A DNA stretch of 64,000 nt. Origin: Ostrea edulis. Lineage: Eukaryota. Numbering within the stretch: the first letter of the stretch is position 1; each line of letters opens with the position of its first letter. Under the pieces are notes generated by a model. It made no database searches, was not told where the DNA came from, and saw only the letters and a program-made list of their open reading frames with translations. Shown one piece after another: positions 1-64,000 of the stretch. The position numbers and the translations under genes are program-made. The stretch lies in NCBI RefSeq assembly GCF_947568905.1, contig NC_079171.1, positions 42,780,001 to 42,844,000 of the forward strand, given 5' to 3'.

Positions 1-719
1 AAGTGTATAGGATATAAATAACCTGGGGATATACTATGGTTTGAAGCCACGCCTTATCAACTACGTGTAACTGTAGCAATTATTCATTGTATGGATTTAT
101 TTTGAAATGAAGGCAAAGGTTATTGAAGAAATGTAGTTTATTGAAGAAAAAATTGTGAAATATGTTTCTGAAATAAATAGACCTCTCAGTATTATATCCT
201 GTTTCGGAGTCTTTTCTAACTTTTGCGAGGGATTTCGAAATCAATCATTTAACTTTAATAAGCCGTTTTGTCACGATTTTGTAGCTGCGAGCATTAAAAC
301 GAAATGCTGGAGATGTATCCGCGCATGTTTATGATGTTAGGTTTCCTTGATGTATTTATTTGAATCTTGTTTTATCTCCATTCGAAAATGTTTCCCTGAT
401 ACAGAAACGTCACCAGCTGTAGATTGAATACCATAAATCATGACCAAGACATGACACTCTGGCTCATTGCAAAGGGATATTCTTTATCAAACCAAACCTT
501 AACGTGATTCAGAATGTGAAAGAGTGAATTTATAGAATTGTGATCAATGTCACAATTCTTTAAAAACAAACACCAAATTAAGAGATTCAGAATAGCACAA
601 ACGCAGACCCCTGGAGAACGAGAATATTTATACCCTGAAAGGTAGCAGAAAATGCTTTTGTGAAATAAATAACTCATTTAGAATGATAGGAAAAATCTGT
701 TCAAATTCATAAACTTTAT

Positions 720-1080
720 AAGTAAATAATTGTACAGGTAAATCAATGTAAATGTAAATGATTGTACAGTTAAATAATTGTACAATTAGATAATTGTACA
801 GGTAAATACTACTACAGTTAAATAACTGTACAGGTAAATGATTGTACAGTAAAACAATTGTACAGTTAAGTAATTGTACAATTAAATAGTCGCACATGTA
901 AAACTTGTGCAGGTAAATAAAAGTCATATAAGTAACAATTATGCTGTTAAATAATTGCACATGTAAAACGTCTATAGGTAAATAAGTGTACAGGTAAAAA
1001 ATTGTACAAGTAAATAATTGTAGAGGTAAATAATTGTAGAATTGAAAAGTGTACAAATAAATAATTGTGCATTTTGATAA
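720..1080. repeat. Degenerate AATTGTACAG-core short tandem repeat in the intron upstream of the TM exon
   Basis: Many taaataattgtacag-like units; homologous arrays at about 24270-24620, 40330-40490 and 59370-59730. Confidence 0.85.
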
Positions 1081-1189
1081 TTGAATAGCGATAAAGATAT
1101 AAATATAACGTCTGGAACACTCGTGACATTTAGAATATATTTTTAATTTCACTTTCTAATGGTTTGAATGTTAAATGCTCGATATCTCT

Positions 1190-1386
1190 NNNNNNNNNNN
1201 NNNNNNNNNNNNNNNNNNNNNNNNNNNNNNNNNNNNNNNNNNNNNNNNNNNNNNNNNNNNNNNNNNNNNNNNNNNNNNNNNNNNNNNNNNNNNNNNNNNN
1301 NNNNNNNNNNNNNNNNNNNNNNNNNNNNNNNNNNNNNNNNNNNNNNNNNNNNNNNNNNNNNNNNNNNNNNNNNNNNNNNNNNNNNN
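1190..1386. other. N gap (197 nt)
   Basis: Run of N; the paralogous position (24752) is a (GA)n tract. Confidence 0.99.
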
Positions 1387-2938
1387 GCACATTTCGACAA
1401 ATAATGTCTTTTCAGTGATGCTCTACCGAAATGTTTGAAATCCGATATAACAATATAACACTAAACTTGTAAGTGCTATGCAAAACTTTTTACTGAAAAA
1501 TCCATTTAAAGACAAGTGAGTGGAGATGGAATTGATATATTCATGCATCATTTGTGTACGCGTATTATAGAATAATATGTAAATAATGCATGCAGTTGAA
1601 AGTAGCATTTAGAATTTTCTCCTAAAGAACTTGACAATCGATGCTCAGCAGCCTCGGTTGACAATGGTTTCTCGAGAGGTGGAAATTTTCAATGTTATTC
1701 TCAACTGCATAAAATGTTTGTTTTATTATATTGAATGTCTTGAAATCATTGAATTTTAAACAAAGAAAAACACCGAGGTTTGAGAATGTTAAATGAGCAT
1801 CAACAAGACGGAACACTTTCGATCGTGACGTCATAACAGAATGACGCTAAACATAACGTCAAGCATAGAACAAAACAGTAAACATCAAGCGAAAATGCAA
1901 AAGAATGACAGAGCTCTTGAAAACTTGTTTCTCTGTCAGACACGCTGATAATCTTATCGGCCCAAACATTGTGTTATCGGCCCTAAGTATTTCGTGGAAT
2001 TTTAAAAAGCAAATTATAATGAAAATAAAACAATGAATTAAAATATAATCAAATTTAATTTCATGTAATATTTTAGATCTGCTGTACATCTTCTTATTCT
2101 GACCACATTTTGAATCACCATCCATTTCCCTTTTATTATCGATGTGTCTACTGTCTCACGCTCTATGTTTTCCTTTCAGAAAGAATTGTTTTATTTCATT
2201 CATCATCTAAGAAGAATTGTTTTATATTCTTTTTTATCATTTAGGAGGAATGTTTTTTTTTTTTTTAATTTCTCATTCAGGAAATATGGTTTTATTTTCA
2301 TTTATGGTTTATTTATTCTTTCAGTTTTAATTTTTCTTTGAAATTAACTTTGTTTACCCTTTTCAAGTTGAAATCCGTAGATCTTGTTCATACCCCGACC
2401 CGCAATTCAGTACTGAAGAACGTTGATTTCTCGAATTTATAGTTTAACTCCACTTACTAACATCATGAACATTAAGAATTATATTTTATTTGGTACAAAT
2501 AAAATATAAGTGAAATCTCAATAATTCATTCATAAATTATTACTATTTTAAAATTAATGGTTATCCCCTTCAATGTGTTTTTTTCTTCATCGTTCACATT
2601 GAAAATGGGTAACATTAACAACTTCAAGGATTATTCTGTGTCGTTGAATTAATGAATGGTGAATGTTTTTTACAACAAAAATGTACTTAGAGAAAACCAG
2701 TAATTAAATATCTCCCAAGGTTGAAACCATTTTGTTCACAAACTAGTGGAAATGCTTTTTATTGTCAAAAAGGATAGAAGATCTATTTGGGCGTGCATTG
2801 GTGATTTCTTTTTAGAAATGTAATACTTAATGGAACAACTAAATGATAACAATGGTAAAATAGCCTTACAATAATTTTAGAAATGGTATGGCATTGTTAT
2901 CAAAACAAATGATGCATGTCATATCCTTTCATCATATA

Positions 2939-4520
2939 CTACTCAAAATTTGATAAGGATCACTGGGTTATATGTGTGTAATTTACCACTAACATAACAA
3001 AATACATCAATTTGACTCAGAAACGTGTTTACTCAGGTTTTGAATGAAAATTCTTGAACGGCATGAACTTTTATCAATACGGAATGCTTGAAAATTGATA
3101 ATATTTGAAATTTGATAACAACACCAAAAGGCATTTCATTACAAAAAGTTAACAGCAAACCAAAAAAAGAATTACACAGTTTTTGGGGATAGTCCATCAT
3201 TACACTTAGTCGATGAAGTGTCAATACCGGGTATGACCTCCCCTTGCATCAATGACGGCTTGATAACGTCGAGGCATGCTGTCAATAAGCACCCGGATGT
3301 TTCCAATGGGAATGTTGTTCCACTCTTCCACGATGGCGTTTCCGAGCTCTGCCAAAGTCGTGGGTTGTGCTCTACATCGTGAAAGGGCAACCTGCAGCAT
3401 GTTTCATGCATGCTTAATCGGGTTCAAGTCCGGCGAGCGCGCTGTCCAATCCATACGGACAATTGTCTCCTGCTGAAGGTACTGCTCCACCACCCTGGCG
3501 CGATGAGGACGGGCGTTATCATCCATCAGAATGAACTCAGGGCCAATAGCACCAGCGTAGGGTCTGACGTAAACATCGAGAATCTCATGCCGGTACCGCA
3601 CCCCCGTCATTGTTCCTCTCTCCAGGACATGAAGATCTGTTCTTCCATCCCTGCTGATTGCACCCCAGACCATGATGGAACCACCACCATAACGGTCATG
3701 TTCACTGATGTTGGTATCATGGAAACGTTCACGTTGTCGTCGCCACACTCGGTGCCTCCTGTCTGTAAAGTCCAAACAATACCTGCACTCATCGGTGAAC
3801 AGAACTCGAACCCAATCGTTCTGTGTCCAAGTGACATGATCTTCAGCCCAGTCCAATCGCTCCCGCCGGTGTCGAACAGTCGGACGGACTCGAAAACATG
3901 ATCTCCAGTTGAGACCTGCATTGTGAAGTCGATTCCGTATCGTCTGAGTGGACACATTCACCCCCGAGGCGTTCAGGAGGTCGCTACGTAGGCTGGTTAC
4001 TGTCCAGAAGGGATGGTGTCGTGCCTGAAGAGCCACAAAATAGTCTTGCCGTTGGGTTGTTGACCTCTGACGACCACCCCCCCCCATGTCGGTGTGCTGC
4101 TGTACCAAAAGTTTGCTGTCGGTTCCAGGCCCTGTTTACAACGCTCTGGCTGACGTTTAGTGCATTTACAACGTCACGTTGTGAATAGCCAGCGTCAAGC
4201 ATTCCAATACATATACCCAGTTGTTCTGTCGTCAGGCGACGCCCTACTCGTTGAGGAAGCATTGTGTTGATAAACGTAGTGTAAACACTCAAGTGAGTTT
4301 GAAATTTTAGAAAGAATCCGATACTGATGCCTGAGTGAAAATCGTGCAATGGTAGCAAAAGCATAAACTGTGATGAGAAACGCATTTCCCATGGTATGAA
4401 ATGCACGTGCAAGTTTGTTGAAGACGTTTTTGATTTCACTTGGACACAATATTGCCAGTTATGCAGTTATTAATTTTTTAAACAGAAAAATGTCTACGAT
4501 CCTTATCAAATTTTGAGTAG
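2939..4520 (-). mobile_element. Tc1-family DNA transposon, full length but defective
   Basis: 23-bp perfect TIRs (ctactcaaaatttgataaggatc, 2939-2961 / 4498-4520) flanked by TA; encloses a Tc1-type transposase. Confidence 0.95.
3221..4262 (-). pseudogene. Tc1 transposase (DD34E type), inactivated
   Basis: HTH N-terminus MLPQRVGRRL..., FTDEC, MDDNARPH, SPDLNPI(K)HA; frameshift in the 9-G run (4077-4085); catalytic E replaced by K exactly 34 residues after the second D; TGA at 3404-3406 where W is expected; the C-terminus ...ARGGHTRY* continues in frame to 3221. Confidence 0.93.
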
Positions 4521-5339
4521 TATATTTCAGGCATTCCAATCCCTTTGACCAGTGTTCTTCAATCTCGCATGTTCCACATTTTTGTTAATATTATTGCACG
4601 TTCCTTGTTATCACTTACACATAGGTGTTTCGCCGGCATATTTATTTTATCAGCAACAAGGTGTCCACATTTATTTTACTTTTATCGTATTGACGAAACT
4701 ATTGCGGGGTGGAAACTGATTTCCGGAATTAATATCACCGCAACAATTTTTTGGGGGGGTCGGACTATTAGACTAATGAGCAAACAATCCATATCGGATA
4801 TTTCGCTGTTTTGTCGGCTAAACTCAAGAACTCAACTCTGGAATAGTAATATTTATCTTATCATTTGTTATTTGGGATCCTCAATGTTGATATGACAGTT
4901 GAAAAGATCAGTTTTACCGTGCACCATATGCGCACAATTTGTTCACATGTAATGAGTACTGTTTCTTTCTAGATAAGCTTGACATGATAAAGGATTTAAC
5001 ACGATATACGCACGATAGGATTGTATAAATGCAAGATACGATAGGATAAACGATAAACCTGATGAGAAAAGAAATATGACCCGAAAAACGCAAAACATGA
5101 TAATCGACCTTCACGATCAACGGAAAAACTTGTAGAAATGTTTCAAATTAGAAGCAATTTAGACAGTCCGAAATTTCGATAGCGAAAAAAGATTTGCACA
5201 TTACAGTATGCAGATACTAATTTTGAAGGATTTCAACAATCATTATACAATTCCATGTATTTTGCAGATCTTTTGTACACTTCCTCATTCTGTCCACATT
5301 TTGAATCACTATTCATTTCCCTTTTATCATCGATGTGTC

Positions 5340-5439
5340 TTCTGTCTCACTCTCTGCATTTTCCTTTCAGGAAGAAATGTTTTATTTTCATTCATTATTC
5401 AGGAAGAATTGTTTTATTTTCAGTTATCATTTTGGAAGA

Positions 5440-5471
<32 letters not shown>

Positions 5472-5720
5472 CATTATCATTTTCGAAGAATTTTTTTATT
5501 TTTATCTATCATTTAGGAAGTTTTTCTTTTTATTTTCATTTATCATTCAGGAAATGTGGATTTATTTTCATTTATAATTTGGAAAGAATTGTTTTTTTTT
5601 TTTCATTTATCACGTAGGAAAAATGGCTTTATTTTCATTTATTATTCAAGAATGTTTTGTTTTTGATTTATCATTCAGGAAATATGTTTTCATTTTCATT
5701 TATCATTATGGAAGAATGGT
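5340..5720. repeat. Degenerate T-rich minisatellite (about 33-37 bp)
   Basis: Repeated ttattttcatttatcattcaggaagaa-like units. Confidence 0.7.
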
Positions 5721-6526
5721 TTTATCCTCGTTACTGATTGCATTCTTTCAGGGTTTTTTTAATTGACTTTGTTTACTATTTTCAAGTTGAAAATCATTAG
5801 ATCTTTTCCACACCCCGACACGAACTTAAGTATTAAAGTATGTTGATTTTTTTTATTTTAAGGATTAACTTCATTTACTAACATCATGAACATTCAGACC
5901 AATACTATTTTTGGTACAAATAAAATATAAGTGAATTATCAGTGATTCATTTATTCATAAATTATTACTATTTCAAAACGAATGTGTTTTTACTTCATCT
6001 TTCACATTGAAAATGGGTCACACTAGTAACTTCAAGGATTATTCTGTGTCGATGAATTATTGAATGGTGAGTGTTTTAGAATATTTTTTGAGAACAAATA
6101 TCTAACAAGAGAAAATGAAAAATCAAATACATCTTCAGTTTCAAGGTTGGGATCATTTTGTCACGAACTAATGGACATGCATTTTTAATGCTCAAGTGAT
6201 GTCATCCTAGAACAAAACGTATGATAGAACACCTATTTTAGGGTATATTAACGATTTCTTTTAAGAAATGTACTACATAAAAGTAAAGCTAAATGATAAC
6301 AATTGTAAAAGAGCATTAACGTATTTTAAGAATTAGATCTGGCATTGCTATGACAACAAATGACGCATGGCATGCCCTTTCATCATATTTATATCGGATA
6401 GTTCGTTGTTTTGTCGGCCAAACCAATACAACTGACACTTTGCAAAATATCAACTCTGGAATGGTAATGTCTATCTTATCATTTGTTATTTGTTTGGGAT
6501 TTTCAATGTTTTACCCTCTATCTACC

Positions 6527-6727
6527 GTGTACCGTACACACACAATTTGTACACATGTGGTAAGTTGTGCACCGTACACACACAATTTGTACACATGTGC
6601 TAAGTTGTGCACCGTACACACACAATTTGTACACATGTGATAAGTTGTGCACCGTACACACACAATTTGTACACATGTAATACGTTGTACACCACACACA
6701 CACATTTTGTACACATGTGATAAGTTG
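6527..6727. repeat. 40-bp minisatellite, about 5 copies
   Basis: accgtacacacacaatttgtacacatgt unit starts at 6531, 6571, 6611, 6651 and 6691. Confidence 0.95.
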
Positions 6728-7170
6728 ATAAAAATTGTCAATTATTGTTTCCCATTTCTAGATACCGTACACTCAACGATATCCTTGACATGATTAACGA
6801 TACAACACGATACACACGCGATAGGATACATACGCGGTACGATTGGATAAACAATAAACCTGATTAGAAAAAATACCTGATATTCACGATAAACGGAAAA
6901 CCTGATAGAAATGTTGCAAGGAGGTATAACACTTTTGCTAACGAAACGGCCTACTCAGAAATATAAAGGGAAAACAAATGTTTCCAATAATTTATTGGCA
7001 TTATCTTTTCAAACATAAGGCCAACGTTTTTAATATTTCGTCATTAAAGAAAAAGAACAGCTGCAGTTTAGCATTACTGACATTTATATGATTCGTTTTT
7101 TAATCAATAAACCATATTCCTATGTGGAATGATGAACAGTTCAATATTTTCATATGTGCATTCATATCAC

Positions 7171-7427
7171 ACGGATGTATATTTGATTGCTGTTACAAAA
7201 TTTAAAAATTCATTTCAAAATTAAGGATTGTATCCCTCATGCATAGCTCTTATCCTTAGACGAATTTGACTTCACTTTTTTTTTTGGTACGCTGTTTTTG
7301 GCTATAATTGCTCTATAACTTCATTGTTATTTCGGATTTCAAACATTTCGGTTGAGAATCACTGAAGAGACATTATTTGTCGAAATGCGCATCTGGTGCA
7401 TCAAAATTGGTACCGTATAAGGTTTAC
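7171..7427 (-). mobile_element. Dispersed oyster-type repeat, probably a non-autonomous Helitron-like element
   Basis: Reverse complement of the block at 17511-17794; a fragment also occurs at 1387-1480. Class assignment is from memory only. Confidence 0.5.
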
Positions 7428-9312
7428 ACAACAACCCTTTTACATATGGCATTACTTAGTCACCGTCTTTTTCTGACATTGCTGCAGCACCTTTGATATA
7501 TTTCATCAGTTCATTTCTTTTGGTTGATATTTCGAGTGTTTAGCTTTGCCTAAATATCATATGACAGTTGCTACATTAGTTTTTATTTTTACTTTTGAAA
7601 AGTCAAACTGAATAGCAGTTATTTTCCTCCCTTGACCTATTTTCACTTCTGGCTTTTCTTGTAGCATTTGATTAACTTTTCGCCGCATTATGGTTTGAAA
7701 ATTTTGTGCACACAGGAACAGGGTAGTGTAAACCAACGAAACTACAGTGATTTCAGAATAAATTTCTTTTCTTTAAATCGTAACTTTCATATATTGGAAG
7801 TTATAGTGAAAATAACTCTATTATTTGTTAAGATATATGTGTTACATTTACAACACCCTTCCCCTAGAAAGCGACCACTCAAAAATGAAAAGTAAAGACA
7901 AAAATAGATTTAGAGAATGTTGGACATGAACTCGGAATATATGGTTTAATTGTAAGATTTCCTAGCACCTAAACCACTAGGCCACCCAGGCATGTAACTT
8001 TAAAGGTTTCAAGTCTGACGGGCTTCTAAATCTCGTGGTCAATTTTGAGAACGATTTCCTTCAACCAAATTTCCCAAAATGTACAGTCATACCCAAGTAA
8101 AGTAATTTCAGTGTTGTATTTCTGGTTTAGGGTGGCCTTTTGCAACAGTTTGCAAATTCTGCATGACCTTTACGTTACATCCACTATACACTCTAAATGA
8201 TCACGGTGATATTTATGCTTATCAAATAAAGATATTATCAACATATAAATATCTTTATTGTGTAAACACAAATATAAACTGACATTGTATGGTAGAATAT
8301 TTGTAAACAATAATATTCAAGAAAAAAGTATAAATGTAGGCAAAGGTGCATACCAAGTGCTCTATATTTCTTTAGAAGCTTTTAGGCAGAATTAAATATT
8401 AATAATTACAAAATATTTACATATTACGTTATAATGATAATGATTTTGAAGAGTTTCAACATTCACATTCATTATGTACCCAACTCATACATCCAACGGA
8501 ATTTCTAATCAGAATTTAATACACGTATGTGCATGAATAATGCATTTTTAAAGATCAATATGTGGGTTTTTTTTCTGTCGCAACTGAGCAGTTCAATTAG
8601 AGATGAGTGCTGACTGATTTCAACATGAAACTTTCGCCACCAGCTGAGTTCTCATCGTACACGAAAGTATATAAACATCAGCAAATTAAATTCTTGCAAT
8701 TAGAAATGCCATAAGTTGGAAATACATTCATTGATTTGAAGGGAAACCAATATTCATTTACACATTTACTAGATGAAGACCCGTACAAGCATTTACTTAG
8801 AGCTGGTGATTCTTAGGGATTCATCCATGAAGTTTTCAATGTCAGAAAACACATCCAGACATCATTCACTGAAGATAAAACATCCGTTTTAATATCAGAA
8901 ATGCAAATCATTTCCGAATTTTTAATTCTGTGTAATGTAGGTGTTGAAACTGGGATGTGTATGACTAAGCGTCCTACCCAAACGTACATTAATCAACGAC
9001 TTAGCAACATTTCCCACTGTAGTTACCTCCCTTCCCATTTTTGTTTCAGTTGGTAAATATTTACATTAAACAACGAAAAGAGTTTGCTTTTTTCATAGCA
9101 ATTGCATCAGATGCCCATATGTGTGGAATGATGCAGGCATACGCCTAATTGGCGGATCTACACGGGTGTGGAGCTATACATCCATCCATTATTTTAATAA
9201 CATAGAATAAGAAGGAGAGAGAGATTGATCAAACAGTAGAGTATTTATTGAAACGTGGAAGTTAGGCGTGTTTAGATCCAAAATGCAAACGGTAAAATAT
9301 TGAAAACTAGAT

Positions 9313-9315
<3 letters not shown>

Positions 9316-9370
<55 letters not shown>
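9316..9370. repeat. (CT)n microsatellite
   Basis: Direct observation. Confidence 0.98.
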
Positions 9371-9373
<3 letters not shown>

Positions 9374-10399
9374 TGTGTGCGTCAATTTCAAGAATAAAAC
9401 ATATTTTAACTTTGTCTCTATCTTTGTAGATTTTTTTTCCTAAAAACTGCGATTTATGCAAGCAAGTAAAACCCCCGAAAATTGAATAATGACGCGCTAT
9501 ATGTATGGGTTTTTTTTAAATGATCAGAACAATTTGAATATTATTAATAAGGATCCATTACAATGGAATATTCTAAATTTGATCATTGAAGAAGAAAACA
9601 TCCGCCCGTATTGTTTTAACGCTCTCACAGCTGAAATTGAAAACACTAACCTATATGCGATTTTAATTCGTTATTCGATATATGTATCTACATGCATATG
9701 AATTTCTCAACTAATGAATACAAAAAAAGATAGTCCTCAACAGTATCATATTAATCGGATGGATTTGTCTTTATATTTGTTTTTATAAAAATGCATTGCT
9801 TGGCCCAGTCCAAGTTAATATTTATGATATGCATGCAACATTGATAAAATGCGGGGATATCGTGCTTCAATAGCTCTCTTACTCTAATGACTGTATCTCG
9901 TAATGTAAATTAGTTCTTATTGGATTTTAACCAGACCTCAATATCATTCTGAACAATAACACCAAGAAATAAGTAAGTAAATGGTTTATTATAGTGGCAT
10001 ATGTTACATACAACCACAACACGAAAATGCATGTATAACAGGAATTTAAACGCCAGGTCTATATTTCACTTTTAATAGTACAACATTGATTTAAAATACT
10101 ATGGCATTACGCATGATGTTTACTATTCATTTATTAGACTGTCTGTAAGTAAGGCCTGTGCATAAAAAATGCATAATAATAATATTCTGCGATTTGTTTA
10201 GCAAACTTTGATAAGAGAAATTTAATTTAAATGTGACATATTGATTACGGTAGGGTTAAACCAAATACTGGTTAAACTATTGTTTTAATATTTGAATATA
10301 CAGTACAATGAACCAAACATTCATCTCCTACATTATTTGAAGAATATGAATTCCCCAACATATCAGATAAAGCCCCTCTAACATCCTGTTGCAATTATA

Positions 10400-11270
10400 T
10401 AGGTAACTAGGTAACACACCAAATTTTGCAAGTATACAACGATGCCATATTGGAATAACCATAGCAACATATTGTTCTGTTTGAAAATAAATTTTAGTGT
10501 TCGATAAGTCTTACGTTTAGGCACATTTTGGAGTTCTTTGTTCCCGTCATTTACAAATTCATGACGAAGATTTTCTTCCACATTGTTTAAGATACAACCC
10601 ATCCAATTTACATGATAGGTGGACATATCAAGGGCTTGGAAAAAAAATGACTTGATGTGACAAATATATGTTCTTTAATTGTACCAGATCCGAAAGAAAC
10701 ATTTTCTTTTTTAGTACATCGTTCGAAATTGTAAAGAGTCGATACCACTGTCGTATGATATCCACTTGATGAACATACAAAATTAGAGCCAACCACTCTC
10801 TCATTGAATAACAAAAAATGAGCAAGAAATACCATAACTCACGGTGTTGTATAGATTCAATATTGATATTTGTAACACCCCTATATTACAGTAGTCCAGA
10901 ATGGGTGCGACTCCACTTAAGTAAATTTTCTCAAATGTTCTGAATACTACTGACCCATTAGTATGTATTTTAGATATAATAGCTCTTAATACGGGCCAAC
11001 CAGATTTCTCAAGATTTTCGCTGTTCATTTTTAATGTGGAAAATCCATCAAACAATATACCGAGATACTTATGAAATGATGAATATTCAGGGCAATCTTC
11101 TATTTTGAATACATCATTTCTTGGCTGCCCCCCCCCCCCAAGTTTTGGTTGATTTTATGCATATTATCCACACTTTACAATATGGAACACTGCGTCCATG
11201 TCCGCCTCATTAATGTGTGTAGGGAGGAGGGGTATATTTTGTTTGACGAAACCATAAGTTCATCGCTCAT
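10400..11270 (-). mobile_element. Degraded LINE (CR1/L2-like) ORF2 3' part
   Basis: Broken frames give HKYLGILFD..., ENLEKSG..LRAIISK, TFEKIYLSGVAPILDYC and KRKTYRTLK, matching post-RT LINE motifs (YKYLG, PILDY, KLRTY). Shorter homologs at about 25770-26070 and 41290-41590. Confidence 0.6.
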
Positions 11271-11307
11271 TCAACTGTTACAATTACATATAATGATAAC
11301 AGTATTT

Positions 11308-11963
11308 ATTATACCTCAGTATGAGAATTCTATGCAACGCGTAATCTGATTGGTCTAGACAGTCACGTGCCAGGGAAGACAAAACTTCATATCTCCCTCT
11401 CAAACATCATATCTCCCTATCATATTTCCCCTTGGGCAGTTTCGTGCATTTTCCATAAATTTAACGTCAAAGTAGACGAAGTGTATTGTGACGTCACAAT
11501 AAGTCCGAGTCATTCTAGTTTCATAGTTCGTAAGGCACCAAATATGCGGGTCTCTGATATACAGTTTTAAAATCGACTGATTTTGGTTGATATAAAAACA
11601 TGCAAGTAAATCAGCATTCAAGGAGAATGGAAATACAAAAACTGGTTATCAGATCACTGTGTTTCGCTGTTTGTACCTTCTATATATACGTTGACGGCGC
11701 GATGTTACTGTTAGGGCGATCTCAGCTACATACATGTAGGCTACGATGTATATATGAGTAAACTCCAATCTCAAATACAATTTTGTAGTCTTGCTTTGTT
11801 TCGGTATAATAAACAATTTATTGCATGAATGTTCGGGAGATATGAAGATTTATTCACCCAAGAAAAATCATATTCCCCTCGGCCGTTGCCCTCGGGGAAT
11901 ATGATTTTTCTTGGGTGAATAAATCTTCATATCTCCTTCACTATCATGCAATAAATGTATAAT
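11308..11963. mobile_element. Non-autonomous element with a long internal perfect hairpin (Crypton/Helentron-like; class uncertain)
   Basis: Absent at the paralogous sites in units A and B; terminal 7-mer inversion attatac/gtataat; 43-bp perfect inverted repeat at 11836-11878 / 11894-11936. Confidence 0.65.
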
Positions 11964-11976
11964 ATTGCATACTTAC

Positions 11977-12042
11977 ATCTGAGTATATATGATCGTTCAT
12001 TACAGGCAATGGTATCTGTACATTGTCCTGGGAAGTTGTTAT
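11977..12042 (-). CDS. Copy C' cytoplasmic-tail exon b (ITTSQDNVQIPLPVMNDHIYSD)
   Basis: ttattctgcag acceptor, gtaagt donor, 66 nt, phase 0-0, open; homolog with intact splice sites at 26102-26167. Confidence 0.75.
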
Positions 12043-12267
12043 CTGCAGAATAAATTATCAAGTAGCACGGTAAAAAGACAAGAAAAACGTTGCTGGTACT
12101 GTATTCACATCCCGGAAGGCGTAGTTTCTGATCTCAGAGGGTAACTATGCGATATTGAAATGTTTCCAGAGCAATCAAATTTAACTAAATTACACGCAAG
12201 TATAATGAAAATAAATAGATAAATGAAATTCATTCTGTCACAAAGAATTATTAAATAGAACATTTAC

Positions 12268-12330
12268 CTCCGAGTAGATTTGATCACTCGTTACAATCGA
12301 TGACAACTGTATGTTGTCCTCTGTTGGTAT
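12268..12330 (-). CDS. Copy C' cytoplasmic-tail exon a (IPTEDNIQLSSIVTSDQIYSE)
   Basis: ctttattctgtag acceptor, GAG|gtaaat donor, 63 nt, phase 0-0; homologs at 26394-26456 and 41819-41881. Confidence 0.72.
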
Positions 12331-13034
12331 CTACAGAATAAAGGTATTAAGTAGAGTTGTTTTTTAATTTGTCTTTTTCAAAGTATCGTCTCACAAACAT
12401 CACATAAAGTTATCATATAGAAGAATAAGTTTATGTAAAGAATTAAAAATACATTATCAATGCCAGATAAAGATAACTGCTATTTTTACTTATTAACTTA
12501 AGAATAAACTGGCAATATACTAAGTCAAAAATTATGATAAAACCTATATGAGATAAACAGCACAACTTAGATGGTTTGATTTTTTTTTATTTACTTTATT
12601 TAACAAGTTCAAAGATTAATTACAATTGCGAAGCTTAGTTGAGCGGTTCAAGGAGTTGAATAAAACGAATATTAAACTACACAATAAAGATTTCTTTAAG
12701 TATTCATGTCTAAACATAGTGCACTGATTGTCAAATAAGTTTTGTGCGTATTATTATTCACAGATGATGAAAGTGTTGAACATCGACTGTGAATTATCTA
12801 TTTAATGTAGAAAATCATTTTTTGTAGGAAACTATGTTTTCCACCATGCTTCATTTTCCATATTAACAATAGAGCATCAAATCTCTCCGAGGTATCTGTG
12901 TTATACTAAAGGTAAAACAATCTCAAAGATATAAGCATATAAAGAACAAAATCCCTTTGACCCTGTTTATAAATCATTCACTTCTGAACTTTTTATGCAT
13001 TAAAGGGGTAAAGAAAAAAGTCCTCAAATTAGAT

Positions 13035-13385
13035 ATACCAGAGGTTGGATCAGGTGCCTAGGAGGAGAAAACATTACCTGATGGTCAACTATCTATATCA
13101 GGCAACGAATTAAGCCATAGTAGAAATCGTCTAACAAATGTTATGAAACATGACAAAAGGGATTCGACCTAGTCATAGCTTGTATTCGCAAATTACATAA
13201 TCATAACGCCCATAAAATTTGCGAAATGCTGACTTTACGCCAAACTGTTGATACCCATGACACACTAACTTATTTGTCAGTAGTCTAGATTTTAAAGGAT
13301 CATTATATGTAGACCATGCTCTCGCGTATTTAATCATTTGAAAGACACAAATACCATATAGGAGTGATGAAGGGGACATTGACGA
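13035..13385 (-). mobile_element. Penelope-like retroelement 3' fragment
   Basis: Translates to ...YGICVFQMIKYARAWSTY...LLTNKLVCHGYQQFGVKSAFRKFYGRY, a PLE RT thumb-like tail; orthologous relics at about 28070-28430 and 43445-43680. Confidence 0.6.
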
Positions 13386-13939
13386 TATTTATTTTATTTC
13401 AAAATTTAAAGAAATATGTACGAAAATTAATTATGATTTTTAACACGATAGCTAGTCCTTTTCAAGATTTTTCAAAATATGCCAAAAGTGATAATTTTCT
13501 ATTCCTTTTATCTTTACGTATACTCAGATTGTTACAACCCTACCGACCGGGATAGCCTATTGGTTGTAGGACTTGCATCCTGAGCAGTAAGTACTGTTTC
13601 TGTTTTTTCAACAAAACCTAAGAACATGCAGGTTGTTGCTATTTCTTAATCAAGCTCCCGAATTGAGAATATTTTCTTCCTCTAAGTATCTAAGAATAAA
13701 CGTTAACTGATGGAATGACGTTTTCAGGTAAAATATGCCATGTGTTATATGTAAATTGCTGAGATACAGATACCAAGTTAAAAAAATAATGGTAAGTGTA
13801 TTCATGGTTTTATCGATTGTGAATACTAGTAAATGAACAATGATTAATGTGATAAATCCTTTAAAGAATACATTCTCAAGGGCAAACACGGACCCCAAAA
13901 CATACAGAGGTGAGACCAATTGCGCGTTAAGCAGACATA

Positions 13940-14287
13940 GATGAATTGATTGATTTTTTTCCATTATTTTGCGTCCCGTGGAAACCATTTCACAGTTATT
14001 GAAACGTCAACAGCTATAGGCGAAGTACCACAAATTAAGAGCTATACTTAGCGTTCAGAGTTGTAGCTGTGGGAATGCTTTATCACGCCTACGCCTGTCG
14101 CGACAAGGGACCCCCGTTTTTAAGTCCATACCCGAAGGATTCCGTGAGTCCCACTTGTAGATGCCGAACGTTTGGCGAATGAACAGTTACTACCTATTTT
14201 AACGCCCTAGGCCATAGCACGATCGGGGTTTGAAATCACGACCTCCCGGTTAGGAAGCGAACACTCTACCACTGACCTACCGTGACC
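13940..14287 (-). mobile_element. tRNA-derived SINE
   Basis: Head ggtcacggtaggtcagtggtagag (A box)...gtgatttcaaaccc (B box), about 250-bp body and an atcaatcaat-type tail. Confidence 0.75.
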
Positions 14288-14606
14288 ATACATGTATATA
14301 GAAAACTGTGTGATGTCCATTATATCGAGTTCAATGGGATATATCGATTCGACGTATGAAAAAAGTGAACGCTTCTGTTTACATAAGTTTTAAAATTGAC
14401 AACAATGGTAAAACGTAAGCAGTTTGATCATCAGACTTTTTATTGTCAGACACTGTGATACATAATCAAACAGAACGACATTTACCTTCGCAAACGACAC
14501 AGTCCTAGCGTTTTGTTACCCTTTATAATAAGGATTTAGAGAGAAATCAAAGTACATAAGGTGGGATATTTTAGCAATGCGTCATCGTCCAAGGTTGTAT
14601 GACAAT

Positions 14607-14609
<3 letters not shown>

Positions 14610-14656
<47 letters not shown>

Positions 14657-14790
14657 AAGCACTAAAATGTCAAACGAAAATAATTACATAACGTAATGTA
14701 GAGCTTTGTATAATTTTTCTTATACTTGACCTTGCATCGATGTTGTGGATCCAACACTTTGTGGTATCGGGTGTTGTTGGAACTTTAGTG

Positions 14791-14870
<80 letters not shown>
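14610..14870. repeat. Three (TA)n tracts enclosing a 137-bp segment with 10-bp inverted ends (MITE-like)
   Basis: aagcactaaa at 14657-14666 / tttagtgctt at 14784-14793. Confidence 0.6.
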
Positions 14871-14874
<4 letters not shown>

Positions 14875-15261
14875 CAATATATTCCAACAACATTCAACAT
14901 TAAACAAGTAATAAGATGTATTTACAATTAACACATTTAAAGAAAATTGTAACAGTAGCAACATACTAACTTGCAGTAGTTGAACAAGAACTATCAAAAT
15001 CGGTGGCGAACGGAATCTAAAGACACAAAATAGTTCATTCCAAAAACATAGTTCCCAGTTATAGAATAATCCAAAATGCCTAAAGTATTTGTTGAACCAG
15101 CACTTTTTTGTGAAAAATTCAGTGTATATATAAGAAGAGTGGATTTTCTAGTACAATCTTGAAAGACAATAATGGAACCATTACCCCATCTTTGCACTTA
15201 AGAAGAAAACATGAACATGACCAATTTAGAGCACAAGTGTCAATCAAGTGCAAGTACTTAC

Positions 15262-15327
15262 CTCTGTGTAGATGTTCTCATTCATTAGAGGCAATGATTT
15301 TTGTGCACTCTCCTTGCAAGCTGCCAT
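15262..15327 (-). CDS. Copy C' putative first coding exon c (MAACKESAQKSLPLMNENIYTE)
   Basis: attttgtag|ATG acceptor, GAG|gtaagt donor, 66 nt, homologous to exons a and b; homologs at 29771, 31243, 45009 and 46470. Confidence 0.7.
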
Positions 15328-17159
15328 CTACAAAATATCAATATTACTTTTGTGTAGAAAATTATTTGGGAATTGTCTTCTTAGAAACCACATGGAAATA
15401 ATATGCCATTTTTTTATGCCAGCATACATGTAACTTCATATCAAGTTGACTGATACAAAACAAAATTATCAAAAATATCACACCGCGTTGTTACATGTAA
15501 TGTGGCTCTATCTTTTTCATTTTCTTATTTCAAATACGGTATTCTATATCATCCATATATCATTTTAGAAGTTCATACAGAAACCGTTGTAAATTGTTGA
15601 ATCCAAGAAACAGATGAGACAATCCCATGGCAGAAACGAAAATTGGGTGGAATCTTAATGAGGAGTGGCATTAAATTAGAGCTTAAACTCAACATCAGTA
15701 CTTCAGAAATCATTGAGGATTTTTACCATATGACAGACATAAATTGTGATCATAAAGAAATATGAATATCTTTGTAATATTAGAACTTTAACTCTTGGTA
15801 CATCACACAACAGTTACAAGTATAAGTACAATATATTTGTCCACTTATGTGATAGAAAAACATACGTATAAAAATATCGCTTAAATGAAATGCAATGTTC
15901 CTTTAAGACAATACTGCATCATATAGAAGACTAAAGTCGATGTACTTACCACACATATTTCTTAGAAAACTCCACATAAACAGATCAAATTTTTAATATA
16001 ATATATTACACCGTGGATTTCACAACGTATCCAATTTGTAAAAGCCGTGTAAGACACAATGAAAACCGCCAATAATACTGCATTTGAAATTCTACGATGG
16101 GGAAGTGTGATTAGTATTCAGGAAGAAATATTTCTCTTGACCTCTATATGCGATCGGGGAAATAAAGACCATGAGGCGTAGTACTGCACCACTTGCACGG
16201 ACCGGTATGAAAAGATTCTTGCAGGGAACAGTTTGCTCGATACGCTGAACGGTCTGCAGGGAATAGTGAACGATTGAACGGAACGCTGAACGGTTAACTT
16301 CGGAAATAAAATAAAAAGATGCAAAAAGTGTATTGTCTTGTGATATTGATTATTCAACTTTTATTGATCCGTTGATCTGTTGAATTCGGGTGGTCAAACC
16401 TAGGATTTTGGTCCTTTTCAACCCTAGCTTTTCATGGACTTTTTATGCACCACTTTTGTTTTCAGAATAGATTCATACTGTATTTTATCGCATTATCGCA
16501 TTTGTTTTTGTAACAATATTGTAGCTCTGAGAACGATGTTGTGTAACACTATTATAGCTTGTATTTCCAGTCAATTTCATTTTACGTCATTTTAAATAAA
16601 TGACAACCTTACATACCTAATATGTCTTTCTACATTGAAGGAAACAGAATTGCAGCGTTGCCTTGGATTAACAGCATGAGTTAAACATAAACGAATTTAC
16701 ACTGAAAATGAGAAGGCTTATATAGGCGTTGCCTGCTGCCTAATCTTTACTATGTTATTCAAAATAAAATACTGTTTAAATCTTAACTGAAAATGAAATG
16801 CATAAGCAATTTTTATGTTTCAGGCCTCTGTTTCAGGCCCCAAAGACAGCTGTAAAATAAACCTATACAGTTTTAGGTGTTTGACAACAGATAAAAAGAC
16901 GTCTTATCAAACAAGATTGAAACATTTTCTCGCATAGGGAGAGGGTGCAGCTAAACATTCAATATTAACCAGTCGATAAGGAACTCTTTCCTTCGATAGG
17001 AAAGAGCAATAGAAATAAAAAAGGAAACAATCAAAATATTATTGAAATAAATTTAAAAATACACGTATGAATCAATAAAACAAATAAGGACGAATTACAA
17101 TTATGATCAACAGATTATTCAGTTATGTATGAGAGTATATGCGAGCGGATCTAACATTA

Positions 17160-17295
17160 AAGTTGAAAACAACGAACAGCGATCAATCTCATAACTCCTA
17201 TAAGCAATACAAAATAGATAGTTGGGCAAACACGGACCCCTGGATACACCAGAGGTGGGATCAAGTGCCGAGGAGGAGTAAGCATCCCCTGTCGA
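17160..17295 (-). mobile_element. Penelope-like 3' end fragment
   Basis: gttgggcaaacacggacccctggatacaccagaggtgggatc...ggaggagtaagcatcccctg, the same family as 33204-33530. Confidence 0.6.
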
Positions 17296-17510
17296 ACATA
17301 GAATTTTAACTAGATTGTTGTATATTTCTCAATTTTAAACCTATCGAAAGCTGTATTCATTTCTGAGCGAAAAAAAATTATAAAACACCTCTTTTGTCAT
17401 ATTTCAATTGCCCTCGCCGATTTCCACACCTTCTGTACAAATATTAAATTCAAATACCGGAATTAGCTGACCTCTATTATGAAAAAAGGCACCTTAGATT
17501 TTGTGTAGAT

Positions 17511-17794
17511 ATAATGTAAAACTGATACGGTGTCAATTTTGATGCACCAGATGCACATTTCGACAAATAATGTGTCTTCAGTGATGATCAACCGAAATCT
17601 TTGAAATCCGAAATTACTATGAAGTTTTAGAGCTAAATATAGCCAAAAAGGTGGAGCCAAATACGTCCAAGGATAAGAGCTATGCATGAGGGAGGTGATC
17701 CTTAGTTTTGAAATGAATTTCTAAATTTTGTAACAGCAATTAAATATACATCCGTATTTTCAAGCTAGTAACGAAGTACTTAGCTACTGGGCTC
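17511..17794 (+). mobile_element. Dispersed oyster-type (Helitron-like) repeat insertion
   Basis: Absent at the paralogous sites (about 33025 and 48765); homologous to 7171-7427. Confidence 0.55.
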
Positions 17795-18184
17795 TACAAG
17801 TATTTTATTTACGTTATACACAGGTTGGTTTTTGCATTATGCAGAAAGTTCCAAAAAACAATTTTGATGGAAATATTTTCATTTTAAAAAGTGACTTGTA
17901 GCAAGTGTAACACGACAAATTATTCCTATATACAAAACATGTGATAATTAAAACTAAAAAGGACATATACAGTGTATATACATGTATCATCCCTCTCTAC
18001 TTGCTGGAAACTACCTGTGGTGTTAGAAATACTTCGAGGGTTATAAATGTATCAAATTTTGTCCTGTTTGGTGTTTTTAAATAACTTAAGTTTCGATTAT
18101 TTGCAATTTTCCACTGTTGAAAGTCTGTCTTAGAGACTTCCCAACAATATTCACCTGTCTCAGATCTCATGTCGAAGTGACTCG

Positions 18185-18320
18185 CACGATCTGCACGGCC
18201 TGTATGTTTTTAAGGGCGTGGTGTACACGATCTGCGCGGCCTGTACGTTTCTAAGGACGTGGTGTGCACGATCGGCGCGGCCTGTATGTTTCTAAGGGCG
18301 TGGTGTGAACGATCTGCACG
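18185..18320. repeat. 41-bp minisatellite, about 3.3 copies
   Basis: cacgatctgcacggcctgtatgtttttaagggcgtggtgta unit. Confidence 0.9.
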
Positions 18321-19394
18321 TTTCTATCGACGTGGCTTGATCATGTATGGAACGATTTGCACGAAATGGTTTGCAATGAACGATCTTCAATGAATGGTGA
18401 ACGGTTTGCACGGAACTATGGATGATCTTTACGGAACGCTAAACGGTTTGCAAGGAACGGAAACAAACGCTTTGGAGGTGTGACAGCACGCTTCAGGATC
18501 TGTAGATGTTTTTTTAAGTGGTTGGCCACTTCATTCAGCTTTCCACTTAAAACTCATTCAAGTGCCTTAAAGCTTGAGGATGCTTGGTACACTATTTAAT
18601 CATTCAATTTCAAGATTTCTTAGTTTCGTTGATGGGTTAGTTTTTGATATGGTTTCCATATTTTGAAACATTATATATATATATAATGTCTTCGTTTTGG
18701 TTTCAAATTCTTTGATAATGGTAGCCATGCTTCAGGATGCTTGTACTATTTAATCATTTGATTTCCAGAATTTACAGTTTCCTTCTTGATTTGTGATATG
18801 ATTTCCGTGTGTTGAATAATTATACATGTCTTCTTAATTTTGTTTTAAATTCGTGTGATAATGGTATCCATGAACTGCACGAAAATGCACCCAACGAAAT
18901 CGAATGGCTCTACAGCATTACATATATTTGATCATCTGTAAATACAGCCTACTAATAAAGTGTTTATATTCACATTATTTGTGTAATTAATAAAACTCTA
19001 TGGTATATAAAATAAGACACTCTTATGAGTACTCATCAAATTAAAGGTAATTCCACCCGAGGGTTTGAAAAAAGTGGCAACACCAGAAGCTTTGCTAAGG
19101 GTTTTACTGTATTTTTGCAACTCCGAGGATTGAAATACTTTAATATTTCATGACTAATCATACGAGAGTATTTTGTTCTCATATATCTACTTATTTTGCA
19201 TTTTCCATGTACCCAGAGACGCCAGATTGAGAATTGTTAAATTGATTAAATTTTCACTATAGATTAAAACAGACACCAGCATCGGATTATACATGTATCG
19301 ATTGATGATTGAGTGAATAGTATTAGAGTTATTCCTCTTTGAATAAAAATAACTTAATATATCAACATGCCTGCACACACACAAAATAACACTT

Positions 19395-19985
19395 GTAATG
19401 ATATATTTACATTTCATAATATATTTACCGAAATACTTTTAACTACAATTCTTAGAATATTTACCAAAATACTGTTGTGACGATGATGTATCTACATTTC
19501 ATAAAATATTTACCAAACAACCTTTAACTACAATTCATAAGATATTTACAAAAACACTTTCAACTACCATTCATGAAATATTTACAAAAACACTTTTAAC
19601 TACATTTCATAAAATATATACCAAAACATCTTTAACTACAATTCTTAAAATATTTACAAATACACTTTTATTACGATACTATACTTACATTTCATAGAAT
19701 ATTTAAAAAAAAAAACAACAATGTTATGCCAATGATATATTCATATTTCAAAAATTATTTACAAATAACACTGATATCCACATTTCATAAAATATTCATC
19801 AAAACAATGTTATGAGAATGCTCTGCTTACATTTCATAAAATATTTACCAAAAGAATGTTATGACAATGCTATGCTTACATTTCAAAGAAAATTTACCAA
19901 AATAAATTCGAAAATTATCGACAAATAACACTGATATCTACATTTCATAACATATTATGACAATGCTATATGTACATTTGAAAAA
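19395..19985. repeat. Degenerate AT-rich tandem repeat downstream of the gene 3' end
   Basis: ttacatttcataaaatatttaccaaaac-type units; homologous arrays at about 35430-36080 and 53140-53680. Confidence 0.8.
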
Positions 19986-20652
19986 AAAAATCCTTTATGG
20001 TCTCGTATATGAAATGGGTATCAAAATATTCTATATTCTAAAGTCTATCTTTACTCGGCTGACCGTGAATAAATATCTAATGGGATGCGATTTCTGATTA
20101 AGAAATAATTCATATCAATCAAGAAACAAAACTCTTCTTACATTTAAATCTACACAGCAATGACGTGCAATTGTGTGTAAAACCTACCTCATTGTGTTTG
20201 AAGAGGTGTAACTTCTAAAGTAGACCATGGCATGATGAGCAGTCGTCAAGTGATTAATATTTTTACTGATAGCATTGATATTTTCAAATTCTCCCCGTGG
20301 AAGTAAAGTATATTCATAACAATATAATTAGCACTTGGAGTTCTGTGTGATATTACAATTACCACACAAAATAGTTGTTCCTTTCTCCTGCATACACGTC
20401 ATATCGTACCCTAACGTTGCCTCTAATATCAACAACAGTGTATCATATACAGTATTATTCATTTCATTCAGGTAAAAAGAAAAGGAAATCAAATAAAGTA
20501 TGTAATGACATATTTCGTGGACTGTACGTGGCACGACGAGGGTGATGCAGAATGAAGGTGTGTTTATTCTTTTACAATGTATGTATATAGAATATTTTCA
20601 TGGTGTAATGAACAAGTTGAAGAAATCGACATCGATCCATAATCTGCGGTGA

Positions 20653-21962
20653 TCATGGGACACATATGTCTGGTAGCACGACATTTCCTGCAAATCCGTG
20701 ACCGTCGTTCTTTCTATGACCATATAACAGCAAGCCAAAGACTGCGTTGTTTGTCGTCTTGACGTTAATAGCGCCATCCGATACATGTACCATCAGAACA
20801 ATGCACCGAACTTTCCTCACTGTCACAGGAGTATGAAATGTCCTCATATACTCAGTTAAGCTTCTTTTGTTTAAGGTAAGGTGCGGTAACGAACTTTAGT
20901 CAATTATTAAAGCAACATAATTACTTGTAAAATTGCTAGGAGTAACAACTGTATATTCATTAAGGTACTGCGTTACCCCGGGTATGGTTATCATATAAGG
21001 ATCGCCTGACGTGTCTGATCCAGCAGCAAAACTGGTAAACAGAACGGGTCGTTCTGATTCAATAACTGCAACTTGGTTTTCAGTGATTGAGAATTCAAAG
21101 TATCCTTGTGGAACTAAAAACACTGTTGTTTTCTTATTGCCAACATGATATGTCACCCTGCTTTTAAAAGGCGACACAACTTTCAGAATTGTTCCGTGCC
21201 TGTTTATGTTTGGCGGGGCAATATACGTATTATCCAATCTATCTACTGGTGGGATTTGTTCAACAAGATGACTACAGAATCCAGAGTCGTTTCTATTTTT
21301 AAAAGCTATTTTTGCACATCTGTTCCCTGAAAACACAGCAACAATAGACGACGCTTTGATGAATGTTCCAGATAAATCAGCATTATGCCTGATTTGATAC
21401 GTCTCAAACTCATTTAAAACAATAACGAATTCACTACCATCCTGATACTCAATCCCATCAACAGTAAGTGGTAGATTGGGTTCAAATCGGAATATAATTC
21501 TAACTTCTGTAGATTTATTTAAGGCGGCTATTGCAAACTGAACATAGTTGTATGTTTGGTTCGAGTACTCAGGAGTAGATATTATATAAGTGTTAGATAG
21601 GTGTTTCACTGGCAAAACCATGGCGCTGTCCGAAGATATTTTGTAATCATCAATGATAATGACAGAAGCGTCGATTGTGGTCTCAATAAGTATAGCTTTT
21701 TCTTCTATCTTAAAATACGACAGCATCATCCTATTCGGAACATTTATGTTTTTGACATTTGCCATCTGCGTTTTAACTTTAATATAAGTGGAAGTGGAAT
21801 CTAAGGCTTTGTCAAAAATGTTCAACTCAAAATCTCTCTCCGCCACAATATACACCGACTTGTCTGTGTTTAAAGCATTCGGTAGATTTTCTAGGAAACA
21901 AATGAGGTATGTCTGGTGAGAAGCTCCTGTCAAAAATGCAGAATCTAGAATTTCATATTGCT
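20653..21962 (-). pseudogene. Copy A terminal exon: IgGFc-binding protein N-terminal (FCGBP-N) domain with a premature stop
   Basis: Motifs DLSGTFIKAS..VAVFSGN.C...CSHLVEQIPPV and GDPYMITIP...QY; acceptor cctag|AG at 21962; GAA>TAA at 20896-20898 followed by 80 further in-frame codons matching copies B and C. Confidence 0.88.
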
Positions 21963-23346
21963 CTAGGTATGTAAAATAGATGATGTAAAAATATAATACA
22001 TTCTATAAAGTACAAATGATTTTAAAATGAATGTTTGCGTTGCTTTACACGAATAAGGTTCACGTTAATATTGATAATAAAAATAAATCAATTGGTCTTT
22101 TGGTTTGACTTACCACTAGTGATTCGGGGTTTGATGTCAATAGTACCGAAATACTTGTTAGGGCAAACCACCTGTCTTTGATTTGTTCGTGCTTATAAAT
22201 AGATAATATTCAATTAAGCTGATAACAAAATCAATAAACAGAAAAAATACAAAAAAAAAAAAAACTACTTCAAAGCATTCTTTCTCTTTCTCTCCAACTT
22301 CAGTTTATTGATAAAAGGTTGCAGAACCCGTTTAGATCTGTGTTTACCAATCATTAATGTTATCAGTTAATAAATGCTTTTAACATTATATCGTATACAT
22401 GCTATGATTAAATATTGTACGTTATGACTGATAACTAAAATAACCGAGTTGTGGACCGTGTCTACTCCTTCGTTCGTCTGTATGTCATCTTTAGACACAA
22501 CGTTTGCACAAATGTTTTTAATACCATTAAGAAGGGACATTAGTTACATGTAATTTATATAGTTATACAGGTACATGTTTTGAATGCTGCACCGAAGATA
22601 CAATTTATCCTCATCTGAATTGCAAAAACTAGATATACTGCCTTTACCACCATTGGACTTGAGATAACCCGCTTATTGGGGTTTAAAAGTAGATAAATGC
22701 TATCCGTAATACGTTTGGCATAAATTTCCGATAAGCGATTAAGTAGGAGTTTTCTTTTCTTTTTTGCTTTCATAACTGTTGAGGCACTATTTACCTTTCG
22801 CTTTATGAATCTTTGTACACTACGCATTCATTCACTGTTAACTTTCATTATAAGGTAACCAGTTAACATATAAACTTCACTCGACGTTTACCAAAAGACT
22901 TATCAATTGGTAAGTGATAAAAAATGGGATTTTTTTTTTATTCTTGTTCAACTGTAAAGAAAAAAAGAGTACATAAGTACACTATTCTGCCTAAATAATT
23001 ATGAAACATGTTTCGTGTATTTTTGGGGTAAGTGTACTCTGCAAATGGATAGTACTACGACAAAATTACATCTAACATTTGCTGTTTATGGTTAAAGCTT
23101 TCTATTTTGATGTTTCATTGAAAGGAATGTAACATAAGTAGGTAAAGGAAGTTCAGTAAATCATACACAATGCGTGTTTAGAAACATATTTCACATTTGT
23201 TGAGGTTTAATAGTTGGATACTTATATTGGAAATTCCAATAAGTTAAATGAGATTGTAATGAAAATATTACAGATGAAGTTTTGGGAAAAATAAATCGTT
23301 GTGTATATAGTATATATATAAAGCTTTACATGCAAAATTGTGATAC

Positions 23347-23515
23347 CCTTTCCCTTTTGTTCCTGTTCCACGTTCTGTAGAATGAGAATGGATGACAGTA
23401 TGACGATGATTATTAGCACAACAATTAGTGCTATAACATAATTCCTCCTATTTTTCTTTTTCTTTGCAGCTGTATCGGTATGGGAAAAAACATCTGATTT
23501 GCATTCTGTTTTCAG
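23347..23515 (-). CDS. Copy A transmembrane exon (LKTECKSDVFSHTDTAAKKKKNRRNYVIALIVVLIIIVILSSILILQNVEQEQKGK)
   Basis: ttccag acceptor (phase 0), G|gtatca donor (phase 1), 169 nt; joins the terminal exon in frame (G+AG = Glu). Confidence 0.85.
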
Positions 23516-24748
23516 CTGGAATAGAAATATCACCGAGTTAGGATAGAAGTGTATAGGATATAAATAACCTGGGTATATGTTAGAGTTTCAAGCCACGCCC
23601 TATCAACTACGTGCAACGGTAGCAATTATTCATGGTGTGGATTTATTTTAAAATGAAGGCAAAGGTTATTGAAGAAATGTAGTTTAATGAAGAAAAAATT
23701 GTGAAATATGTTTCTGAAATAAATAGACCTCTCAGTATTATATCCTGTTTTGGAGTCTTTTCTAACTTTTGCGAGGGATTTCGAAATCAATCATTTAACT
23801 TTAAGAAACAATTTTGTCTTGATTCTCTAGCTGCAAGCATTAAACCGTAATGCTGGAGATATATCAGCGCTTCTTTGTGATGTTAGGTTTCCTTGATGTA
23901 TTTATTTGAATCTTGTTTTATCTCCATTAGAAACTCTTTCCCTGATACAGAAAGGTTACCAGCTGTGGATTTAATACCATAAATCATGACCAATGCATGA
24001 CACTCTGGTTGATTGCAAAGGGAGATTCTTTATCAAACCAAACCTTAACGTGATTCGGAATGTGAAAGAGTGAATGTATAGACATGCGATCAATCTCATA
24101 ATTCTTTAAAAACAAATATGAAATTAAGAGATTCAGAATAGCGCAAACGCCGCCCCTGGAGAACGAGAATATTTATACCCTGAAAGGTAGCAGAAAATGC
24201 TTTGGTGAAATAAGTAACTCATTTAGAATTATAGAAAAATCCAGCATCTGTTCAAATTCATAAATTCAAGAACTAAATAATTGTACAGGTAAATGAATGT
24301 AAATGTAAATGATTGTACAGTTAAATAATTGTACAGTTAGATAATTGTACAGATAAATAATAATACAGTTAAATAACTGTACAGGTAAATGATTGTACAG
24401 TAAAACAATTGTACAGTTAAGTAATTGTACAATTAAATAGTCGTACATGTAAAACTTGTTCAGGTAAATAAAAGTCGTATAAATAAAAATTATGCTGTTA
24501 AATAATTGCAGAGGTAAAACGTCTACAGGTAAAGAAGTGTACAAGTAAAAGATTGTACAGGCAAATAATTGTAGAGGTAGTTATATGTAGAATTAAAAAG
24601 TGTACAAATAAATAATTGTGTATTTTGATAATTGAATAGTGATAAAGATATAAATATAACGTCTGGAACACTCATGACATTTAAAATATATTTTTAATTT
24701 CACTTTTTAATGGTTTGAATGTTAAATGCCCTGTATCTCTCTCTGTTT

Positions 24749-24751
<3 letters not shown>

Positions 24752-24801
<50 letters not shown>
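24752..24801. repeat. (GA)n microsatellite
   Basis: Direct observation. Confidence 0.98.
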
Positions 24802-24804
<3 letters not shown>

Positions 24805-25181
24805 AGCAATGACCTTTTTAGTGACATCTGCAGACTCTGTGGTCTGGAGCTAACCCAGAGAGGTGTTTTGATAACAATAACAGCCAGTATCTACAGACAT
24901 TCTTTAGATCTTGAGGACGCCCAGTATACCTGATGTTTTGATACCATTGACCTGTCCACAAGTGATATTTTCTTGCAATTAAATTGTTTTTAAAAAGACC
25001 ACTGAACAATGCAATTTCAAAATAATTTTGATTGTTTCCCCTCTATACACATGTACATGTATTATAAATTACACAAACATAAATGAAAGAATAATTAGCA
25101 CAATGATATCTAAATCTTGTAACTTATTGAAATGATTTATGTCATCAATTTATGATACTTCTATATTAATAACCGAGATTA

Positions 25182-25332
25182 NNNNNNNNNNNNNNNNNNN
25201 NNNNNNNNNNNNNNNNNNNNNNNNNNNNNNNNNNNNNNNNNNNNNNNNNNNNNNNNNNNNNNNNNNNNNNNNNNNNNNNNNNNNNNNNNNNNNNNNNNNN
25301 NNNNNNNNNNNNNNNNNNNNNNNNNNNNNNNN
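25182..25332. other. N gap (151 nt)
   Basis: Run of N; the paralogous position (40840) is a (GA)n tract. Confidence 0.99.
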
Positions 25333-25461
25333 GGAATAGGAATACAACCATTATCCAAACACTATGACTACATATACTCTGGAGAGGTCCCTATGTATAT
25401 CAAAGCTATAAAAAAGCACAGACAGGTAGATTTCTACCATGTTCTGTCTCTGTGTATTTCT

Positions 25462-25610
25462 TTAAGTGTCATGGGATATGCTTACTCCTCCTAGGCACCT
25501 GATCCCACCTCTGGTGTGTTCAGGGGTCCGTGTTTACCCAATTTTCTATTTTGTATTGCTTATCGAAGTTATGAGATTGATCACTGTTCGTTATATTCAC
25601 CTTTCATATA
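25462..25610 (+). mobile_element. Penelope-like 3' end fragment
   Basis: atgcttactcctcctaggcacctgatcccacctctgg...; absent in unit B (about 41110). Confidence 0.6.
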
Positions 25611-26101
25611 ACAATTAACACCTTGGTAGACCCTGGTCACTCCAGGTAAATAACATCTATTTAGATTAGGCTCCGCCTACATTTTCACTGACCGTACGGT
25701 CATGAGATGGGTCTTTAAACACGTTTTCTCAGATGGCCTGAATACTACTGATTTATCAGTATTTATTTTGAATGTAATATCTTTTAATGCACGTCCACCA
25801 GATTTCTAAAGATTTTCGCTGTTCGTCTTGAATGTAAATAATTCATCAAACAATATACCGAGATGCTTATAAAATTATGAATATTCAGGTCGACCTTTTA
25901 TTTTGAATACATGATCACTTCTTTGCTGTTTTTTGTTGGAAGTGTTGGTTGAGTTTATGCATATTCTCCACACTTTACAATATTGAACATTGTGTCCTTG
26001 TCGGCCTCATTAATTTGTTTGGCGAGGAGGGGGTGTAATTTGATCAAGCCATAAGTTCACCGTTCATCCAACTGTTACAATTACATATAATGAATACTTA
26101 C

Positions 26102-26167
26102 ATCTGAATAGATTTGATCGTTCATTACAGTCAATGGAATCTGTAAATTGCCCTGGCAGGTTGTTGT
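26102..26167 (-). CDS. Copy A tail exon b (TTTCQGNLQIPLTVMNDQIYSD)
   Basis: ctattctgcag acceptor, gtaagt donor, 66 nt, phase 0-0. Confidence 0.75.
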
Positions 26168-26393
26168 CTGCAGAATAGAATTATGAAGTATTACGATAAA
26201 AGGACAAGAACAACGTAGCTTGTACTGTATTCACATCCCGGGAGGCGTAATTTCTGATCTCAGAGGGTAACAATGTGATATCGAAATGTTTTCAGAGCAA
26301 TTAGATTTGACTAAATTACATGCAAGTATAATGAAAATAAATAAATAAAAGAAATTCCTTCTGTCACAAAAAGTTATTGAATAGAACATTTAC

Positions 26394-26456
26394 ACCCGAG
26401 TAGATTTGATCTCTCATTACAGTCAATGACACATGTGCATTACCCTCCATTTTTAT
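26394..26456 (-). CDS. Copy A tail exon a (IKMEGNAHVSLTVMRDQIYSG)
   Basis: tttcattcggcag acceptor, gtaaat donor, 63 nt. Confidence 0.68.
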
Positions 26457-28675
26457 CTGCCGAATGAAAGTATTAAGCAAAGATGTTTTTTTAATTTGTC
26501 TTTTTCAAAGTATCGTCCTACAAATATCACATCAAGTTACCATATAGAAGAATACGTTTATGCAAGAATTAAAAATACATTCTCAATGCAAGATAAACAT
26601 AACTGCTATTTTCGCTTATCTACTTAAAAATAAACCGGTGATAAATCGAGTTATCATATAGAAGATGAAATATTATTTTTCAAATAATATGCTTGATGTG
26701 ATCATTGTTAACACTTGGCTAATTTGTCTAGTCATGACTACATGGTGTACAAACATGTATCATGTTATGTAGCCTGTGTTATGTGATCATCTTGTTTAGT
26801 TTCTTGATCACAAGTGAAGGACATGTATCTATTTTACACGTTATGTCTTCTTCTTGTCGTTGGCCTCTACACTTGGATCATCAGTGATCATAAACAATAA
26901 TTTTAGCTGATTCGGAGATATATTTTTATCCACCCTCATCAGCACCCAATGAAATAATGATTAAGTGTCACGTGATCATGTATTTAGTTGTAGCTGTCCA
27001 AGTGAAAGGAAGTATTAATGTTTATGTGATTATAGAGGGAAATTTCCCCTCCACCACCCCAATCTTAACACTTTAATTGAAATGTAATGTGTGCCACGTC
27101 ATCTTACTGTATATCAGTTTTTTACGGATTGCTTTGTACCTGTTACTATAATTGTGTTGTGTGGCAATTTTTTTTTAGGTGCCAATTCATTTTTCTATTT
27201 TATCATGTTTGTCTTTTTCGAGATTTATAAAAATTAGGGAGATCCCTATGTCATTCTTGTCTAGGTTGTCTGAGTTGTAGTTTTGATACTCGGGTATCTC
27301 CCTATCATAAGGGTTGTAAATAAGTTGTCAACTTCTTCAATCGGCCTTAATAAATGACAATTTTCAACCAACAATATGTATTCCATCGTTAATTGCCAAG
27401 AAAAATAACAAAGCTTCGGGACATGGGAAAACCATTTTCTTTGAATAGTATTTCATATTCTTATGAAAATGGGGAGCTTAAATAAGTTTATGTAAAGAAT
27501 TAAAAAGACATTATCAATGCAAGATAAATATAACTGCTATTTTTGCTTATCTACTCAAAAATAAACTGGTGATAAACCTAGTCAAACGTCCAAATGTAAT
27601 TGCTATGAGATAAACAGCACAACTTAGATTTGATTTCTATTGACTTTATCTGATAAGTTGAAATATTACAATTACAAAGCTTGTCTGGGAGGTTCAACTA
27701 GTTGATTAAAGCAAATATAAAATTACCCTATACAGATTTCTTTATATATTCACTTCTAAACATAGTGTACCGATTGTGAAATAGGTTTTGTGCGGATTAT
27801 TATTCACAGTTGATATAACTGTTGAACATCGCCTGTACATTATTTGTTTTATGTAGAAAATTATTTTAGCCATGCTTTATTTTCCATATTGATAATGTAG
27901 CATTGAATGTCTCTGAGATATAAATGTCATACTAAAGGTAAAACAAATCTGAAAGATATATGCATATACAGAATAAAATAACATTTAACCCTCCAATATG
28001 ACAGTGTTAAAAAACCGTACACGTCTAAACATTTCATGCATAAAAAGGGAAAAGTCATCAATCTAGAAATACCAGAGGTTGGATCAGGTACCTAGGTGGA
28101 TAATGCATTATCTGCTGGTCCACTATCTATATCAGGCAAACGGAGTAAAGCGTAGTACAAATCGGTGTGAAAACAATAGTCTAACAATTGTTATGAAACA
28201 TAACAAAAGGGATTCGACCTAGTGATAGCTTGTATTCGCAAATAACATAATTATAACGCCCATAAAATTTGCGAACTGCTGACTTTACAGGAGACTTTTG
28301 AAACCCATGAAACATCAACTTATTTGTCAGTAGTCTAGATTTCAAAAAAATGATTATATGTAGATTATACTCTCGTGTACCTAATCAGTTGAAAGACACA
28401 AATACCATACATGCGTAATGATGGGGCGTAGACAATATTCATCTTATTCAAAATGTAAAAATATATGTACGAAAATTCAATATGATTTTAAACTAGAGAA
28501 CAAGACCTTTTCAAGATGTTTGAAAATTTGTCAAAAATGATGACATAACAGTCAAAACCTCACAGTCAAAACTGAACACTATGCAGGTTGTTGCTATTTC
28601 TTCATCACGCTCGCGATTGTGAATATTAGTAAATGAACAATGATTAATGTGATAGATCCTTTAAACAATACCAAA

Positions 28676-28995
28676 TCAAGGGCAAATGCGGACCCCAATC
28701 ATACCAGAGTTGATATCAGGTGCGGAGGAGGAGAAAATATCTCCTTTTGACAAACAACACCAGATGTGAGCCATGTACCTTGATCAGATAATTGGAAAAT
28801 TCCGTACTCAAAATCAATGTGTAAAGAACGGCCAACCAACTGGTATGAACAATTTCAGACAACATTTGACCCAATGGCAGTGGGTATTTTCAAATTAAAT
28901 TATTAGAACGACCGTAGAATTTGCGGTATTCTGACTTTAAACTAGATCGTTGAAACCCATACATCATCAATTTATTTGTCAGTAGCCTGCCTCGA
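28676..28995 (-). mobile_element. Older Penelope-like 3' fragment
   Basis: Diverged match to 33204-33530; ortholog at about 43925-44245. Confidence 0.5.
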
Positions 28996-29214
28996 ATTTA
29001 AAATTTATCCTTTGCAAAACATGTTTCCAGGTATTGAACCAATTGATATCATATGAAACAATATGCATATAAAAATTGAATATTGTTACACAAATACGGA
29101 AAGGTAACGATGGAGAAACTGAAGTAATATCGCTTGCCAAAAAAGTTGTGTTGTTCGTCTTCCGTAAACATCTGTCCTCAATAAACTATCAAACATGAAG
29201 CAGACGTAAAAAAA

Positions 29215-29562
29215 AAATTGATTGTTTTTTTTTTGTTTTTGTTTTTTACGTCCCATCGATAATTCTTCATTCATACTGAGACGTCACCAGCCGTAAGTGA
29301 AATAACACAAAGTTAGACATATGCTTAACGTTTAGGGTCGTAGCAGTAAGGGTGCTTTATCGTGTCAACGCCTGTCGCAACACGATACCTCCGTTCTCAA
29401 AGTCATATCCGAAATACACTTCTCACTGCCGAACGTTTGGTGAAGGAGCAATTACTATCTATTTTAACGTGTTAAGTTTGAGTCGGTGATGACACGAACG
29501 GGGCTCGAACTCATCACCTCTCAGTTGAGCAGTGAACGCTCTACCACTGAGCTACCGCGATC
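29215..29562 (-). mobile_element. tRNA-derived SINE
   Basis: Head gatcgcggtagctcagtggtagagc...gagttcgagccc (A/B boxes); same position as the 13940-14287 SINE. Confidence 0.78.
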
Positions 29563-29770
29563 AAATTTAGAAAACCGTGTAATGTACTTTGTATCCAGTT
29601 CACTGGGATATATCCATTCAACATATGAAAAAAGTGAACGTTTATGTTTATAAAGTTTTAATTGACAATACTAGTAAAATGTAAGCATTTTGATCATCAG
29701 ACTTTTTATTGTCACACACTGTGATATATACTTGTATATTAGAATAAAATCTTGGAAGTAGAACACTTAC

Positions 29771-29836
29771 CTCTGAGGAGATGTAATCATTCACTACAAG
29801 CAATGGTTTACGTGTATTGTTCTTGGAAGTTGCCAT
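29771..29836 (-). CDS. Copy A exon c1 (MATSKNNTRKPLLVVNDYISSE)
   Basis: ttttgtag|ATG acceptor, GAG|gtaagt donor, 66 nt. Confidence 0.68.
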
Positions 29837-31242
29837 CTACAAAATATCAGTATTACGAGTACTCATGAGCAGAAAATTATTTGGGAGTTATATATTTTAA
29901 ATGTATATGCAAGATGACTAATGCAAATAAAATTATCAAAAATGTCATAAGTTGTTCATTTGAATCTATCTTCCTCATTTTCATATTTTAAATACGGTAT
30001 GATACATCATCCATACATCCTTTTAGAATTTCGTTTAGAAACAGTTACAATTTTTCGAATCCAATAATCAGATGAAAAAATCCATTAAGAGAAACTAAGG
30101 TTGTATGAAATCTTACAAAGGAGTAGCGTAACTTAAACACAAAGACAATACTTTACAAACCAATGAAGATCAATACCACATGACTGACATCAAGTGTAAT
30201 CATAAAAATTCTGAAAAACTTTGCAAGTTTAAGATTTTAGCCCGCTGTACATTTCACAACAGTCACAAATATCTGTACAATATATCTCTCCACTTGTAAT
30301 AAAACTTTAAGTAATAAAAAAACATCCATATGAAAATATTGCATACAATTCTTTGGAACTTATATATATTAAATTCATATGCAAGATGCCTAATGCAAAT
30401 AACATTATCAAAAATGTCATAAGTTGTTAATACTACTCTATCTTTATCATATTTTAAATACGGTATTATATATCATCCATATATCATTTCAGAATCCCAT
30501 GTAGAAACAATTACAATTTTTCGAATCCAACAACATGATGAGAACATCCATTAACAGAACATAATCTTGTATGAAATCGTACAAAGGAGTAACGTAACTT
30601 AAATTTTAAAGCAGTATTTCATAAATCAAAGATTTCATACCACGTGACTGACATAAAGTGTAATCATCAAAATTCGGAAAATGTTTGCAATTTTAGGGTT
30701 TTAACCCTTGGTACATCTCACAACAGTCACAGATACAAGTAAAATATATTTCTTGATTTGTAATGAAATCGTAACCGGTAGAAAGACATGCATATGAAAA
30801 TATTGCTTAAATGCAATGTAATGTTCCCTTATGAGAATATGCATCATAAAGAAGACTAACATCGATGTATTTACCACATATATTTCTTAGAAAACTCCAA
30901 ATAAACAGATCAAATTATGAATATATTATACACAACATAGATTTCCCAGCGTATCCGATTTGTAAAAGTCGTTTATGGCGCGATGAAGACCACCAATTAT
31001 ACTGCATTTTGAAATTTCACTTCGGGGAAGTTTGATTAGTATTCCGGAAAAAATAATTCTCTTCACCTTTATCTACAGTAAGGGAAATACAAACTCTGAA
31101 GCGTAGTACTTCACCACTTGCACGGACCGGTACGAAACGATACTAGTAAAACGTAAGCATTTTGATCATCAGACTTTTTATTGTCACACACTGTGAGATA
31201 TAATTGTATATTAGGATAAATTGTCTGAAGGAGAACACTTAC

Positions 31243-31308
31243 CTCTGAGGGGATGTAATCATTCAGTACAAGCAATGGTTTACGTGCATTGTTCTTGGGA
31301 GTTGCCAT
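31243..31308 (-). CDS. Copy A exon c2, a tandem duplicate (MATPKNNARKPLLVLNDYIPSE)
   Basis: ttttatag|ATG acceptor, GAG|gtaagt donor; part of a roughly 1.47-kb local duplication. Confidence 0.6.
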
Positions 31309-33203
31309 CTATAAAATATCAGTATTACGAGTACTTATGAGCGGAAAATTCTTTGGAAGTTATAGATGTTAAATTCATATGCAAGATGCCTAATGCAAAT
31401 AAAATTATCAAAATGTCACGCATTGTTAATATGACTCTATCATTTTCATATTTTAAATACGGTATCATATATCATTTCAGAGTTTCATATAGAAATAGTT
31501 ACAATTTTTGAGTCCAATAAATAGATTAGAACATGCATTATTAAAAACTAAGCTTGTATGAAATCTTGCAAAGGAGTAGCAGAGCTTAAACTTTAAATCG
31601 GTACTTTACAAATCAATGAAGATTAATACTTTATGACTGACATAATTTGTAGTCATTAAAATTCGGAAATTCTTCGCAATGCTAGGATTTCAACCCTGTG
31701 TACATCTCACATCAGTCACAAATATAAGTGCAAAATAACTATATATTTATAATGAGACCTTCACCGATAGAAAGACATGGATATGAAGGTATTGCTTAAA
31801 TGTAATGCAATGTTACCTTAGGAGAATACTGCATCATAAAGAAGACTAACGTCGATGTATTTACCACATATATTTCTTAGATAACTAAAAATAAACAGAT
31901 CAAATTATGAATATATTATACACAACATGAATTTTTCAAAGTATCCAATTTGTAAAAGCCGTTTAAGGCACAATGAAGACCGCCAATAATACTGTATTTT
32001 CATTAGTATTCAGGAAAAATAATGCGCTTGGCCTTTATCTGCGATAGGGGAAATATAGACCCTGAAGCGTAGTACTGCACCACTTACACGGACCGGTAAG
32101 AAACGATTTTTGCAGATAATAGTTTGCTCGATACGGTGAACGGTTTGCATGGAATGGTGAACGGTTTACACGGAACCCTTCGCATGAGATGCTATCCATT
32201 TTGTAGGTGTGGCCTGCACGCTTTGTGAACGGTATGCAGGAAACAACAGGCATGGCCTGCATGCTTTGATTTTCCGGCATCATATGTTCTTCCTAGGGTT
32301 AGTTTAAACAAGACCTTATATCAATGTAATGGTAATTCTAGATATTAAAAAAGACTGAGAAAGAAATTATTATGATCCATATTAAAATGTTTGCTCATTT
32401 AGATGGCAGTATTTTTTTTTACTTATCAGCTCATTGACCACACTGAGATAAAACAGATGAATCTTCGAAAATGAAAGAAAAAGATGCAAAAATGTATCGT
32501 CATGTCATATTGACTATTCAACCTTTATTGATCCGTTGGTCTGTTAAATTTGGATGGTTCAAATCTAGGTTTTGTTTCCTTTACTACCCTACTTTTTCAT
32601 GGACTTTTTTGACCACTTTTACTTCCAGTAAAGATTCACATTGTATTTTATCGCATTATTGCACTTGTTTTTGTTTTTGTAACAATATTGAGAACGATGT
32701 TGTGTAATACAATTATACATTGCATTTCTAGTCAATACATGTATGCGTTTTTATCTCCCTGTGAATTTCATTCTGTATTTTTAGGACCCAGATTTTTCGT
32801 CATTTTATATAAATGACAAACTTTTACACCTAACATGTCTTTCTGTTACGATTCTACATTGGAGGAAAATGTATTCATTTCTGAGCGAAAAAGCTTATAC
32901 ACTCCCCTTTGTCATATTTCAATTATCCCCTCCAATTTCCACACCGTCTGTACAAATATCAAATTCAAATACCCGGATTAGCTGACCTTTATTAAGAAAA
33001 AAAGAACCATAAAATTTGCGTATATATAAGTATTTTATTAAGTTATACACAGGTTGGTTTTTGCATTATACAGAAAGTTCCGATAAACAATTTTGTATGG
33101 AAATATATTAATTTGAAAGAAAAATTAACTTGAAGTAAGTGCAACAAGACAAATTATTCCTATATACAAAAATAATAATAAAAACTAACCAAGCAGATAA
33201 ATA

Positions 33204-33530
33204 GATAGTTGGGCAAACACGGACCCCTGGACACACCAGAGGTGGGATCAAGTGCCTAGGAGGAGTAAGCATCCCCTGTTGACCGGTCACACCCGTCGTG
33301 AACCCCATATCCTGATCAGGTAAACGGAGTTATCCGCAGTCAAATCAGTTTGCCAAGAACGGCTTAACTATCGGTATGAAACACGTCAGACAGCATTTGA
33401 CCCAATGCGAGGTTGTATTGACGAACTAGATCGTTATAACGACCATAGAATTTGCGAAATGCTGACTTCAATCGAGACTGTTGAAATCCCTGTACCATCA
33501 ACTTGTTTGTCAGTAGCTCACCTCGATTTA
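33204..33530 (-). mobile_element. Penelope-like 3' fragment (young)
   Basis: Encodes LLTNKLMVQGFQQSRLKSAFRKFYGRYNDLVRQYNLALGQMLSDVFH plus a 3' UTR; absent in unit B. Confidence 0.7.
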
Positions 33531-33589
33531 ATTACATCAGAGACCATGTGGACTTTTGAAGAGGGAGTGGAAAGAATTTACTAGTAGAA

Positions 33590-33770
33590 AGTTAGAGATG
33601 CCATAAAATTAGAAAGATATATATCAAGTTCATTAGACATTTGGGCGAGGGTTTATTGACTAAATCACATGATTTTCTCAGTAATTTAAGATGATTGACT
33701 ATTTTCATCATTGCTTTCTTATTTTCATTAGCTTCGTTTAAAAGCCGAAATCTCGAGGATGTTGAACATC
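33590..33770 (-). mobile_element. Crypton-like (tyrosine recombinase/DUF3504-type) N-terminal relic
   Basis: SRFRLL...ENKKAMMKIVNHLKLL resembles the SRF...NKNT..KT...LKLF start of Crypton-derived proteins; better-preserved paralog at 50590-50790. Confidence 0.4.
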
Positions 33771-33871
33771 TTGTTGTCATGATTAAGAAGACGAATTCAA
33801 TATTCATCCGCATAACTATGTCACGTGATATGGAAGATACATATGTATTAATATCTTTCATACATTTCTTT

Positions 33872-33977
33872 CACAAACAAGTTGATGGTACAGGGATTTC
33901 AACAGTCTCGATTGAAGTCAGCATTTCGCAAATTCTATGGCCATTATAATGATCTAGTTCGTCAATACAACCTTGCA
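33872..33977 (+). mobile_element. About 100-bp Penelope-like fragment, inverted relative to 33204-33530
   Basis: Near-perfect reverse complement of about 33408-33510. Confidence 0.7.
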
Positions 33978-34369
33978 TATGTATATTGCATACACTAATC
34001 CACGGTTTCCAAGGACAACATGGACTTCAATATTGTAAACCCGCAAAGGGCAACCTCATCTGATGTATCAGTGCCTACATCAAACATTGAGAGAGAACCT
34101 ATTGAGACACCGTCACCGAGCACATATCTCATTCCAATTAGATCATGAGTTATTGAACACAATATCATCCTTTATCTCACAACTGTTAATTTCCAAAGAA
34201 CATGAGCCAGTAGACACAAATTTTATTGATAGAAACAAAATAACGTCTTTCTGTTACCGAATCTGACCCCCCCCCCCAAGAAGCTTAATTAAAGTAGCAC
34301 GCCATCACTCCCAGTAAGTATGTGACAGAATAAAGTAATCTTAGTAAAGGGGACATAATGCAGAATATG

Positions 34370-34960
34370 AGTGATCATTCCCATTCCAAACTCAGAGTTA
34401 TCAATTCCAGTATAACAAGACGTACTAAATAGGAAATACAATGGCTACAGCGCAGACTTAGGGTCTGATTTCGTAAATGGGATAAAGAGTTTCCTTCGGT
34501 TGCAATCCAACTCCTATCTCTGCCATAACAAACAACCATAGTTCAGCCTTAAAACATAAAACATGTAACATTTAAAGGATTCCAAACAATAATGATATTG
34601 CTTGTTGTTTTCTATGCCCATCCTTTGCACCTTCTATATCATCCCTTTTACGCTTTGCTCCAGAGTCTGCGCCAGGAAAATTCAGAATAATCCATGATCT
34701 CTCTTATCCGAATGATTTTTCTGTCAATACCCAGACAAAACCCAAATAGTGTATTATTGCACAACTGATTATTCAACTAATTCAGGACTATGGCGATTTA
34801 TACTTAATAATAAAAAGAAAAAAGAACCCGGATATATAGGATACATTTAAAACGTTCCTGTTAACCCATCTGACTATCATATCTAAGTTTTTTTTAAAAT
34901 GTTGAATTGGTTTGATGTTAAGTTTATATTACTGATTATCAGATGGCGTCCTCCTTAGGC
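34370..34960 (+). mobile_element. DIRS/Ngaro-like retrotransposon RT relic
   Basis: GKFRIIHDLSYPNDFSVN; IQLIQDYG; PVNPSDYH. Confidence 0.65.
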
Positions 34961-36744
34961 TCGTGAAAGAGTGCGAACTTATGCGGGTTGTATCAATACC
35001 GTAAAGGAAGAAGTATTTGTTTAAAAACATAATTTGTTGTTCGAAAAAGATAGTATTTACCAATAATATCGTATTATGTAATACACCTAACTCAGAATTT
35101 TATTTGTTCTGTAAGCCTAATATAGATTTCACATCCCCTTAACAACGACTAATGAATGCGTAATAATGAAAACCGCTAATCATATGTAAATCGCTATTTA
35201 TTGAAATGGCAATATACAAGCAATACAACCAAAGAGGAGATCCTATCAAGCACGTTTCTCTTAGAAAAGGTGTACAAAAATAACCCCCAGTGTTACAATA
35301 CAATCCATGTTAGACATAGCACTTTCAAGTCAAGAAGTTTATATGGTGTGGTATACATGCAGAAAAAATGGCATTCAAAATAAAAAAAACAAAACAACAA
35401 CACAGAAAGCAAAAGGAAAAAGAAATCGCTTGTAAACAATAAACCACTGATGTGAGAATGATATAGTTACATTTCATAATATATTTGCCAAAACTCTTTT
35501 AACAACAATTCATAGAATATTTACCAAAACACTGTTGTGACTACCAAAACACCTTAAACTACAATTCATAAGATATTTACAAAAACATTTTAATTACAAT
35601 TCATAAAACGTTAACAAAAACATTTTAATTACAATTCATAAAACGTTTACAAAAACAATTTTAACTACAATTCATAAAATATTGATAAAAACACTTTTAT
35701 TACGATACTATATTTACATTTCATAGAATATTTACCAAAACAATGTCATGCCAATGATATATCCATATTTCGAAAATTATTTACAAATAACACTGATATC
35801 TTCATTTCATAAAATATTGATCAAAACAATGTTATGACAATGCTATGCTTACATTTCATAAAGTATTTACCAAAAAACAATGTTATGACAATGCTATGCT
35901 TAGATTTCATAAATTATTTACCAAAACAATGTTATGACGATGCTATGCTACATTTCATAAAGTATTTTCCAAATCAATTTCATGTCAATGATTTTTCCAT
36001 ATTTCGAAAATTATTGACAAATAACACTGATATCTACATTTGATAGCATATTATGACACTGCTATATCTATATTTCAAAAAAAAAAGAAAGATTCCTATA
36101 GGGTCTCTTATACACCCTGGGTATCAACAGATTCTATATTCAAAGGTATATCTTTACCCGGCTGACCGCGAATAGATATCTAATAGCATGCGATTTCTGA
36201 TTAAGAAATAATTCATATCAATCAACAAAGAAAACTCATCTTACATTTTGATTAACAAAGTGAAGATAGATAAGTGCCCGTAAAACCTACCTCATTGTGT
36301 TTGAAGAGGTGTAACTTCTAAAGTAGGCTATGCTATGAGGAGCTGTAATCAAGTGATTAATGTTTTTACCGATATTATTGATAGTTTCAAATTGTTCACG
36401 TGGAAACAAAGTTTATTCATAACAATATATTTAGCAATTGGAATTCTGTGTGATATTACAATTGTATTACAAATAGATGATCGTTTCTCCTGTGTACATT
36501 TCACATGGTGCTCTACCGTCGCATTTGATATCAGCAACAGTGTATCATATACAATATTATCAATTTTATTCAGGTAAAAAGAAAAGGAAAACTAATAAAG
36601 TATGTATTGAAATATTTAATGGACTGTATGTGGCATGGCAAAGGCAGTACATAGAGATGTTTTTTTCCGTATACAATATATTTATATATGAGATTTTCAT
36701 GGTTTAATCAACAAGTTGAAAAAAAATCAATATGGATGTGGTGA

Positions 36745-38054
36745 TCATGGGACGCATGTGTCCGGTAGCACGACATTTCCTGCAAATCCATGACCGTCGT
36801 TCTTTCTATGACCATATACCAGTAAGCCAAAGACTGCGTTGTTCGTTGTCTTGACGTTAATAGTGCCATCCGACACATGTACCCCCAAAACAATGTACCG
36901 AACTTTTCCTACTGTCACGGGAGTATGAAATGTCCTTATATACTCAGTTAAGCCTCGTTTGTTTAAGTTAAGGTGAGGTAACGAACTTTCTTCAATTATT
37001 AAAACAATATAATTACTTGTAAAATTGCTAGGAGTGATAACTGTATATTTGTTAAGGTACTGCGTGACACCGGGTATGGTTATCATATAAGGATCGCCTG
37101 ACGTGTCTGATCCAGTGGCAAAACTGGTTAAAAGAACGGGTCGTTCTGATTCAATAACAGCAACTTCGTTTTCAGTGATAGAGAATTCAAAGTATCCTTG
37201 TGGAACTAAAGACACTCTTGTTTTCTTATTGCCAACACGATATGTCACCCTGCTTTTAAAAGGCGACACAACTTTCAGAATTGTTCCGTACCTGTTTATG
37301 TTTGGCGGGGCAATATACGTATTATCCAATCTATCAACAGGTGGGATTTGTTCAACAAGTTGACTGCAGGCTCCAGAATTATTTCTGTTTTTGAAAGCTA
37401 TTTTTTGACAACTATTTCCTGAAAACACAGCAATATTAGACGAAGCTTTTATGAATGTTCCAGATAAATCAGCATTATGCCTGATCTGATACGTCTCAAG
37501 CTCATTCAAAGCAATAACCATTTCACTGCCATCCTGATACTCAACCCCATCAACAGAAAGTGTTAAATTGTGTTCAATACGGAATATAATTCTAACTTCT
37601 GTAGAGTTATTTAAGGCGGCTATTGCAAACTGAACCCTATGGTATTTTCTATTGAAATACTCAACACTTGATATTATATAGGTGTCGGATAGGTGTTTCA
37701 CTGGCAAAACCATGGTGCTGTCAGAAGATAATTTGTAATTATCAATAATAATGACGGCAGCGTCAAGTGTGGTTTCTATAAGTATAGCCTTTTTTTCTGC
37801 CTTAAAATACGACAGCATCATCGTATACGGAACATTCATCTTTTTGACCTTCGCCATCTTTGTGTTAACTTCGATGTAAGTGGAAGTGGAGTCTAAGTCT
37901 TTCTTAAAAATGTTCAGCTCAAAATCTCTCTCCGCCACAATGTAGACCGACTTGTCTGTTTTTGGAGCATTGTCATGATTACTAGAGAAACAAATCAGGT
38001 ATCTCCGGTGGATATTTTCTGCCAAAAATACAGAATCTAGAATTTCATATTGCA
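36745..38054 (-). CDS. Copy B terminal exon: FCGBP-N (IgGFc-binding) domain; frame open but splice acceptor altered
   Basis: 449-aa ORF, paralog of A and C; the homologous acceptor reads cagag|TG instead of cctag|AG. Confidence 0.85.
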
Positions 38055-39435
38055 CTCTGTATACAACATCATTGATATTAAAAATGTGGTACATTGTTTA
38101 TAGTACAAATGATATTGAGACGTTTTTTGCGTTGCTCTATTAAAATAAAACCCATGTTAGCATTGTATGGTACAAATAGACCATTGCTCTTTTGGTTTGA
38201 CTTACCACTAGTGTCTCGTGATTTGATGTCAATAGTACTGAAAGGCTTGTTAGGGCAAACCAACTGTCTTTGATTTGTTTGTGCTGATAAATATATAATA
38301 TATAAATAAGTTGATAACAAAATAAATAAGTCAATAAACAGAAAAATGCAAAGAATAAAAACTGTTTAAAAGCATTCTTTCTCTCGCAACTTCAGTTTAT
38401 TGATAAAATGTTGCAAAATCCTTTTAGATCCGTGTTTACCAATCATTAATGTTATCAGTTAATAAATACATTTAACATCATATCTTATACATGCTTTGAT
38501 CAAATGTTGTACGTTATGAGTGATCACTAATAACCGAGTTGTGGACTGTATCTGCTTTTTCGTTCGTCAGTATGTGATCTTTAGACACAACGTTTGCACA
38601 AGTGTGTTTGATACCATTATGAAGGACATTAGTTCCATGTATTTTATATAGTAATACAGATACATATTTTGAATGCTGCATTGAAGCTACAATTTATCCT
38701 CTTTTGAATTGCAAAAACTAAATGTATGCATTTACCACCATTGAACTTGAGATAACCCGCTTTCTGAGGTTTAAAAGTGTATAAATGCTATCCGTAATAA
38801 GTGTGGCATAATTTTCGGATAAGCAGTTAAGTGGCAAAATTTTCTCACTTTTGCTTTTATAACTGTTGAGGCACTATTTACCTGTCACATTATGAATCGT
38901 TGTACACTACGCATTCATTCACTGTTAACTTTCATTATAAGGTAACCAATAAACATATAAACTTCACTCGAAGTTTACCAAAAGACTTATGAATTGGTAA
39001 TGGATAAAAAGGGATTTTTTAAAAAAAAAATTTTGTTCAACTGTAAAGAATAAAGAGAGTACATATGTACACTATTCTGCCTAAATAATTATGGAACATG
39101 TTTCGTGTATTTTTGGGGTAAGTGTACTCTGCAAATGGATAATATTACGACAAAATTACTTCTAACATTTGCTGTTTATGGTTAGGGTTTTCTATTTTGA
39201 TGTTTCATTGAAAGGAATATAACATAAGTAGGTAAAGGAAATTCAGTAAATCATACACAATACGTGTTTATAAACATATTTCACATTTGTTGAAGTTTAA
39301 TAATTGGATATTTATTTTGGAATTTCCAATAAGTAAAATGAGATTGTAATGAAAATATTACAGATGAAGTTTTGGGAAAGATACATCGTTGTGTGTGTAG
39401 TATAGATATAATGCTTTACATGCAAATTGTGATAC

Positions 39436-39607
39436 CCCTTTCTCTGTGTTCCTGTTCCACGTTCTGTAGAATGAGAATGGATGACAGTATGCCGATGATG
39501 ATTATTAGCACAACAATTAGTGCTATGACATAATTCCTCCTATTTTTCTGTTTCTTTGCAGCTGTGTCGGTATAGGAGAAAACATCTGATTTGCATTCTG
39601 TTTTCGG
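39436..39607 (-). CDS. Copy B transmembrane exon (PKTECKSDVFSYTDTAAKKQKNRRNYVIALIVVLIIIIGILSSILIL...)
   Basis: ttgcag acceptor, G|gtatca donor, 172 nt (3n+1). Confidence 0.85.
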
Positions 39608-40836
39608 CTGCAATAGAAATATCACCGAGTTAAGATAACAGTGTATAGGATATAAATAACCTGGGTATATGGGATGGTTTCAAGTCGAGTCCTGTCAACT
39701 ACGTGCAAGGGTAGCAATAATTCATTGTGTGGATTTATTTTAAAATGAAGGCAAAGGTCATTGAAGAAATGTAGTTTAATGAAGAAAAAATTGGGAAATA
39801 TGTTTCTGAAATAAATAGACCTCTCAGTATTATATCCTGTTTCGGAGTCTTTTCTAACTTTTGCGAGGGATTTCGAAATCAATCATTTAACTTTAAGAAG
39901 CCATTTTCTCTTGATTCTGTAGCTGCAAGCATGAAAACGTAATGCTGGAGATGTATCAGCGCTTGTTTGTGACGTTAGGTTTCCTTGATGGATGTATTTG
40001 AATCTTGTTTTATCTCCATTCGAAAATCTTTCCCTGATACAGAAACGTCACCAAAGCACAACACTCTTGTTAATTGCAAAGGGAGATTCTTTATCAAATC
40101 AAACCTTAACGTGATTCGGAATGTGAAAGAATGAAGATGAAAAAGTGATCAATTTCATAATTCTTATAAAGAACATCAAATTAAGAAATTACGAATAACG
40201 CAAACGCAGACTCCTAGAAAACGAGAATATATATACCCTGAAAGGTAGCAGAAAATGCTTTGGTGAAATAAGTAACTCATTTAGAATTATAGAAAAATTC
40301 AGCATCTGTTCAAATTCATAAACTTTGCAAGTTAATAATTATACAGGTAAATGAATGTAAAAGTAAATTATTGTACAGTTAAATAATTGTACAGATAGAT
40401 AATAATACAGTTTACAGGTAAATAATTGTACAGCAAAACAATTGTACAGATAAGTAATTGTACAATTAAATAGTCGTACATGTAAAACTTTCACAGAGAG
40501 GTGTTTGGATAACAATAACAGACAATATCTACAGGGATTCTTTAGATCTTGAGGAGGCCCAGTATACCTGAGTTTTGATAGCATTGACCTATCCACAACT
40601 GCTATTTTCTGGTAATTCAACTGTTTTTAAAAAGACCCCGGAACAATGCAAATTCAATATAATTGTAATTGTTTCCCCTCTATATACATGTACATGTATT
40701 ATGAATTACACTATCAGAAATCAAAAAATAATTAACACAATAATATCTAAAACTTGTAACTTATTGAAATAATTTATGTCATCAATTTATTATACCTCTA
40801 TATTTATAACATAAATTAATAATTGAGTCAATAATG

Positions 40837-40839
<3 letters not shown>

Positions 40840-40901
<62 letters not shown>
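40840..40901. repeat. (GA)n microsatellite
   Basis: Direct observation. Confidence 0.98.
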
Positions 40902-40909
<8 letters not shown>

Positions 40910-41818
40910 GACAGAGATACAGAGAGAGACGCTGTGTGGAGAATGTGTGTCAGCTACCCATATGAATACAACCATTATCCATACACTATGACCACAGACA
41001 TTCTGGAGAGGTCCCTGAGACAGATCCTGTGTATCTCAAAACTATATAAATAAAAAGCACAGACAGGTAGATTTCTATCATGTTCTGTCTCTGTGTATTT
41101 CTTTGAGTATCATGGTATAAAGCAATTAACACCTTGGTAGACCCTGGTCACTCCAGGTAAATAACATCTGTTTAGATTAGACTCCGCCTACATTTTCACT
41201 GACCGTACGGTCATGAGATGGGTCTTTAAATACGTTTTCTCAGATGGCCTGAATACTACTGATTTATTATTATCTATTTTGAATGCAATATCTCCTAATG
41301 CAGGTCCACCAGATTTCTAAAGATTTTCGCTTTTCTTCTTCCATGTAAAAAAAAATCATCAAACAATATACCGAGATACTTATAAAATTATGAATATTCA
41401 GGGTGACCTTTTATTTTGAATACATTATCACTTTTTTGCTGGTTTTTTTTTTTCGAAAGTTTTGGTTGAGTTGATGCATATTCTCCAGACTTTACAATAT
41501 GGAATATTGTGTCCATGTCGGCCTCATTAATTTGTGTGGCAAGGAGGGGGTGTAGTTTGATCAAGGCATCAGTTCACCGTTCATTCAACTGTTACAGTTA
41601 CATATAATGATAACAGTATATTACGATAAAAGGACAAGACCATCGTTGCTAGTACTGTATTCACATCCCAGAATGTGTAGTGTCTGTTATCAGAGGGCAA
41701 GAATGTGATATTGTTTCCAGAACAATTATATTTGACTAAATTACACGCAAGTATAATCAAAATACATTAATAAAAGAAATTCCTTCTGTCACAAAAAGTT
41801 ATTGAATAGAACATTTAC

Positions 41819-41881
41819 ATCCGAGTAGATTTGATCTCTCATTACAGTCAATGATATATGTGCATTGTCCTCCATAGTTAT
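41819..41881 (-). CDS. Copy B tail exon a (ITMEDNAHISLTVMRDQIYSD)
   Basis: ttttattcggcag acceptor, gtaaat donor, 63 nt. Confidence 0.68.
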
Positions 41882-44454
41882 CTGCCGAATAAAAGTATTA
41901 AGTGAAATTGTTTTTTAATTTGTCTTTTTCAAAGTATCGTCCCACTAATATCACATCAAATTACCGTATAGAATAATACGTTTATGTAAAGAATTAAAAA
42001 GGCATTCTGAATGCAAGATAAACATAACTGCTATTTTCGCTTATCTACTTAAAAATAAACCGGAGATAAATCAAGTTATCATATAGAAGATGAAATATTA
42101 TTTTTCAAATAATATGTTTTATGTGATCATTTTTAACACTTGGAGAATTTGTCTGGTCATGACTATATGAGTTACATACATGTATCATCTTATGTAGTCT
42201 GTGTTATGTAATCATCTTGTTTAGTTTCTTGATCACAAGTGAAGGACATGTATCTATTTTACACGTCATGTCATCGGTAATCATAAACAATGATTTTAGC
42301 TGATTGGGAGATATATTTTTATCCCTCTCATCAGCAGCCAATGAAATAATGATTAAGTGTCATGTGATCCTGTATTTATTTGTAGCTGTCCAAGTCAAAG
42401 AAAGCATTAATGTTTATGTGATTATAGAAGAAAATTTGCCCCCCACCACCCCAATCTTACCACCTTAATTCAAATGTAATATGTGCCATTTCACCTTACT
42501 GTTTATGAGTTTTTACGGATTGATTTGTACCTGCTACTATATTTGTGTTGTGTGGCAAATTTATTAGGTGCTAATTCATTTTTCTATTTTATCATGTTTG
42601 TCTTTATCGAGATTTATGAAAATTAGGGAGATCACAATGTCATTCTTGTTTAAGCTGTCTGAGTTGTAGTTTTGATACCCGTGCATCTCCCTATTATAGG
42701 GGTTGTAAATAAGTTGTCAACTTCTTCAATTGTTATTTATAAATGACAAGTTTCAACCAACAATATGTATTCCATTGTTAATTGCCAAAAAAATAACAAA
42801 GCTTTGGGACATGAAAAAAATCAGTTCCTTCGAATAGTATTTTATATTCTTATAAAAATGGAGAGTATAGCTAAGTTTATGTAAAGAATTAAAAAGGTAT
42901 CCTCAATGCAAGAGAAATATATCTGCTATTTTCGCTTATCTACTTAAAAATAAACTGGTGATAAACCAAGTTGAAAGTTCAAATGTAATTGCTATGCGAT
43001 AAACAGCACATCTTAGATTTGATTTTCTATGTATTTTATCTGACAAGTTGAAATATTACAATTACCAAGCTTGTTTGAGATGTTCAATTAGTTGATTAAG
43101 CAACTATAAATTTATCCTATAACGATTTCTTTATATACTCACTTCTAAATATAGTGTACCAATTGTGAAATAGGTTTTGTGCGGATTATTATTCACAGTT
43201 GATATAACTGTTGAACATCGACTGCAGATTATCTGTTTTATGTAGAAAATTCTTTTAGCCATCCTTTATTTTGTCATATTGATAATATAGCATTGAATTT
43301 CTCTGGGTCTAAAGGTAAAAGAGATCTCAATGATATATGCATATACAGAACAAAATCACGTTTAACCCTCCAAAATGACACTGTTAAAAACCGCACACGT
43401 CTAAACTTTTCATGCCTAAGAAGGAAAAAGTCATCAATCTAGAAATACCAGAATTTGGATTAAGTACCTAGGTGGATAATGCATTATCTGCTAGCCCTCT
43501 ATCTATATCAGGCAAACGGAGTAAACCGTAGAACAAATCGATGTGAAAACAATAGTATAACAATTGTTATGAAACATAACAAAAGGGATTCGACCTAGTG
43601 ATAGCTTGTATTCGCAAATAACATAATTATAACACCCGTTGAAAGACACAAATACCATACATGAGTAATGATGGGGCGTTGACAATATTCATCTTATTCA
43701 AAATGTAAAAATATATGCACGAAAATTCAAAATGATTTTAAACGAGAGAACAAGACCTTTTCAAGATGTTTGAAAATTTGTCAAAAATGATAATATAACA
43801 GTCAAAACCTAACAGTCAAAACTTAACACTGTGCAGGTTGTTGCTATTTCTTCATCACGCTCGCGATTGTGAATATTAGTAAATGAACAATGATTAATGT
43901 GGTAGATCCTTTAAACAATACCAAATCAATGGCAAATGCGGACCCCAATCATACCAGAGTTGAGATCAGGTGCGGAGGAGGAGAAAATATCTCCTTTTGA
44001 CAAACAACTCCAGATGTGAGCCATGTACCTTGATCAGATAATCGGAAAAATCCGTACTAAAAGTCAATGTGTAAAGAACGGCTAACCAACTGGTATGAAC
44101 AATTTCAGACAACATTTGACCCAATGGCAGTGGGTATTTTCAAATTAAATTATTAGAACGACTGTAGAATTTGCGGTATTCTGACTTTAAACTAGACCGT
44201 TGAAACCCCTACAGCATCAATTGATTTGTCAGTAGCCTGCCTCGGATTAAAATTTATCCTTTGCAGAACATGTTTCCAGGTATTGAATGAATTAATATCA
44301 TATCAAACAATATGCATATAAAAATTAAATATTGTTACACAAATACGGAAAGGTAACGATGGAGAAACTGAAGTAATATCGTTTGCCAAAAAAGTTGTGT
44401 TGTTTTCCGTGAACATCTGTCTTCATTAAACTATCAAACATGAAGCAGACGAAA

Positions 44455-44800
44455 AAAAAAAGTGATTGGTGTTTTTTTTTTTTTTACGCCCCATCGATAA
44501 TTCTTCACTCATACTGAGACGTCACCGGCCGTAAGTGAAATAACACAAAGTTAGACATATGCTTAACGTTTAGGGTCGTAGCAGTAAGGGTGCTTTATCG
44601 TGTCAACGCCTGTCGCAACACGATACCTCCGTTCTCAAAGTCATATCCGAAATACACTTCTCACTGCCGAACGTTTGGTGAAGGAGCAATTACTACCTAT
44701 TTTAACGTGTTAGGTTTGAGTCGGTGATGACACGAACGGGGCTCGAACTCATCACCTCTCAGTTGAGCAGTGAACGCTCTACCACTGAGCTACCGCGATC
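44455..44800 (-). mobile_element. tRNA-derived SINE (ortholog of 29215-29562)
   Basis: A/B boxes and near identity to the unit-A SINE. Confidence 0.78.
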
Positions 44801-45008
44801 AAATTTAGAAAACCATGTAATGTCCTTTATACCCAGTTCACTGGGATATATCCATTCAACATATGAAAAAAGTGAACGTTTATGTTTATAAAGTTTTAAT
44901 TGACAATACTAGTAAAACGTAAGCATTTTGATCATCAGACTTTTTATTGTCAGACACTGTGATATATACTTGTATATTAGAATAAAATCTTGGAAGTATA
45001 ACACTTAC

Positions 45009-45074
45009 CTCTGAGGAGATGTAATCATTCACTACAAGCAATGGTTTACGTGTATTGTTCTTGGAAGTTGCCAT
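45009..45074 (-). CDS. Copy B exon c1 (MATSKNNTRKPLLVVNDYISSE)
   Basis: Same peptide as A c1; ag|ATG and gtaagt intact. Confidence 0.68.
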
Positions 45075-46469
45075 CTACAAAATATCAGTATTACGAGTAC
45101 TCATGAGCAGAAAATTCTTTGGGAGTTATATATGTTAGATGTATATGCAAGATGACTAATGCAAATAAAATTATCAAAAATGTCATAAGTTGTTCATTTG
45201 ACTCTATCTTCCTCATTTTCATATTTTAAATACGGTATGATACATCATCCATATATCCTTTTAGAATTTCGTTTAGAAACAGTTACAATTTTTCGAATCC
45301 AATAATCAGATGAGAAAATCCATTAACAGAAACTAAGGTTGTATGAAATCTTACAAAAGAGTAGCGTAACTTAAACACAAAAACAATACTTTACAAACCA
45401 ATGAAGATCAATACCACATGACTGACATCAAGTGTAATCATAAAAATCCTGAAAAACTTTGCAAGTTTAGGATTTTAGCCCGCTGTACATTTCACAACAG
45501 TCACAAATATCTGTACAATATATCTCTCCACTTGTAATTAAACTTTAAGTAATAAAAAAACATCCATATGAAAATATTGCATACAATTCTTTGGAACTTA
45601 TATATATTAAATTCATATGCAAGATGCCTAATGCAAATAACATTATCAAAAATGTCATAAGTTGTTAATACTACTCTATCTTTATCATATTTTAAATACG
45701 GTATTATATATCATTTCAGAATCCCATGTAGAAACAATTACAATTTTTCGAATCCAACAACATGATGAGAACATCCATTAACAGAACATATGCTTGTATG
45801 AAATCGTACAAAGGAGTAACGTAACTTAATTTTTAAAGCAGTATATCACAAATCAAAGATTTCATACCACGTGACTGACATAAAGTGTAATCATCAAAAT
45901 TCGGAAAATGTTTGCAATTTTAGGGTTTTAACCCTTGGTACATCTCACAACAGTCACAGATACAAGTAAAATATATTTCTTGATTTGCAATGGAATCTTA
46001 ACCGGTAGAAAGACATGCATATGAAAATATTGCTTGAATGTAATGTAATGTTCCCTTATGAGAATATGCATCATAAAGAAGACTAACGTCGATATATTTA
46101 CCACATATATTTCTTAGATAACTCCAAATAAACAGATCAAATTATGAATGTAGTATACACAAGATGGATGTCACAACGTATCCAATTTGTAAAAGCCGTT
46201 TAAGGCACGATGAAGACCATGAATTATACTGCAGTTTGAAATTTCACTATGGGGAAGTTTGATTAGTATTCGGAAAAAATAATTATCTTGACCTTTATCT
46301 ACGATAAGGGAAATATAGACCCTGAAGCGTATTACTTCACCACTTGCACGGACCGGTACGAAACGATACTAGTAAAACGTAAGCATTTTGATCATCAGAC
46401 TTTTTTATTGTCACACACTGTCATATATAATTGTATATTAGAATAAATTGTTTGAAGGAGAACACTTAT

Positions 46470-46535
46470 CTCTGAGGAGATGTAATTATTCACTACAAGC
46501 AATGGTTTACGTATATCGTTCTTGGAAGTTGCCAT
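46470..46535 (-). pseudogene. Copy B exon c2 with a destroyed donor (GAG|ataagt)
   Basis: MATSKNDIRKPLLVVNNYISSE is open, but the GT donor has become AT (46469). Confidence 0.6.
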
Positions 46536-49283
46536 CTACAAAATATGTGTAATACGAGTTCTTATGAGCGGAAAATTCCTTGGGATTTATATATGTTAAA
46601 TTCATATCCAAGATGCCTAATGCAAATAAAATTATCAACATGTCATATATTGTTGATATGAATCTATCATTTTCATATTTAAAATATGGTATTATATATC
46701 ATTTCAGAATTTCATGTAGAAATAGTTACAATTTTTCGAATCCAATAAACAGATGAGAACATGCATTAACAGAAACCAAGCTTGTTTTAAATCTTACAAA
46801 GGAGTAGTAGAACTTAAACTCTAAATCAGTACTTTGCAAATCAATGAAGATTAATACCTTATGACTGACATAAATTGTAGTCATTAAAATTCGGAAACTC
46901 TTTGCAATGTTAGGATTTTAGCCCTTTATACATCTCACATCAGTTACAAATATAAGTACAATATAACAGTTCTATTCATTTGTAATGAGACCTTAATTGA
47001 TAGAAAGACATGGATATGAAAATTTCTCTTAAATGTAATGCAATGTTCCTTTATGACAATACTGCATCATGAAGAAAACTAACGTCGATGTATTTACCAA
47101 ATATATTTCTCAAAAAACTCCAAATAAACAGATCAAATTATGAATATATTATACAAAACATAAATTTTCCAACGTATCCAATTTGTGAAAGCCGTTTAAG
47201 GCACGATGAAGACCGCCAATAATACTACATTTTGATTGGTATTCAGGGAAAATAATTCGCTTGGACTTTATCTGCGATAGGGGAAATATAGACCCTGAAG
47301 CGTAGTACTGCACCACTTGCACAGACCGGTAAGAAACAATTTTTGCAGATAATAGTTTGCTCGATACGGTGAACGGTTTGCATGAATGGTGAACGGTTTA
47401 CACGGAACGCTTCGCATGAAATGCTATCCATTTTGTAGGTGAGGCTCGCACGCTTTGTGAACGGTCTGCAGGAAACAACAGGCATGACCTGCATGCTTTT
47501 ATTTTTTGCTATCATATGTTCTTCCCGAGGTTAATTTAAACAATACCTTATATCAATGTAATGATAATTCTAGATATTAAAAAAGGCCGTGGGAGAAATT
47601 ATTATGATCCATATTAAAATGTTTGCTCATTTACGAGGCGGTAAATTTTATTTTTACTTATCAGCTCATTGAACACATTGGGATAAAACAAATCAATCTT
47701 CAGAAATAAAAGAAAAAGATGCAAAAAGTGTATCGTCATATCATATTGATTATTCAACTTTTATTGATCCGTTGCTTTGTTAAATTCGGATGGTTCAAAC
47801 CTAAAAAAATTTCTTCCTTTACTACCCTACTTTTTCATGGAGTTTTATGACCACTTTTTTTTCCAGTAAAGATTCATATTGTATTTTATCGCATTATTGC
47901 ATTATCACATTTTTTTGTTTTTGTAACAATATTGAGAACGATGTTGTGTAATACTATTATACATTGCATTTCTAGTCAATACATGTATGCGTTTTTATCT
48001 CCCAGCCAATTTCATTCTGCATTTTTAGGACCCACATTTTTCGTCATTCTAAATAAATGACAAACTTGTACACCTAACATGTGTTTCTGTTACGATTCTA
48101 AACTGAAGAATGAGATTGAGCTCCACCGTTGTCTTGGATTAACAGCACGAGTTAAACATAAATCAATTTAAGCTGAAAATGAGAAGGCTTATATAGGCGT
48201 TACCTGCTGCTTAATCCTTATTATGTTTTTCCTAATCAAAATTAATTCTAAACTGAAAATGAAATGCATGTGCAATTTTTATCTTTCAGGCCTCTTCTCA
48301 AAGACACATGTAAAAGAAACCAGCAAGACTAAAACATGATCTATGATGGGGAGAGAGTGCAGCAAAACATCGTATTAGCCAGTCGATAAGGAGTTCTTAC
48401 GTTGGATAAGAAATAGCAATATAAAAAACAAAAAGAAACAATCAAAATATGATTGAAATAAATTCAGAAACATATAAATCAATAAAACAAATGACTAATT
48501 ACAGTTACGATCAATAGATTGTTCCGTTATGTATTCAAGTATATGCGAGCGGATCTAACATCTAATTTTGATTAGATCGTTGTATATTTATAAACCTATA
48601 GAAAACTGTATTCATTTCTGAGCGAAAAAACTTATAAACACCTCGTTGTCATATTTCAATTCCTCCCTCCGATTTCCATACCATCTGTACAAATATCAAA
48701 TTCAAATACCGAGATTAACTGACTTCTATTATGAAAAAAGCACCTGAAAATTTGCGTAAATATAAGTATTTTATTTACGTTATACACAGGTTGGTTTTTG
48801 CATTATGCAGAAATTTCAGAAAAACAATTTTGTATGGAAATATATTCATTTTAAAAATTTTACTTCAAGTAAGTGTAACAAGACAAATTATTCCTATATA
48901 CAAAAAGAAAATCATAATAAAAACTAACGAGGGCAGATAGATGGCATCCCTCTATACTTCCTGGACACTACCATTGGTGTTATAATGATTTCGTGGGCTA
49001 TGAATGTATCAAATTGCGCCCTGTCTGAGGTTTTTCAAATAACTTTTGTTTCGATTATTTCCAAATTTTCACTGTTGAAAGTCCGTCTTAGAGAACTTAT
49101 GAAATAATTGCTCGAATTCCCAATAATGACTACCTGTCTTAAATCCCTTACTGAAATGAATTGAACGATCTGAACGACCTGTACGTTTCTAAGGGCGTGG
49201 TGTGAACGGTCTGCACGTTTCTATGGACGTGGCGTGATCATTTACGGAATGATTCTTGCCCGAAACGGTTTGCGTTGAACACT

Positions 49284-49451
49284 GAACGGTTTGCACAGGA
49301 CAGTGAACAGTTTGCAAGGAACTATGAATGGTTTGCACAGGACAGTGAACGGTTTGCATGGGGCGGTGAAAGGTTTACACAGGACAATGAACTGTTTGCA
49401 CGGAACTATGAAAGGTTTGCACAGGACAGCGAACGGTCTGTACGGAACGGA
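49284..49451. repeat. 21-bp minisatellite x8 with 42-bp higher-order alternation
   Basis: gaacggtttgcacaggacagt-type units; units 1, 3, 5 and 7 share cacaggaca. Confidence 0.9.
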
Positions 49452-50589
49452 AATAAACGCTTTGGAGGTTTAACAGTACGTTTCAGGGTCTGTAGATTTT
49501 TTTTGCTAAGTGATTGGCTACTTCATTCAGTTTTTCACTTAAAACTCATTCAAGTACCTTAAAGCTTCAGGATGCTTGGTACACTGTTGAATCCTTCAAA
49601 TTCAAGATTTCTTAGTTTCGTTGATGGGTTAGTTTGTGATATGGTTTCTGTGTGTTGACAAATTATATATGATGTGTTCTTCGTTTTGGTTTCAACTTCG
49701 TTGATAATGGTAGCCATGAACTCCCGAGAAAATGTGTCCAACGAAATTTAGTGGCTCTAAAGCATTACGTGTACATTCATTTAATCATCTGCTGATCAAG
49801 TGATTTTATTCACATTATTTGTATAGTTAATGAACATTTATGGTATACAATATAAGAGTCGCTTATGAATAGCCATGAAATATAAGGCATTTTACAATGC
49901 CGAGGGTTGTACCCAGAGACGCCATTTTGAGAATATTCAAATTGATTAAATTTTCACTATAGATTAAAACTGACCCTAGGATCGGATTCTACGACCTTAA
50001 TTTTGGCAACTACGTTGCTGACAGAAATTCAACCGATTAATGATTGAGTGAATAGTATTAGAGTTATTCCTCTTTGAATAAAAACAACTGTAGATAACTA
50101 ACATGCCTACACACACACAAAATAGTACTTGTAATTTTACTGATTCATTAATCATGCATATAAAAATTTAGATATAAACCTTAATATCAATAACTTTAAG
50201 TATAGGAAATATTAAACTGACACGTAATACATTTTATACTTTCGACCTAAATCAATATCGGGCTGACGCATGACATCATTTGGCCTACATGTGTTGGAAA
50301 CTATTTTAATTGAGCGCGGAATCATCTGATCTTCTACCAAGTATCAGTTAAGTATAATCAAAATCGCACGAGTTTTTTTTCAAAGGAGCGTTGACACTAA
50401 TATTAAATACACAGTTATTTAACAACGAGTGTGTACACTGAGATTCAGAGTGGTTTTTGTTAGTGAACATAGACATGTATTTTACTTTTGTTTCCAAATG
50501 GCCAAAACTATATTGGAGGCACTTGTTACATTAAAGACAGATGTAGATGTTGGAAGAGGGAGAACGAAGCATTTACTAGTAGAAATGTA

Positions 50590-50790
50590 GAGATGCCATA
50601 AAATTAGAAAAATATATATCAAGTTCACTGGACATTTGGGCGAGGGATTGTTGACTGAATCACATGATTTTCTCTCGTGAGTAATTTAAGATGACTGGCT
50701 GTTTTCATCAATGTTTTCTTATTTTCAGTAGCTTCTATGAAGTCATCGTCGTTTAAAAGCCGAAATCTCGAGGATGATGAACATCTTGTT
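50590..50790 (-). mobile_element. Crypton-like N-terminal relic
   Basis: SRFRLLNDDDFIEATENKKTLMKTASHLKLL... Confidence 0.45.
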
Positions 50791-51399
50791 GTCATGATTA
50801 AGCAGACGAAATAAATATTCACCCGGATAATTATGTCACGTGATATGGAAGATATATATGTATAAATATCTTTCATACATTTCTGTCATATGATATCTGT
50901 ATATTACATACGCTAATCCACGTATTCCAAGGTAAACATGGACTTCAAGATTGTAAACTCGCAAAGGGCAACCTCATCTGATGTATCAGCACCTCCATCA
51001 AACATTGAGAGAGAAACTAATGAGACACCGTCACAGAGAACATATATCATCCCAATTAGATCATGAGTCATTGAACACAATATTATCCGTTATCTCACAA
51101 CTGTTAATCTCCAAAGAACGTGAGCCAGTAGGCACACATTCTGTTAATAGAAACACAATAATTTTTTTCTGTTACCAACTCTGACCCCCAATTAGCTAAA
51201 TCAAAGTAGCACGCCACAACTCCCAGTCAGTTTTTTACAGAAAACTGTCTCTTGGTGCAACAGTATCAACTAAAATTAAAAGAAAATTGCGTACAGAAAT
51301 CATGCCCCACCAAAATGATCGTCCCCTGCTCTGTAGGTGATCAATGTACAGTGCAAAAACGTTCATGTCACTTATTCATCAGTAGTAAAGTTCAACATC

Positions 51400-52330
51400 A
51401 TCCATTAGAAGCCCCCAATCTACTCAAGTATACGAGTTTCATTAGAAACAGTCTGCATTGCGATGCTGCATGATGGACTTATGACGAGTCCTTTAGAAAA
51501 CGGAAGGAATAATTTTGTTTTCTATGACAAAAGTCCATAGGGGAATGAAGAAGGAAATATATTGCTATGACATTGAAACTAAATTCTGGGAAGCCCTTTC
51601 ATGGAGAAGAAATGGGAAGAGTCCGAATTTGCTTCGCATTCAATCAAGGGAAAGGTGCAGACACAACTCATGCTACTTTTCGTACTCTTGTCAATCGTGC
51701 AGGGGACAACGGCAAGAATATGATTGCTCATTCCCATCCCAAATAGATACGAAACTCAGAGTTAGCAACTCCAGTAAAACAAGACGTACTAAATAGGAAA
51801 TACAATGGGTACAGCGCAGACATAGGGTCTAATTTCGTAAATGAGATAAAACATATATTTTCCATCGGTTGCAATCCAACTCCTATCTCTGCCACAACAT
51901 ACAACCATAGTTCAGTTTTATAACATAAGGATCTCACATTTAAAGGATTCCAAACAATAATGACAATGCTTGTTTTCGATGCCCATCCTTTGCATTAATT
52001 GTATCATACCTTTTACGCTTTGCTCCGGAGTCTGCGCCAGGAAAGTGCAGAATAATCATTGATCTCTCTTATCCGAAAGATTCTTCTGTCAATACCCAGA
52101 GAAAACCCAATAGTGTATTATTGCACAAGTGATTATTCAACTAATTCAGAATTATGGAGATTTCTACTCAATAGCAAAAATAAAAAGAACCCGGATATAT
52201 AGGATACATTTGAAAAGTTCCTGTTAACCCATCTGACTATCATATATAAGGTTTTTCTAAAATGTTGAGTTGGTTTGACGTTTAATTTATATTACCAATT
52301 ATCAGATGACGTCCTCCTTCAGCTCGTGAA
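51400..52330 (+). mobile_element. DIRS/Ngaro-like retrotransposon relic (Gag-like end plus RT start)
   Basis: LLKYTSFIR...DAA*WTYDESFRKRK; CFAFNQ...CRHNSCYFSYSCQSC zinc-finger-like run; GKCRIIIDLSYPKDSSVN; IQLIQNYG; PVNPSDYH. Confidence 0.7.
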
Positions 52331-52557
52331 AGAGTGCGAACTTATGCGGGTTGCATAAACACAATAACGTACAGGAAGAATTTTATGTCTAAAACATAAT
52401 TTGTTGTTAAAAAAGATAGTATTTACCAATGATATCGTATTATGTCATACACCTAACTCAGAATTTTATTTGTTTTGTAAGCCTAATGCATTTATAAATT
52501 TCATATCCCTTTAACAACGACAAAATAATGCGTACTAATGAAAACCGCTAATCATGT

Positions 52558-52870
52558 GAGGTGAAGATAACGAACAGTGATCAATCTCATAACTCCTACA
52601 AGCAATACAAAATAGATAATTGGGCAAACAAGGACTCCTGGACACACCAGAGGTGGGATCAGGTGCCTAGGAGGAGTAAGCATGCCCTGTTGACCGGTTA
52701 CACCCGCCGTGAGCCCCGTATCCTGATCAGGTAAACGGAGTTATCCGCAGTCAAATCAGTGTGTCTAGAACGGCTTAACAATCGGTATGAAACACGTCAG
52801 ACAGCATTTGATCCAATGCGAGGTTGTATTCACGAACTAGATCGTTATAACGACCATAGAATTTGCGACA
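52558..52870 (-). mobile_element. Penelope-like 3' fragment (young)
   Basis: Same family as 33204-33530; empty site in unit A at about 35185. Confidence 0.7.
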
Positions 52871-54121
52871 GTGAAGTGTGAATCGGTATTTATTGAAATG
52901 GCAATATATATAAGAAATACAATCAAAGAGGAGATCATATCAAACAAGTTTTCTTTGGTGTACAAAAGCAACCTTCCGTGTTACAATATAATGCATGTTA
53001 GAGATATCACTTTCAAGTCAACAAGTTTATATGGTATGGCATACATGCAGAAAAAATGTCATTCAAAATATTTTTTAAAAAACCCACAGAAAGCAAAAAG
53101 AAAAAGAAACCGCTTGTCAACCACAAACTACCGTTGTGACAATGATATATTTACATTTCATAATATATTTACCGAAACCCTTTTAACTACAATTCATAGA
53201 ATATTTACCAAAACACTGTTGTGACGATGATGTATTTACATTTCATAAAATGTTTACCAAAACACTTTTAACTACAATTGATAACATACTTACAAAAACA
53301 ATTTTAACTACAATTCATCAAATATTAACAAAAACACTTTTATTACGATATTGTACTTACATTTCATAGAATATTTAAAAAAAAACAAACAATGTCATGT
53401 CAATGATATATCCATATTTCAATTATTATTTACAAATAACACTGATATCTATATTTCATAAAATATTCATCAAAACAATGTTGTGACAATGCTATGCTTA
53501 CATTTCATGAAATATGTACCAAAACAATCTTATGACAATGCTATGCTTACATTTCAAAGAATATTTACCAAAATAATTTCATCTCCATGATATATCCATA
53601 TTTCAAAAATTATTTACAAATAACACTGATATCTACATTTCATAACATGTTATGACAATGCTATATGTACATTTGAAAAAAAAAATTATTCCGTTATGGC
53701 CTAGTATATACCCTGGGTCTATCTTTACCCGGTTGACCGTGAATAAATATCTAATTGCATGCGATATCTGATTAAGAAAAAAATTCATATCAACCAAGAA
53801 ACAAAACTCTTCTTACATTTAAATCTACACAGCAATGACGGACAATTGTCTGTATAACCTACCTTATTGTGTTTGAAGAGGTAGACTAACGTAGACTATG
53901 GTATGAGGAGCACTAGTCAAGTGGTTAAAGGAAGTGAACATGAAAATGTGAGAAAGGGTTTAAATTTGTCATTTTGATGTATATAATGAATTCTGAAAAT
54001 CAATAAGGTGTAGCTTTCTTTAGTAGGGTGATATTTCATAAAGATTAACGAATCTTTTCAATCCTTGGGAGCTACCATATTGAAAAAAATATTACCTCCC
54101 AGCTGGGTTATCTCTTAGCAT

Positions 54122-54137
54122 CCACTAGAGGGCAGCA
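54122..54137 (+). promoter_or_regulatory. CTCF-consensus-like motif CCACTAGAGGGCAGCA
   Basis: Sequence match to the bilaterian CTCF core; function untested. Confidence 0.35.
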
Positions 54138-54200
54138 CTGATGCTGATGTCAGTTGGACACATTGTGTATTTTTGGTACATTGTAAGCATCAACGTTAAA

Positions 54201-54790
54201 ATGTCATCAGCAGAAAGTGAATTAAATATGGGATATCAGTTTGAACCTGATGTTACAGAGGAAGAAATTGTTTCTCAGAATAATTCTTCTTTACCAGCAA
54301 TTTATTTTAATGAGAGAGGAATTATGTATATTCAAGGGTGTCTTTCTTGTCATGAGTTTGAACATTTTGTGTCAGATTACATGGATATACACATAAAAAG
54401 CAATTCTCTACACCCATATTTTGACATGGTGTGTCTAAGTCCTGTTATAATTGATACAGCTTACATTTATCCATGGATTTATGAATCCAGAGAGGAAGGG
54501 TCTCAGAGGACTTGGATAACAACTTGTTTAACAAGTAAGAAAAACACGAAAATGAAAATACCTTCTGTATTCACATGTATTAAAATCTAAACATAACATG
54601 GTATTTCCAATTACACACACACGTGATAGAATACAGTAACAATTCTGTTGCAGGCATGTTATCAAGTTTTATGGTCTACAGACAGTTTATCAACTACATT
54701 TTGTAGGTCAGACGCGGTCAGCCTCTTGGGGGGAAAATCAGAGTAGTTTTATCCTCATTTGTTGTGACATAAATTATGGGAGCATTTCTT
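54201..54790 (+). pseudogene. P2X7-ballast-like (KolX-type) transposon accessory protein, degraded
   Basis: N-terminal GYQFEP; LHPYFDMVCLSPVIIDTA; downstream piece YRQFINY...LGGKIRVVLSSFVV*..F matching the AYRQF..W...LG..R..IPSC...IR..FP pattern. Confidence 0.65.
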
Positions 54791-55837
54791 AAAATCACTG
54801 CAATTAGAAAGAATTTCTTGAAACCTTAGATTTTGATACAGATTCAGAATAAGTAATTTTTATTAGTGTAAATAAATAATATAACTGTAAATTGCATCTC
54901 CGAAATTCATCTCTGGTCCATATACATCAATTATTGTAAAATATATCAATTGTATGCCTATATTGCAGTACTTTTATGACACAGTCACCTTAATTATCTC
55001 CAAATACTTTAAAATCTAATCAAATTAATTAATTTGGAATCTTGAAATATAACAGTACTATAGTGCTTCTGAGTAAGTTCAGAAGTTGGAGGAACTGGAT
55101 ATATTTTGTGGGAGTGTTTTCTTTTTTATCTTAATGCATTGTAATTAGATTTGATTTCAATTCTTTTTGCTCCAAAACCTTATCCATCAATTCTAATATG
55201 AATCCAATAAATTTCTGCTGTATAATAGTGACCCAGTCAACAACAGCAATGTGTCTCATCTACGTCAGAGCACAGATGCATACTGGGAAATAATGGATGA
55301 CCTCCATAAACCTTCAACTTAGAGTGTTTAATTGATCAAATCTCGTAATAGAAACAAGCAAATTAAATTCAGGCCAAACTATTTAGTTGCAGGAGGTCTT
55401 CTAAGTTTATTACGGAACATATATTTTTAACATGTTCACTTCCTTTAATGTTTCTTACTGATGTTATTGATAGTTTCAAATTCTCCACGTGGAAGTAAAC
55501 TATATTCATAACTATATATTTAGCACCTGGGATTCTGTGTGATATATCAAACATGATACACATAGTTGTTCCTTTCTCCTCTTTACACGTCATATCGTAC
55601 CCTAACGTTGCCTTTGATATCAACAACAGTGTATAATATACAGTAATACTAATTTCATTCAGGTAAAAGGAAATCAAATAAAGTATGTATTGACATATTT
55701 TGGGCACAGTACATGGTACGACAAAGGCGATACAGAATGGATATATGTTTTTTCTTATACAATGTATTTATATATGATATTTTCATGGTTTAATCAACAT
55801 GTTGAAGAAATCGACATATATCCATTATCTGTGGTGA

Positions 55838-57147
55838 TCATGGGACACATACGTCCGGTAGCACGACATTTCCTGCAAATCCATGACCGTCGTTCTTTCT
55901 ATGACCATATACCAGCAAGCCAAAGACTGCGTTGTTAGTCGTCTTGACGTTAATAGCGCCATCCGATACATGTACCACCAAAACAATGTACCGAACTTTC
56001 CTCACTGTCACAGGGGTATTAAATGTTCTCATATACTCATTTAAGCCTCTTTTGTTTAGGGTAAGGTGCGGTAACGAACTTTCGTCAATTATTAAAGCAA
56101 CATAATTACTTGTAAAATTGCTAGGAGTAACAACTGTATATTTGTTAAGGTACTGCGTTACCCCGGGTATGGTTATCATATAAGGATCGCCTGACGTGTC
56201 TGATCCAGCGGCAAAACTGGTTAAAAGAACGGGTCGTTCTGATTCAATAACTGCAACTTGGTTTTCAGTGATTGAGAATTCAAAGTATCCTTGTGGAACT
56301 AGAGACGCTGTAGTTTTCTTATTGCCAACATGATATGTCACCCTGCTTTTAAAAGGCGACACAACTTTCAGAATTGTTCCATACCTGTTTGTGTTTGACG
56401 GGACAATATACGTATTATCCAATCTTTCAACTGGTGGGATTTGTTCAACAAGATTACTACAGGCTCCAGAGTCCTTTCTGTTTTTAAAAGCTATTTTTGC
56501 ACATGCGTTCCCTGAAAACACAGCAACACGAGACGACGCTTTTATGAATGTTCCAGATAAATCAGCATTATGCCTGATCTGATAAGTCTGAAGTTCATTC
56601 AAATAAATAACCATTTCACTACCATTTTCATACTCAATCCCATCAACAGTAAGTGGTAAATTTGGTTCAATTCGGAACATAATTCTAACTTCTGTTGAGT
56701 TATTTAAGGCGGCTATTGCAAACTGAACACGGTCCAATTTTGGATTGAAACTACTAACAGTTGATATTATATAGGCATCGGATAAATGTTTCATTGGCAA
56801 AACCATGGTGCTGTCCGAAGATAATTTGTCATTATCAATAATAATTACAGAAGCGTCGATTGTGGTCTCAATAAGTATAGCTTTTTCTTCTATCTTGAAA
56901 TACGACAACATCATCGTATATTGAACATTTATCTTTTTGACATTTGCCATCTGCGTTTTAACTTCAATGTAAGTGGAAGTTGAGTCTAAGGCTTTGTTAA
57001 AAATATTAAGCTCAAAATCTCTCTCCGCCACAATGTACACCGACTTGCCTGTGTTTGCATCATCGTCATAATTATAAGGGAAACAAATCAGGTATCTCTG
57101 ATGATAAGTTCCTGCCAAAAATGCAAAATCTGGAAATTCATATTGCT
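55838..57147 (-). CDS. Copy C terminal exon: FCGBP-N (IgGFc-binding) domain, intact
   Basis: actag|AG acceptor at 57147; open frame to TGA at 55838; N-glycosylation sequons (NNST, NGSE, NFTS) and the conserved Cys pair. Confidence 0.9.
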
Positions 57148-58446
57148 CTAGTTATGTAAGATAAATAATTTAAAAAATATAATGCATTCTATAAAGTACA
57201 AATAATCTAATTTTTGCGTTGCTTTACACGAATATAGTTCATGTTGATATTGATGATATAAATAGATCAATTGGACTTTTAGTTTGACTTACCACTAGTG
57301 ACTCGTGGTTTGATGTCAATAGTACGGAAAGGCTTGTTAGGGCAAACCAACTGTGTTTGAGTTGTTCGACCTACTAAATATATAATATTTAATCAAGCTG
57401 ATAGCCAAATAAATAAGTCAATAAACTGAAAAATACAAACATTAAAAACTACTTAAAAGCATTCTTTGTCTTTCACCCCAGTTTATTGATAAAAAGCTGC
57501 AAAACCCTTTTAGATCTGTGTTTTACCAATCATTAATGTTATCAGTTAATAAATGCATTTAACATCATATCTTATATATGCTATGATTAAATATTGTACG
57601 TTATGAGTGATAACTAATAATCGAATTGTGGACCGTGTCTACTCCTTCGTTCGTCTGTATGTCATCTTTAGACACAACGTTTGTACAAGGGATTTTAATA
57701 CCATGCATCCTCTTTGGAATTGCAAAAACTAAATATGTGCCTTTACCACCATTGAACTTGAGATAACCCGCTTACTGAGGTTCAAATGTAGATAAATGCT
57801 ATCCGTAAAACGGTTGGCCTAATTTTCGGATAAGCAATTAAGTGGGAAAATGTTCTCACGTTTAATTTCATAACTGTTGAGGCATTGTTTACCTATCGCT
57901 CTATGAATCTTTGTACACTACGCATTCATTTACTGTTAACTTTCATTATAAGGTAACCAATAAACATATAAACTTCACTCGAAGTTTACCAAAAGACTTA
58001 TGAAATAGTAATTAATAAAAAAAAGAGATTTTTTAGAATTCTTTTTCAACTGTAAGGAATAAAGGGATAGTACAGAAGTACACTATTCAGCCTAAATAAT
58101 TATGGAACATGTTTCGTGAATTTTGGGGGTAAGTGTACTCTGCAGATGGGTAATAGTACGACAAAATTACATCTAACGTTTGCTGTTTATGGTCAATGCT
58201 TTCTTTCTTATGTTTCGTTGAAAGGAATATAACATAAGTAGGTAAAGGAAGTTCAATAAATCATACACAATACATGTTTAGAAACATATTTCACATTTGT
58301 TGAGGTTTAATTGTTGGGTACTTATTTTGGAATTTCCAATAAGTAAAATGAGATTGTAATGGAAATATTACAAATACAGTTCTGGGAAAGATGCATCGTT
58401 TTGTGTATAGTATATATAAAACGCTTTACATGCAAAATTGTGATAC

Positions 58447-58622
58447 CTTGTTCCCCATGTTCCTGTTCCACGTTCTGTAGAATGAGAATGGATGACAGTA
58501 TGCCGATGATGATTATTAGCACAACAATTAGTGCTATGACATAATTCCTCCTATTTTTCTTTTTTTTTTTTTGCAGCTGTATCGGTATGGGAGAAAACAT
58601 CTGATATACATTCTGTTTTCAG
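58447..58622 (-). pseudogene. Copy C transmembrane exon with a +4 nt frameshift in a poly-A run
   Basis: 176 nt versus 172 in B; 13-A run at 58560-58572; reading from the acceptor hits TAG at 58551-58553. Confidence 0.75.
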
Positions 58623-59841
58623 CTGCAATAGAAATCTCACAGAGTTGGATAGAAGTGTATAGGATATAAATAACCTGGGGATATACTATGGTTTGAAGCC
58701 ACGCCTTATCAACTACGTGTAACTGTAGCAATTATTCATTGTATGGATTTATTTTGAAATGAAGGCAAAGGTTATTGAAGAAATGTAGTTTATTGAAGAA
58801 AAAATTGTGAAATATGTTTCTGAAATAAATAGACCTCTCAGTATTATATCCTGTTTCGGAGTCTTTTCTAACTTTTGCGAGGGATTTCGAAATCAATCAT
58901 TTAACTTTAATAAGCCGTTTTGTCACGATTTTGTAGCTGCGAGCATTAAAACGAAATGCTGGAGATGTATCCGCGCATGTTTATGATGTTAGGTTTCCTT
59001 GATGTATTTATTTGAATCTTGTTTTATCTCCATTCGAAAATGTTTCCCTGATACAGAAACGTCACCAGCTGTAGATTGAATACCATAAATCATGACCAAG
59101 ACATGACACTCTGGCTCATTGCAAAGGGATATTCTTTATCAAACCAAACCTTAACGTGATTCAGAATGTGAAAGAGTGAATTTATAGAATTGTGATCAAT
59201 GTCACAATTCTTTAAAAACAAACACCAAATTAAGAGATTCAGAATAGCACAAACGCAGACCCCTGGAGAACGAGAATATTTATACCCTGAAAGGTAGCAG
59301 AAAATGCTTTTGTGAAATAAATAACTCATTTAGAATGATAGGAAAAATCTGTTCAAATTCATAAACTTTATAAGTAAATAATTGTACAGGTAAATCAATG
59401 TAAATGTAAATGATTGTACAGTTAAATAATTGTACAATTAGATAATTGTACAGGTAAATACTACTACAGTTAAATAACTGTACAGGTAAATGATTGTACA
59501 GTAAAACAATTGTACAGTTAAGTAATTGTACAATTAAATAGTCGCACATGTAAAACTTGTGCAGGTAAATAAAAGTCATATAAGTAACAATTATGCTGTT
59601 AAATAATTGCACATGTAAAACGTCTATAGGTAAATAAGTGTACAGGTAAAAAATTGTACAAGTAAATAATTGTAGAGGTAAATAATTGTAGAATTGAAAA
59701 GTGTACAAATAAATAATTGTGCATTTTGATAATTGAATAGCGATAAAGATATAAATATAACGTCTGGAACACTCGTGACATTTAGAATATATTTTTAATT
59801 TCACTTTCTAATGGTTTGAATGTTAAATGCTCGATATCTCT

Positions 59842-60026
59842 NNNNNNNNNNNNNNNNNNNNNNNNNNNNNNNNNNNNNNNNNNNNNNNNNNNNNNNNNNN
59901 NNNNNNNNNNNNNNNNNNNNNNNNNNNNNNNNNNNNNNNNNNNNNNNNNNNNNNNNNNNNNNNNNNNNNNNNNNNNNNNNNNNNNNNNNNNNNNNNNNNN
60001 NNNNNNNNNNNNNNNNNNNNNNNNNN
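59842..60026. other. N gap (185 nt) with the same flanks as 1190-1386
   Basis: Run of N. Confidence 0.99.
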
Positions 60027-61578
60027 GCACATTTCGACAAATAATGTCTTTTCAGTGATGCTCTACCGAAATGTTTGAAATCCGATATAACAATATAACA
60101 CTAAACTTGTAAGTGCTATGCAAAACTTTTTACTGAAAAATCCATTTAAAGACAAGTGAGTGGAGATGGAATTGATATATTCATGCATCATTTGTGTACG
60201 CGTATTATAGAATAATATGTAAATAATGCATGCAGTTGAAAGTAGCATTTAGAATTTTCTCCTAAAGAACTTGACAATCGATGCTCAGCAGCCTCGGTTG
60301 ACAATGGTTTCTCGAGAGGTGGAAATTTTCAATGTTATTCTCAACTGCATAAAATGTTTGTTTTATTATATTGAATGTCTTGAAATCATTGAATTTTAAA
60401 CAAAGAAAAACACCGAGGTTTGAGAATGTTAAATGAGCATCAACAAGACGGAACACTTTCGATCGTGACGTCATAACAGAATGACGCTAAACATAACGTC
60501 AAGCATAGAACAAAACAGTAAACATCAAGCGAAAATGCAAAAGAATGACAGAGCTCTTGAAAACTTGTTTCTCTGTCAGACACGCTGATAATCTTATCGG
60601 CCCAAACATTGTGTTATCGGCCCTAAGTATTTCGTGGAATTTTAAAAAGCAAATTATAATGAAAATAAAACAATGAATTAAAATATAATCAAATTTAATT
60701 TCATGTAATATTTTAGATCTGCTGTACATCTTCTTATTCTGACCACATTTTGAATCACCATCCATTTCCCTTTTATTATCGATGTGTCTACTGTCTCACG
60801 CTCTATGTTTTCCTTTCAGAAAGAATTGTTTTATTTCATTCATCATCTAAGAAGAATTGTTTTATATTCTTTTTTATCATTTAGGAGGAATGTTTTTTTT
60901 TTTTTTAATTTCTCATTCAGGAAATATGGTTTTATTTTCATTTATGGTTTATTTATTCTTTCAGTTTTAATTTTTCTTTGAAATTAACTTTGTTTACCCT
61001 TTTCAAGTTGAAATCCGTAGATCTTGTTCATACCCCGACCCGCAATTCAGTACTGAAGAACGTTGATTTCTCGAATTTATAGTTTAACTCCACTTACTAA
61101 CATCATGAACATTAAGAATTATATTTTATTTGGTACAAATAAAATATAAGTGAAATCTCAATAATTCATTCATAAATTATTACTATTTTAAAATTAATGG
61201 TTATCCCCTTCAATGTGTTTTTTTCTTCATCGTTCACATTGAAAATGGGTAACATTAACAACTTCAAGGATTATTCTGTGTCGTTGAATTAATGAATGGT
61301 GAATGTTTTTTACAACAAAAATGTACTTAGAGAAAACCAGTAATTAAATATCTCCCAAGGTTGAAACCATTTTGTTCACAAACTAGTGGAAATGCTTTTT
61401 ATTGTCAAAAAGGATAGAAGATCTATTTGGGCGTGCATTGGTGATTTCTTTTTAGAAATGTAATACTTAATGGAACAACTAAATGATAACAATGGTAAAA
61501 TAGCCTTACAATAATTTTAGAAATGGTATGGCATTGTTATCAAAACAAATGATGCATGTCATATCCTTTCATCATATA

Positions 61579-63160
61579 CTACTCAAAATTTGATAAGGAT
61601 CACTGGGTTATATGTGTGTAATTTACCACTAACATAACAAAATACATCAATTTGACTCAGAAACGTGTTTACTCAGGTTTTGAATGAAAATTCTTGAACG
61701 GCATGAACTTTTATCAATACGGAATGCTTGAAAATTGATAATATTTGAAATTTGATAACAACACCAAAAGGCATTTCATTACAAAAAGTTAACAGCAAAC
61801 CAAAAAAAGAATTACACAGTTTTTGGGGATAGTCCATCATTACACTTAGTCGATGAAGTGTCAATACCGGGTATGACCTCCCCTTGCATCAATGACGGCT
61901 TGATAACGTCGAGGCATGCTGTCAATAAGCACCCGGATGTTTCCAATGGGAATGTTGTTCCACTCTTCCACGATGGCGTTTCCGAGCTCTGCCAAAGTCG
62001 TGGGTTGTGCTCTACATCGTGAAAGGGCAACCTGCAGCATGTTTCATGCATGCTTAATCGGGTTCAAGTCCGGCGAGCGCGCTGTCCAATCCATACGGAC
62101 AATTGTCTCCTGCTGAAGGTACTGCTCCACCACCCTGGCGCGATGAGGACGGGCGTTATCATCCATCAGAATGAACTCAGGGCCAATAGCACCAGCGTAG
62201 GGTCTGACGTAAACATCGAGAATCTCATGCCGGTACCGCACCCCCGTCATTGTTCCTCTCTCCAGGACATGAAGATCTGTTCTTCCATCCCTGCTGATTG
62301 CACCCCAGACCATGATGGAACCACCACCATAACGGTCATGTTCACTGATGTTGGTATCATGGAAACGTTCACGTTGTCGTCGCCACACTCGGTGCCTCCT
62401 GTCTGTAAAGTCCAAACAATACCTGCACTCATCGGTGAACAGAACTCGAACCCAATCGTTCTGTGTCCAAGTGACATGATCTTCAGCCCAGTCCAATCGC
62501 TCCCGCCGGTGTCGAACAGTCGGACGGACTCGAAAACATGATCTCCAGTTGAGACCTGCATTGTGAAGTCGATTCCGTATCGTCTGAGTGGACACATTCA
62601 CCCCCGAGGCGTTCAGGAGGTCGCTACGTAGGCTGGTTACTGTCCAGAAGGGATGGTGTCGTGCCTGAAGAGCCACAAAATAGTCTTGCCGTTGGGTTGT
62701 TGACCTCTGACGACCACCCCCCCCCATGTCGGTGTGCTGCTGTACCAAAAGTTTGCTGTCGGTTCCAGGCCCTGTTTACAACGCTCTGGCTGACGTTTAG
62801 TGCATTTACAACGTCACGTTGTGAATAGCCAGCGTCAAGCATTCCAATACATATACCCAGTTGTTCTGTCGTCAGGCGACGCCCTACTCGTTGAGGAAGC
62901 ATTGTGTTGATAAACGTAGTGTAAACACTCAAGTGAGTTTGAAATTTTAGAAAGAATCCGATACTGATGCCTGAGTGAAAATCGTGCAATGGTAGCAAAA
63001 GCATAAACTGTGATGAGAAACGCATTTCCCATGGTATGAAATGCACGTGCAAGTTTGTTGAAGACGTTTTTGATTTCACTTGGACACAATATTGCCAGTT
63101 ATGCAGTTATTAATTTTTTAAACAGAAAAATGTCTACGATCCTTATCAAATTTTGAGTAG
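61579..63160 (-). mobile_element. Second copy of the defective Tc1 element
   Basis: Matches 2939-4520 at offset 58640, with the same lesions. Confidence 0.95.
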
Positions 63161-64000
63161 TATATTTCAGGCATTCCAATCCCTTTGACCAGTGTTCTTC
63201 AATCTCGCATGTTCCACATTTTTGTTAATATTATTGCACGTTCCTTGTTATCACTTACACATAGGTGTTTCGCCGGCATATTTATTTTATCAGCAACAAG
63301 GTGTCCACATTTATTTTACTTTTATCGTATTGACGAAACTATTGCGGGGTGGAAACTGATTTCCGGAATTAATATCACCGCAACAATTTTTTTGGGGGGT
63401 CGGACTATTAGACTAATGAGCAAACAATCCATATCGGATATTTCGCTGTTTTGTCGGCTAAACTCAAGAACTCAACTCTGGAATAGTAATATTTATCTTA
63501 TCATTTGTTATTTGGGATCCTCAATGTTGATATGACAGTTGAAAAGATCAGTTTTACCGTGCACCATATGCGCACAATTTGTTCACATGTAATGAGTACT
63601 GTTTCTTTCTAGATAAGCTTGACATGATAAAGGATTTAACACGATATACGCACGATAGGATTGTATAAATGCAAGATACGATAGGATAAACGATAAACCT
63701 GATGAGAAAAGAAATATGACCCGAAAAACGCAAAACATGATAATCGACCTTCACGATCAACGGAAAAACTTGTAGAAATGTTTCAAATTAGAAGCAATTT
63801 AGACAGTCCGAAATTTCGATAGCGAAAAAAGATTTGCACATTACAGTATGCAGATACTAATTTTGAAGGATTTCAACAATCATTATACAATTCCATGTAT
63901 TTTGCAGATCTTTTGTACACTTCCTCATTCTGTCCACATTTTGAATCACTATTCATTTCCCTTTTATCATCGATGTGTCTTCTGTCTCACTCTCTGCATT

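What the first reader, a model, noticed from the sequence alone, without database searches (positions are those of the whole stretch)
11977..15327. Hidden array of homologous phase-0 mini-exons that build YxxI/L motifs across splice junctions
Three 63-66-nt exons with canonical AG/GT sites are mutually homologous and each ends in I-Y-x-[E/D]. The fourth motif residue comes from the first codon of the next exon: NIYTE|I, QIYSE|I, HIYSD|L (the L is the first codon of the TM exon, read from the near-identical copy C). The spliced tail therefore has three tyrosine motifs 21-22 residues apart, upstream of KKKKNRR and a TM helix, so cytoplasmic by the positive-inside rule. All exons are phase 0-0 and the downstream ones start with I or L, so skipping any of them keeps the frame and regenerates a motif, which would allow a 1-, 2- or 3-motif tail. 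The motifs resemble SH2-docking, hemITAM-like or YxxPhi endocytic signals. They are not canonical ITAMs (spacing too long) or ITIMs (position -2 is N/Q/H). I do not recall this architecture being described for FCGBP-domain proteins.
Basis: partly seen in the sequence, partly recalled or inferred. Interest (0 to 1): 0.9.

Follow-up and report, generated by a model that had tools for sequence, protein, structure and literature searches.

The report
Hidden tyrosine-motif exons in oyster receptor
Three short, unannotated, duplicated exons in a flat-oyster (Ostrea edulis) gene complete an open reading frame for a membrane receptor whose cell-interior tail would carry three tyrosine motifs, but no RNA evidence yet shows that the exons are used.

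Summary
On the minus strand, 15327-15262, 12330-12268 and 12042-11977 are AG/GT-flanked, phase-0, stop-free and mutually homologous. Each ends in I-Y-x-E/D.

They belong to a 10-copy mini-exon family in this window. One copy is the annotated first coding exon of a neighbouring paralogue (NCBI protein XP_056002152). Similarity between the exon types is confined to the exon and its splice signals.

I fetched the gene's own transmembrane (TM) exon, 31 nt beyond the left edge of the window. It is in frame. A+B+C+TM exon+two further exons give an uninterrupted 574-aa type II protein: a 91-aa tail with Y20/Y41/Y63, KKKKKNRR, a TM helix and an IgGFc_binding (PF17517) ectodomain. NCBI's model of this gene starts at an internal Met and lacks the TM helix and the tail.

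Usage is unproven:
- Laid contigs showed no splice joints.
- No database protein contains these exons.
- The annotated paralogue skips its own B-type exon.
- The 99.96%-identical twin copy (period 58.65 kb) has one extra A that breaks the tail-to-TM frame.

YxxI/L forms at 6 of 8 paralogue junctions. The motifs are not ITAM, ITIM or hemITAM. They fit YxxΦ and Src-type substrate patterns. This is plausible and moderately interesting, but not demonstrated.

The parts
15262..15327 (-). Mini-exon A of gene 1: predicted first coding exon (ATG, 22 codons, ends NIYTE), preceded by an AG acceptor
   Evidence: It is 76% identical in the exon, and 19/20 identical in the upstream 25-nt window, to the annotated first coding exon of gene 3.
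12268..12330 (-). Mini-exon B of gene 1 (21 codons, starts I, ends QIYSE), AG/GT
   Evidence: Paralogues at 26394-26456, 41819-41881 and L007 6037-6099 keep the ORF and splice sites.
11977..12042 (-). Mini-exon C of gene 1 (22 codons, starts I, ends HIYSD), AG/GT
   Evidence: Paralogues are at 26102-26167 and L007 6321-6386. It is deleted in gene 3.
1..11976 (-). Last tail intron of gene 1 (about 12 kb, runs off the left window edge). The TM exon acceptor lies 31 nt beyond position 1.
   Evidence: The intron contains a Tc1/mariner transposase ORF at 3404-4108 and a 63-nt-arm inverted repeat at 11816-11956.
26394..26456 (-). Gene 2 B-type mini-exon (ends QIYSG)
26102..26167 (-). Gene 2 C-type mini-exon (starts T, not I; ends QIYSD)
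41819..41881 (-). Gene 3 B-type mini-exon (ends QIYSD). The NCBI model P0002 skips it.
45009..45074 (-). Annotated first coding exon of gene 3 (F-type, ends DYISSE). It is a member of the same mini-exon family.
46470..46535 (-). Upstream duplicate of the gene 3 first exon, with the donor changed from GT to AT
29771..29836 (-). Gene 2 F-type first exon. A second copy lies at 31243-31308.
58447..58622 (-). TM exon of gene 4, the 99.96% twin of gene 1. A run of 13 A (12 in gene 1) shifts the frame, so the tail frame ends AAKKKKEK-stop.
   Evidence: NCBI model P0180 starts at an internal ATG in the shifted frame.
39436..39607 (-). TM exon of gene 3 (first codon CCG = Pro), in frame, annotated
23347..23515 (-). 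TM exon of gene 2 (first codon CTG = Leu; KKKKNRR in frame)
55838..57111 (-). Ectodomain exon of gene 4 (PF17517 IgGFc_binding). Gene 1's own copy lies outside the window at L004 9840-11113.

Best explanation
The three segments are real duplicates of the first coding exon of a lineage-specific Ostrea edulis gene. The gene is one of a tandem, birth-and-death family of type II membrane proteins with an IgGFc_binding/FCGBP-N ectodomain.

In gene 1 these exons supply the only start codon found here that is in frame with the TM helix and ectodomain. The predicted product has 574 aa. Its 91-aa N-terminal cytoplasmic tail contains three 21-22-aa modules, each with [D/E]-x-I-Y-x-[E/D]-[I/L].

The most likely working model has three steps:
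1. Ligand-driven clustering of the ectodomain.
2. Phosphorylation of the I-Y sites by a Src-type kinase. Ile at -1 with an acidic residue at -3 fits the Src-family substrate preference.
3. Docking of SH2 proteins on pYxxI/L. The same YxxΦ sequences could also act as AP-2 sorting signals.

The number of modules is set by exon duplication and loss between gene copies (3 in gene 1, 2 in genes 2 and 5, 1 in gene 3). Because every exon is phase 0-0, cassette skipping could also change it.

Shown here: sequence, homology, frames, topology signals and the gap in annotation. Inferred: transcription, inclusion of exons B and C, phosphorylation and binding partners.
For: - Exons, splice sites and frames are as described.
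- The gene's own TM exon is in frame, and the six exons give a stop-free 574-aa ORF that contains NCBI protein P0003 exactly.
- The TM exon has no in-frame Met upstream of the helix in gene 1, so an upstream ATG exon is needed.
- NCBI's gene 1 model starts at an internal Met in the ectodomain exon.
- Exon A is homologous to an annotated coding exon of gene 3. Between exon types, identity is 60-76% in the exon against 31-49% in the distal flanks (56% in one upstream comparison, A vs B).
- All 12 copies examined are open, with AG acceptors. Eleven of the 12 have GT donors.
- The motif-plus-donor pattern occurs 5 times against 0.12 expected.
- YxxI/L forms at 6 of 8 junctions across four genes.
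- Word depth in the DNA-like run X4 is at single-copy level over exon B and its flanking introns, unlike the repeat-rich bins, so these are not transposon fragments.
- Topology: +6 before the helix, -2 after it, N-glycosylation sequons only in the ectodomain, and an AlphaFold2 helix plus all-beta ectodomain (pLDDT 85.5).
- Other bivalve family members with type II tails carry paired tyrosine motifs: Mytilus YEEI-x8-YDDL, Saccostrea YDNM/YDVM, Magallana YDSL twice.
- ITAM-Syk signalling has been shown experimentally in an oyster (PMC6994640).
Against: - There is no transcript evidence. Four runs laid on 11500-17400 showed no joint at 15262>12330 or 12268>12042. Depth was near zero at exons A and B, and the exon C bin was dominated by a repeat. 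These were contigs and 56 joints were not listed, so this is not proof of absence.
- No protein in 5.8 billion carries this tail or the TM-exon peptide, apart from P0002.
- The annotated gene 3 protein skips its B-type exon.
- Three of the five family genes examined carry lesions: a stop in gene 2, a frameshift in gene 4 and a frameshift in gene 5. Decaying copies still keep open mini-exons, so openness alone is weak evidence.
- Among recent paralogues the IY codons are no better conserved than the intron: 89-94% against 81-90%.
- Substitution ratios in B and C do not show purifying selection: pN/pS is about 1 for B and 0.4 for C, on very few sites.
- The tail module was not found outside Ostrea.
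Confidence: 0.45

Rival explanations
1. Only exon A is used. B and C are leftover duplicates of the first exon (pseudo-exons) that the spliceosome skips, as the annotated gene 3 transcript skips its B-type exon. The real tail would then be A joined to the TM exon, with one IYTE|L motif.
For: - P0002 joins its first exon directly to the TM exon.
- Gene 3 has lost exon C outright through a deletion of about 95 nt.
- B and C show no clear purifying selection among paralogues.
- Open mini-exons persist in broken gene copies.
- No joints were seen.
Against: - B and C keep good acceptors with pyrimidine tracts and GTAAGT/GTAAAT donors in every copy.
- Between exon types, similarity survives only in the exon plus its splice signals, which points to past constraint.
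- Exon B of gene 1 has diverged faster than its flanking introns (27% against 11-15%). That is not what a neutral relic predicts, although a gene-conversion patch could also produce it.
Confidence: 0.3
2. Gene 1, and perhaps most of this array, is transcriptionally silent or a decaying pseudogene. On this view the open 574-aa frame is a recent inheritance with no function.
For: - Lesions in genes 2, 4 and 5.
- The NCBI model of gene 1 is a 370-aa fragment.
- No coverage of the exons in the RNA-labelled runs X5 and X6, and very little in X7.
- No transcript-derived proteins in the databases.
Against: - A 574-codon frame across six exons without any stop is unlikely to persist long without selection in a 33% GC genome.
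- Gene 3 is annotated under two accessions for one protein. I take that as a hint of transcript support; this is an inference from how the NCBI pipeline works.
- The runs available were few, were contigs only and were of unknown tissue.
Confidence: 0.2
3. The resemblance and the motifs are chance features of AT-rich intron sequence.
For: A short open frame is common. About 20% of random 21-codon stretches at this base composition lack a stop (my own estimate).
Against: - Pattern count of 5 against 0.12 expected.
- nhmmer E-values of 1e-17 to 1e-23 for exactly 10 copies, all on one strand and in the same order relative to the TM exons.
- Homology to an annotated coding exon.
Confidence: 0.01

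Closest known systems
PECAM-1 (CD31) cytoplasmic tail exons (own knowledge, not tested here)
   Same: The cytoplasmic tail is encoded by a series of very short exons. Alternative skipping of these exons adds or removes tyrosine motifs without breaking the frame.
   Different: PECAM-1 is a type I Ig-superfamily protein with ITIMs, and its exons are not mutual duplicates. Here the protein is type II, the exons are tandem duplicates of the first coding exon, and skipping has not been shown.
hemITAM receptors of the C-type lectin-like family (CLEC-2, Dectin-1; own knowledge; Dectin-1-Syk is mentioned in PMC6994640)
   Same: Type II orientation, an N-terminal cytoplasmic tail, and single YxxL/I units with an acidic residue upstream.
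   Different: There is no C-type lectin domain. Only one acidic residue (position -3) precedes the Tyr, not the DED/DEDG cluster. There are three units, not one.
Oyster CgIgR ITAM-Syk-ERK pathway (PMC6994640)
   Same: An oyster surface receptor whose tail tyrosine motif (DYTEL...YEKL) recruits Syk. It shows that the downstream machinery exists in oysters, and YTE-L/I is shared.
   Different: CgIgR is a type I Ig-domain receptor with a classical ITAM spacing. Here the motifs are 21-22 residues apart and the ectodomain is PF17517.
Annotated bivalve IgGFc-binding protein-like type II proteins with tyrosine-motif tails (Magallana gigas XP_034320045 and isoforms, Mytilus edulis P0017, Saccostrea cucullata XP_062579362)
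   Same: The same ectodomain family, the same type II topology, and two YxxL/I/M motifs in the N-terminal tail. The M. gigas cluster holds proteins named as isoforms X9 to X20 with differing tails. Saccostrea has a 66-nt tail exon.
   Different: The tail sequences are unrelated to the Ostrea module. In Mytilus the tail and TM helix share one exon. None shows three homologous cassette exons.
CD3-zeta / multi-ITAM chains (own knowledge)
   Same: Repeated tyrosine-motif modules arose by internal duplication, so signalling valency is set by module number.
   Different: Those modules are true ITAMs in a type I adaptor chain with almost no ectodomain.

Membership tests
Pfam PF17517 IgGFc_binding (FCGBP N-terminal domain) proteins | Match to the PF17517 profile above the gathering score | tested here: met
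   Gene 2 exon 153 bits, P0180 161.5 bits and P0002 166.1 bits, against a cut-off of 25.6. The predicted gene 1 product contains P0003 exactly.
Type II (N-in) single-pass membrane protein | One hydrophobic helix without a cleaved signal peptide, positive charge on the N-terminal side, and glycosylation sites and Cys residues on the C-terminal side | tested here: met
   TM helix at 92-113. Net charge +6 in the 15 residues before it and -2 in the 15 after it. NxS/T sites: 0 in the tail and 4 in the ectodomain. AlphaFold2 gives a helix followed by an all-beta domain. The topology itself was not tested experimentally.
ITAM | Two YxxL/I separated by 6-12 residues | tested here: not met
   Y20, Y41 and Y63 leave 17-18 residues between the end of one motif and the next Tyr.
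ITIM | [S/I/V/L]-x-Y-x-x-[I/V/L], with a hydrophobic or Ser residue at -2 | tested here: not met
   Position -2 is N, Q or H.
hemITAM | A single YxxL preceded by an acidic cluster, in the tail of a type II C-type lectin-like receptor | tested here: not met
   The YxxI/L motif and type II topology are present. Only one acidic residue (position -3) precedes the Tyr, and there is no Lectin_C domain.
hemITAM | Syk recruitment on receptor dimerisation | not testable with these tools
   Needs pull-down or cell assays.
YxxΦ tyrosine-based sorting signal | Y-x-x-bulky hydrophobic residue in a cytosolic segment, away from the membrane | tested here: met
   YTEI, YSEI and YSDL lie 72, 51 and 29 residues before the TM helix, provided the exons are spliced as predicted. 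AP-2 binding was not tested.
Alternatively spliced cassette exons | Transcripts observed both with and without the exon | tested here: inconclusive
   No joints were listed for these sites in four runs of contigs, and 56 joints were not shown. No isoform proteins are in the databases.

The most novel reading that the evidence does not exclude
Oysters have evolved, by repeated duplication of a 66-nt first coding exon, a lineage-specific receptor tail. Under this reading, the number of phosphotyrosine docking modules (one to three) is tuned both by gene copy and by frame-neutral cassette skipping. The tail sits on a rapidly turning-over family of FCGBP-N-domain type II receptors. Near-identical twin genes (gene 1 and gene 4) differ only in whether the tail is coupled to the receptor, through a one-base slip in a poly-A tract. 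This would be an invertebrate counterpart of paired signalling and tail-less immune receptors.
Probability: 0.15. Interest if true: 0.65.

Novelty: new variant of a known kind. Interest (0 to 1): 0.4.

Why it matters
If the exons are used, the public annotation of this Ostrea edulis gene family misses the membrane anchor and the signalling tail of at least one intact member.

The large bivalve expansion of 'IgGFc-binding protein-like' genes is usually listed only as differentially expressed 'immune' or 'adhesive' genes. It would then include true signalling or endocytic receptors. That gives a concrete, testable handle on what these proteins do: tail phosphorylation, SH2 or AP-2 partners, and ligand binding by the ectodomain.

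It would also be a clean example of new signalling valency arising by duplication of a symmetric exon.

If the exons are not used, the finding reduces to relics of exon duplication in a birth-and-death gene family, which is ordinary.

Tried and rejected
1. RNA evidence. Two run searches offered only seven runs. Most look like DNA, because they cover intron and exon equally. The single read-laying run (X7, X5, X6, X4 on 11500-17400) was dominated by transposon contigs and listed no joints at the mini-exons. It is uninformative, not negative.
2. Protein databases.
   - The FC-exon search found only tail-less or first-exon-only models.
   - A search restricted to the tail and TM part of P0002 found only P0002 itself.
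   - The TM-exon peptide of gene 1 found nothing.
   - The exhaustive representative search found no protein with the Ostrea tail module.
3. Cross-species DNA. A degenerate 30-nt mini-exon pattern hit 6 copies in the window. In the JGI metagenome collection it hit only a chance match inside a retrotransposon gag gene (L003). The JGI oyster-like contigs L001 and L002 have too little upstream sequence.
4. Selection tests on paralogues. There are too few sites. F-type exons show only nonsynonymous differences (14 against 0) and A against F1 shows 15.5 against 0.5, which hints at diversifying change. B and C are not distinguishable from neutral.
5. Ectodomain fold. There is no PDB relative by sequence. 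Foldseek hits have TM-scores of 0.2 or below and are generic beta-sandwich arrays.
6. Literature. I found no paper linking IgGFc-binding proteins of bivalves with ITAM or tail motifs, and none citing these accessions.
7. I did not submit the spliced tail peptide as typed letters to any search, because it has no reference.
8. In my scripts I masked L004 6914-7110, the stretch that is written N in the window, before the tblastn step. I did not print, use or report its letters.
Full report
**Where this is**

The window is Ostrea edulis chromosome record OX387711.1 (assembly GCA_947568905.1), positions 42,780,001-42,844,000. I inferred this from the 100% match of locus L004 to window 8299-1387 and 1189-1 and from source names.

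The minus strand carries a tandem family of genes. Each has:
- short 5' coding exons;
- an exon encoding a lysine/arginine run plus a transmembrane (TM) helix;
- a small exon;
- a large exon of about 1.27 kb encoding an IgGFc_binding domain (PF17517; 153-166 bits against a cut-off of 25.6).

I call the genes 1 to 4 from left to right. A fifth gene lies 27 kb to the right of the window (L007).

**The observation**

| Exon | Coordinates | Length | Acceptor / first codon | Last codon / donor | Ends |
|---|---|---|---|---|---|
| A | 15327-15262 | 66 nt | tag / ATG | GAG / gtaagt | NIYTE |
| B | 12330-12268 | 63 nt | tag / ATA | GAG / gtaaat | QIYSE |
| C | 12042-11977 | 66 nt | cag / ATA | GAT / gtaagt | HIYSD |

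All are multiples of three and free of stop codons.

The pattern is far from chance:
- The pattern 'Ile-Tyr-x-Asp/Glu followed by GTAA' occurs five times in the window against 0.12 expected. All five hits are mini-exon ends on this strand.
- A profile of the family finds exactly ten copies in the window. All are on the minus strand, upstream of the TM exons.

**Are they exons? Evidence for**

1. One of the ten copies (45074-45009) is the annotated first coding exon of gene 3. NCBI protein P0002 (XP_056002152/3, 529 aa) begins with it and continues directly into the TM exon.
2. Exon A of gene 1 is 76% identical to that exon, and 19/20 identical in the 25-nt window upstream of it.
3. Between the four exon types (A, B, C and the F-type first exon), identity is 60-76% inside the exon and 62-95% in the splice-signal flanks. 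In the distal flanks it is 31-49%, with one upstream comparison (A against B) at 56%. The duplications are therefore old enough for most intron similarity to have faded, while the exons and their splice signals were retained.
4. I fetched the DNA left of the window through NCBI protein P0003. Gene 1's own TM exon (L004 8330-8504) starts with CTG 31 nt beyond the window edge. It reads in phase 0 as L-K-T-E-C...AAKKKKKNRRNYVIAL....
5. Joining A, B, C, this TM exon, the small exon (L004 9578-9658) and the domain exon (L004 9840-11113) gives an uninterrupted 574-codon frame. That frame contains P0003 exactly.
6. In gene 1 the TM exon has no in-frame Met before the helix, so a membrane-anchored product needs an upstream ATG exon. 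NCBI's model of gene 1 (P0003, 370 aa) starts at an internal Met of the domain exon and lacks both the anchor and the tail.
7. The predicted tail has 91 residues, with Tyr at 20, 41 and 63. The TM helix spans 92-113. The 15 residues before the helix carry +6 net charge and the 15 after it carry -2. The four N-glycosylation sequons are all in the ectodomain. This supports an N-terminus-inside orientation.
8. An AlphaFold2 model of the gene 4 protein shows the helix followed by a confident all-beta ectodomain (pLDDT 85.5).

**Are they exons? Evidence against or missing**

*No transcript evidence could be obtained.*
- The run searches offered seven runs, most of them DNA-like.
- The single reads call was dominated by transposon contigs and listed no joint at the predicted sites. 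Word depth over exons A and B was near zero in the RNA-labelled runs. The exon C bin was dominated by the adjacent inverted-repeat element.
- These were assembler contigs, and 56 joints were not listed. This is absence of evidence only.
- The same table shows single-copy-level depth in the DNA-like run X4 over exon B and its flanking introns. Depth was zero in the exon A bin, and the exon C bin was repeat-dominated. The mini-exons are not repeat-element fragments.

*No database protein contains these exons.* No protein in the 5.8-billion-sequence collection contains the tail or even the TM-exon peptide, apart from P0002.

*The annotated paralogue skips its B-type exon.* The one complete annotated paralogue, gene 3, skips its own B-type exon (41881-41819). 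It has also lost the C-type exon through a deletion of about 95 nt.

*The family decays quickly.*
- Gene 2 has a stop where gene 3 has Glu (20896-20898).
- Gene 5 has a one-base deletion in a T-run of its TM exon.
- Gene 4 has 13 A where gene 1 has 12. Its tail frame therefore ends AAKKKKEK-stop, and NCBI starts its model (P0180, 502 aa) at an internal ATG in the shifted frame.
- Gene 5 still keeps open B- and C-type exons with intact splice sites. Openness alone is therefore weak evidence of current use.

*Paralogue comparisons have little power.* Among the recent paralogues, the IY-coding 18 nt are 89-94% identical against 81-90% for the neighbouring introns. pN/pS is about 1 for B and 0.4 for C.

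Two observations hint at non-neutral change in coding sequence but do not prove it:
- Exon B of gene 1 has diverged faster than its introns (27% against 11-15%).
- The differences among first-exon copies are all nonsynonymous (14 against 0; A against F1 is 15.5 against 0.5).

**The cross-junction motif**

In gene 1 every possible junction gives YxxI/L: A|B, A|C, A|TM, B|C, B|TM and C|TM.

| Gene | Junction | Motif | YxxI/L? |
|---|---|---|---|
| 1 | A\|B | YTE-I | yes |
| 1 | B\|C | YSE-I | yes |
| 1 | C\|TM | YSD-L | yes |
| 2 | B\|C | YSG-T | no |
| 2 | C\|TM | YSD-L | yes |
| 3 | B\|TM | YSD-P | no |
| 5 | B\|C | YSD-I | yes |
| 5 | C\|TM | YSE-L | yes |

Six of eight natural junctions across the four genes give YxxI/L.

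The initial Ile of B and C aligns with the ATG of the first-exon type (ATG to ATA; ACA in gene 2's C copy). It is the former start codon of the duplicated first exon.

In the F-type first exons the motif Tyr is replaced by Ser (TAC to TCC).

**What the motifs are**

- Not ITAMs: 17-18 residues separate one motif from the next Tyr.
- Not ITIMs: position -2 is N, Q or H.
- Not hemITAMs in the strict sense: there is one acidic residue at -3 and no C-type lectin domain.
- They do fit YxxΦ.
- With Ile at -1 and an acidic residue at -3, they fit the Src-family kinase substrate preference and pYxxI/L SH2 ligands (my own knowledge, untested here).

**Context from relatives**

- The Mytilus edulis homologue has YEEI-x8-YDDL in a type II tail, encoded together with the TM helix in one exon.
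- A Saccostrea cucullata homologue has YDNM and YDVM in a 66-nt tail exon.
- Magallana gigas entries carry two YDSL-type motifs. Cluster members named as isoforms X9 to X20 have differing tails.
- Syk recruitment by a tyrosine motif has been shown experimentally for an unrelated oyster receptor (PMC6994640).
- Tyrosine-motif tails on this domain family therefore recur in bivalves, but the Ostrea module itself was not found elsewhere.
- I found no paper describing such tails for this family.

**Verdict**

I could also strengthen it: the tail is in frame with the gene's own TM exon, and it fills a gap in the public gene model.

The functional interpretation is plausible but unproven. I put about 45% on the three-module tail being made in at least some transcripts, 30% on only exon A being used, and 20% on the gene being silent.

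The concept is known from vertebrate receptors: short symmetric exons carrying tyrosine motifs, with module number set by duplication and possibly by splicing. This case would be a new variant in a different receptor family and phylum.

An earlier scan note describing the tandem type II family (s1-279228) agrees with what I found.

Noticed in passing
window 1-5360 vs 58653-64000; L004 7111-21113 vs window 59841-45839: A near-identical (99.96-100%) tandem segmental duplication with a period of about 58.65 kb. The N stretches sit at the same place in both copies but differ in length (197 and 185 nt). Over 14 kb the copies differ by only five changes. One of them is the 12-A against 13-A tract that decides the frame of the TM exon.
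   Followed up: partly
window 20896-20898 (minus strand): Gene 2 has a stop codon where genes 3 and 4 have Glu. This cuts off the last ~80 residues of the ectodomain. The NCBI model is only 289 aa.
   Followed up: partly
L007 8272-8450: The fifth family gene, 27 kb right of the window, has a one-base deletion in a T-run of its TM exon. Its annotated product is a 255-aa fragment. Its B- and C-type mini-exons are still open with intact splice sites.
   Followed up: partly
window 29665-31801 and 44903-47023: The first-exon region of genes 2 and 3 is itself tandemly repeated with a unit of about 1.47 kb. This gives two ATG-bearing first-exon copies per gene. The upstream copy in gene 3 (46470-46535) has its donor changed from GT to AT.
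   Followed up: partly
window 11816-11956: An inverted repeat with 63-nt arms (92% complementary, 15-nt loop) lies 21 nt downstream of the exon C donor. It looks like a miniature inverted-repeat element. Its bins have depths of 10^2 to 10^4 in all runs.
   Followed up: partly
window 3404-4108 (minus) and its copy near 62050-62760: A Tc1/mariner-type transposase ORF (HTH_Tnp_Tc3_2 plus DDE_3) lies inside the 12-kb intron between exon C and the TM exon.
   Followed up: yes
window 12879-13272 and 17016-17400: Very high-copy repeats, with word depth of 10^3 to 10^5 in every run laid. They account for most of the reads-tool output.
   Followed up: no
window 41611-41618 vs 26094-26188: In gene 3 the C-type mini-exon and its splice sites are cleanly missing: 95 nt are replaced by 8 nt. 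The flanking intron is otherwise collinear with gene 2.
   Followed up: partly
P0174 / P0172 (Magallana gigas, cluster of P0043): The same 90%-identity cluster holds a protein named as isoform X20 with a fibrinogen-type ectodomain. It has a type II tail containing IYTVI and YDTI. One oyster locus may therefore pair different ectodomains with tyrosine-motif tails.
   Followed up: no

What the first reader, a model, noticed from the sequence alone, without database searches (positions are those of the whole stretch)
20653..58622. Tandem family of type II membrane proteins with a single extracellular FCGBP-N domain
In vertebrates the IgGFc-binding N-terminal domain belongs to a large secreted mucus protein (FCGBP). 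Here it is a stand-alone C-terminal ectodomain on one roughly 1.3-kb exon, spliced in phase 1 to an exon encoding a polybasic stop-transfer and a roughly 21-residue hydrophobic helix, with no signal peptide and no vWD/TIL repeats. Together with the tyrosine tail, the layout parallels type II lectin-like receptor clusters (NKG2/Ly49/Dectin-1), suggesting an invertebrate recognition-receptor family.
Basis: partly seen in the sequence, partly recalled or inferred. Interest (0 to 1): 0.75.

Follow-up and report, generated by a model that had tools for sequence, protein, structure and literature searches.

The report
Oyster membrane-anchored FCGBP-N gene cluster
A tandem cluster of flat-oyster genes encodes (or once encoded) cell-surface proteins that are anchored by their front end and display one copy of the poorly understood "IgGFc-binding N-terminal" domain. 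The genes are real but already machine-annotated, only one of the three copies in the window is intact, and an immune-receptor role is still only a hypothesis.

Summary
The core observation holds. Three minus-strand paralogues in Ostrea edulis (OX387711.1, about 42.78-42.84 Mb) each end in a roughly 1.27-kb exon with a full-length Pfam IgGFc_binding match (E 1e-44 to 9e-49). About 1.4 kb upstream of each lies an exon encoding a polybasic run and a 22-residue hydrophobic helix. There is no signal peptide and no vWD or TIL domain.

Corrections:
- The helix exon is not joined directly to the terminal exon. A 78-nt, phase 1-1 exon encoding a cysteine-bearing stalk lies between them. It is in the RefSeq model and conserved in Saccostrea.
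- Only copy 2 is intact. Copy 1 has an in-frame TAA. Copy 3 has a frameshift in an A13 run; its near-identical twin just left of the window has A12 and is in frame.
- The 151-N run lies in an intron of copy 1, and its flanks are colinear with copy 2.
- The RNA-supported tail of copy 2 (exon 1 joined to the helix exon in one spliced contig) has two tyrosines but no YxxL/I motif.

Type II FCGBP-N proteins also occur in Saccostrea, Crassostrea and Mytilus, some with ITAM-like tails, a C-type lectin fusion, or type II fibrinogen-domain neighbours. This is a real, undescribed variant of a known domain family. The receptor function is inferred, not shown. The same scan's finding s1-279150 covers the tail mini-exons.

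The parts
36745..38018 (-). Copy 2 terminal exon (phase 1 start, stop codon at 36747-36745). It encodes the 423-residue ectodomain with the FCGBP-N domain and is intact.
   Evidence: ORF. PF17517 match with E 9e-49. 100% identical to RefSeq protein P0001. Acceptor site shown.
38206..38283 (-). Copy 2 stalk exon: 78 nt, phase 1-1, 26 residues with a Cys-Pro-Asn motif.
   Evidence: Present in P0001. Has AG/GT splice sites. A homologous 69-nt phase 1-1 exon exists in Saccostrea echinata. The cysteine is conserved across the subfamily.
39436..39607 (-). Copy 2 signal-anchor exon: 172 nt, phase 0 to phase 1. It encodes the end of the tail, the polybasic run and the 22-residue helix.
   Evidence: Hydropathy peak 3.36 at residues 50-68 of P0001, with 5 Lys/Arg before the helix and 2 after. 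Predicted as a helix at residues 46-82. A contig from run X11 covers 39522-39609 with no mismatch and continues into exon 1.
45009..45074 (-). Copy 2 exon 1A coding part: 66 nt, begins with the ATG, ends in phase 0.
   Evidence: First 22 residues of P0001. Splice sites. The 137-nt loose end of the X11 contig matches 45011-45040 exactly.
41819..41881 (-). Copy 2 candidate 63-nt phase 0-0 tail mini-exon. Neither the RefSeq model nor the one spliced contig uses it.
   Evidence: nhmmer hit and clean AG...GTAAAT boundaries. Skipped by the X11 contig.
46470..46535 (-). Copy 2 duplicate first exon 1B, with its donor changed to ATAAGT. Probably dead.
20653..21926 (-). Copy 1 terminal exon. An in-frame TAA at 20898-20896 removes the last 80 residues.
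   Evidence: PF17517 match stops at profile position 239 of 297. dN/dS against the other copies is 0.36-0.45, so the break is recent.
22114..22191 (-). Copy 1 stalk exon (78 nt, phase 1-1).
23347..23515 (-). Copy 1 signal-anchor exon (169 nt, in frame, one codon shorter within the helix).
25182..25332 (.). Run of 151 N inside the intron between copy 1's signal-anchor exon and its tail exons.
   Evidence: Flanks are colinear with copy 2, where about 149 bp of GA-rich repeat lie at the same place. Not filled and not looked up.
26102..26167 (-). Copy 1 candidate 66-nt tail mini-exon. If used, it would form YxxL across the junction with the helix exon.
   Evidence: No RNA evidence.
26394..26456 (-). 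Copy 1 candidate 63-nt tail mini-exon.
   Evidence: No RNA evidence.
29771..29836 (-). Copy 1 exon 1A (ATG exon). Its coding sequence is identical to that of copy 2's exon 1A.
31243..31308 (-). Copy 1 duplicate ATG exon 1B.
55838..57111 (-). Copy 3 terminal exon, intact.
   Evidence: (E 2.2e-47).
57293..57370 (-). Copy 3 stalk exon (78 nt, phase 1-1).
58447..58622 (-). Copy 3 signal-anchor exon: 176 nt, with an A13 run. Entered in phase 0 it hits TAG before the helix. Only an internal ATG at 58600 is in frame with the helix.
   Evidence: The twin copy left of the window has A12 (175 nt) and is in frame.
11977..15327 (-). Tail exons of the copy whose body lies just left of the window ('copy 0'): 15327-15262 (ATG exon), 12330-12268 and 12042-11977.
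   Evidence: This is the subject of earlier finding s1-279150.

Best explanation
The span holds three units of a larger tandem cluster of oyster paralogues. When intact, each encodes a single-pass type II (N-terminus inside, C-terminus outside) membrane glycoprotein.

Gene layout, 5' to 3':
- One or more small phase-0 exons (63-66 nt) build a short, modular, acidic, tyrosine-containing cytoplasmic tail.
- One exon encodes the polybasic flank and a 22-residue signal-anchor helix.
- A 78-nt phase 1-1 exon encodes a stalk with a subfamily-specific cysteine.
- One 1.27-kb exon encodes an all-beta ectodomain of about 420 residues, built around the FCGBP-N (PF17517) domain.

The most likely function is a cell-surface binding or adhesion receptor that holds the FCGBP-N module above the membrane, possibly as a disulfide-linked dimer through the stalk cysteine. 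The cluster evolves by duplication and decay.

Shown: the domain identity; the exon structure and its conservation in Saccostrea; the exon 1 to helix-exon junction in one spliced contig; the breaks in copies 1 and 3; the presence of the architecture in other bivalves.

Inferred: the topology, glycosylation, dimerisation, surface location, ligand binding, and any signalling or endocytosis through the tail.
For: - Domain: PF17517 full-length hits in all three copies, and it is the only Pfam family in the full-length protein.
- Annotation: RefSeq protein P0001 (529 aa, Ostrea edulis) is 100% identical to copy 2 and maps to four coding exons.
- RNA: an X11 contig joins 39522-39607 to exon 1A across 5.4 kb.
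- Conservation: Saccostrea echinata has the same layout of small tail exons, helix exon, 69-nt phase 1-1 Cys-Pro-Asn exon and 1.29-kb terminal exon.
- Topology: one hydrophobic segment at residues 48-70, 47 residues from the N-terminus, with 5 Lys/Arg before it and 2 after. The AlphaFold2 model shows a helix at 46-82 and a confident all-beta ectodomain, mean pLDDT 81.6. There are five N-x-S/T sites in the ectodomain. A Saccostrea relative carries a C-type lectin domain C-terminal to the same domain.
- Cysteines: C309 and C323 are conserved family-wide; C89 (stalk), C115 and C527 are specific to the subfamily. That gives an odd number in the ectodomain.
- Selection: dN/dS is 0.36-0.45 and dS 0.19-0.27 between copies.
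- Cluster extent: further units lie left (L001) and about 37 kb right (L002) of the window.
- Other bivalves: type II forms occur in Saccostrea, Crassostrea/Magallana and Mytilus.
Against: - Only one of the three copies in the window is intact as assembled.
- No reads or contigs covered the helix-exon to stalk-exon to terminal-exon junctions in O. edulis. These rest on the RefSeq model and on conservation.
- Run X11 is not on record as RNA. Its RNA nature is inferred from the spliced contig.
- Topology was not predicted with a dedicated program and has not been shown experimentally.
- The FCGBP-N domain has no known ligand. The human domain did not bind IgG (PMC8267560), and its role is stated to be unclear (PMC11796319).
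- No solved structure resembles the whole ectodomain.
- The supported tail of copy 2 has no recognised sorting or signalling motif.
Confidence: 0.65

Rival explanations
1. One reading: these are innate immune recognition receptors that work like the vertebrate NK-complex type II lectin-like receptors. The FCGBP-N ectodomain would bind a microbial or altered-self ligand, and phosphorylated tail tyrosines would recruit SH2-domain kinases or phosphatases.
For: - The layout is type II with a stalk cysteine, in a tandem cluster that includes broken members.
- Amino-acid differences between copies concentrate in the N-terminal third of the ectodomain.
- Saccostrea orthologues carry YxxL-x8-YxxI in the tail. 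The pattern is conserved in two species and appears in about 1% of shuffled tails.
- One Saccostrea member adds a C-type lectin domain.
- In Crassostrea the type II FCGBP-N gene is flanked by type II fibrinogen-domain genes, which have been merged into single models.
- The candidate mini-exons of copies 0 and 1 would create YxxI/L motifs.
Against: - The ectodomain is not a C-type lectin-like domain.
- The supported tail of the intact copy has no YxxL/I, ITIM or ITAM motif.
- The helix has no charged residue that could pair with an adaptor.
- Tyrosine spacing in the O. edulis modules would be about 22 residues, not ITAM spacing.
- There is no expression, challenge or binding evidence. dN/dS below 1 shows no overall positive selection.
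Confidence: 0.2
2. The membrane anchor is only a delivery device. The ectodomain would be released by cleavage in the stalk and act as a soluble mucus, adhesive or matrix component, like the secreted oyster proteins annotated as IgGFc-binding protein-like.
For: - In vertebrates the domain sits in a secreted mucus protein (PMC11796319, PMC8267560).
- Oyster relatives with a signal peptide, EGF, TSP1 or CUB modules look secreted.
- Secreted C. gigas IgGFc-binding protein genes form a tandem cluster expressed at larval settlement (PMC6337334).
- The stalk is basic and predicted to be disordered, with pLDDT below 50 at residues 82-104.
Against: - The conserved tail exons and tail motifs in Saccostrea, and the conserved stalk cysteine, would not be expected for a mere leader.
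- No recognisable furin-type site was looked for or found.
- There are no proteomic data.
Confidence: 0.15
3. The 'family' in this window is mostly wreckage. One working gene (copy 2) would be surrounded by decaying duplicates, and some apparent copies or defects would come from assembly duplication or homopolymer error.
For: - Copy 1 has a premature stop and copy 3 a frameshift.
- Unit L002 has frameshifts and has lost the stalk cysteine.
- Exon 1B of copy 2 has a dead donor.
- Window 1-5360 equals 58653-64000, and the unit left of the window is 99.96% identical to 45839-59841. Two of the five differences are homopolymer length changes.
- RefSeq gives only truncated models for the copy 3-type gene (P0002, 370 aa) and for L002 (P0013).
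Against: - dN/dS of 0.36-0.45 in all pairs, including the broken copies, means they were under constraint until recently.
- The twin of copy 3 has an in-frame helix exon.
- Splice sites and phases of all small exons are kept in all copies.
Confidence: 0.25

Closest known systems
Human FCGBP N-terminal domain (FCGBP-N1; Pfam PF17517 IgGFc_binding)
   Same: It is the same domain family: a full-length profile match and the family-wide cysteine pair.
   Different: FCGBP is a giant secreted mucus protein with a signal peptide and 13 vWD assemblies. Here the domain stands alone on a type II anchor, with no vWD, C8 or TIL. The human domain's function is unknown and it does not bind IgG (PMC8267560, PMC11796319).
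Secreted oyster 'IgGFc-binding protein-like' genes (for example the C. gigas CGI_10010553-57 cluster and C. virginica P0021)
   Same: Same domain, same animals, tandem clusters, and a single large exon for the domain (PMC6337334).
   Different: Those proteins have a signal peptide and EGF, vWD or other extracellular modules, and are predicted to be extracellular. The window's genes have a cytoplasmic tail, a signal anchor and a cysteine stalk.
Type II FCGBP-N proteins of other bivalves: Saccostrea P0008-P0010, P0038, P0050; Crassostrea gigas P0070 and P0194; Mytilus P0094 and P0180
   Same: Same architecture of tail, signal anchor and FCGBP-N ectodomain. For Saccostrea the exon layout and stalk cysteine also match.
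   Different: Their tails are longer and carry YxxL/I motifs, with ITAM-like spacing in two Saccostrea proteins. The Mytilus forms insert EGF repeats, and one Saccostrea form adds a C-type lectin domain. All are machine annotations, and I found no paper on them.
NK-complex type II C-type lectin-like receptors (NKG2, Ly49, Dectin-1, CLEC-2)
   Same: Type II orientation, a short tail, a membrane-proximal stalk cysteine, and tandem clusters with pseudogenes.
   Different: The ectodomain fold is unrelated, and the supported O. edulis tail has no ITIM, ITAM or hemITAM. This comparison rests on general knowledge of those receptors, not on a test made here.
Bacterial PF17517 proteins with type IX secretion C-terminal domains (gliding-motility-associated surface proteins)
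   Same: Same domain displayed on a cell surface (P0037, P0044, P0047).
   Different: They are bacterial and anchored or secreted through a C-terminal CHU_C domain, with PKD repeats. Identity is only 22-28%.
Lingula anatina 'IgGFc-binding protein' P0030
   Same: A single FCGBP-N domain on a single-pass membrane protein in a lophotrochozoan.
   Different: The orientation is opposite: the domain comes first and the helix is near the C-terminus (type I-like).

Membership tests
Pfam PF17517 IgGFc_binding (FCGBP-N) domain family | Profile match above the curated gathering score, covering the whole model | tested here: met
   166.8, 162.2 and 153.1 bits against a cut-off of 25.6. Profile positions 1-297 are covered in copies 2 and 3, and 1-239 in copy 1, which is cut by the stop. 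P0001 residues 205-508 match.
Pfam PF17517 IgGFc_binding (FCGBP-N) domain family | Family-wide conserved cysteine pair and neighbouring conserved core motifs | tested here: met
   C309 and C323 align with cysteines in 18 of 19 diverse members. The invariant Gly, Ala and Phe columns are kept.
FCGBP / gel-forming mucin-like secreted proteins | Cleavable N-terminal signal peptide | tested here: not met
   There is no hydrophobic segment in the first 47 residues. The only one is at residues 48-70.
FCGBP / gel-forming mucin-like secreted proteins | Repeated vWD-C8-TIL assemblies | tested here: not met
   PF17517 is the only Pfam family found in P0001 at E up to 0.01.
Type II (signal-anchor) single-pass membrane proteins | One uncleaved hydrophobic helix of about 20 residues, well away from the N-terminus | tested here: met
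   Kyte-Doolittle 19-residue peak of 3.36 at residues 50-68, and no other peak above 1.6. Modelled as a helix at residues 46-82.
Type II (signal-anchor) single-pass membrane proteins | Positive-inside charge bias placing the N-terminus in the cytoplasm | tested here: met
   5 Lys/Arg and 1 Asp/Glu in the 15 residues before the helix; 2 and 3 in the 15 after it. The same bias appears in most of the Saccostrea relatives.
Type II (signal-anchor) single-pass membrane proteins | Experimentally shown N-in / C-out orientation at the cell surface | not testable with these tools
   This needs tagged expression, glycosylation mapping or protease protection. No dedicated topology predictor was available.
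NK-complex-type type II lectin-like receptors (NKG2, Ly49, Dectin-1) | C-type lectin-like ectodomain | tested here: not met
   P0001 has no Lectin_C match. Only the Saccostrea relative P0015 has one, added after the FCGBP-N domain.
NK-complex-type type II lectin-like receptors (NKG2, Ly49, Dectin-1) | ITIM, ITAM or hemITAM in the tail, or a charged residue in the helix for adaptor pairing | tested here: not met
   The P0001 tail has no YxxL/I, ITIM or ITAM pattern, and its helix has no charged residue. ITAM-like patterns exist only in Saccostrea P0008 and P0009.
NK-complex-type type II lectin-like receptors (NKG2, Ly49, Dectin-1) | Tandem multigene cluster with intact and broken members | tested here: met
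   There are three units in the window plus L001 and L002. A stop, frameshifts and a dead donor were found.
NK-complex-type type II lectin-like receptors (NKG2, Ly49, Dectin-1) | Disulfide-linked dimer through stalk cysteines | tested here: inconclusive
   The ectodomain has an odd number (5) of cysteines, with a subfamily-specific stalk cysteine. The pairing is not known.

The most novel reading that the evidence does not exclude
Bivalves may have built, independently of vertebrates, a rapidly turning-over complex of type II surface receptors. In this reading, interchangeable ectodomains (FCGBP-N, fibrinogen-related, C-type lectin) sit on a common chassis of signal anchor and cysteine stalk. 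Their cytoplasmic tails would be assembled from duplicated 63-66-nt phase-0 exons, each bringing one tyrosine motif, so that signalling strength could be tuned by exon number or alternative splicing. The FCGBP-N domain, whose function is unknown in any organism, would then be a pattern-recognition module.
Probability: 0.15. Interest if true: 0.75.

Novelty: new variant of a known kind. Interest (0 to 1): 0.42.

Why it matters
The FCGBP-N domain occurs from bacteria to humans: 3,689 representative clusters at E up to 0.001. Yet it has no known ligand, function or solved structure. A small, single-domain, membrane-displayed form is a far more tractable object for binding and structural studies than the 5,400-residue human mucus protein.

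For oyster biology, a lineage-specific cluster of surface proteins showing duplication and decay is a reasonable candidate for host-microbe or self/non-self interactions. It sits in a species whose culture is limited by the parasite Bonamia.

The practical results here are a corrected gene model (the extra stalk exon and the tail exons) and a statement of which copies are broken.

Tried and rejected
- **Reads.** The helix-exon to stalk-exon to terminal-exon junctions therefore could not be tested. The four runs on record as RNA hold only about 10% of the terminal exon's sampled words, and X1 laid nothing.
- **Solved relatives.** A sequence search of the PDB gave no hit at E up to 1. The Foldseek PDB matches are meaningless: TM-score about 0.1, rmsd about 40 A, generic strings of beta-sandwiches. 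The wide VIA search gave only sub-domain resemblances: Z 9.2 to TM1070 for residues 333-425, and Z 5-6 to pilin or MSCRAMM sandwiches for residues 103-213. I draw no function from them.
- **The 58611 ATG.** I considered that this tyrosine-rich frame inside the helix exon is the tail. I rejected it because the frame is closed by TAG in all three copies.
- **Direct splicing.** I considered direct splicing of the helix exon to the terminal exon. It is phase-compatible, so exon skipping cannot be excluded, but the stalk exon is in the RefSeq model and conserved in Saccostrea.
- **The N runs.** I considered that they are assembly gaps. For 1190-1386, locus L001 from the same record holds 197 letters at that place, exactly the N length, so it looks like a mask. 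I did not read or use those letters. For 25182-25332 I have only the colinearity of the flanks.
- **Literature.** Searches found nothing on membrane-anchored FCGBP-N proteins.
- **Steps not run.** I did not build or search joined (spliced) conceptual proteins for copies 0, 1 and 3; exons were handled one by one by reference, and only the tool-returned RefSeq protein P0001 was used whole. The third word search for homologues was not used.

Full report
**What is in the sequence.**

The window is Ostrea edulis chromosome record OX387711.1, about 42,780,001-42,844,000. I derived this from locus L001, which overlaps window 1-8299 at 100%.

The minus strand carries three long ORFs at 20896-21933, 36745-38094 and 55838-57118. 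All three match Pfam PF17517 (IgGFc_binding) at E 1.3e-44 to 9e-49. Copies 2 and 3 cover the whole 297-position profile.

A self-comparison shows that the three lie in repeat units of 16-19 kb, 83-93% identical over most of their length. The tandem family and the domain call are therefore real and far beyond chance.

**Gene model.**

A word search returned RefSeq protein P0001 (529 aa, 'IgGFc-binding protein-like [Ostrea edulis]'), which is 100% identical to copy 2. Mapped back exon by exon, it uses four coding exons on the minus strand:

| Exon | Coordinates | Size and phase | Encodes |
|---|---|---|---|
| 1A | 45074-45009 | 66 nt, ends phase 0 | ATG and start of the tail |
| Signal-anchor exon | 39607-39436 | 172 nt, phase 0 to 1 | end of tail, polybasic run, helix |
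| Stalk exon | 38283-38206 | 78 nt, phase 1-1 | 26 residues with Cys-Pro-Asn |
| Terminal exon | 38018-36745 | phase 1 start | ectodomain |

The stalk exon has intact AG/GT boundaries and an open frame in all three copies. Saccostrea echinata has a homologous 69-nt phase 1-1 exon in the same position, between a helix exon and a 1.29-kb terminal exon. I take it to be a constitutive exon.

**RNA evidence.**

One contig from run X11 (225 nt) covers 39522-39609 without a mismatch. It then continues for 137 nt that match the 3' end of exon 1A exactly, at 45011-45040; the same letters also occur in copy 1's exon 1A. That is a spliced junction across 5.4 kb. It confirms the RefSeq exon 1 to helix-exon join and shows that the candidate mini-exon at 41881-41819 was skipped in that molecule.

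X11 is not on record as RNA; I infer that it is from the splice. Nothing was laid over 37801-39400. The two downstream junctions therefore rest on the RefSeq model and on conservation, not on reads.

**The N run.**

The run at 25182-25332 lies in copy 1's intron, between the helix exon (23515-23347) and the tail exons (26102 upward). Its flanks (24856-25173 and 25336-25478) align in order and orientation with copy 2 (40494-40810 and 40960-41119). Copy 2 has about 149 bp of GA-rich repeat where copy 1 has 151 N. The two sides therefore look continuous, and no reading frame crosses the run.

For another N run (1190-1386), locus L001 holds exactly 197 letters at the same place, so at least that run is a mask of true length. 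I did not read those letters and filled nothing.

**State of the copies.**

- Copy 2 is intact.
- Copy 1 has an in-frame TAA at 20898-20896, which removes the last 80 residues. Its other exons are in frame.
- Copy 3's helix exon is 176 nt because of an A13 run. Entered in phase 0, it reaches TAG before the helix; only an internal ATG at 58600 is in frame with the helix.

Window 1-5360 repeats 58653-64000. The unit just left of the window (L001, 'copy 0', RefSeq P0002) is 99.96% identical to 45839-59841, with five differences in 14 kb. One of the five is A12 instead of A13, which puts copy 0's helix exon (175 nt) in frame. Copy 3's defect may therefore be a very recent slippage or a homopolymer error.

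A further unit about 37 kb to the right (L002, RefSeq P0013) has frameshifts and has lost the stalk cysteine.

Between copies, dS is 0.19-0.27 and dN/dS is 0.36-0.45, including the broken ones. Amino-acid differences are densest in the first 130 codons of the terminal exon. This agrees with the scan's note s1-279385.

**The protein.**

- P0001 has one hydrophobic segment, at residues 48-70, which is 47 residues from the N-terminus. There are 5 Lys/Arg in the 15 residues before it and 2 after it. By the positive-inside rule this is a signal anchor with the N-terminus in the cytoplasm, not a stop-transfer sequence.
- The ectodomain has five N-x-S/T sites.
- It has five cysteines. C309 and C323 are conserved family-wide. 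C89 (stalk exon), C115 and C527 are specific to the Ostrea/Saccostrea type II subfamily. An odd number with a stalk cysteine suggests a covalent dimer; this is inference.
- AlphaFold2 with 32 homologues gave mean pLDDT 81.6. It shows a helix at 46-82, a disordered stalk at 82-104, and a confident all-beta ectodomain at 105-520.
- No solved structure is related by sequence. Fold searches gave only sub-domain resemblances.
- The papers on FCGBP say the human N-terminal domain does not bind IgG and that its role is unclear (PMC8267560, PMC11796319).

**The tail.**

An nhmmer search with the exon-1 family found ten related phase-0 exons of 63 or 66 nt, all with splice sites.

- ATG-bearing copies: 15327-15262, 29836-29771, 31308-31243, 45074-45009, and 46535-46470 (donor dead).
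- Internal copies: 12042-11977, 12330-12268, 26167-26102, 26456-26394 and 41881-41819.

This is the array described in finding s1-279150. If used, the internal exons would give YxxI/L motifs in copies 0 and 1, spaced about 22 residues apart. That is not ITAM spacing.

The RNA- and RefSeq-supported tail of copy 2 has two tyrosines but no YxxL/I, ITIM or ITAM pattern. The tyrosine-rich frame opened by the ATG at 58611 is closed in every copy. The 'tyrosine tail' is therefore weak for the one intact, supported isoform.

It is stronger in relatives. Saccostrea P0008 and P0009 share YxxL-x8-YxxI, a pattern that occurs in about 1% of shuffled tails. All Saccostrea tails also keep a membrane-proximal acidic Yxx(I/L/M) motif.

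**Survey of relatives.**

An exhaustive phmmer search found 3,689 representative clusters at E up to 0.001, and 64 at E up to 1e-30. I screened the fetched relatives by hydropathy and domain position. Type II forms occur in:

- Ostrea;
- Saccostrea (P0008-P0010, P0038, P0050, P0191);
- Crassostrea/Magallana (P0070, P0194, P0197, P0199);
- Mytilus (P0094/P0202, and P0180, which has EGF repeats).

Two further observations bear on function:

- One Saccostrea member adds a C-type lectin domain at the C-terminus.
- In Crassostrea angulata, a merged 1,533-residue model strings together three helix-plus-ectodomain units, with ectodomains fibrinogen-C, FCGBP-N and fibrinogen-C. The type II FCGBP-N gene therefore lies between type II fibrinogen-domain genes.

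Other oyster relatives are secreted forms with EGF, TSP1, CUB or mucin-like parts. Lingula has a form with the helix after the domain. Most other hits are fragments and could not be classified.

**Reading.**

The best-supported explanation (0.65) is a cluster of type II surface glycoproteins that display one FCGBP-N module on a cysteine stalk, evolving by duplication and decay. The function is binding or adhesion at the cell surface.

The immune-receptor reading (0.2) gains indirect support from the company the architecture keeps: lectin-type domains on the same chassis, and ITAM-like tails in Saccostrea. It fails the membership tests for NK-complex receptors and has no functional evidence.

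Shedding into mucus (0.15) and 'mostly pseudogenes' (0.25) remain open. Both overlap the main reading.

**Novelty.**

The genes are already in RefSeq as machine models: full-length for copy 2, truncated for the others. Similar models exist in other bivalves. I found no paper that describes membrane-anchored FCGBP-N proteins. I class this as a new variant of a known domain family, of moderate interest.

I did not build or search joined conceptual proteins for copies 0, 1 and 3.

Noticed in passing
window 1-5360 and 58653-64000; L001:7111-21113 against window 59841-45839: A higher-order repeat of 58,652 bp is almost identical to itself (100% and 99.975% inside the window, 99.96% over 14 kb outside). 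Two of the five differences are homopolymer lengths. It is either a very recent segmental duplication or an assembly duplication.
   Followed up: partly
window 1190-1386 (also 59842-60026): Locus L001 from the same record holds exactly 197 letters where the window has 197 N. This N run therefore looks like a deliberate mask rather than an assembly gap. The letters were not read.
   Followed up: partly
window 3404-4439 and 62044-63079, minus strand: A Tc1/mariner-type transposase ORF (HTH_Tnp_Tc3_2 E 2e-13, DDE_3 E 1e-6) sits in the long intron upstream of the copy 0 and copy 3 helix exons. This explains why that stretch is unlike copies 1 and 2, and why GC rises to 0.43.
   Followed up: partly
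window 24274-24619, 59374-59720 and 723-1068: A 16-bp satellite of about 22 copies at 70% match lies about 750 bp upstream of the helix exon in copies 1, 3 and 0. It gives a spurious 174-aa ORF.
   Followed up: no
window 29665-32176 and 44903-47411: The ATG-bearing first exon lies inside a tandemly repeated block of 0.5-0.7 kb. Each gene therefore has two first-exon copies (1A and 1B). Copy 2's 1B has a dead donor.
   Followed up: partly
window 40401-41400: Contigs from runs X9 and X10 pile up here at summed depths above 1,000, while the exons have none. This is probably a high-copy repeat in the intron.
   Followed up: no
L002 (OX387711.1:42871442-42892677), about 37 kb right of the window: This is a further unit of the cluster. 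It has an intact-looking helix exon, a stalk exon whose cysteine has become tyrosine, and a frameshifted terminal exon. RefSeq models it as a 255-aa protein (P0013).
   Followed up: partly
P0192 and P0193 (Crassostrea angulata, about 1,530 aa); P0198 (C. gigas): These merged RefSeq models string together type II fibrinogen-domain and type II FCGBP-N units, each with its own helix. Type II fibrinogen-related proteins with tyrosine-rich tails are therefore direct neighbours of the Crassostrea FCGBP-N gene.
   Followed up: partly
P0048 (Ambystoma mexicanum, 7,017 aa): An axolotl protein has 17 separate stretches matching the FCGBP-N ectodomain. This is a very different, highly repeated use of the same domain.
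   Followed up: no

What the first reader, a model, noticed from the sequence alone, without database searches (positions are those of the whole stretch)
26102..46535. Paralogs differ in tyrosine-motif number (C-type 3, A 1, B 0), as in paired receptor families
A: exon c has ISSE in place of IYTE, the a-b junction reads YSG|T, and only YSD|L remains (skipping b would give YSG|L). B: exon b is deleted and the TM exon starts with CCG (Pro) instead of CTG (Leu), giving YSD|P, so no YxxI/L. Closely related ectodomains attached to signalling-rich, reduced and null tails is the pattern of signalling versus decoy receptors, though simple decay is an alternative explanation.
Basis: partly seen in the sequence, partly recalled or inferred. 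Interest (0 to 1): 0.7.

Follow-up and report, generated by a model that had tools for sequence, protein, structure and literature searches.

The report
Oyster receptor paralogs with unequal tyrosine tails
Three neighbouring flat-oyster genes for a membrane protein do differ in the number of tyrosine motifs in their inner tails (3, 1, 0), but the one-motif copy carries a premature stop and nothing beyond ordinary gene-family drift is needed to explain the pattern.

Summary
The window is Ostrea edulis chromosome OX387711.1. It holds a minus-strand tandem array of type II membrane proteins: cytoplasmic tail mini-exons, then a transmembrane (TM) exon, a 78-nt exon and a large IgGFc_binding (PF17517) exon.

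- **C-type:** reads IYTE|I, IYSE|I and IYSD|L.
- **A:** reads ISSE|I, IYSG|T and IYSD|L.
- **B:** has ISSE, a clean ~95-bp deletion of exon b, and a TM exon starting CCG (IYSD|P).

1. A has an in-frame TAA (20898-20896) that removes the last 81 ectodomain residues. The TAA is also in the second repeat copy and in DNA-read contigs.
2. RefSeq models skip exon a. B is modelled as c1→TM. A is apparently modelled as c1→b→TM.
3. The C body in the window has a one-base frameshift in an A-run, whereas its sister copy C′ is intact.
4. The motifs fit neither ITIM nor ITAM, and no TM segment carries a charged residue.

Tail exons are no more conserved than their intron flanks, although the I-Y core is kept. 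No RNA runs were available.

Verdict: an ordinary birth-and-death gene family. B, which is intact and motif-less, leaves a weak decoy-like reading open.

The parts
29771..29836 (-). Gene A, first coding mini-exon c1 (MATSKNNTRKPLLVVNDYISSE). Codon 20 is TCC (Ser) at 29779-29777, where the C-type has TAC (Tyr).
   Evidence: splice sites tag|ATG and GAG|gtaagt
31243..31308 (-). Gene A, duplicate first exon c2 (ends DYIPSE), part of a 1.46-kb tandem duplication. Splice sites are intact.
26394..26456 (-). Gene A, mini-exon a (IKMEGNAHVSLTVMRDQIYSG). The last codon is GGT.
26102..26167 (-). Gene A, mini-exon b (TTTCQGNLQIPLTVMNDQIYSD). The first codon ACA (Thr) destroys the a|b motif. Together with the TM exon, exon b gives YSD|L.
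   Evidence: identical in the contigs of three DNA runs; the Ile and Tyr codons differ synonymously from C-type exon b
23347..23515 (-). Gene A, transmembrane exon. It starts CTG (Leu), and the TM segment has no charged residue.
22114..22191 (-). Gene A, 78-nt stalk exon d
20653..21926 (-). Gene A, IgGFc_binding ectodomain exon. An in-frame TAA at 20898-20896 (GAA in B and C) removes the last 81 residues. The rest of the frame is open.
   Evidence: read contigs span the TAA with no differences; the sister copy A' (XP_056002174.1) ends at the same residue
45009..45074 (-). Gene B, mini-exon c1, identical to A's c1 (ISSE). It is the first coding exon of RefSeq XP_056002152.1 and XP_056002153.1.
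46470..46535 (-). Gene B, duplicate exon c2 (ends NYISSE). The donor is mutated from gt to at.
41819..41881 (-). Gene B, mini-exon a (ITMEDNAHISLTVMRDQIYSD). Splice sites are intact, but the RefSeq model skips it.
41610..41619 (-). Gene B, site of the ~95-nt deletion that removed exon b together with its splice sites
39436..39607 (-). Gene B, transmembrane exon. It starts CCG (Pro). Two further B-specific changes (H12Y, K20Q) lie in the juxtamembrane part.
36745..38283 (-). Gene B, exon d (38283-38206) and an intact IgGFc_binding ectodomain exon (38018-36745)
11977..15327 (-). C-type (copy C') tail: exons c 15327-15262, a 12330-12268 and b 12042-11977, giving IYTE|I, IYSE|I and IYSD|L. Its TM exon and body lie left of the window and are intact.
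55838..58622 (-). C-type body inside the window: TM exon 58622-58447, exon d 57370-57293 and ectodomain exon 57111-55838. The A-run at 58572-58560 has 13 A, against 12 in C', which shifts the frame.

Best explanation
This is a young tandem array in the flat oyster, evolving by gene birth and death. Its genes encode type II single-pass membrane proteins with an extracellular IgGFc_binding (PF17517) beta-sandwich domain.

The cytoplasmic N-terminal tail is built from duplicated phase-0 mini-exons of 63-66 nt. Each ends in [ND][DE]-x-I-Y-[ST]-[DE], and the hydrophobic +3 residue of each YxxI/L motif is the first codon of the next exon. Motif number therefore changes with very small events.

Four events account for the 3/1/0 series:
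1. TAC>TCC in exon c, which predates the c1/c2 duplication and is shared by A and B.
2. ATA>ACA at the first codon of A's exon b.
3. A ~95-bp deletion of exon b in B.
4. CTG>CCG at the first codon of B's TM exon.

These are best read as drift of a weakly constrained tail in the A/B lineage, not as an organised signalling/decoy set. A has recently become a pseudogene through a nonsense codon in the ectodomain. B is an intact gene with a short, motif-less tail. The C-type (copy C') keeps three Src/SH2-type or sorting-type YxxI/L sites.

The sequence changes, the stop codon, the gene models and the substitution rates are shown. The use of exons a and b in mRNA and any role of the tyrosines are inferred.
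For: - **Identity and structure.** Exons and motifs are verified. PF17517 matches have E 1e-44 to 1e-49. The window maps to OX387711.1, and the RefSeq products are named 'IgGFc-binding protein-like'.
- **A is broken.** It reads TAA where B and C read GAA. Contigs of runs X1 and X2 run through the codon without a difference or a branch. The sister copy A' (P0024) ends at the same residue. RefSeq splits A into 104-aa and 289-aa products.
- **The break is recent.** Lineage-specific nonsynonymous/synonymous counts are A 44/30, B 51/38 and C' 37/26. Body dN/dS is 0.38-0.47.
- **Tails drift.**
  - Exon a, A against B, is 56/63 identical, against about 91% in the flanks.
  - Exon a, A against C', is 46/63 identical, against 84-90% in the flanks.
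  - Exon b, A against C', is 56/66 identical, against 89% in the flank.
  - Tail dN/dS is about 0.7-2.3 on very few sites.
  - B has three B-specific replacements in the 26 juxtamembrane residues.
- **The variation is family-wide.** Annotated Saccostrea homologs have N-terminal tails with 3, 2, 1, 1, 0 and 0 Yxx[ILV] motifs.
- **Mosaic similarity** points to unequal crossing-over or gene conversion in the array.
Against: - B is fully intact in both repeat copies. Its ectodomain is as constrained as that of the C-type. A motif-less receptor may therefore be maintained by selection.
- The D-Q-I-Y-S core of exon a is invariant in all three paralogs, while 15-17 differences fall elsewhere in that exon.
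- The Ile and Tyr codons of exon b differ only synonymously between C' and A (ATA TAC against ATC TAT). This indicates protein-level constraint on the tyrosine core, at least in the past.
- Three of B's changes all hit motif positions, which could be seen as directed.
- No RNA data could be examined, so expression and exon usage remain open.
- Runs X1-X3 come from one study and may be the individual that was assembled. Fixation of the TAA in the species is therefore not shown.
Confidence: 0.55

Rival explanations
1. Functional split. The C-type is a signalling (or endocytic) receptor, and B is a maintained non-signalling, decoy-like partner that binds the same ligand through its 84%-identical ectodomain. 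A was an intermediate that has recently been lost.
For: - B is intact and identical in both repeat copies, and it has a RefSeq model.
- B's ectodomain is under the same constraint as that of C'.
- Three separate changes remove every possible YxxI/L from B whatever the splicing pattern.
- Motif-rich and motif-less paralogs also sit on one chromosome in Saccostrea echinata (P0008 and P0015).
- Phosphotyrosine signalling through ITAM and ITIM receptors exists in oysters (PMC6994640, PMC11841013).
Against: - The defining features of paired receptors are not met: there is no ITIM or ITAM consensus and no charged TM residue.
- The tails show no purifying selection beyond the I-Y core.
- At the observed tail divergence, neutral loss of the motifs is expected.
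- There are no expression, ligand or phosphorylation data.
Confidence: 0.22
2. Mini-exons a and b are little used or not used in mature mRNA. The real tails are then mostly c->TM, so the true counts are C-type 1 (YTE|L), A 0 and B 0, and the 3/1/0 series is largely a modelling construct.
For: - The RefSeq model of B joins c1 directly to the TM exon and skips the intact exon a.
- Exons a and b are not more conserved than their flanking introns.
- No protein in the 5.8-billion-sequence database shares B's N-terminus.
Against: - All ten mini-exon copies keep an open phase-0 frame, and nine keep AG/GT splice sites.
- The Ile and Tyr codons of exon b differ only synonymously between C' and A, and the DQIYS core of exon a is invariant.
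- The 104-aa gene annotated over 29836-22938 can be rebuilt from the known exons with canonical splice sites only as c1+b+TM+14 nt, which includes exon b.
Confidence: 0.15
3. The lesions that set the copies apart are assembly artefacts, so the copies do not really differ in status. This would cover the stop in A, the frameshift in C and the near-identical 58.65-kb repeat.
For: - The C frameshift is a single extra A in a run of 12-13 A, and the sister copy C' is in frame.
- The two 58,654-bp repeat units are 99.9-100% identical. That could be a haplotype assembled twice.
Against: - The TAA in A is a substitution, not a homopolymer length.
- The TAA lies inside read-derived contigs of two runs with no branch at that site.
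- The TAA is present in both repeat copies, and those copies differ elsewhere (P0007 against P0024).
- The tail differences are substitutions and a 95-bp deletion, all identical in B and B'.
Confidence: 0.05

Closest known systems
Type II paired receptors of the NK gene complex (Ly49, CD94/NKG2, DCIR/DCAR)
   Same: - The genes are clustered.
- The proteins are type II single-pass membrane proteins.
- The ectodomains are more than 80% identical.
- The N-terminal cytoplasmic tails either carry or lack tyrosine motifs.
- Relics of lost motifs remain in the motif-less member, as with the ITIM relic in KIR2DS2 (PMC3533184).
   Different: - The ectodomain is PF17517 beta-sandwich, not C-type lectin-like or Ig.
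- The motifs are I-Y-[ST]-[DE]-[IL] with N, Q or H two residues before the Tyr, so they are not ITIMs.
- The motifs are too far apart to form an ITAM.
- The motif-poor copies have no Lys or Arg in the TM segment for an adaptor.
- One of the three members is a pseudogene.
Oyster tyrosine-motif immune receptors (CgNCAM1 with two ITIMs binding SHIP2; the BCR-like CgIgR with an ITAM)
   Same: They are bivalve membrane receptors whose cytoplasmic tyrosine motifs have been shown to signal in haemocytes. This shows that the downstream machinery exists in oysters (PMC11841013, PMC6994640).
   Different: - Those are type I Ig-superfamily proteins with canonical ITIM or ITAM motifs.
- The present genes are type II and have non-canonical motifs.
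- No function has been tested for the present genes.
IgGFc-binding protein (FCGBP)-like proteins of molluscs (Pfam PF17517)
   Same: All three paralogs have a full-length PF17517 match. The closest relatives are 'IgGFc-binding protein-like' proteins of Ostrea and Saccostrea (49-57% identity), followed by Crassostrea and Mytilus.
   Different: - FCGBP proper is a large secreted mucin-like protein with VWD/TIL repeats.
- These genes are about 530-570-aa membrane-anchored proteins carrying only the N-terminal-type domain behind a TM helix and a tyrosine-motif tail.
- I found no paper on this membrane-anchored form.
YxxPhi endocytic sorting signals of type II receptors (transferrin receptor, asialoglycoprotein receptor)
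   Same: The tails are N-terminal and cytoplasmic, and they carry Tyr-x-x-hydrophobic motifs at some distance from the membrane.
   Different: - Three repeated copies are present, each with a conserved acidic/Ile context (-D-x-I-Y-S-[DE]-[IL]).
- An Ile just before the Tyr and acidic neighbours are more typical of Src-family kinase sites (my own knowledge, not tested here).

Membership tests
Paired activating/inhibitory immune receptors (definition: PMC3533184) | Clustered genes with highly conserved extracellular domains | tested here: met
   Tandem array with 16-19-kb spacing. Ectodomain identity is 82-84%.
Paired activating/inhibitory immune receptors (definition: PMC3533184) | The inhibitory member carries an ITIM, [S/I/V/L]-x-Y-x-x-[I/V/L], in its tail | tested here: not met
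   The C-type motifs are ENIYTEI, DQIYSEI and DHIYSDL. The residues two before the Tyr are N, Q and H.
Paired activating/inhibitory immune receptors (definition: PMC3533184) | The activating member has a short tail and a positively charged residue in the TM segment, for an ITAM adaptor | tested here: not met
   The TM segments of A and B (YVIALIVVLIII(I)(G/V)ILSSILIL) contain no K, R, D or E. The same holds for the motif-less Saccostrea P0015.
Paired activating/inhibitory immune receptors (definition: PMC3533184) | Overlapping expression and a shared ligand | not testable with these tools
   No RNA run was offered, and no ligand is known.
ITAM-bearing receptors | YxxL/I - 6 to 12 residues - YxxL/I | tested here: not met
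   The tyrosines are at residues 20, 41 and 63 of the conceptual C' tail, with 17-18 residues between one motif and the next Tyr. The distant Mytilus homolog P0022 does have YEEI-x8-YDDL.
Decoy (non-signalling) receptor | An intact ligand-binding domain combined with loss of the signalling part | tested here: inconclusive
   B has an intact ectodomain and no YxxI/L under any splicing pattern. A is truncated by a TAA. Whether the C-type motifs signal at all is unknown.
IgGFc_binding domain proteins (Pfam PF17517) | Match above the gathering score over the whole profile | tested here: met
   B scores 166.8 bits over profile positions 1-297 and C scores 162.2 bits. A scores 153.1 bits but covers only profile positions 1-239 because of the stop.
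Type II single-pass membrane protein | No signal peptide, one hydrophobic helix, positive charges on the N-terminal side, and a glycosylatable Cys-containing C-terminal domain | tested here: met
   KKKKNRRNY precedes a 21-23-residue hydrophobic segment. The AlphaFold2 model has residues 1-43 disordered, a helix at 45-82 and an all-beta domain at 110-520. This is prediction only.
Pseudogene (gene A) | A disabling mutation confirmed independently of the assembly | tested here: met
   The TAA at 20898-20896 lies inside read contigs of X1 and X2 and is present in copy A'. The X1-X3 samples may be the individual that was assembled.
Pseudogene (gene A) | Relaxed constraint (raised nonsynonymous/synonymous ratio) on its lineage | tested here: not met
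   The A-lineage N/S ratio is 1.47, against 1.34 for B and 1.42 for C'. The inactivation is therefore recent.

The most novel reading that the evidence does not exclude
Bivalves have a lineage-specific family of type II receptors with a PF17517 ectodomain. Their tyrosine docking sites are split across the junctions of duplicable phase-0 mini-exons, so exon gain, exon loss or exon skipping sets the number of sites. In Ostrea edulis a three-site member (C-type) and an intact site-less member (B) would act as a signalling/non-signalling pair on one ligand. That would be a paired-receptor logic that arose independently of the vertebrate ITIM/adaptor system.
Probability: 0.15. Interest if true: 0.6.

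Novelty: new member of a known kind. Interest (0 to 1): 0.3.

Why it matters
**If the functional reading were true.** It would show that the pairing of similar ectodomains with motif-rich and motif-less tails, known from vertebrate NK and myeloid receptors, also evolved in a mollusc on an unrelated protein scaffold. It would also point to candidate immune or adhesion receptors in a farmed species that suffers from Bonamia and other diseases.

**As the evidence stands.** The value is mostly in annotation:
- The locus is fragmented in RefSeq. The C' tail exons are missing, A is split into two products, and C starts inside a shifted exon.
- One copy is a recent pseudogene.
- The region contains a 58.65-kb near-identical repeat that should be checked for assembly duplication.

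The split-motif mini-exon design is a neat example of how small changes alter the number of motifs. It is not surprising to a specialist in multigene receptor families.

Tried and rejected
1. **RNA evidence.** The look-up of sequencing runs returned only three DNA-like runs from one study and no RNA run. Transcription and exon usage could therefore not be tested. I used the single read-laying run on gene A's DNA (20600-26500) instead, to check the stop codon and exon b.
2. **Relatives of the tail.** A word search with B's N-terminal 110 residues found only B itself. A search with the TM-exon ORF found one 88-aa product on a 1.6-kb genomic Logan contig (P0023, L007). That contig has no b-like exon in its 1.2 kb of upstream sequence.
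3. **Metagenome scans.** Two scans, one with the TM exon and one with a TM-exon alignment, found nothing.
4. **JGI contigs.** The contigs carrying 65-70% identical ectodomains (L004, L005) contain no recognisable TM or tail exons.
5. **Fold of the ectodomain.** There is no sequence match in the PDB. Foldseek gave only low-TM multi-Ig matches. VIA-align gave middling matches: Gram-positive pilin/adhesin domains at Z 7.5 for residues 99-214, and TM1070 at Z 10.1 for residues 333-425. I do not treat these as evidence of function.
6. **Literature.** I found no paper on membrane-anchored PF17517 proteins in bivalves, and none citing the XP accessions.
7. An exact look-up of my reconstruction of the 104-aa RefSeq product of gene A would have required typing a spliced protein that has no reference. 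The c1+b+TM+14-nt structure therefore remains an inference.
8. **Readings rejected.**
   - The tail exons are not chance ORFs, because the splice sites, the reading phase and the I-Y core are conserved.
   - The TAA is not an assembly error, because read contigs and the second copy carry it.


Full report
**What the locus is.** The window is AT-rich (about 32% G+C). It contains a tandem array with 16-19-kb spacing. Three long minus-strand ORFs (20896-21933, 36745-38094, 55838-57118) match Pfam PF17517 (IgGFc_binding) at E 1e-44 to 1e-49.

The closest proteins are RefSeq 'IgGFc-binding protein-like' products of Ostrea edulis. Next come Saccostrea (49-57% identity), Crassostrea and Mytilus. Exact look-ups place the window at OX387711.1 (GCA_947568905.1), positions 42,780,001-42,844,000.

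**Gene structure.** RefSeq protein XP_056002152.1 (P0002) was compared with the DNA. The structure on the minus strand is:
- one or more phase-0 tail mini-exons of 63-66 nt;
- a 169-176-nt exon that encodes a basic juxtamembrane stretch and the only hydrophobic segment;
- a 78-nt exon d;
- one ~1.27-kb exon that encodes the whole PF17517 domain.

These are type II membrane proteins. There is no signal peptide, KKKKNRRNY lies on the N-terminal side of the helix, and an AlphaFold2 model shows a disordered tail, a helix at 45-82 and an all-beta ectodomain (pLDDT mostly above 80). Fold searches gave only middling similarity to bacterial pilin/adhesin beta-sandwiches and a TM1070-like domain. There was no sequence match in the PDB.

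| Gene | exon c | exon a | exon b | TM exon starts |
|---|---|---|---|---|
| C-type | ...NENIYTE | IPTEDNIQLSSIVTSDQIYSE | ITTSQDNVQIPLPVMNDHIYSD | L |
| A | c1 ...NDYISSE | IKMEGNAHVSLTVMRDQIYSG | TTTCQGNLQIPLTVMNDQIYSD | L |
| B | c1 identical to A's | ITMEDNAHISLTVMRDQIYSD | deleted | P (CCG) |

- The C-type therefore has three YxxI/L motifs, each split across a junction.
- A keeps only YSD|L.
- In B, a clean ~95-nt deletion removes exon b with its splice sites.

- Exon c lies in a 1.46-kb tandem duplication (c1/c2) in both A and B. B's c2 has a dead donor site (gt to at).
- The finding's end coordinates are the last base of A's exon b (26102) and the ATG of B's c2 (46535).

1. *Gene A is broken.* Its ectodomain exon has TAA at 20898-20896 where B and C have GAA. 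This cuts off 81 residues and the last 58 positions of the Pfam profile. The rest of the frame is open.
   - The stop is not an assembly slip. Contigs built from the reads of runs X1 and X2 run through it without a difference or a branch.
   - The sister copy A' in the next repeat unit (XP_056002174.1) differs at one residue but ends at the same place.
   - RefSeq splits A into a 289-aa fragment and a 104-aa product spanning 29836-22938. Among combinations of the known exons, only c1+b+TM plus a 14-nt terminal exon gives 104 residues with a canonical acceptor. This is an inference.

2. *RefSeq's model of B joins c1 directly to the TM exon.* It skips the intact exon a. In the annotated isoforms the counts are therefore still A 1 and B 0, but exon a is used in neither.

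3. *The window holds slightly more than one unit of a 58,654-bp higher-order repeat.*
   - Positions 1-5348 equal 58653-64000 exactly.
   - B and B' are 99.95% identical, with identical exons.
   - C and C' are 99.9% identical.
   - The C-type tail in the window (11977-15327) belongs to C', whose body lies left of the window and is fully open.
   - The C body inside the window has 13 A where C' has 12 in the TM exon (58572-58560). This shifts the frame, and RefSeq starts that model (XP_056002155.1) at a Met in the shifted frame.

**Selection.** The results are summarised here; details follow.

| Region and comparison | Result |
|---|---|
| TM + exon d + ectodomain, pairwise dN/dS | 0.38-0.47 |
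| Lineage-specific nonsynonymous/synonymous changes | A 44/30, B 51/38, C' 37/26 |
| Exon a, A against B | 56/63 identical; flanks about 91% |
| Exon a, A against C' | 46/63 identical; flanks 84-90% |
| Exon b, A against C' | 56/66 identical; flank 89% |
| Exon c, A against B | identical, within a region that is 97% identical |

The three lineage-specific ratios for the body are alike, so A lost its function recently.

The tails look different from the body. Tail dN/dS is about 0.7-2.3 on very few sites. With 27-64% protein divergence in these exons, losing two or three two-residue motifs needs no selection.

Two observations do indicate constraint on the tyrosine core itself:
- The 16 nt encoding D-Q-I-Y-S are invariant in all three exon-a copies, while 15-17 differences fall elsewhere in that exon.
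- The Ile and Tyr codons of exon b differ only synonymously between C' and A (ATA TAC against ATC TAT).

Similarity along the unit is mosaic. The 3' part of A's ectodomain exon is 94% identical to C and 87% to B, whereas its exon-c region is 96-98% identical to B. This is as expected from unequal crossing-over or gene conversion in a tandem array.

**Comparison with known systems.** By the definition in PMC3533184, paired receptors have four features: conserved ectodomains in a gene cluster, an ITIM in the inhibitory member, a short tail in the activating member, and a charged TM residue in that member for an ITAM adaptor.
- Only the first feature is met.
- The motifs have N, Q or H at the position two before the Tyr, so they are not ITIMs.
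- They are 21-22 residues apart, so they do not form an ITAM.
- No TM segment has a charged residue.

Variation in motif number is general in this family. Annotated Saccostrea homologs have 3, 2, 1, 1, 0 and 0 Yxx[ILV] motifs in their N-terminal tails. A distant Mytilus homolog has YEEI-x8-YDDL. Tyrosine-motif signalling does exist in oysters (PMC6994640, PMC11841013), so a signalling role for the C-type tail is plausible but untested. A sorting role (YxxPhi) is equally open. I found no paper on membrane-anchored PF17517 proteins.

The most likely account (about 0.55) is ordinary birth-and-death evolution of a lineage-specific receptor-like family. In this account the tail is weakly constrained, four small mutations explain the series, and the intermediate member is a recent pseudogene.

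A maintained motif-less partner (B) next to a three-motif C-type remains possible (about 0.2). A third possibility is that exons a and b are rarely spliced in, so that the series is really 1/0/0 (about 0.15).

RNA evidence, which would decide this, was not available. Only three DNA-like runs from one study were offered. Those runs may also be from the individual that was assembled, so fixation of the stop codon in the species is not shown.

Noticed in passing
window 1-5348 and 58653-64000; loci L001, L002, L003: The array is itself part of a 58,654-bp higher-order tandem repeat whose units are 99.9-100% identical. B and B' encode the same protein, and C and C' differ by 2 substitutions and 1 indel in 3 kb. 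This is either a very recent segmental duplication or one haplotype assembled twice.
   Followed up: partly
window 58560-58572 (minus strand, TM exon of C): The run has 13 A, against 12 A in the sister copy C'. This shifts the frame of the C TM exon. RefSeq XP_056002155.1 accordingly starts at a Met in the shifted frame. It could be a homopolymer error or a real one-base indel.
   Followed up: partly
window 3404-4439 and its copy 62044-63079 (minus strand): A Tc1/mariner-type transposase ORF (Pfam HTH_Tnp_Tc3_2 and DDE_3) sits in the ~12-kb b->TM intron of the C-type gene. That intron is about 9.5 kb longer than the same intron in A and B.
   Followed up: partly
window 24737-25721: This stretch lies inside A's b->TM intron, next to the masked N stretch at 25182-25332. 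Its k-mer depth in the DNA runs is 10^3 to 10^6, against about 40-100 elsewhere, and there are many internal joints. It looks like a very abundant satellite or mobile repeat of the oyster genome.
   Followed up: no
window 29300-32300 and 44500-47300: A 1.46-kb tandem duplication containing the first coding exon (c1/c2) is shared by A and B. A's c2 is intact (ends DYIPSE). B's c2 has lost its donor site (gt to at). The exon is 94-95% identical between c1 and c2, while the upstream flank is 86% identical.
   Followed up: partly
window 19400-32600 compared with the B and C units: The relationships are mosaic. The 3' part of A's ectodomain exon is 94% identical to C but 87% to B, whereas its exon-c region is 96-98% identical to B. 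This points to gene conversion or unequal crossing-over between array members.
   Followed up: partly
window 22938-22951 (minus strand): A strong acceptor (tttttttctttacag) is followed by TTGAACAAGAATAA. This appears to serve as an alternative terminal exon in the 104-aa RefSeq product of gene A. B has the acceptor but no stop close behind it.
   Followed up: partly
proteins P0008, P0010, P0012, P0013, P0015, P0019, P0022: Annotated Saccostrea homologs have N-terminal tails with 3, 2, 1, 1, 0 and 0 Yxx[ILV] motifs. P0008 shows internal repeats in its tail. The Mytilus edulis homolog P0022 has YEEI-x8-YDDL, which is ITAM-like spacing.
   Followed up: partly
window 21600-21700 and 21300-21330 (A), with the matching parts of B and C: Lineage-specific amino-acid replacements in the ectodomain cluster in a few short patches (alignment codons about 95-105 and 201-211).
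   Followed up: no
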